Shown here: piece after piece, positions 1 to 32,107 of the stretch
Layout: every line of letters starts with the position of its first letter
Position numbering within the stretch: position 1 is the first letter of the stretch
From: Malassezia furfur
Taxonomy: Eukaryota
DNA length: 32,107 nt
NCBI GenBank assembly: GCA_052055015.1
Contig: JBQJIT010000088.1
Reading direction: 5' to 3' (one strand)
Program-made: the position numbers and the translations under genes
The notes under the pieces: generated by a model
What the model was told of the DNA's origin: nothing
The model's input: the letters and a program-made list of their open reading frames with translations, nothing else
The model's database searches: none

Positions 1-35
1 AAGAAGAAGAAGAAGAAGAAGAAGAAGAAGAAGAA

Positions 36-68
<33 letters not shown>

Positions 69-240
69 AAGGAAGAAGAAGAGGAGAAGGCAGGAGAAGA
101 GGAAAAAGAGGAGGAGGAAGAAGAGAAGGAAGCAGAAGAGGAGGAGGAAGAAGAGGAGGAAGCAGAAGAGGAGGAGGAAGAAGAGGAAGAAGAAGAAGAC
201 GACGACGGAGAAGAGGGGGACGAGGAAGGCGAGGAGGATG
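1..240 (+). repeat. (GAA)n/(GAG)n microsatellite encoding a poly-Glu tract in ULP1
   Basis: About 18 perfect GAA units at 3-56, then degenerate GAA/GAG/GCA units, in frame with ULP1. Confidence 0.9.
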
Positions 241-1916
241 AAGGCGCTAAAGTGTCTGAAGACGCCTTTGATGTTGCTGACTCGGACGATGCAGAAACCG
301 ATGATGCAGAGTCTAGCGAAGAGGACGTCGCGGGCTGGGACGAGGAGATTGTATCCAACCCCAACCGTATCATTTCACGGCCACCCATCTCGGAAGTCGT
401 GGTTATCGACGACTCCGACGACGAACCGTCCTCGACCACCGCCCCTTTGGCGCCTTCGCCCCCACGCGCCCCTTCGCCCTCGCGAAGTGTGTCTCCCACT
501 CATCGTTTTTCTCCGCTCTCTCTTCATGCGCTACGCAAGTCACAGTTCAGCCCCAACTTTGGCTCGGCGCGACAGGGTGATATGCCCAAGCGCCTGTTCC
601 GCATCTCCCCTGCGACCAAGCGCATGGGCTTCCAAGCGCGCGATTCGCGCCACCCTGCTCGCCCGGCGTCGTCGCTGAGTATGCGACGCAAAGCGCCGCT
701 TGGAAACGAGGAGTTTAAGGCGAGCATCCAAAGCCGGCAGCAGGCGCGCATCGCTTCGATGATTTACGAGACTTATCGCGCCATGGCGCACGGCACTAAG
801 TCGCCGGCGGCGTTTGAAGACTTCCAAAGTCTCGTCAAGAAACGCATGCGCGTGCAGCGCCTGCTGGACCTTGAGTCACAGCGCCTGGCGCCGCGCGCGG
901 CGGCCGAGGCCTTCGACGAGCAGGCATATACCCAGCGCACCCTCGACGCACTCCGTGCACGCGAAGCACACGCGCGCGTGCGCCTTCCCCCACCGCGCGT
1001 TCCCGAGGAGGAGCAGTTAGCGCGCGCGCGGGCCGAGCGCGAGAAGCGGCGCGCTGAGCACGGTATTTTGGGCCGTGCGCCGCTACCAACCACGCTACCG
1101 GAGCCCCTTGAGGCCGAGGTGCGCTCCGCATTTCAGCGGCGCGGTGTGATTGCGAGCATGACCGGCGCGCAGGTCGAGGCACATGACCTGGCGAAGCTGC
1201 GCCCTGGCCAGTGGCTCAACGACGAGGTGATCAACTTTTACGGCAATCTCATCATGCAGCGCGCCAACGACGCCGAGGCCGTGCGCCAGCGTGCGCGCGC
1301 GCAGCGTGCCACACTGCCGAGCGACGCATGTGCCTACTGGTCCGTGCATTTTTTCTCGTCCTTCTTTTGGCAAAAACTGCAGAGCAGCGGGTTTGCCGGC
1401 GTGCAGCGCTGGTCGCGCCGCGTGGACCTGTTTACCAAGGACATGATCTTGCTTCCCATTAACCTCGGACAATCGCACTGGGTATGCGCCGCGATCAATC
1501 TGCGTTTGCGCCGCTTTGAGTACTACGACAGCATGGGCATTCCGCGGCCCGCCGTGTTTGGCACGCTGCGTGCCTATCTGCGCGAGGAGCTGCGCGCCAA
1601 GAAGCAGCTAGAACTCGACCTAAGCGACTGGGAGGATTACTTTGCGGGCGATACCTCGCCACAACAGGCCAACGGATACGACTGCGGCGTGTTTGCCATC
1701 CAGACGCTCGAGCAGCTGAGCCGTCGTGACCCCCTGGAGCCGATGCCCGCGCCGCTGAGCGCGTCCGACTTTTGCCAAGCCGCTGATCCCACGGAGCTGC
1801 GCCGCGAACGCCTGCTCCACGCGGACGACTACGCGTGGAACTTTGCGCAGCAGCACATGCCCTACCTGCGCCGCCGCATGGTGCACGAAATCGCATCGAA
1901 GCGGCTGCTCGAATAG
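1..1916 (+). CDS. ULP1: Ulp1/SENP-family SUMO protease (peptidase C48), 5'-truncated, with acidic N-terminal region
   Basis: Frame is open from base 3 (GAA codons) to TAG at 1916. C48 motifs: WLNDEVINFY, FFSSFF, PINLGQSHW (His), YYDSM (Asp), QQANGYDCG (Cys). The start lies upstream of the window. Confidence 0.92.
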
Positions 1917-1921
1917 ATACC

Positions 1922-2387
1922 CTAGTCTTCCCTATCGTACACCAGCCGGATCACCTCAGAACACCCCGAACACGCAAAATATGCCTGCCCATGCGCGATT
2001 TCAGCGGGGGTCACGACGTACTGCTGCCCACACCGGCAGGGGTAGGTCAGTCGCATTGTGTCGCCTTCGCCCTCGACATCCAGTGCATCAACGTCAACCG
2101 AGTCAGCGATGCGCGGCGCACGCGCTTGCTCCGCTTGTGCAAGGTATGTAGCACGGCGCGCCTCGTACGCCGCGTGCAGCGCGGGGTCCCGCAGCGTTTC
2201 ATATGCGGCGTTGATGAGCCGAATGCGCTCGTGCGTATCGGCGTGCGCCGCCTTGTCGGGGTGGTGCTGCGTCAGGCACCCAGAAACGTACCGTACGCGC
2301 CAGACGCAGATACGCTGCACGCATTGTCGCAGCGTCCGCGTCGCGGGCTATGCCCAGGACCGCGTACGCGTCCACTGCGCCGTCCAT
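1922..2387 (-). CDS. DPH4: Diphthamide biosynthesis protein Dph4/Jjj3 (J domain + CSL zinc finger), ~146 aa; exons 2387-2292, 2266-1922
   Basis: Removing a 25-nt intron joins MDGAVDAYAVLG...YLRLART to HHPDK...INAAYETLRDP (HPD motif). C-terminal YPCRCG...CSGCS CSL finger. Confidence 0.9.
2267..2291 (-). other. 25-nt spliceosomal intron in DPH4
   Basis: GTACGT-TTCTGGGTGC-CTGAC-GCAG; removal restores the frame of the J domain. Confidence 0.88.
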
Positions 2388-2464
2388 GCCCGCCGCGCAG
2401 AGGTGGAGGCGTCGGTGCGACCGTCGGGTGGAGGAGCCATGGCTCGCTATGTGCACACGCCTAC

Positions 2465-4381
2465 TTACCACTGGATCTTGGCGGCGTACTCGCGGATGGG
2501 CGAGTGAATTTTTTCCTCAACTTCATGGCCGCGACCGACAGCGACGCGCACCACGACATCGTTGAGGTCGTGCGCACCCAGGATGTCGACGTGATCGCCC
2601 GTCTTGGGCCCACCGCGAAGGTCCATTTCGTCAGGCTGATGCAAAATCTCACGCGTGATGACCTTAATACCGGCCGGGTTATAGCGCTTCATGTTCCACC
2701 CATGCACGCACATTGATCCGAGCGAAATAAGCGACACAGTGCCATCGCCCTCGCCGAGACGGCAGCCGGACTCTACCTTGGGCACCTCGTCCTCGAAGTT
2801 GATGCGCGCATCGATGCGGTTGGTCGGCACATACGGAAAGGCGCTCGTGTAATTGCTGAGGTGTTTGTCCTTTCCGGCATCGGTATGGTTGCCACCAATT
2901 CCGGGCGTATGGTCAGAGTACGCGTTGGGGCCCTTGCGAATCCAGTAGGAGCGCTCGGTCGGTTTTCCCCAGCCGTACACGCAGTAGATCTTGAGGTTAG
3001 GTGCGTTGGGTAGCGCAACCTCGAGGGGGTTCGACCACTTCGTCTGGTCCTTGTTGTTACGCTCGATTTGTTTGGGGTCTCGCTCGATGCCGTTGGAGTA
3101 ATTGGTCTTAACCATTTTCTGGAAGTCACTGGGGGCGTGCTGCATCAGCCACGGCAACGCCTGGTCCGCGGTAAATTTCTCGCTCTTGGCTGACTGCGAC
3201 GACTCCGGCGGATGGGCGTCCTCGGACACATTTCCGCGCGCGGCATACTCGTAGATGTGCGACTGCGTCACCTGCGCATCCGGGCGGTCGTCTGGCGCAC
3301 CCGTGTCATTACCCCACACGGCGTCGCCGCCCTTGATCAACATGCTGGCGCTCCCTGCCCATGAACGGAAGAGCGCGGCGCGCTCGTTTGAGCTAAAGAA
3401 GCGCTCGAGCAGGTACGAGAGAAGCGGCGGCACCTGGACCGTATCGCGCATCTCGCCTGTGAGCAGCGCGGCCATCGCCTTGGGCACACCCAGCATGGTG
3501 CCAGCAATGTTGATGAAGCCCTCAATGTGCTGGTCGATCCACGCGGCGCCGGCCTCCTGCTCAACCCACTTGAGGAAGTAAAGGGCAACGGTGGAGCCCA
3601 TGCTGTGCGCGCACAGCACCGTCTTTTCGCCCGACACCTTACTACTGAGCTCGATTTGCGTCTTGACCTGGGTGAAGAAGTGGTCGCGTTCCTCCAAGTT
3701 GTACATGCTCAGGCGCCAGTCATAGGCAGCCAGATAGATCATGTTGATGTCGTAACCGACCGCTGCGAGGTTCTGGATGATCTTACTCCAGATCCAGTAG
3801 CCCGCGGCAAAGTAGCTCGCGGCATCCAGACCCTTGGCGGCTCGCACTCGCACGCCGGGTGGGTCGAGGCCCGTGACGGTGTCGAGGGAGAGATGCTTGA
3901 CCCATTTTTCCTTGTCGAATAGGACATTGCGGATCATGGACGTCGACCCCCAGAGACGCTTGCGGAAGTACGCGGCCTCGTCCTCTGACGTCGTCCACGA
4001 CTCGAGGCCGGTGCTGACGATGCCGGGCATGAGGATCATGGGATGCTTTGGCTTGGCGCCCTCGGCGGCAAGCGAACGGCCGACCTGGAAGTCGAGCGTT
4101 TCGAACCAGCGGCGTGAGTCAGAGAACAGCTTGTCAAAGTGCTCCTTGACATCTGCGGGAAGCATCGAGTCGTACTTGAGTCCCTCAAAATTGAACTCTG
4201 GCAGCTGATAGTCAAACGCGTCAAGCAGGTCGGACATGCGCCTGGACATGCTCATATCACGGCTCACTAGGTATGATACGAGAGGTATTATGACGGTGAC
4301 GAGCACCACGACCACCTTCCAGGGTGTTATTCGCCGCCATGCGGGCGTGTCCGACCGTGCCTTGCTCGCCTGCTGCACCAT
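2465..4381 (-). CDS. LRO1: Phospholipid:diacylglycerol acyltransferase (LCAT/PDAT family), 638 aa
   Basis: N-terminal TM segment; PGIVSTGLESW, FRKRLWG, GYWIWSKII, AYDWRL, AHSMG nucleophile motif, GDGTV, HVDILG. Confidence 0.95.
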   Translation of the reverse strand: MVQQASKARSDTPAWRRITPWKVVVVLVTVIIPLVSYLVSRDMSMSRRMSDLLDAFDYQLPEFNFEGLKYDSMLPADVKEHFDKLFSDSRRWFETLDFQVGRSLAAEGAKPKHPMILMPGIVSTGLESWTTSEDEAAYFRKRLWGSTSMIRNVLFDKEKWVKHLSLDTVTGLDPPGVRVRAAKGLDAASYFAAGYWIWSKIIQNLAAVGYDINMIYLAAYDWRLSMYNLEERDHFFTQVKTQIELSSKVSGEKTVLCAHSMGSTVALYFLKWVEQEAGAAWIDQHIEGFINIAGTMLGVPKAMAALLTGEMRDTVQVPPLLSYLLERFFSSNERAALFRSWAGSASMLIKGGDAVWGNDTGAPDDRPDAQVTQSHIYEYAARGNVSEDAHPPESSQSAKSEKFTADQALPWLMQHAPSDFQKMVKTNYSNGIERDPKQIERNNKDQTKWSNPLEVALPNAPNLKIYCVYGWGKPTERSYWIRKGPNAYSDHTPGIGGNHTDAGKDKHLSNYTSAFPYVPTNRIDARINFEDEVPKVESGCRLGEGDGTVSLISLGSMCVHGWNMKRYNPAGIKVITREILHQPDEMDLRGGPKTGDHVDILGAHDLNDVVVRVAVGRGHEVEEKIHSPIREYAAKIQW

Positions 4382-4402
4382 CGAAGGCTCTAAAGTGGAG
4401 GT

Positions 4403-5528
4403 CTATCGCGTAAAAATGGTCACGACGTCGTCGTTGGCCACCACGTGGTTGAGCCCTACTTTTTGGGCCGAGGGGAACTTGCTCGATTTGCCGTACACGG
4501 ACGCGTACGCAAACTTGTCCACGAGCGCACGGTGCACGCCGTGACACACGTGCTCGATGGTGGCGCCTTTGCGCACGACGATCGGGTCGGTGAGGTCAGG
4601 GTGCTCGCCACGCTTCTTGGTATAGATGCGGTTCAGTGAGAGCTCTTCCCATATCCGGTCGATGAGGTAGTCGAGGTTCAGGTTGAGCTCGCAGCTGATC
4701 ACGACATTGCTTGGCTGGCTCGCGAGGCGCTCCATCTCTTCCATGCTGATGCGGTCGATCTTATTGTACACATAGAGGCAAGGCACGTACTTGCGGTTGC
4801 CAAGCACCACATCAATAAATTGGTCCACAGTGATGTCTTCGCGGATCATCACGTCACAATTATGGATTTTGTAGCCTTGCAGAATGGTGCGGATCATTTT
4901 CTCGTCGATCTTGGTGAGGGTGAGGCCCATGGCCTTGGTGATCACGATCCCGCCACCCGACTTCTTCTTGAGCTGCACGTCCGGTTTGGTCTGGTTCAGA
5001 CGGATGCCGACGTCCTCCAACTCCTTTTCGAGGAGTGGGCGCTGCTGCGCCGACTTGGTTGCGTCGAGCATCATAAGTACAAGGTCAGCCGTCTTGGCAA
5101 CGCTAACCACCTGGCGACCACGACCGCGGCCCTGCGCGGCGCCCTCAATGATCCCCGGCAAGTCGAGGATCTGAATCCGAGCACCCTCGTACTCGAGGAC
5201 GCCCGGAATGGCCGTCAGCGTGGTATACTCATACGCTGCTGCAGCGCTCTCGGTATCGGTAATGGTGTTGAGCAGTGTCGACTTGCCCACAGATGGGAAG
5301 CCGATGAGCACGACACGGGCGTTGCCCGACTTCATCACATCGAAGCCTTCGCCCGGCTTGCCCGACTTTTTGTCGGGCTCAAGCAACTGCATTCGGAGCT
5401 TGGCGAGCTTCGCACGCAGGTTCCCGATATGATACCTGGGTCAGTTGTATGACATACTCGGTCGCCTTGTTCTTCTGCGTGCGAGCCATTTCATGCTCGA
5501 TCTCCTTAATCTTTTCGACGACCCCCAT
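4403..5528 (-). CDS. RBG2: Developmentally regulated GTPase DRG2/Rbg2, ~367 aa; exons 5528-5458, 5435-4403
   Basis: MGVVEKIKEIEHEMARTQKNKATE joins YHIGNLRAKLAK across a 22-nt intron. GFPSVGKS, DLPGIIEGA, NKID motifs and C-terminal TGS domain. Confidence 0.95.
5436..5457 (-). other. 22-nt spliceosomal intron in RBG2
   Basis: GTATGT-CATACAA-CTGAC-CCAG; removal restores the conserved NKATEYH motif and the frame. Confidence 0.93.
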
Positions 5529-5623
5529 GGTGACGTTCGTGAGCCAGGGACCGCTCAGGGACAGCGCGGCACGTGACGTGCGCGTCGCGTTGCGCATCAA
5601 CACCCGCACGTTTCCGTCTCGCG

Positions 5624-7685
5624 ATGAGCTCGAGTGGATACCGCAGTTCGCCGCAGAGTGATACGCGCAAGCGCCAGACGCGGCGCGATGAGGTGCGTGT
5701 GCATACTGACGCAGGCCATCCGCAAGCGGATCGAGGGTGAGCTGAGCCGCAAGGCGGGCAAGCCTGCGACGCCGACGCAGCAGCGGCGCCGGAACCCCAT
5801 GACGGCGGGCACCGTGTCGGCGCTGCGTCCGCTGCCGGCGCTCACGGTGCCTCAGTCGATGAGTATAACGGATGCAAGCCAGCTGTGCGCGGCGAAGCGG
5901 ACCGACTGCGTGCTGGTGGTCGACGACGACGAGCACCTGGCGGGCATCTTCACGGCCAAGGACCTCGCGTACCGGATCGTTGCCGAGGGCCTCGACCCGC
6001 GCATGACGCCCGTGAGTGCAATCATGACCACGTCTCCGCTCGTGACGCGCGACACGACCAACGCCACCGAGGCACTTAACACCATGGTCATGCGCGGCTT
6101 CCGTCACCTGCCCGTTTGCAACGAGGAGGGTGACGTAGTCGGCCTGCTGGACATTGCCAAGGTGTTCTATGAGGCGCTTGAGAAACTTGAGCGTGCGCAC
6201 GGCTCTTCACAGAAGCTCTATACCGCGCTTGAGGGCGTGCAGAGCGAATGGGGCGGCAAGGCTGCTGGGCCGCAGCAGGCCATGATGCAGTACGTCGAGA
6301 CGTTGCGTGAGCGCATGAGTATGCCGGACCTCGCGTCGATCCTTGACTCGCGCACGTTGCCTGTCACGGTGGGCGTGCGCACGAGCGTGCGCGACGCAGC
6401 CCGGCTCATGAAAGAGTACCGCACGACGGCGGTGTGTGTGATGGAGAACCCGTCCAATTCAATGACCAATGCGCCCTCCGGCCAGGGCATCGTTACGGGC
6501 AAGATTGCCGGCATCTTTACGAGCAAAGACGTGGTGTTGCGCGTGATTGCCGCTGGGCTTGACCCCAAGACGTGTAGTGTGATCCGAGTGATGACCCCGC
6601 ACCCGGACACTGGCGCCCCCTCGCTGAGCATTCAAGAGGCGCTGCGGAAGATGCACGATGGGCGCTACCTGAACCTGCCCGTGATGGATGTGGACGCGCG
6701 CCTCGTCGGTGTGGTGGACGTGCTCAAGCTGACCTATGCGACGCTTGAGCAGATCAACAGCATGAGCGACGACGGCGAAGGCACCGGCGGCCCGATGTGG
6801 TCGCGCTTCTGGAACAGCTTTGGCCAGGGCACAGCGACTACGGACGACGGGAGTGCGGTGAGTGGCTCGCAGCGCCTGCCCGACTCGCAGCTGTCGCCGC
6901 AGACGGGTGCAGTGGATCTGTCCTCGGACGTACACCCGAACGACAGTGCGAGTGCCGTTGGCGGCGTGCTACAGGACGGCCAGTCGGCCTCGCTCGACGC
7001 GGCCGACGATGGCACGTATTTGTTCAAGTTTGTTACGCCGAGCGGGCGCGTGCACCGCTTCCAGGCGCGCTACGACAACTTTGACACGATCCGCGAAATT
7101 GTTTCGATCAAGCTCGCCGGGGATCCCTTCTTCCTGGATACTTCCGCAGGTGCGTCCCAGGTTGCGTCGCCGCCGGGTCCTCCGACGTTCGACGACGACG
7201 ATCGTTTGCCCATGCCGATATTTACACCGCCGCCGCCTACAGGTCCCCGTGTGAATCCGCCCGAGCTCGAGGATTACCATCTGGCGTACAAGGACGACGA
7301 GGACGATCTCGTGCTGATTACAGCAGACAGCGACGTTCAGGACGCCGTAGCGGTCGCCAAGCACCAGGGCAAGGACCGCGTGCTGCTCGTTCTGCATGGC
7401 GGCAAGTCTTGGGAGGAGGCCGCGAGCCGCTCGAGTGCGTACAGCGACTATGCGCAGTCCGCTGCGTCGCTTGCTTCGGCGCACCGCCAAAAGCACCGCA
7501 CGCCTACCGACGCGCCGGCGCGCGCCGCGGCAAGCGAGGTGCCGGGCGTGCCCAAGGCGACCGAAGGCAACAGCGACCTGTTGTTTGGCGTGATTCCCAA
7601 AGATTTGGCGCTGCCCGCCGCGATCAGCTTCTTGGGCGTGGCGGTGATTGGGGCCGTGGCGATGACGCGGCTCAGCGCGCGCTAG
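5624..7685 (+). CDS. CBS-domain (4x) + PB1 protein with C-terminal TM anchor (Mug70-like), ~679 aa; exons 5624-5692, 5715-7685
   Basis: Two CBS pairs (GIFTAKDL, GFRHLPV, GIFTSKDV, YLNLPV). PB1 with FKFVTPSGRVHRF and acidic YKDDEDDLVLI. Hydrophobic tail. Spliced N-terminus reads RKRQTRRDE|AIRKRIE. Confidence 0.88.
5693..5714 (+). other. 22-nt spliceosomal intron in the CBS-PB1 gene
   Basis: GTGCGT-GTGCATA-CTGAC-GCAG; links ATG 5624 in frame to the main ORF. Confidence 0.85.
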
Positions 7686-7847
7686 GTGACACACACCCTT
7701 GTTTTTGTATCGTACCGAGTAGGTTGTGGCACGGTGGGTAGCGATGTAGCGATGCGTGCCTTGGTCACAAACGATTGTGCCTCGCGGGACGGCAGCGCAG
7801 GGTGCGCCTCGGCCTCAGCGTTCCATGGACTAGTGACTATGGGTGCC

Positions 7848-9119
7848 TTACGCGTCGTACAGGTCGGCGAGCATGCGCGAGATGACGAGGCGCTGGATCT
7901 GCGACGTACCCTCGTACAGCTCAAAGATCTTGGCGTCACGGTACAGCTTCTCCACGGCGCTCTCCGAGTTGAAGCCGAGACCACCGTAGATCTGTACGGC
8001 CTGGTCGGCGTTTGACACGGCGGCGCGCGAGGCCAGAAGCTTGGCCATGCTCGCGTAGAAGCTGTTGCGCTCGCCCTTGTCCTTCATCCACGATGCCTTG
8101 TACACCAACAGACGCGCCGCCTCCACGGCCGACTGCATGTCGGCCAGCATGAAGGCCACAGCCTGGTGGTTGATGATGGGCTTGCCCATCGTCTTGCGCT
8201 CCTTGGCGTACACGGTAGCCTCGTAGAGCGCACGCTGCGCCACACCGACGGCACCCGACGCAACGAGCGGGCGCGTAATGTCAAACGCACCCATCGCGAT
8301 CTTGAAACCGTCACCGACCGAGCCAAGCAGGTTCTCCTCAGGGACCTCGACGTCCTCAAACGTCACCATGCGCGTGTCTGAGCAGCGCTGGCCCATGTTG
8401 ATCTCCTTCTTGCCGCGGATCACGCCCTTGGCATCACCGTCCACAATGAAGCCGGACAGCGCCTTGTGGGGGCGCTCGTCGGGGTTCGTCTTGGCGAGCA
8501 CAAAGAACCAGTTCGCGTAGCCGGCGTTGGTGATCCACATCTTAGTACCGTTGAGGATCCACTTGTCGCCCTTCTTCAACGCACGCGTCTGGATGTTGGC
8601 CACGTCCGAGCCCGCACCCGGCTCGGTCACACCGTACGAGGCCACAAGCGGCTCCTCGGTCATACGACCAAGGTACTTGGCCTTCTGACGATCGTTACCG
8701 GCCACCAGGAGGGGGGCCTCGGCCAGACCGTTGGCCTCAATCGCAGTCTGGATACCCGAGCAGCCGAACGCCAGCTCCTCGGAAATCAGCGCACACTCCA
8801 TCAGGCCGAGACCAATACCGCCATACGCCTCGGGGATGTGCGTGTTGATCAGGCCTACCTCGTGCGCCTTCTTGATCACCTCCCACGGGTACTCCATCGA
8901 CTTGTCGTACTTGGAGGCCACGGGTGTGATGTTATCACGCGTGAACTTGCGAGCCAGCTCCTGGTATGCGTGCTGGTCGCCGCTCAGCTCAAAGCTGATA
9001 TCCTTCGCAACGGCCGACTGAGAAAACAGACGCGCAGCCGCAGGCGCAGTGCTGCGCGATGCACGGACAGCACTGGCAGCCTGGGAGGCAAGAGGAATCG
9101 AGCGCTTCGCAAGGAACAT
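7848..9119 (-). CDS. Mitochondrial medium-chain-type acyl-CoA dehydrogenase, ~423 aa
   Basis: Arg/Ser/Ala-rich presequence ([10 protein letters not shown]...); [41 protein letters not shown] (catalytic Glu at the MCAD position). Confidence 0.93.
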
Positions 9120-9436
9120 GATGGCAGATGCAACGCAGGAATCTACCGGCACTCACGTCCGGCGGGGTGACATTCGGCCGAGACACGACTCCGGACCGGT
9201 GCGGAAGCCTGGGGAATGTGTGCACGGGCCAAACGACACAGATCTCCCTGCGGCATTTGCCGAGTCCGATGGCATCCACGTCGCCTTGTCGCCCTCGTGA
9301 TGCCGAGGAGTTCACCTGCATCGCAATGCTCCAAGCTTCCTTTCCAGAAATTGTCTAACATTTCGTTCCAAACACAACGTATATACTAATGCTACAATCG
9401 GCGGCCAGCGCGCAACTGCGACAGAAACTCTATCGT

Positions 9437-9859
9437 CTATTGGTGAATCGTAAACTTGGGCGAAGCATTGCCCGAGTCACCGAAAAGTACAACAACGTAG
9501 TCCTCACGCGCCTCCAAATCCTTGGGGAGCGTAAACGACACGTTGCCGGCGCCCAGCTTGAAGTTCTTGGCCAGCGTCTGGTTCAGGTGCTCATTGAGCG
9601 AGTTTCCGTCCACATGCCCGAGCTTGATGAAGCTCTTCGTCTTCTTCGCCTCGGCAGGCAAGTGTTCGGTTTCCCAAGCAACGTGCACCTTGTGACCAGC
9701 CGTCCACTGAGTCTTGTTCGTCGGGTAGGTAATCTTTGGCGCATACACCATGCGAGCCTCGAGCGCGCCATTTTGCGCGGGCACGGCAACGCCCAGGGCA
9801 TTGCCAGCGCTCAGAGCAAAGGTGGCAGCGACAGCGAGGAGGGAAGTAATGCGAACCAT
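9437..9859 (-). CDS. Small secreted protein, 140 aa (resembles the Kre9/Knh1-N 'GPI-anchored' beta-sandwich domain)
   Basis: Signal peptide MVRITSLLAVAATFALSAG, possible propeptide ending LEAR, then PKITYP..W.AG....V.W and YVVVLFGDSGNASPKFTI. Family assignment from memory. Confidence 0.75.
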   Translation of the reverse strand: MVRITSLLAVAATFALSAGNALGVAVPAQNGALEARMVYAPKITYPTNKTQWTAGHKVHVAWETEHLPAEAKKTKSFIKLGHVDGNSLNEHLNQTLAKNFKLGAGNVSFTLPKDLEAREDYVVVLFGDSGNASPKFTIHQ

Positions 9860-10218
9860 GGTAAAGGGCAGTTTCGATGGCGGAACACGTTCAACGACAG
9901 GCACTTTAAGTACTTTACCGCGGTGGCGCACGGAGGACCTGACCGGACGAAATTGTCGAACTGGGCGCTGTCGCCTGCCTAGAACGTCACGGAACGAATC
10001 TCTTTTGATTGGTCGGCTGAAGTTTAGGAAATAATTTATATCCAATCACAGCGTGCGTAGAGCTTAAGTTGGCCTGTAATCGAGTGCACGTTGGCGCAGT
10101 CCCCTCGCACAGGGCAGCCTGTAGTTCGCTTGGCAAGTGCACCCAATCAACCCAAACGGCCTAGTGCGGAGAAGTGACTGTGGCTGTGGGACCGATTCCT
10201 CTCCGTACAGCAGACTGC

Positions 10219-10512
10219 ATGAATCGAACTCCTCCTCGCAGCGATGTCGGCGAGAGGCGATGCGGACTACGCCGAAAAGGTACGACCCTCGCACGGACGT
10301 ATGAATGGATCGGTTGTATCGTATTGGCACTGGCGCTCTATGGACTCCTAGGGGGGTGGGAGGCGATGCGGGGCGGTACAGCCGGATCCTACGAGGTAGT
10401 CTGGCTTACATTTCCCATCAGCCTTGCCTACTGGTTTCCCCTCCTGATTCCGTTCTCAACCTACATTGTCATTGCGCGGTGGACCGGCGTCACGATGTTC
10501 CGCCATTCGTGA
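10219..10512 (+). CDS. PIG-Y-like subunit of the GPI-GlcNAc transferase, 97 aa
   Basis: Two hydrophobic segments; C-terminus YWFPLLIP...IARWTGVTMFRHS resembles the PIG-Y family ending (W.G..FRH[NS]). Confidence 0.7.
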   Translation: MNRTPPRSDVGERRCGLRRKGTTLARTYEWIGCIVLALALYGLLGGWEAMRGGTAGSYEVVWLTFPISLAYWFPLLIPFSTYIVIARWTGVTMFRHS

Positions 10513-10949
10513 AATGAAGTATCGTGCGTTCGGAACTACGGTAGTGACGCTGCCAAAAACATGTCGACCTTTGTATATGAGGTTCTAGCCTGATCTTACG
10601 GTTGGCTGTTGCCAGCATGATGTACGGCTGTTGCCGAACAGGGACCGACGTGCTCACGCATTCGACCCGGAGGTGGCCTGCGCGAAAAAAAGAGAAGGGA
10701 ATGCAGAGCACGCGCTCCGCGACGCTTACCTCAGCGCGACGCGACCGGTCCGTTGAATTGGGCGCGTCGCGCGCCGCCAATGTTACGCATTTGTATGGCA
10801 ATATGAATATATTAATGAGCAACTGATTCCTATTGACAGGAGTATGGGGGGGAGCCCAAGGACACCGAGCAGTGAAAGCGTCTTGGCATTAACGCGAGGC
10901 AAATTTCATGGGATAAATTAGCACAAGAATGCCGAGTGATGAAGCGCAC

Positions 10950-11812
10950 TTAGTAGTACGGCTCCTCGTAGTAGCGGCGGCGGCTCGCAAGGCTGCTGGC
11001 TGCCAGCGCGGGAATGGCGACAAGCGTACAAGCGACCGACGCCCAAGTGAACCACAGCGAGTTGCCGTAGTCAAACACGTACGGCGCCGACGCGATGTCC
11101 TTGAACCGATGCACAATGTAAGTCCAAATGGAAGCACCACAGACAAGCATCACGAACGACAGGAACGAGAAGAAGGCCGCGATCACCAGGGCCGACATGT
11201 GGATCAGGCAGGTGATCAGGAAGGCGACACCCGCAAAGATGGTGCCGAGGAACACGAGATAGAACGCAGCAACGCTCTTCTCGTGGAGGTTCGAGATGCG
11301 CTTGTCGTTCTCGTAGAACGAGTTGACGCCGTTCGAGAAGGTCAGGCCCATGTCGGTGGTGCTGAGTTAGTACAGGGTATGGAGACGTACAGTGCCTTGA
11401 CAGGGTCAAACTCCTGGCCGAAACCACGGGGCGTGCACACGGGGTTGTTGTTCCCATAGTACGCACAGTGGCCTGGAGGTTAGTCATGTTTGCCAAGGCG
11501 GAGGGTACGTACTGTACAGACCCCACTTGACTTGTTGCGGGGGGCTGAGCGTCTGACCATTCGTCAGGCCAAGCGACTTCGCCACATCCGAAGCGACGTC
11601 AGTGGCAGTCCGGAGCAGGTTGTTGGGGTTGACCAAGTTGACGCGGGCGATACTAATGTTCCGTGCCACAATGTTGGTCGTGAGCTGACCCACGTTGGTG
11701 AGGATCATCAGCACCATGGCGCAGAACAAGAGAAATTGGGCTATTATGTGTTAGTAACAGCTCTTCATTTGCTGGGCAACGTACAGAACCCAATTGAGAA
11801 GAAACGCAGCAT
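10950..11812 (-). CDS. SUR7/PalI-family (claudin-like) tetraspan membrane protein, ~249 aa; exons 11812-11785, 11740-11513, 11472-11391, 11361-10950
   Basis: Three GTACGT...CTAAC...AG introns join the fragments into a 750-nt CDS. It contains the WGLYSHC...C claudin-like motif, four TM segments and a YGNSLWFTW motif. Confidence 0.85.
11362..11390 (-). other. 29-nt intron 3 of the SUR7/PalI gene
   Basis: GTACGTCTCCATACCCTGTA-CTAAC-TCAG. Confidence 0.85.
11473..11512 (-). other. 40-nt intron 2 of the SUR7/PalI gene
   Basis: GTACGT...A-CTAAC-CTCCAG; removal yields WGLYSHC. Confidence 0.88.
11741..11784 (-). other. 44-nt intron 1 of the SUR7/PalI gene
   Basis: GTACGT...TA-CTAAC-ACATAATAG; joins ATG 11812 in frame. 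Confidence 0.8.
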
Positions 11813-12006
11813 GGTTAATCAAACGGGAGGATGGAGTTGGCGGTAAAGGCTTTCGGCTTGGGACCGTGTTGTGTTGCCCCCCGACGCGGCAGAATACAAC
11901 ACAAATGTAGAAGATAATTTCAACCGCACCTCACGCCGATGCACTGGCAGGGTTTCTGCGGGCATTCCCCCGACCCTGATTTGGCAGCGCCGACGAATTA
12001 GGTCAT

Positions 12007-12089
12007 CCACGTGATTTCACAACTAATTTGCACGTTACGACCTCGGGCGCCAAACCCGCCAAGACAGTATACCACGTGATATGCACATG
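12007..12089. promoter_or_regulatory. E-box cluster in the SUR7/ALR1 divergent promoter
   Basis: CCACGTGAT twice (cores 12008-12013, 12073-12078), CACGTT 12031-12036, CACATG 12084-12089. Confidence 0.45.
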
Positions 12090-12192
12090 GGAGCCATGCG
12101 CTGCGCCAGGGCGCGCTGGGGTCTTTCGCGACGGTCAATTTTCGCGGCCCTGACCGAGACACCTGCAGCCGCCAAGCCGTGTCGTTGCAGCG

Positions 12193-14622
12193 ATGTCGTC
12201 CTCGCCTCAGAACCGCTACATGGGCACTCCCAGCGGTGTCGCACGTAAATCTTCGATCTCATCGATGGACGATCGTAGCGATTACCAGCCAAACCCCGAC
12301 GAAGATGCGCAGCGCGAGCAAGATTTGGACGCCGCGCGGCTGATGAGCCGCGCGCGTGTACCGCATGGCGATGGGCCTGTACACGGTACGCTGGCTCACT
12401 AACACCCAGACACCTCGGCACACTGGCACGATGATGATGGTGCGCACGCGCGATCCCCTGCGAATGCGGACCATGCAGGGTCCATTCCAATCCGCGCGCG
12501 CAACGTCGCTGAGCAGTTCTACCGGCGGCAGCGCCGCGGCTCCAACGCCAGCGTGGATAGCGGGAGCCATTTTATTGACCACCGCAACCAGTCGCACTCG
12601 CTCTCGATGAACCCCAACTCGCCGCTGGCGATGCGCGCGATGCAGAATGCCCCGAGCATGTACGATTCGGGAAATGCCGCGCGCTCGCCGCACACGCACA
12701 CTCCCCGCGCAATGCGAGGCGAGTCTGCTGCACCGCCAATCAACTATGCAGCGCTGTCCTCGTCGCAGGAGGCACCCGCGTCGCCGGTCGCGGAGGAGGG
12801 CGCTCCGACGTCTGAGTTGGCCAACTCGACGCATACCGAGACCGACCGTGGTCGTGAGGACGACGTGTGTTTCCCTGCGGCGAGCAACATCGACGATGTG
12901 GTTCAGGATGAGCGCAAGGAGCCTGCGGCGCTGGACTCGCCGCCGCCTGGATATCCGTACACGTTTGACCTGAGTGCGGTCGAGACGTTCTGTGCCGAGG
13001 AGCGCGGCCATCTCGGCACGACGAACAACTGGCCTGAGGTGCCGGCGGTGGGCAGCCCCACGGAGAAGCACCGTGGGACGTACCGCGGCGGCCATTATGG
13101 CAAACCGGCCGACACGGGCGATTCGACGCTGTACAGCCGGCGGCCGCGGCAGCCCGTTGAGGGCCAGAGCCAGGGCAACAAGTTCCAGCGGAAGCTTGCC
13201 GCATTTGAGGGTGGCCACTCGTTTGGCTCGTCTTTTGCGCCCTCGTCGCACATGTCGGCGGCGGCGGCGGCGGCGGCCGAGCCTGCGGATGAGCCGGCGC
13301 GTCCGCTGCTGAAAGGCACGTCGCAGCACACCTACCACGGTGTGACACAGACCGAGCCGAGCGCCAATGATCTGCGCACTCGTGGCCGGGCCTACTCGCA
13401 GCCGTTTGGCAATGGCCGGAGCAAGACGCAGCCGCTGGCGCACGCCATGGCGGACAAGCCGTACCGCTTCACGTTCTACTCGAATGCGCTTCCCACGACC
13501 ATCCACGCACGCTACCTCTCGGAGCTGCCCGCGCAGGGCCAGTCGTTTGAGGATCTGCTCCGTGGCATTGTGCCCGAGCACGAGAAAAAGGCTGAGGAGG
13601 CTGCAGCGAAGCAGACGGCGCCCGTGCCGCTTGCCGGGGCGCTGCCGCGCGATGTGCAGCCTGAGCAAGGACTCGTGGCGAACTCGGACCCGTCGACGTG
13701 GTGGCTGGACGTGCTGTGCCCCACGGACCAAGAGATGAAGGTGCTGAGCCGCACGTTTGGGATCCACCCCCTCACCACCGAAGACATTCTCATGGAGGAG
13801 ACGCGCGAAAAGATTGAGCTGTTCCGCAACTACTACCTCGTGTGTTTCCGTTCCTTCGACCAGGACCCGTACAGCCCGACGTACCTCGAGCCGCTCAACA
13901 TGTACATTATCGTCTTCCGCGAAGGCACGCTCTCCTTCCACTTCCGGCACACGCCGCACCCCCAGAATGTGCGGCGGCGCATTAAGCAGCTGAAGGACTA
14001 CATCAACGTGACCTCGGACTGGATTTCATACGCGCTGATCGACGACATCACCGACGCCTTCGGCCCGCTCATCCAGGGCATCGAGTTTGAGGTCGACTCG
14101 ATCGATGAGCTGGTGCTCATCCTCAAGGAAGCGGAGCAGACGGACATGCTCCGCCGTATCGGCACGTGCCGCAAAAAAGTCATGGGCCTGCTGCGCCTGA
14201 TGGGCAACAAGGCGGACGTCGTCAAGGGTCTCGCCAAGCGCTGCAACGAGTACTGGGCGATCGCGCCGCGCTCCGACATTGGGCTGTACCTGTCCGATAT
14301 CCAGGACCACTTGATCACCATGACGCAAAACTTGAACCACTACGAAATGATCCTTTCGCGCTCGCACAGCAACTACCTCGCGCAGATCAGCATCGAGATG
14401 ACCGACGCCAACAACCAGATCAACGACGTGCTGAGCAAGCTGACCGCGCTCGGTACCGTGATTGTTCCCATGAACGTCATCACCGGTCTCTGGGGTATGA
14501 ACGTCCATGTCCCTGGCCAGGATGTGTCCAATTTGCACTGGTTCGGTGGGATTTGCGCCGTGATGGTGGTGATTGCTGTGTCGGGCTACATCACCACGGT
14601 GCGCTACCTCGAGCGTCGTTGA
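12193..14622 (+). CDS. ALR1: CorA-family Mg2+ transporter (Alr1/Alr2-like), ~801 aa; exons 12193-12385, 12410-14622
   Basis: RFTFYS, WWLDVLCPT, FGIHPLTTEDI, REKIELF, GLWGMNV (GMN signature), two C-terminal TMs, long disordered N-terminus. Confidence 0.93.
12386..12409 (+). other. 24-nt intron in ALR1 containing an in-frame TAA
   Basis: GTACGC-TGGCTCA-CTAAC-ACCCAG; removal fuses ORF 12193 with ORF 12553-14622 without stops. Confidence 0.85.
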
Positions 14623-14644
14623 GTACCATAGCTTTCCATTCCGG

Positions 14645-16309
14645 TTACGTCTGTTTCGCATGCGCAGTTTGCTCACGCGCGCGCCACGCGTTCCAGGCGT
14701 GCAGACATGCACGCACGACGTACACGTGCGTCGCGAGCAGCAGCAGACTGCTGAGCCACAGCGGTACGAACGTGTCCTGCGCGAGAAACTCGAGGCGGTA
14801 CGCCCAAAAGAGCCATACGGCCTGTGCCGCGGCCCATGCCGCGGCCAGCAGTACGGGCTGCAGTGCGTGCCCAAAGTGCAACGTGGTGCCGAGGACCGGC
14901 ACGAACACGAGGTACCACAAGAAGTACTGGCTCGTGTACACCTTGTTCCACGCGACAAACACCACCGTCTGCACCGCACAGCTCAGTACAAGGTCGCGAC
15001 CGCCCAGCTTGAAGCCGACGTACGCACACGCGACCAGCTGCGGCACAAAACTCAGCAGCGGCGACGCTGCCATCACATACACCGACTGTAGCGTGCCGGG
15101 CGCGTTGAGCGCGTCAAACGCGGGCGCCAGGTAAGTCGGCAGGAAGTACACGCTAAAGTTGTGCCGGTGGTCCTCGCGGCTGAAATGGTAGAGCAGCGCG
15201 TCGCGCACAAACGGCTGGCCCCACACGAGGTACACGAGAAGGTTGAGTAGCGCATACATCGTGCCCGACACCGCGGCAAATTCTGCGCCTAGTATCCACA
15301 CGTCCTGCCGCGTGGGGTTTACATGGCATAAGATGCGGATCGCGTGCCGGCGGTAGGTCGCGAGGTGTGCCAGGATGCTCGCGCCGTAGATCACAGGATA
15401 CAGCTTGAGGTGCACCGCGAGCGCCAGTAGCGCCGCTGCGCCGTACCACGCGCGCTCGTCGGCCACGCGCAGCTCCGCTGGGTCGTGCACCGTCGTGTCG
15501 CCCCTAGCATGGTCGCCGGGCACGGCGTGCGTCCCGACCAGCTCCATCTCGGGTGTCGCACGCAAAAGCAGGGCAAGGCAACCCAGCACGAGTGCGCCCA
15601 CCAGGCTGTCTGCACTGCCGCGCGTCGCGATCTGCGCTGGGAACGGGTTGAGGAGCCACAGCAATCCGGGCAGGTGTGTGGCCCAGGCACGCGTGCGGGC
15701 GAGGCGGGGGTGGTGCTCGGCGCGCGCATCGATGATCATCCACATCAACACGGCACACAGCACGTCAGCGGCGGCAAACACGAGCTTACCCCAGTACACT
15801 GGTGCGGTTGCCGATGCGTGCGCCGGCGCGAGGAGGAGCGCGAGCAGCGGCGTGTAACGGTACGTTGCGCGCGTGAATGGGTCGCCGATCGTCGCGAGCA
15901 CGTGAAAAAAGGGTCGCGTCAGCGCAAAACTCGTGCGCGAGGCCGAGACGAAGAGCGCGCCGCTGTCGAACGACTCGCCTGCCGAGTCCTTCACGCGCGC
16001 GGACGCGGGGTCATTTTGAAGCACAAAGCGTGCTACTGCGGGAAGGTAGCCACGTGCACACTTGGCCTTGGCCGCGAGTGCCGGCTCGTTCCACAGGTCC
16101 GACTCGACCTCGTACAGCGGTGAGTCGATCGTGTCTTCCAGGCGGCATTCGGACCACAGCGCGTGTGCGCCGTCGTTGAACACGGAGTAGTCAACGTCCG
16201 TGTATGGCAAGGAGGCATGCTTGTCCTGCCATTCCCCCCATAAGAGCAGCGTGACGCGGAGCACCACGCCGAGCACCACGTACGCCCAGCGCCAACCCCA
16301 CACGCGCAT
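14645..16309 (-). CDS. GPI14: GPI mannosyltransferase I (PIG-M), ~554 aa
   Basis: YTDVDY (DXD), RATYRYTPLLA, TRGSADS, HLKLYPVIY, DHRHNFS, NKVYTSQYFLWY; multiple TMs. Confidence 0.95.
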   Translation of the reverse strand: MRVWGWRWAYVVLGVVLRVTLLLWGEWQDKHASLPYTDVDYSVFNDGAHALWSECRLEDTIDSPLYEVESDLWNEPALAAKAKCARGYLPAVARFVLQNDPASARVKDSAGESFDSGALFVSASRTSFALTRPFFHVLATIGDPFTRATYRYTPLLALLLAPAHASATAPVYWGKLVFAAADVLCAVLMWMIIDARAEHHPRLARTRAWATHLPGLLWLLNPFPAQIATRGSADSLVGALVLGCLALLLRATPEMELVGTHAVPGDHARGDTTVHDPAELRVADERAWYGAAALLALAVHLKLYPVIYGASILAHLATYRRHAIRILCHVNPTRQDVWILGAEFAAVSGTMYALLNLLVYLVWGQPFVRDALLYHFSREDHRHNFSVYFLPTYLAPAFDALNAPGTLQSVYVMAASPLLSFVPQLVACAYVGFKLGGRDLVLSCAVQTVVFVAWNKVYTSQYFLWYLVFVPVLGTTLHFGHALQPVLLAAAWAAAQAVWLFWAYRLEFLAQDTFVPLWLSSLLLLATHVYVVRACLHAWNAWRAREQTAHAKQT

Positions 16310-16419
16310 GGCGGCGAATGCTGGGGGCGTGGCGCGCCAAGCCACGTGCCTTTTTTTTTTGGCGCACGAGCCGGCTCCACACGCCGAGACGTTGATCGGG
16401 GCGCGGGTCTGGGCATTGG

Positions 16420-18738
16420 ATGCACACCACGATGAAATACCGCCCGCTGTCCCTGCCGCGCGTCCCGGTGGGGCAGCAGCTCACGGCGAATTTGCTGGCT
16501 GATCCAGTGACGCCGACGGCCGCTGCCCTCACTGCGACGCCGGTGGGCTACCCGTCGCTCCTGCGCCGTGCGCGGTTCGTGCAGGGTGGCGCGCACTTTG
16601 CGTATGTGTCGCCACTGCCGCTTCCGTTCCCGTACGATTTCCCGGCGCCCGAGAGTAGCGAGACGCACACGACGCTCGGAGAGCACCAGAAGCGCGAGAT
16701 GGAGGCCGAGGCGCGGCAGCAGTCCGAGCTCAACGAGACGCAGCGCCAGGAGCAGACCCACAAAAATGCCGTGCGCCGTATGGACCAGATCGAAAACTCG
16801 CTGCGTGGCTACGAGGTACAGGTGCCGCGCGCGGGCGCGCGTGTGAATGCCGTGCCGCCGCGCCGGGCCGATACCACCTACCCCTCTGCCCGCGTGGTGG
16901 CGTTCTCGCCCGAGTGCCACGCACACTGCCTGCCGCACCTGGCCGTGGGCGACGTGCACGCGTGGATCCAGCAGTCGTCGGGCGACGCGGGCCCGTATGC
17001 GTACAGCTCGGGACCGGTTGCCGATGCGCTGGCGGGCGGCAGTGCGTCCCAGTTCGGCGAGACGGCGGGCAGCGACGCCGATGCGCGGCGCGCCTTTAGT
17101 GATTGGGCCGCGGGCCGTGCCGTGCCGTTGCATGTCGCCGCCGAGCAGATTAACGAGGCGAGTGGTGCCGGTGTGCAGTTCTTCGCCGAGGCGGACGCCA
17201 ATGCCGGGTGGAAGCAGCCCGCACAGGAGAACCCCGCGCGTTTCTCGAGCGAGGTGGCCGCGCGGCGGGAGGATCCCCAGCGCGCCTACGGTCCGTATGC
17301 GCTGCGGTACGGCGGGCACCAGTTCGGCGAGTGGGCTGGCCAGCTCGGCGACGGGCGTGCGGTGACGCTCGTTGAGGCGCTCGACCCTGCGTCTCAGCGG
17401 CGCTGGGAGGTGCAGTTGAAAGGCGCGGGCCGCACGCCCTTTTCGCGCTTTGGCGACGGGCTTGCGACGCTCAAGAGCTCGCTGCGCGAGTTCCTCGCGT
17501 CCGAGTACATGGCCGCGCTGGGCATCCCGACGAGCCGCGCGCTCGCCGTGACGCAGTTCCCCGACATGCCCGTCGCGCGCGAGACGGTGACGAGCGCGGC
17601 GATCGCGATGCGCCTCGCCACCTCGTGGCTGCGCATCGGCAACTTTGAGGTCCACGCATCCAAGGGCGAGTGGGAAAGCGTGCGCCTGTTGGGCGAGTTT
17701 GTCGCGCACGACCTGCTGCACCTCGACGGCGTGGTCAAGAGCGGCGCTGCGCACGCCGATGGCACCAAGGCGCCGCACGCTGCGCCGTGGGCCGAGCGGC
17801 TCGTGCGCGAGGTCGCGCGGCGCAACGCCCGCACGTGCGCGCTGTGGCAGGCCTACGGCTTCATGCACGGCGTGCTGAACACGGACAACATTGCGCTGCT
17901 CGGCGACACGATCGACTACGGCCCGTACGGGTTCATGGACGTGTTTGACGAGGAGCAGGTGTGCAACCACTCGGACGTGCTGGGCCGCTACTCGTACAAG
18001 CTGCAGCCGACCATGGTGCTGTTTGCAGTCGACAAGCTGCTCGAGGCGCTTGCGCCCGTGCTAGGCTTTGAGCTGCTGCACGAGCGCGCACCGCAGCCCG
18101 GCGAGCTGCTCGCCGCGGACGACAAGGAGCGCACGGCGTGGGCCGACCATGCGATGGAGGCGCGTGCCGATGCCATCCGCGCCGAGCTGCAGCAGACGCT
18201 GCTCGACGCATGGTCGGCGGCGTGGTGTGCGCGCCTGGGCGTCGCGTCGCGTGGCGCCGAGGTCGACAAGGAGGAGCTGATCGACCCGCTCGTCGAGGTG
18301 CTCGCGGGGCTCGACATGACGCGCGCGATGCGCTACTTGTGCCGCTTCCCCACCACCTCGGCGTCGCCCGAGGCGTTTGCCAGGGCGTGGGTGGCGCACG
18401 CACGGTACAGCGACGGCGCCGCGTCCGAGGAGGACACCGCTGAGCACGTCGACGCGGCGCGCGCATGGCTCGTGCGCTACGCTTCGTGGCTCGACGCCGC
18501 GGAGTCGTCGGCCGCCGACATCGCTGCGGCGATGCGGCAGAAAAACCCCGCATTCACGCTGCGCAACTGGATCACCGACGAGGTGGCCGAGCGGCTGGAT
18601 GAGCACAACGATACCGCCACGGTCGAGCGCGTGCGCAAGCTGTGCTCGCATCCCTTCGACGATCTGAGCACCGAAGATGCGCGCTACGGCGAGATCGGCG
18701 CGCTGCTGCGCGGCCACCTGCCGTCGTGCTCGTCGTGA
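16420..18738 (+). CDS. FMP40: SelO/YdiU (UPF0061) protein adenylyltransferase pseudokinase
   Basis: YGGHQFG, GQLGDGRA, QLKGAGRTPFSRFGDG, HGVLNTDN, IDYGPYGF, NP.F.LRNW and terminal CSS. The start could be 16420 or 16432. Confidence 0.93.
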   Translation: MHTTMKYRPLSLPRVPVGQQLTANLLADPVTPTAAALTATPVGYPSLLRRARFVQGGAHFAYVSPLPLPFPYDFPAPESSETHTTLGEHQKREMEAEARQQSELNETQRQEQTHKNAVRRMDQIENSLRGYEVQVPRAGARVNAVPPRRADTTYPSARVVAFSPECHAHCLPHLAVGDVHAWIQQSSGDAGPYAYSSGPVADALAGGSASQFGETAGSDADARRAFSDWAAGRAVPLHVAAEQINEASGAGVQFFAEADANAGWKQPAQENPARFSSEVAARREDPQRAYGPYALRYGGHQFGEWAGQLGDGRAVTLVEALDPASQRRWEVQLKGAGRTPFSRFGDGLATLKSSLREFLASEYMAALGIPTSRALAVTQFPDMPVARETVTSAAIAMRLATSWLRIGNFEVHASKGEWESVRLLGEFVAHDLLHLDGVVKSGAAHADGTKAPHAAPWAERLVREVARRNARTCALWQAYGFMHGVLNTDNIALLGDTIDYGPYGFMDVFDEEQVCNHSDVLGRYSYKLQPTMVLFAVDKLLEALAPVLGFELLHERAPQPGELLAADDKERTAWADHAMEARADAIRAELQQTLLDAWSAAWCARLGVASRGAEVDKEELIDPLVEVLAGLDMTRAMRYLCRFPTTSASPEAFARAWVAHARYSDGAASEEDTAEHVDAARAWLVRYASWLDAAESSAADIAAAMRQKNPAFTLRNWITDEVAERLDEHNDTATVERVRKLCSHPFDDLSTEDARYGEIGALLRGHLPSCSS

Positions 18739-18753
18739 GGCCGTGCTGCGTCG

Positions 18754-21700
18754 CTACACGAAATAGTCGCTACGGCCCAGCGTAAAGTCGTTCACCTCCT
18801 GAATGCGGTCGCCAAACTGGCGCTGGTCCTCGGCCCAGGTGTCCTGGTGCGTGCGCCGGAACTCGGCGGCGCAGTGGCGCACCGTGGTGCTGATCGGCAC
18901 GGGGTCGTCCGAGTGCGGCGCGATGGTGTCGAGCACCAGATCGGGCATCCACGCGGGCACCTCGTACGGGAATGCGGCGACGAGCGCCGTGGCGCCCAGC
19001 AGCGCCGCGTGCAGCGCCAGGAGCTGCGCGTCGTAGTGCGGCGCGCCGCGCCGCGGCACGGGACGCGCCACGACCTGCGCCACAAAGCGTGCGCGCAGCG
19101 TGTGCACGAGCGAGCGCTGCGAGCACCGCACGAGGCCCGCGAGCGTCGTCGCGGCCATCTCGCGCACCTCGAGGTGCCGGTCGGCGAGCAGGTCGAGCAG
19201 CACATGGAACACCTCCTGCACGACGTCGGGCGGCAGGTAGAACAGGCTGGGTTAGTCGCGCGCCTACTCACTTTTGGAAGTAGACAATTTGCAGCAGTGG
19301 CAAGGCGTCGAGGCGCGCATGCCACGAGTCGTGCGCATCGCGCGCAAGGGCGAGCAGCGTGCGCACGAGCGGCACGGCCTGCGTCGCGGAAAAGGGGTAC
19401 GAGGCCACCTTGATCAGCACCGACTTGGCGATCGCCGCGAGCTCGGGGTTGTCGCGCAGCTGGTACATGGCAAACAGGTCCGGCACAAGCGCCACGACCT
19501 CGGTGCCCATCGGCCCGAGGCGGTGGTCGTCGAGGCTCAGCGACACCCACACTGCGCCGTTCATCGCCGCACGATCGTACAGCGAGGTGCCCAGTGCGCT
19601 CGGGACGCGCTCGCCACGCCACACGCCCAGGTCCTTGGACAGCTGTACGCACCGCGCGCGCACCCCCGCGTCGTGCGCGAGCAGCGAGCCGGAGGCCGCG
19701 CGCCCCGCGTCGAGGAACGCGTCGACGCTCGCAAACGCGGGCACCGCGTGCGCGTATTCGAGCTCGACGAGGTTCTCGGCGAGCGCCTTGCGCACCTCTT
19801 GGTAGTCGTGCCCAAAGTGCGCAAAGCACCGCGCACGCACCGCGTCGGCGCCCCACGCGTCAAACTTGTGCTCGAGCGAGCGCAGGGCACCGGCGAGCAG
19901 CAGCTGCGCGTGTGCCTGTTCCAGCGGGCTGTTCCGCGCCGAGATCAAGCTCGACGCCGCGTGCTCCACGACAAAGGTGAGCAGGCTGCGAGCGCGCCGC
20001 GGGTCGCGTTGCTTGTACACGTATTCCACGCACATCTGCCACGACGGCTGCGAGTCGGGCGTGCTGGTGGTGAGCACGCGCGGCATCCACGCGTCGCACC
20101 AGTGCCACAGCCGTGCCTGGTCCGCGAGCGGCCAGTGCTTCGCGCCGCGAATGACGCCGCCGACCAGCTCGGCGGCGGCGCGGTGCTTGTGCCGGTCGCG
20201 CTCGGTCACGAGCTCATCGACAAGCGGCGCGACGTCGTCCAGCACGCTCACGCCCAGCATCTGCGCCAGCGTCTTGACGAACGACGTCGTCTCTGCCGAG
20301 AGGTAGTCGCGCTCGATCTCTTGCGCCAGGTAGCCGCCAAACGCGCGCCACCACGCCCCGTCGAGCGCCGTACGTACGCTGTCGAGCGCCGCGGCCGACG
20401 CCGCCTCCCACGCGACTGGCGGCACGTCCTCCGCGGGCGGCGCATACCACGTGTCGCACGCGCCGCTTGCGAGCCACGGGAGCGCCGCCGCCTTGTCGCG
20501 CAGGCGCGACGCGGGCGTCAGCGGCTCGGCGAGTGCCGCGATGCGTGCAGCACGCTCGGCATCGGACAGCGGCTCGTCCGCGTGTTCGGTGTGCTTGAGC
20601 GGGTGCGACGCCTGCTCCGTGTACAGCGCCGCGCCCTCGGCCAACGTACGCAGCTTGATCCAGTACAGCAGGCGCGCAAGCGCGGTTTGCGCATGCTTGC
20701 GCATGATGGGGTTCGGCGAGGTCGCCTCGCGCGCAAAGTACGCGCCGAGACGGGCGTCGAGGGGTGCGTCGCGGCGCAGCAGGGCACACAGCGCGCGCAG
20801 CGCAAAGATGGCAAACGCCCAGTGCGTCGTAGGCGCGGTCGCCACCGCATACACCTCGTCAACGAGCGCGGCATGCTCTTCCTCCGCCGAGGCGATGCGC
20901 GCCGCGCGCGCCTCGGCCACCGCTGCACACACCGCCGCCGGCGTCCGCGCGGCCGTACCGGCGATGGCCGCGAGCGCCGCGGTGCTTGTCGCGAGCGCGT
21001 CTGTCGGCACGTACGCGGAGCGCACCGCGGGCTCGCACAGGTGCGCCACCGCGTCGCCCAGCAAGCTGCGCACCAGTTTCTGGATGCTCGGCTTGGCGTG
21101 CTCAATGTGCAGCAGCGCCAGGACCACCGGCCGCGTGAACCGCGCGTTGCGTGCAACGGTGCGTGCAAAGCCCTTGTTCGCGAGGACGTACAGCGCGCCC
21201 TTTACGCGGTCGTCTAGCTCGCCGGGGCGCAGTGTATGCAGGATAGGCGCGAGGCACAGCGCGCGCGTCCCATCGTAGGCGACGCTGACACTCGCGAGTG
21301 TGGATTGGGCAAGCTTGCGAATCGCCACGTAGTTCGACAGGCACAAACCCACAAGCTGTTCGGTGAGTGCGTCGGTGCGTGGCGTGCGCTGTGCAAACGC
21401 ATGAGCGAGGCGTACGCGCGACAGGTGGTACAGTGCCGCGCGGCGCACCCAGAACACGCGGGGGTACGCGCGCTGCTTGGGCCACGTGCGACCGATCGTG
21501 CGGAAGAAAGTGACCGACTTGGCCAGGCCACGCAGCTCGTCGGCATGATAGCCGGACTGCACGAGATAGGTGCGGATCGCGCGCACGAGCAGCTTTGCCG
21601 CGTCGATCTGGTCCTCGGCGCCGGTCGTATGGAGGTCAACCGCCGCGTGGTGCAGCGTGGCGCCAAACGCGTCGGCAAACGCAGCGAGCTGGTCGTAGCG

Positions 21701-24596
21701 CGCGTCGCCGCGGCGCAGCGCATACCCGCATGCGATCTGTAATGGGCCGGGCACAAACGCCCGCGCCTCATCACCGAGATCGGAGGGGAAGGGCGTGTCG
21801 GGACTCTTGCCTGCGCCGTCTTCGGCGCTGTGTGGTTCCGACAGTGCCGACAGCGCCGCATACGCATAGCGTACGAGAAGCAGGCGCCGGCAAAAGTCGT
21901 TGTACCACGTCGCGTCGCGCTTCGACGTGGCGAGCTGCGCATCTAGTGCGTGCAGCGCCGGCGCGACAATGCGCTCCAGCACCTCGAGTGCGAAGGAAAT
22001 TTCGTCGTCGCTCGGGGTGTGCCAGTCAATGTGCACCTGCGCGACCGTGTACAGCTTGCCCCATGCCCGGTAGGCATCCGTAGCATACGCGTCAGTGCCC
22101 CATTCGCTCGGATTAACGCTGCGCTGCTCGGCCGGATACAGCGTGCCGAGCGAGAACAATAGCCGCTGCACAAGCTTGGCCGTGAGCAGGTAGCCGCGCT
22201 CCGTAAAGCACCGCTCCGCCAGCAGCGCACACGTGTCGAGCAGCTGCGCGCGGTGCGGCAACACATTGCGTCCCGCAAACATCAGCGCGCCGTTCAGCAT
22301 CGAAATGTGCCAGTGCAGCGCCGTGTCTTGCTCGAGCGGCACGCTGGTGCTGGTCGTGCGCGTCGACGATGCACCGTGCGCTAGCTCCACGGCAATGCGC
22401 TCGCAGCACACGGGCACGACGCGCGCGAGCACCGCAGCGCTGTCGGCGCGCGCAAAGCACCCGATCAGCGAGCCGATCACCTTGACACCGCTTGCGGCGA
22501 CGGTTGTCCGTGCGTACGCCAGCACCTCGTCGAGCAGGTGCGCAAACAGCGCTGGGCTCAGTGCACTGCAGAACACGTCGCACGTTGCAACGAGCGTGTG
22601 CAGCACCATCTCCTCGTTTTTCTCGCCAATCTTGCCGCTTTTTCCCTCGTCAGGCAGGTTGTCGACGAGGTGCAAGATGCGCTGGAGGAAGGCGGAGCAC
22701 CATGCGTCCAAGTCGGCAGAGGCGAGGCGCACCGCATAGTCCTCCTCACCGCGCGTCGTGTGCGTATCGTCGTCGACCGCACATGCGTCGTTATCGTCGG
22801 CATGCCCGCCGTCGTGCTCACTGTAGTCGCCAAAGCGCACCGTCATCGACACAGCCAGCACAAACATGCACGTGCTCACCGTCTTCATCGGGTCGTTCAG
22901 ATCGATGCCAGGCAGGCACAGGTGCAGCAGAGGCACGAGGTGCCGCGCCCCGGGCGCGTACAGCTTGCGCGACACAAGCGGCTGAGCAAGCGCCGCAAGC
23001 GCCGAGATTACCGACGTGGTGCGGTGGGTCGTCTCGAGCGTTTCGAGCGAGGAGTAGGCTCGCTGCAATACCGCCGGCACGATCAGCTCGGGCTGCAAAT
23101 AGGCCATGCGTTTCAGCGACGTCTGTGCGGCCAGGATTGTCAGCGGGTCCTTAGAAAACATGCTCAGCAGGCACACAGTGCGCAGCGTGCGCACAAATTC
23201 AACCTTGATTGCCGGCGTAAGCCGCGCAGCATATGGCGTCGTGCATTCGGGGCGCTCTTCCTCCTTGCACCGCCGCGCAAACTCCCACGTGAGGTGCTGT
23301 ACAAAGTTGGCCAGCTGCACCTGCCACATACCCCAATTCGACGGGTGGAAGTAGCTCTCGGTCGCCTGCACAAACTTGGCGAGCTGGTCCAGCGCCTTGC
23401 ACCCGGCCAAGTAAGTTGATTGTGGCGCGACGTGCACGGCGCCAGCATCGGCGTCCACGGCGCGCGCCTCCGCGCGCGCGTCCAACGGGGGGGCATCGGG
23501 TGCCATGCTGTACACAAGGATTACCGCAAACGAGTGCAGGCGGTCACTCGGTTTTTTGATGCGCAGCGTCTGGCTGGTGGCCAGGGCATCTGCACCAGTG
23601 CGCACATTGGCCGACTGCGCCATCAGCGTCGCGTTTGCCGCCTTGTTCGCGCCGACGGGCAAGCCCGCGGACCGCAGGCACTTGGTCATAATCAGTGCAA
23701 ACTGTGCATCGGTAAATAGCCCCGTCTCTTGCCAGAGTACTGGCTTCGCGTCATCCTTGCACGCTGCAGGTGCATCCAGCAGCTGGTGTTCAGCAAGGCG
23801 CGCGAGGTGGTCGAGCATTTGGTCGTCAAACAGCGACGACTTGAATGTCTCCCACAGCCTGAACATGGCCGGAAGCCATGCCTGAGGCTCGTCCAGCGGC
23901 AGGAAATGCACCAGGAATGCCTGCGTTGCGATCACCGAGTTGAGGTCACCACCGTCCATCAGCGGCAGCACGGTCTGTAGCATATTGTGCGCTTCACGCG
24001 GCGAAAAGAAACGCTGTGCATATTCGGCCACGTCTAGAAGCACATTGCTGATTTTGCTCGTGGACGCCTTGCGGCCCTTGTGAAAGATTTCGCGCGCCAG
24101 TACGTCGTATAGCGGCCGCCAAGGCAGCTCGAGATCACGGCGGTCCAACTCACGTTTGGGGCTGCGTCAGTGCATTTTCAAAGGCGTACCGAAGCAGACG
24201 GATACACATGCTCCCAGCCGTCTCGGTGAAACGCGCGTCCAGAGACGTCATTACGGCTAGATCATAGTAGAAACGCGCGAGTTGCGCGCGCCAAGTGCGT
24301 GGGACGGGGTATTTGAGCGACAGTAGGCTCTGCAAGTACCGGTTCCATCGCACAAAGCCTACATCAAAGTCCTGTAAGGAGACGCAGTCCACCAGTTTCC
24401 CAATAGCCGTCGCGAGCTGGGTCTCAAACTCGGCTTGCGTCTCGCACGCGTACGGTAGTTTCTCGGCGAATACATGCGCACGCTTCGGGTCGCGCGCATG
24501 TGGGAGCGGCGCATCCTCGAGGATGACACCGGCTTCCTCGTCCTCGGCGTCAAAGTCCTCGACGGCCTCGAAGTCGAGAAAGTCCAGCTCGTCCAT
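18754..24596 (-). CDS. BLM10: Proteasome activator Blm10/PA200, ~1929 aa; exons 24596-24190, 24161-19272, 19246-18754
   Basis: ESYFHPSNWG, LETTHRT, LPGIDLNDPMKT, HLEVREMAATTLAG, AFPYEVP.W, EFRRTHQDTW, terminal YFV. Two introns join three ORFs in frame. Confidence 0.95.
19247..19271 (-). other. 25-nt intron 2 of BLM10
   Basis: GTGAGT-AGGCGCGCGA-CTAAC-CCAG; gives VYFQNLFYL. Confidence 0.9.
24162..24189 (-). other. 28-nt intron 1 of BLM10
   Basis: GTACGC-CTTTGAAAATGCA-CTGAC-GCAG; gives RLLRPKRELDRRDL. Confidence 0.88.
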
Positions 24597-24893
24597 CGTC
24601 GTGCGAAGCAGCACGATCGGCCACGCGTCTGGGGAAGTGGAGGCCACGCCGCGTCAGCAGCCCAGCCGATCAACCGCTGCGGCGACGTCACACACGTTAG
24701 CATTCTTTTAATGCGTCCTTGAGATTGATCAGCATCAGCTTCGCTAAATGAACAAGACATGCTATGGAGCCATCCGATCATGTAGTAGTACATAAATACC
24801 ACTATGCCATCAAAACCGATGACCAAATCACCCTAAAGCGTCTCTCCGAGACATTAAATGGGCTGGCCAGCGGTCTGTGTCATAGGGCACCTC

Positions 24894-26597
24894 TTAAGGC
24901 TCAGCCTGCGTCTGCTTGACCTCGCCCGCCTCGCCATCGGCCTTGATCTCGCTCTGGAGACCCTCGTCACGCTCGTTAATGATCGCGTCGAGCTCCTCGG
25001 CGTTGAGGTGGGGCGCAGTAAGCGACTTGTAGCAGGCCGTCGTCATAAAGTGCTTGGCGTTCCAGAAGCCCTCCTTGTGCTGGTCGGCAAAGAAGAGGTC
25101 CATCTCCTCAAGACCACGCTGCTTGGTCTCGGGGAAGAACATGTACACAAACGGAATGAACATCACGTTGAAGGCACCGAACATGGTGAACGTGTGGTTG
25201 CGCAGGTTCTGGAAGGCCGGGGGCGAAATCATGACGACCGTGAAGTTCCAGATCCAGTTAGAGCACGTCGACAGCGCAGCGGCCGGAGCACGAATGCGAA
25301 TGGGCGTAATCTCCGGCGGGTAGAGCCAGGTCATGCCGAGCCAGCCGAACGACCATGGCACGAAGTACAGGTAGATAAAGGCCTCGGCAGTCTTACCGTA
25401 GGAGATGAAGTCCTCCTTCGGCAGGTTGTTGTCGTTGCCCTGCATGACTTTGTAGATCATACCCGACATGATCGCGAAGCAGAGCGCCATACCAGCAGCG
25501 CACCAGATCATGAGGCGGCGGCGACCAGCAATGTCAATGATGAACACGGCCACCGAGGCAGCCAGGAAGTAGAGCACACCACTGCCACACACAAGGATAC
25601 GCGTAGGGATATCGTCCGAGTTGACCATCTGGAACACCGTGTTGGCGTAGTAGGTCAGGTTGTTGATACCCGTCAGCTGCTGGAACATCTGGGCCGTGCA
25701 GGCAATGCAGACACGGTAGAAGTTCTGCTCGGGACCCATCGTGAACAGCTCCTTGTACGAGAAGGCACCCATAGCAACCTCCTGCTTGTGGATCGAGTCC
25801 TCCAGCGCCTTGAGCTCCGAAACGACCTCAAAGTCATCCTCAGGAACGTCACGCAGACGCGCAATCACCGAGCGTGCCTGGTCGGACATGCCCTTCTTCA
25901 CGAGCCAGCGGGGCGACTCGGGGATGAAGAACACGCCGGCAAGCAGAACAAGGGCAAAGGCAGCCTGGAAGGCAATGGGGAAACGCCACTGAACACTGTT
26001 CGTACGCAGAAAGTAGAAGCCGAAGTCGATCCAGTACGAGATCATGACACCACCCGCGAGCAGCGCACCCTCAACGAATACAAGGAAACCACGGTTCTTA
26101 GGCTTCGACAGCTCCGACTGAAGCATCGGAATCGTAGCCGTGTCCAGACCGTTACCAATACCAGCAATCACACGACCAACGGTGAAAGCAGGGAGTTTGT
26201 CATCGGCAACCATAATGATCGTACCAATGATCATGATCGATGAGCCAGCAACCACTGAGGAGCGACGACCAATCTGGTCACCCTTCCACAATACAAGAAT
26301 GGAACCGATCAGAGCACCCAGCTCGTAGCAGCCGACAATCGCACCCTGGATGTTATCAGAGTATTCGCCAGGGTGAAGAGGCACACCACGGTAGGAATCG
26401 GGATACGATCCCTCAACTTGGTAACGAGCAATCTGGGGCATAGTAGAGGCCATCATGGGCTCCTCAATCAGAGCCGACATGACACCCTGGTCATAACCGA
26501 AGAGCAGGAAACCACAACCACAAACAAAGGCGATGAGCACCGTCAGCGAAGTGCCACGGATGTACTGTGCACCCGGCACTTGCGGGAATTGAAACAT
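24894..26597 (-). CDS. MFS sugar porter (Stl1-like polyol/sugar:H+ symporter), 567 aa
   Basis: FGYDQG, D.IGRR, PESPRWL, QQLTGINN, GRRRL, PETK sugar-porter motifs; 12-TM pattern. Confidence 0.93.
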   Translation of the reverse strand: MFQFPQVPGAQYIRGTSLTVLIAFVCGCGFLLFGYDQGVMSALIEEPMMASTMPQIARYQVEGSYPDSYRGVPLHPGEYSDNIQGAIVGCYELGALIGSILVLWKGDQIGRRSSVVAGSSIMIIGTIIMVADDKLPAFTVGRVIAGIGNGLDTATIPMLQSELSKPKNRGFLVFVEGALLAGGVMISYWIDFGFYFLRTNSVQWRFPIAFQAAFALVLLAGVFFIPESPRWLVKKGMSDQARSVIARLRDVPEDDFEVVSELKALEDSIHKQEVAMGAFSYKELFTMGPEQNFYRVCIACTAQMFQQLTGINNLTYYANTVFQMVNSDDIPTRILVCGSGVLYFLAASVAVFIIDIAGRRRLMIWCAAGMALCFAIMSGMIYKVMQGNDNNLPKEDFISYGKTAEAFIYLYFVPWSFGWLGMTWLYPPEITPIRIRAPAAALSTCSNWIWNFTVVMISPPAFQNLRNHTFTMFGAFNVMFIPFVYMFFPETKQRGLEEMDLFFADQHKEGFWNAKHFMTTACYKSLTAPHLNAEELDAIINERDEGLQSEIKADGEAGEVKQTQAEP

Positions 26598-27240
26598 CTT
26601 GAAGGCTTTTGGACTTGAGTGGTAACTAGTGCAATCTTCAACTTGATGCGTTCAGAACGTCGAACAAGTCGGGAGCGTCGAAAGCTGCATTCATTGTTTG
26701 TTTGTATTTTTATACCCTGCTCTCCAGCTTCATTTTTCATACCTATGCATGACAGCGGATTGGCGGAACTTTTTTTTTCCTCCCGCATTCAACGACGTAT
26801 GCAACTGGAGAAAACTACTGCGGCGGACATTATGCATGACGTAGCTCCACAAATTCGCTTCAGATGAGGCTTTCTGTCAAGCTTGCGTCTTAACGCTAGA
26901 ACGCCGACAGATTCTACGCGTTCATATTGGACACGGAGGGTTAAGCAGCTCAGCGACTTTTCCGAACGACGGGCCAAGAATTCAAGATTTCGTCCACTTG
27001 CGTATTTGGCTCGTGTATTGCCACAGTTTCTTCCCATCCAACCGATCCCGATCACATCCGAAGCGGCGTTTTATGAAAAAATATGTGACTAAGCACGCAG
27101 TGCCGCAGCGGATCCGGAAAATGAAACTTTAACAACGTAATCTCCGAGCACGTCTCGGACGGTTAGTCATGCTGACTCAGGTGCCATGCGTGCCTAGCCC
27201 CTGGCAACCCCACGAGATTTAGCATCTTAGGCTCGCTTCG

Positions 27241-28341
27241 ATGACGACGGGCGCCAAAATCGTGGCAACGTGGGCGTTGGCGTTGCTCACGTTGACTGCG
27301 TCGGTCGTCGCGTCGGATCTAGCAGATCTTGTGACTTCTACGGTGCCCAACACCACCGTGCTCGACACCTCAACGACGACCAAGTCGCTTTCGAAACGCG
27401 GCGGCGCCTTTTCAGGCAGGGCGACGTGGTACGATGTCGAAACCTGGGAAGCAGGGTATGTGGTTTGCTTACATATCAGGGCATGCGGTCAGTACATCGA
27501 CAACGACATGCACATTGTCGCGCTCAACGAGCCAATGTACGGCAATCTCGACTCTCGGTCAAGTTGGTGCGGCAAGCATATCATGATCGCCAATGGTCTC
27601 AAGACAGCGCGCGCAGTGATTATGGATGCATGCCCCGAGACGCAGCAGTGCCACTACGGTGCACTGGACATGAGCATGTCGCTTTTCCAAGTCTTTCACG
27701 ATCTGAATCTCGGCGTCTTTGACATCACCTGGTGGGTCATTGACGGCAGCGGCAACGGAAACAGCGGTGGCAGCAGCAGTGGAAGCAGTGGAAGCAGCAG
27801 CAGCAGCAACGACAACGACAATGGCAGTAAAGGCAGCAGCAGCAGCGGCAGCAGCAATAACAACAACAACAATGGCAGCAAAGGCAGCAGCAGCGACGGC
27901 GACGATGATGATGATGACGGCGATTCATCGTCGTCGCGCGCGGCGCCGACCAATGCCCAGCAGTCTGCGTCCCGTGCCGCCAAGGCTAAGGCTGCTTCGT
28001 CGTCGTCTGCATCGGCCGTGTCGGCCGCGTCGAAGCAGGAAGCCGAACAGTCTGCATCGCGCGCGTCGGTGCTGTTGTCCAAGTCATCGGCGAGTGCTTC
28101 GTCGGCATCCAAGGCAAGTGCGGCGAGCCACTCAAGCCGCTCGAGCAGCTCGTCTAGCTCACAATCGAGCTCAAGCAGCTCGCAATCGAGCTCGACCAGC
28201 AGCGGCGCGGGCATTGCCCGGCCCGGCACCGGCACCGGCGGCGGTGCAAGCAACGATGACCCGCAGGCGGGGAATCTGCAAAACTTTGTACGGGTACTGA
28301 ATGGGATGTCGATGCTGGTGCACGCAGCTGCAGGCAGCTAA
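27241..28341 (+). CDS. Secreted RlpA-like DPBB (expansin/loosenin-like) protein with Ser/Gly/Asn-rich tail; probable exons 27241-27455, 27480-28341 (~358 aa)
   Basis: Signal peptide, KR site, GRATWY...GACG, IVALN, CGK.I.I, IMDACP, ALDMS..LF, ITW; low-complexity Ser-rich tail. Confidence 0.88.
   Translation: MTTGAKIVATWALALLTLTASVVASDLADLVTSTVPNTTVLDTSTTTKSLSKRGGAFSGRATWYDVETWEAGYVVCLHIRACGQYIDNDMHIVALNEPMYGNLDSRSSWCGKHIMIANGLKTARAVIMDACPETQQCHYGALDMSMSLFQVFHDLNLGVFDITWWVIDGSGNGNSGGSSSGSSGSSSSSNDNDNGSKGSSSSGSSNNNNNNGSKGSSSDGDDDDDDGDSSSSRAAPTNAQQSASRAAKAKAASSSSASAVSAASKQEAEQSASRASVLLSKSSASASSASKASAASHSSRSSSSSSSQSSSSSSQSSSTSSGAGIARPGTGTGGGASNDDPQAGNLQNFVRVLNGMSMLVHAAAGS
27456..27479 (+). other. 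24-nt in-frame, stop-free intron in the DPBB gene
   Basis: GTATGT-GGTTTG-CTTAC-ATATCAG; removal restores the family motif AGACG. Confidence 0.78.
27745..28210 (+). repeat. Coding low-complexity repeats ((AGC)n, (AAC)n, (GAT)n, TCGAGC-type units) with a duplicated NGSKGSSS unit
   Basis: AATGGCAG(T/C)AAAGGCAGCAGCAGC occurs twice (~27820 and ~27871); poly-Ser, poly-Asn and poly-Asp tracts. Confidence 0.85.
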
Positions 28342-28418
28342 CCGGTCGACTTGGGCAGTTGTATGTGTATATCGTATATAGTGTGCAGAGCCAGTCGGGT
28401 TCCTTGCTTGTGGAGGTC

Positions 28419-28914
28419 ATGGTGCGCGTGCCGCGTGGCGTTGAGCAGTTGGTGACGGCCTATCTTACGGGTGCACTAGTGCAGCGGGTACGTGGTACAC
28501 TCACGCAGTTGAGCCGCTCGCCAACGGTGCTACGTGCGACGGAGCGCATTCTGCATGAATGGGATACGTTGCCCCAACGGCTTGCCGGGCGGCCCGTGCC
28601 CTATACACCGCGCGACTATGGACAGCCCGAGGGGCGGGTGAGCGATGTTGGTACGTTGTACCGCTAACGCAGACCATGGTGAGCCACACGATGAGCCATC
28701 TCCGTTTCCTGTGTCGGGAAAGTACGCTGGCGACGCCGCGCGGATGCAGCGTGGCAATACGTCAAGTCGTGGCAATGCAAGGCCGGAAGATGCGCGCGAC
28801 GATGCGCCACGGCGCACGCGTGCGCGGCCGGCGCGCGACCCTCAGGATGCCGAGCGCGATGCTGTTGCGCGCGAGATCCGCGCGCTGCAGGACAAGCTGC
28901 GGCGTGGCGCGTAG
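28419..28914 (+). CDS. Small protein, ~150 aa, N-terminus resembling Mrx7/DUF2697; exons 28419-28487, 28509-28650, 28673-28914
   Basis: Two canonical micro-introns join ORFs 28359-28667 and 28645-28914. The spliced LVQRLSRSPTVLRATERI resembles the L..SP.F.R helix of Mrx7-like proteins (weak, from memory). C-terminal helix AREIRALQDKLR. Confidence 0.6.
28488..28508 (+). other. Candidate 21-nt in-frame, stop-free intron
   Basis: GTACGT-GGTACA-CTCAC-GCAG; same architecture as the other micro-introns, but not required for frame. Confidence 0.65.
28651..28672 (+). other. 22-nt intron
   Basis: GTACGT-TGTACCG-CTAAC-GCAG; removal skips TAA 28665-28667 and enters the ORF ending at 28914. Confidence 0.82.
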
Positions 28915-28937
28915 TCCGTCTCCATACCCCTGTACTT

Positions 28938-30710
28938 CTATGCACCGAGCTGCAATGCCTGCCAGTCGGCCAAGCTCCCACGGTGCCGCGATGGTGCAGC
29001 CCGCGATGGTGCCGGCGCGTCGACGTCCGGGTCGGGCGTTCCGAAGCCACCGCCGCCGGGTGTGTGGATGACGATGCGATCGCCCGCACCAAACTTGGTC
29101 GTGGCCTTGCCGCCCAAGTTGATCACGCGCGGCGGCACGACGCCATGCTCGTTTGCAGGCACGAGGTCGCCGTCGGCCTCTCGGCGCTGCTTGACCCAGA
29201 TGTTAAGTCCCGACTGGGCGTCTTCGCCGCCCTGCAGGCCGTATGGTTGGTATGCGCGGCGCTCCGAAAGGATGCTCACCTGAATGCCTGGCTCGAGGAA
29301 CTCGATGTCCCGGATCACACCGTCGCCGCCGCGGTAGTGCCCATTGCCACCGGATCCTTCGCGGAGGCTAAACTGCCGCAGATACACCGGATAACGGCGC
29401 TCGAAGATCTCAGGATCGGTGATGCGTGTGTTGGTCATGTGCGTGTGGACGCCGCTCGTGCCGTGCCATGATGGCCCCGCGCCCGAGCCGCCAGCGATTG
29501 TTTCGTAGTAGCCAAAACCTTCGATGTGGTTTCCCTGAGCGTCCTGCCCGCCGGAACCGAACGTGAGGTTGTTCGTGTCGCCCTGACTGGCGGCGACGGC
29601 TTCAAATGCCTTGAACACGACGTCGGTGATGCGCTGGCTTGTCAGCACGTTCCCACCGACGACGGCCGCAGTTTCCGACGGAGACAGCAGAGATCCGGGT
29701 GGGATGCGCACGTCGATGGGTGCCAGGCACCCCTGGTTCAACGGGATGTCTTCCGAAACCATGCAGCGCAGCGAGTAGATGATCGCGCTGAACGCGACCG
29801 AGCGCGGGCAATTGAAATTGGCGTTCACCTCGGGCCCCGTTCCCTCAAAGTCGAACACGGCCGAGCCGTGTTCGGGGTCGATGGTGATGCGCAGCTCGAT
29901 CGGTGTGCCGTCGTCCATGTAGTCGATGGCATGCAGCTCGTTGGTGTGTTTCTCGGCAACACGGCGGAGCAAGTTGCGCACCGCGAGCTCCGCATTGTCA
30001 CGAATGTGCAACATGTACGCCTGTACCGTTTCCAGGCCCCACTCGGCTACCAGATCCTGGATCAGCAAAATGCCCTTGTGGTTCGCGGCGATCTGTGCCT
30101 GCAAATCACTCTCGACGTCGCGGAAGCAGCGCGAGCCTGAGCACCCCGGATATTTGGCGGGATCCTCGACGAGCAGGCGCACGAGCTCGTCACGGTTGTA
30201 CACGCCGTTCGCAACGATCTTGAACGAGCGGATCTGGGCACCTTCCTCAAACAGGGTCTTGGATGTGGGCGGCATCGAGCCCGGCAGGATCCCGCCAATG
30301 TCGGCGTGGTGCCCACGGCTTGCGGTGAAAAAGATGATCTCGTCGCGGTCGGGCGCAAACACGGGCGTGATGCACGTAATGTCGGGCAAATGGCTGCCCC
30401 CCGCGACCGGGTGGTTGGCAAGCACGACATCACCGCGCGTAAACGTGCCTTGCCCGAGCTCGTGCATGTGTTCCACCTGATACTGCACCGCAAAGCTCAT
30501 GCTGCCGAGGTGCACGGGCAAGTGCGGCGCGTTGGCGATCAGCGACCCGTCCGGGGCAAAGATAGCGCACGAGAAGTCGAGCCGCTCCTTGATGTTGGTC
30601 GAGATCGAGGTCTGTTGCAGCGACCGGCCCATGGACTCGGCCACGGCCATGAACCTGTTCGCGAAGAGCGACAGCAAAATGGGGTCAGGCGTGCCGCGCG
30701 TCGGGGTCAT
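28938..30710 (-). CDS. 5-oxoprolinase C-terminal half only (hydantoinase B/HyuB domain), ~590 aa
   Basis: [94 protein letters not shown]. No hydantoinase A domain upstream. Confidence 0.92.
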
Positions 30711-30854
30711 TGTGGGTGCGCGCACGGCCGGCGTCGGAGGTCAGTGCGGCCGAGGGGTGGGCGCGGCGCTGGGCGCGAATAGGCCACGTGGGCTGACGCT
30801 GGCTGGCATTCCACGCCCTTGTGGGGCGGCCGGTGGTGTGCGGGTGTCGGAGCG

Positions 30855-32107
30855 ATGCAGGCGAATGTGCGCAGCTGGAGTGTGCCCGAGGTGCTTGCAT
30901 GGCTCCACGAGTGCCACCTTGGGCAGCATGCGCCTGTCTTCGCTGACAACGATATCCAAGGCACCGCGCTCCTCGAGCTCGACCAGGCCGCATTGAAAGA
31001 GATGGGCCTCGCGAGCATGGGCGACCGCCTGCGTATCCTCGCAGCGATCCGCGCACTGCACAAACGCACCCAAGATGCACCCGTGCGCGCCTCTCCATCG
31101 CGCACACACGTTGCATACACGCGCGGGCGATCGGCGCACGATCGTTTTGCGTCCACGAGTGATTCCGAATCCCGCCAAGGGTCCCCGGCGTCGTCGGCTC
31201 ACACGCCTTTGCCGCTCACGCCCTCATCGCTACACACACAGCATACCAACAACCATTACCTGACGCCGCTCGCGCGTGCCAACGACCCCGACACTGGCGT
31301 CGGTGCCGCGCAGCGCTCACTTCACCGTCGACCCAACACGGCGACGGGCGTTTCGACGGGCGCGTGGCACTCGGCGGCCTCCGTGACAAGCCCCACGAGC
31401 CCCACAAGTGCCGTGTCGCTGCGTTCGCGGCGCCCCGCGACCGCGACATCGTCCGGCTCGCACGTCGGCTACTCGGTGGGCCGCGGCGCTTTTGCGCCAA
31501 GCCAGGCGACCAAGCCGCGTACAGTGCACATCAGCGCACCATACAATCTGCGGCGTGCCGACTCGGAGTCGGACTCGGAAAGTGCGCGCGGCGAGCCCGC
31601 GGTGAGCCCCGCGTTCAAGAATTTGCGGCGCGCGCTGATCAAGTTTTACGCATGCGACGGCACGTCACGGGTCGTGGATGTGAGCGAGTGCCCGTCGGCG
31701 CATGAGGTGCTTGTGCGCGTTCTGCGCAAGTTTGGAGTGTCCAAGAGTGATGTTGATCTCGACACGGCCACGTACATGAGCCCGTTCGCGTTTGCTATGG
31801 CCGGTACGGACGGCAAGCTCAAGGTGCTTTCCGAGAACGAGCTGATGGCCGTGTGCAATGCGCCGCATGCTTACACGCCCGTATGGCAAAACGGACTGTA
31901 CCTTATTCACCACGGGAAGCCGTTGCCCGAGGCCGTCGCAGCGCAGTCGCAAGCGTCGGTGACGCGCCGCGCCTCAACACAAAGCATCCTGCTCGGCCTG
32001 GGCGTGGAGAACGTGGCGCCCGAGACGAGCCCCTCGCCGTCGCGTGCGTCGTTTGCGTGGCGCGCCGCACGCCCCGCCGTCGCCGTCGCCGTCGCGGCCA
32101 CCGCGCC
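30855..32107 (+). CDS. STE11: Ste11/Byr2/Kpp4-type MAPKK kinase, N-terminal part (SAM + Ras-binding domain), 3'-truncated; absent from the ORF track
   Basis: ATG 30855 opens MQANVRSWSVPEVLAWL...FADNDIQGTALLELDQAALKEMG...GDRLRIL (SAM). The same frame continues to IKFYACDGTSRVVDVSEC...VLRKFG...LSENELMAVC (Byr2-type Ras-binding domain). The kinase domain would lie beyond the window. Confidence 0.8.
   Translation, partial: MQANVRSWSVPEVLAWLHECHLGQHAPVFADNDIQGTALLELDQAALKEMGLASMGDRLRILAAIRALHKRTQDAPVRASPSRTHVAYTRGRSAHDRFASTSDSESRQGSPASSAHTPLPLTPSSLHTQHTNNHYLTPLARANDPDTGVGAAQRSLHRRPNTATGVSTGAWHSAASVTSPTSPTSAVSLRSRRPATATSSGSHVGYSVGRGAFAPSQATKPRTVHISAPYNLRRADSESDSESARGEPAVSPAFKNLRRALIKFYACDGTSRVVDVSECPSAHEVLVRVLRKFGVSKSDVDLDTATYMSPFAFAMAGTDGKLKVLSENELMAVCNAPHAYTPVWQNGLYLIHHGKPLPEAVAAQSQASVTRRASTQSILLGLGVENVAPETSPSPSRASFAWRAARPAVAVAVAATA

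Follow-up and report, generated by a model that had tools for sequence, protein, structure and literature searches.

The window analysed here is a stretch of 32,107 nucleotides of DNA from Malassezia furfur, in which eight genes, among them those for a J-domain protein, DRG2, a Mg2+ transporter and Blm10/PA200, are interrupted by twelve very short segments (Table 1). A direct reading of the window sequence finds GT...AG ends on all twelve, whose lengths range from 21 to 44 bases in the genes of this M. furfur-type yeast. The initial annotation had listed twelve GT-AG introns with their lengths, and each was recovered in its place, the first and last coordinates agreeing as well; its count of eight introns ending in CT(G/A/C)AC-N-CAG was obtained again when the window was re-read. 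Very probably these segments represent ordinary spliceosomal introns of the U2 type, with GT-AG ends, from a yeast belonging to the M. furfur complex, and have been reduced to little beyond their splice signals. Reading frame and homology place their boundaries exactly, and we infer that they are removed from RNA in M. furfur-type yeast.

Table 1. Introns of the window and one further candidate; 3' signals are given as the CTNAC box, the interval that follows it and the terminal YAG.
Feature	Position	Strand	Length (nt)	Phase	Gene	5' end	3' signal
Intron 1	2267..2291	-	25	0	J-domain and CSL zinc-finger (DPH4-like) gene	GTACGT	CTGAC-G-CAG
Intron 2	5436..5457	-	22	2	DRG2/Rbg2	GTATGT	CTGAC-C-CAG
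Intron 3	5693..5714	+	22	0	CBS/PB1-domain gene	GTGCGT	CTGAC-G-CAG
Intron 4	11362..11390	-	29	2	SUR7-family gene	GTACGT	CTAAC-T-CAG
Intron 5	11473..11512	-	40	1	SUR7-family gene		CTAAC, 3 bases, CAG
Intron 6	11741..11784	-	44	1	SUR7-family gene		CTAAC, 6 bases, TAG
Intron 7	12386..12409	+	24	1	ALR1/CorA Mg2+ transporter gene	GTACGC	CTAAC, 3 bases, CAG
Intron 8	19247..19271	-	25	2	near 3' end of Blm10/PA200	GTGAGT	CTAAC-C-CAG
Intron 9	24162..24189	-	28	2	near 5' end of Blm10/PA200	GTACGC	CTGAC-G-CAG
Intron 10	27456..27479	+	24	2	secreted expansin-like gene	GTATGT	CTTAC, 4 bases, CAG
Intron 11	28488..28508	+	21	0	small gene of unknown function	GTACGT	CTCAC-G-CAG
Intron 12	28651..28672	+	22	1	same small gene as intron 11 (in-frame TAA in the intron)	GTACGT	CTAAC-G-CAG
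Candidate 13th intron	27162..27180	+	19		5' leader of gene starting at 27241	GTTAGT (4-base gap to box)	CTGAC-T-CAG

Support for the junctions is comparative: each of the twelve is spanned either by genes that run uninterrupted in two syntenic relatives or by proteins homologous to the product. Removal of the segments gives an open frame that is collinear with homologs in every case, the strength of this evidence varying from junction to junction and intron 7 being imprecise. For introns 1-9, which were compared with the relatives L001-L004, uninterrupted orthologous ORFs pass eight junctions free of gaps and the ninth in the same frame. That splicing restores conserved motifs in the DRG2, J-domain, SUR7 and Blm10 genes, as had been claimed initially, was borne out by the DnaJ profile, the alignment with Rbg2, the WGLY|SHC junction and the gap-free junctions of Blm10.

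The Pfam DnaJ profile is split at intron 1, exon 1 covering its positions 1-26 and exon 2 its positions 28-63, and an uninterrupted ORF of L004 spans this junction without a gap. When DRG2 is aligned with Rbg2 (7nrc_So), exon 1 corresponds to residues 1-22 and exon 2 to residues 24-365, residue 23 coming from the split codon. At this site the L004 ortholog is intronless and continuous, and the M. sympodialis-like DNA L002 has an intron of 25 nt. The site of intron 3 is likewise continuous in L004 (RRDE|AIRKRIE) and occupied by a 23-nt intron in L002. Three introns lie in the SUR7-family gene, exon 4 of which gives a weak match to Pfam SUR7 (E 0.00016, 21.9 bits, below the curated 29.6). The junction of intron 4 is crossed without gaps by uninterrupted ORFs of L001-L004, and that of intron 5, WGLY|SHC, corresponds to WGLY|NYC in the same four relatives, retention of this intron leading to an in-frame stop. 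The junction of intron 6 is continuous in L003 and L004, and an intron of 26 nt is found at the same site in L002. Three intron sites (those of introns 2, 3 and 6) are therefore conserved in a second species, where the introns differ in length and sequence.

Intron 7 carries an in-frame TAA and its flanks share one frame in L001-L004. Its junction adjoins an alignment gap of 9-10 residues in a poorly conserved stretch and, among all twelve, is placed with the least precision; alternative 5' sites for it were ruled out by phase and by the missing G at +5. Within Blm10/PA200, the junction of intron 8 reads continuously in L001 and L004 as QIVY(F/V)Q|(N/H)L, with Pfam PSME4 domains on both sides, and that of intron 9 is continuous in the same two relatives. 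A possible intron near 10244, in a small membrane-protein gene, was excluded, as one open conserved frame runs there from an upstream ATG.

Splice signals, their spacing and early spliceosome assembly

All twelve introns begin with a GTNNGY hexamer (GTACGT in six, GTATGT and GTACGC in two each, GTGCGT and GTGAGT in one each), and all twelve have a CTNAC box no more than 10 bases from the 3' end, with an A directly upstream of it in nine. The putative branch nucleotide, assigned from the motif itself, is the adenosine of this box. The 3' end takes the form CTNAC-N-CAG in introns 1, 2, 3, 4, 8, 9, 11 and 12, and the gap between box and YAG in the other four is 3, 3, 4 and 6 bases. With an interval of 1-6 bases between box and YAG throughout, and spacers that show no consistent pyrimidine run, the view of the initial annotation that there is no polypyrimidine tract can be upheld. 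Its interpretation holds in part. The spacing from branch point to AG has a strong mode at one base and is not a fixed rule: four of the twelve introns differ, and the one-base gap is found in 8/12 introns of the window as against only 5/15 in M. sympodialis-like DNA, a sample of 27 introns and not a genome. Of the 15 introns in the M. sympodialis-like DNA, 13 have a gap of 1-3 bases, eight of the 15 being deduced from breaks between tblastn segments, without threading. A 'fused' branch and acceptor thus describes a mode. The proposed separation of about 6-7 nt between the U1 and U2 sites stands for the introns of 21-24 nt, the gap from the 5' hexamer to CTNAC being 6-7 bases in six introns overall.

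The signals are more frequent than would be expected by chance. The nine-base motif CTNACNCAG has nine matches on the two strands of the window compared with 4.19 on average over 100 shuffles, five of which reached nine. Eight of the matches are intron ends, one belongs to the 19-nt candidate of Table 1, and none lies elsewhere in the window. A composite pattern of GTNNGY, 3-30 bases and CTNACNCAG is found at 14 start positions with nine distinct ends; in 300 first-order Markov simulations the average was 1.28 and the highest value 6, an approximately tenfold enrichment in the window. The 19-nt candidate, which provides the sole match outside the eight introns, has a 5' site at an intron-like distance. 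It was absent from the list of the initial annotation, and its 4-base gap is smaller than the 6-base minimum of the twelve.

A mechanism may be proposed for early spliceosome assembly on sites as close as these. Each intron is made up of a 6-base 5' splice site (GTAYGY type), 6-24 bases of spacer, the (A)CTNAC box and a YAG that mostly follows one base later, a layout that would match that of Yarrowia lipolytica. The 5' site would pair with U1 and then with U6, and the branch box with U2, its last A being bulged. After branching, the acceptor would be the first AG downstream, 5 bases past the branch A in eight of the twelve introns, and a pyrimidine tract would be unneeded. Intron length apparently has its lower limit where the 5' site and branch box come within about 6 bases of each other, the smallest gap allowed, which would lead to 21-22 nt in the window and to 23 nt in the M. 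sympodialis-like DNA.

A more far-reaching view, which we consider possible but doubtful, is that the composite signal and the separation of 6-7 bases require a remodelled early spliceosome, in which U2AF, SF1/BBP, Prp40, SF3b or parts of U1 are changed or lost. The half of the introns that show this separation, and the lack of a pyrimidine tract in any of them, would fit such a view, as would the suggestion made for Yarrowia that juxtaposition may simplify spliceosome assembly (PMC2911113). However, introns of similar or smaller size are spliced in other lineages, among them the nucleomorph of Bigelowiella with a median of 19 nt (PMC2483917), and size alone is no proof of altered parts. There is no splicing factor gene within the window, and a search with Rfam gave no match, to an snRNA or otherwise, in the window or in L001-L004; a tRNA scan of the window was also without matches.

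Introns 10 to 12 and public gene models

It could be argued that some of the segments are retained or optionally spliced coding sequence, chiefly introns 10 and 11, both of which are in frame and can be read through without a stop; in addition, a M. furfur record (CBS 9595) keeps the 21-nt segment of intron 11 in frame. This we regard as improbable. The eight residues of intron 10 are exactly absent from 13 of 14 other aligned homologs (..AG|ACG..), where they would break a conserved G-ACG stretch, and the M. furfur CBS 9595 record splices this intron out; homolog P0003 has an insert of 11 residues at the site. The seven residues of intron 11 are missing from all five homologs of the small protein, including those of M. 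brasiliensis, M. restricta and M. vespertilionis, and the M. restricta form that lacks them was likewise recovered from assembled contigs as a plain ORF. Both introns bear complete splice signals. The M. furfur record that keeps intron 11 looks like an annotation error, because it fuses two genes.

Once spliced, the small gene encodes a protein with 97% identity to the M. brasiliensis record of 150 residues; a public record of M. brasiliensis already leaves out both the 21-nt and the 22-nt intron. Downstream of intron 12, the HDEPSP and C-terminal motifs, conserved in M. restricta, confirm the frame. Neither the expansin-like protein nor the small protein matches a Pfam family at E <= 0.01. 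A search for transcript-derived ORFs among cluster members of the DRG and expansin-like proteins covered two protein clusters in full and 40 of the 197 members of the DRG cluster, 15 of them listed, and among these no assembled ORF of the same species matching the spliced form was seen. Although short frame-breaking insertions are a frequent type of assembly error in general, an origin of the segments by insertion during assembly or by sequencing error, named as an alternative in the initial annotation, can safely be set aside, as paired splice signals are present on all twelve, the read-through translations recur exactly in other, independently assembled contigs (P0121, P0175 and truncated DRG ORFs of 329 residues), and orthologous sites in another species hold introns of different sequence.

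Introns so small are mishandled in some public records of the M. furfur clade. Besides the record with two genes fused and the 21-nt intron kept, one M. furfur record of DRG2 begins at Met39 and is without the conserved first exon, and a record of M. obtusa has an aberrant N-terminus. A signal model of GTNNGY, at least 6 bases, CTNAC, 1-3 bases and YAG would fix such gene models. RNA-seq aligners used at their default minimum intron size can miss introns of this kind.

Relationship to short introns and joined signals in other organisms

Introns of a similar length class, about 20-30 nt, occur in ciliates. Very short introns are also a known trait of the genus Malassezia, and the novelty of those described here is modest in this respect. 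The curated set of M. sympodialis comprises 5350 introns, on average 30 bp long, of which 5271 are supported by RNA-seq (PMC5389616, Table 2), and shares with the window introns both genus and very small size class. The curated DRG protein of M. sympodialis (P0297) threads onto the L002 DNA with 0 mismatches over 367 residues and with seven introns of 23-25 nt, which have the same signals and build as the introns of the window; a three-intron model of this gene gave a broken ORF and was discarded for the seven introns of the exact threading. Taken together with the M. brasiliensis record, these data make the low-20s length class less new than the initial annotation implied. What distinguishes the window is that its shortest introns are 21-22 nt, as opposed to 23 nt in the M. 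sympodialis-like DNA, and that one-base spacing is commoner. The word 'branch' does not occur in the main text of PMC5389616, where a length minimum is not given in words either. A search of the open literature, with subscription papers and bioRxiv supplements outside its scope, found no description of branch-site position or splice-signal logos in Malassezia.

It can tentatively be suggested that Malassezia, and most strongly the M. furfur lineage, has a hard, species-specific minimum of intron length (21-22 nt, and 23 nt in M. sympodialis) limited by a gap of 6-8 bases from 5' site to branch box, together with an independently evolved joined signal like that of Yarrowia, and has kept about one intron per gene. 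If true, U1 and the branch-site factors could not both sit on the intron in the usual way during early spliceosome assembly, and the pattern that ties rigid 3' structures to intron-poor genomes, as described in PMC2483917, would be broken. A basidiomycete that combines about one intron per gene with a branch/acceptor signal like that of Yarrowia would be a natural test of the closest packing possible for 5' site, branch and acceptor, and, the present sample being 27 introns, would bear on whether rigid 3' signals track intron poverty (PMC2483917).

As regards length, the class of about 20-30 nt is common to the window, the nucleomorph of Bigelowiella natans (median 19 nt) and Encephalitozoon cuniculi (median 32 nt), according to the table of PMC2483917. 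The same table shows hardly any recognisable branch motif (1.39%) for the nucleomorph introns, which are AT-rich, whereas the introns of the window are GC-balanced and have a strict branch box. Giardia lamblia and Trichomonas vaginalis resemble the window in signal, having no pyrimidine tract and a branch box that keeps a set distance to the terminal AG, in genomes that contain only a handful of introns (PMC2483917). The count from branch A to AG is different, being given as 4 nt (ACAC) in Giardia and Trichomonas and 2 nt (AC) in Yarrowia (PMC2483917); counted in the same way, it is 3 nt (C-N-C) in eight of the twelve window introns.

The joined branch and acceptor signal is the arrangement of Yarrowia (PMC2911113, PMC2483917), for which no description in Malassezia was found in the open literature. 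Yarrowia lipolytica has a CTAAC-type box, frequently as ACTAAC, an acceptor that follows after a mean interval of one base, and no pyrimidine tract (PMC2911113, PMC2483917), and would resemble the window in these points. Its introns are long, however, with a median of 204 nt in the table of PMC2483917, and start with GTGAGT, in contrast to the 21-44 nt and GTAYGY of the window. In the window box the middle position can hold any base (G, A, C or T), and one-base spacing, found in 8/12 introns here, is a mode and not near-universal. Since Malassezia (Basidiomycota) and Yarrowia (Ascomycota) belong to different phyla, the likeness between them would represent convergence.

Comparative evidence for the introns

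There are strong comparative grounds for regarding the twelve GT-AG segments proposed in the initial annotation, all present at the implied places and with the lengths claimed, as real introns. Metagenome contigs were scanned with the ALR1 protein, which gave nine loci, and L001-L004 proved syntenic with the window over approximately 1,600-26,000. L003 and L004 (here 'species A') have a GC content of 52-53% and genes that are uninterrupted throughout. L001 and L002 were identified from sequence as M. sympodialis or a near-identical relative, and threading of the curated M. sympodialis DRG protein on L002 gave no mismatch across 367 residues.

The window genes were spliced by script, translated and compared with these four loci. 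For introns 1-6, 8 and 9 the uninterrupted frames of the relatives cross the junctions with zero gap, and the predicted restoration of conserved sequence was borne out in each of the genes named. DnaJ profile positions 1-26 lie in exon 1 and positions 28-63 in exon 2 of the J-domain gene (intron 1), while exon 1 of DRG2 corresponds to yeast Rbg2 residues 1-22 and exon 2 to residues 24-365, residue 23 being supplied by the codon split at intron 2. The frames of the relatives are likewise gap-free across the SUR7 junctions (introns 4-6) and continuous over junctions 8 and 9 of Blm10. Intron 7 carries an in-frame TAA and both its flanks share a single frame in each of the four loci, with an alignment gap of 9-10 residues just upstream, within a poorly conserved stretch. 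Intron 12 carries an in-frame TAA also; motifs in common with M. restricta, together with a 150-residue M. brasiliensis record, confirm the frame downstream of it.

Introns 10 and 11 are in frame and stop-free, so the reading frame is uninformative for both. When 15 of 120 listed homologs were aligned for intron 10, exactly the eight residues encoded were absent from 13 of the 14 others, and the remaining one has at this site an 11-residue insert that resembles an orthologous in-frame intron. The seven residues of intron 11 are absent from all five spanning homologs (from M. brasiliensis, M. restricta, M. vespertilionis and two other proteins). Since assembled contigs also yield the M. restricta form as a plain ORF, that version of the small gene is probably uninterrupted. 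The alternative that the segments are assembly indels is contradicted by read-through ORFs (P0121 and P0175) that contain them and recur in other assemblies.

Coordinates of introns, window regions of public gene records and other features (window positions unless a locus is named)
Feature	Position	Strand	Length or composition
Introns 1-12	2267-28672		25, 22, 22, 29, 40, 44, 24, 25, 28, 24, 21, 22 nt, in order
Candidate intron, 5' leader of gene starting 27241	27162-27180	+	19 nt
M. sympodialis-like DRG gene	L002 1146-2271	-	seven introns: 25, 24, 23, 25, 25, 24, 23 nt
Glutamate-rich repeat	1-230	+	GAA/GAG
M. furfur DRG2 record	4406-5528	-	329 aa
Membrane-protein gene	10217-10512	+	about 98 codons
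SelO-like and Blm10 genes	16000-22000		GC 69-70%
Near 24-28 kb			GC 53-57%
M. furfur CBS 9595 record	27241-28913	+	486 aa
Expansin-like gene tail	27750-28250	+	Ser/Asn/Asp-rich

Public gene models and features of the window

Public gene models of the M. furfur clade handle these introns unevenly. The 21- and 22-nt introns have both been removed in the M. brasiliensis record, and the product of the small gene has 97% identity to that record. The M. furfur DRG2 record, identical to the window DRG2 at 327 of 329 residues, starts at Met39: its annotation overlooked the 22-nt intron, and the conserved exon 1 is lost as a result. In the M. furfur CBS 9595 record, an almost exact match to the expansin-like gene, intron 10 is removed, this gene is fused to the small gene and the 21-nt intron is kept in frame. 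In M. obtusa, the DRG record is aberrant at its N-terminus. Since M. furfur and M. brasiliensis supply the closest named proteins, the window is taken to come from the M. furfur complex.

With its high gene density and a GC content of 53-70%, the window is a stretch of basidiomycete yeast chromosome, and GC is highest over the Blm10 gene and a gene which, from the look of its sequence, we take to be SelO-like. The window start falls inside a long coding repeat, in the N-terminal part of what we take (again from the look of the sequence) to be a Ulp1-type SUMO protease gene that ends at 1916. Between a secreted-protein gene and the SUR7 gene there is a small conserved gene, open without any intron, for what is apparently a two-helix membrane protein; conservation of its C-terminal half extends to all four related loci. 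The long tail of the expansin-like gene shows single-residue differences among near-identical strains, for example within an Asp run.

Splice signals and their spacing

The 5' ends of the twelve introns are GTACGT (six), GTATGT (two), GTACGC (two), GTGCGT and GTGAGT (one each). A CTNAC box is found near every 3' end, directly preceded by A in nine introns. As had been noted, eight introns end in CTNAC-N-CAG, which puts exactly five bases after the presumed branch A; in the other four the box lies 3, 3, 4 and 6 bases from the YAG. A separation of about 6-7 nt between 5' site and branch box had also been claimed, and this holds for the gap from 5' hexamer to box in six of the twelve introns. The 9-base motif CTNACNCAG occurs nine times on the two strands of the window, against 4.19 expected from shuffles, and 5 of 100 shuffles reached that count. 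What is telling is the position of the matches: eight are intron ends, the ninth is the 3' end of an intron-like segment, 19 bases long, within a 5' leader, and there are no others on either strand of the window. The full composite pattern has 14 start positions and 9 distinct ends in the window, whereas 300 simulations averaged 1.28 and never exceeded 6. The 19-base segment begins with GTTAGT and, after a 4-base gap, closes with CTGAC-T-CAG; its splicing would make it the smallest of the introns, below all twelve in length, and would delete an upstream ATG.

Among the M. sympodialis-like introns, the box-to-YAG gaps are 2, 2, 1, 3, 2, 2 and 1 in the DRG gene and 4, 7, 1, 3, 1, 3, 1 and 3 in eight further L001/L002 introns (32, 32, 23, 26, 31, 26, 23 and 26 nt), these eight being inferred from tblastn segment breaks without threading. 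The box is no more than three bases from the YAG in 13 of the 15. A fixed branch-to-AG spacing is therefore too strong a description, since the one-base gap of eight window introns is found in only 5 of these 15; the gaps are tightly distributed around a mode that is more pronounced in the window species, and follow no fixed rule. In the window the composite 3' signal predominates, but it is neither invariant nor unprecedented.

A length of 23 nt is both the minimum and the most frequent value among the M. sympodialis-like introns (5 of 15), where 8 bases separate the 5' site from the branch box; the corresponding window values are 21-22 nt and 6-7 bases. These small samples suggest species-specific minimum intron lengths. 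Where the window has introns 2, 3 and 6, the M. sympodialis-like DNA has introns that differ from them in length and sequence, of 25, 23 and 26 nt. Intron presence over window 1900-24700 differs strongly between species: none of the nine comparable window introns is present in species A, and the M. sympodialis-like DNA has only those three sites in common with the window and 12 introns at sites that are intron-free there (six in DRG, three in the CBS gene, two in acyl-CoA dehydrogenase and one in a PIG-M-like gene).

Proposed splicing mechanism and comparison with known systems

The best-supported reading of these sequences is ordinary U2-type splicing of introns that have been cut down to their signals. 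The 5' site would be used by U1 and then by U6, (A)CTNAC would be used by U2 with its last A bulged as the branch, and the first AG downstream of the branch would serve as acceptor without a pyrimidine tract; we infer all of the steps from sequence to mechanism. The initial annotation had proposed that U1, U2AF or SF3b may need to be altered, and neither splicing genes nor snRNAs lie within the window or the L001-L004 loci.

The genus is already known for its 'very short introns' (review, PMC7426719). The manually curated M. sympodialis set comprises 5350 introns with a mean of 30 bp, of which 5271 have RNA-seq support (PMC5389616, whose supplement gives the size distribution as a figure only), and M. 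restricta introns have a median of 30 bp (PMC9241646). As the M. sympodialis mean is 30 and its maximum exceeds 1 kb, most of its introns would be in the twenties, with which the 23-25 nt of the threaded DRG introns agree. Branch sites and splice-signal spacing are not mentioned in the accessible portions of PMC5389616, PMC3560662, PMC4634964, PMC10410736, PMC9241646 and PMC7426719, nor in those of a fungal survey (PMC8476143), and a 50-species study of 3' intron structure did not include Malassezia (PMC2483917). In the open full-text literature searched, we found no description of branch sites or splice-signal spacing in Malassezia. Very short Malassezia introns are already documented; what is apparently undescribed in the genus is the Yarrowia-type branch/acceptor arrangement with which they are combined here. 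A branch at a set distance from the AG, without a pyrimidine tract, is described for Yarrowia, Giardia and Trichomonas by Irimia and Roy (PMC2483917). Yarrowia lipolytica shows that an acceptor AG can be used at so short a distance from its branch.
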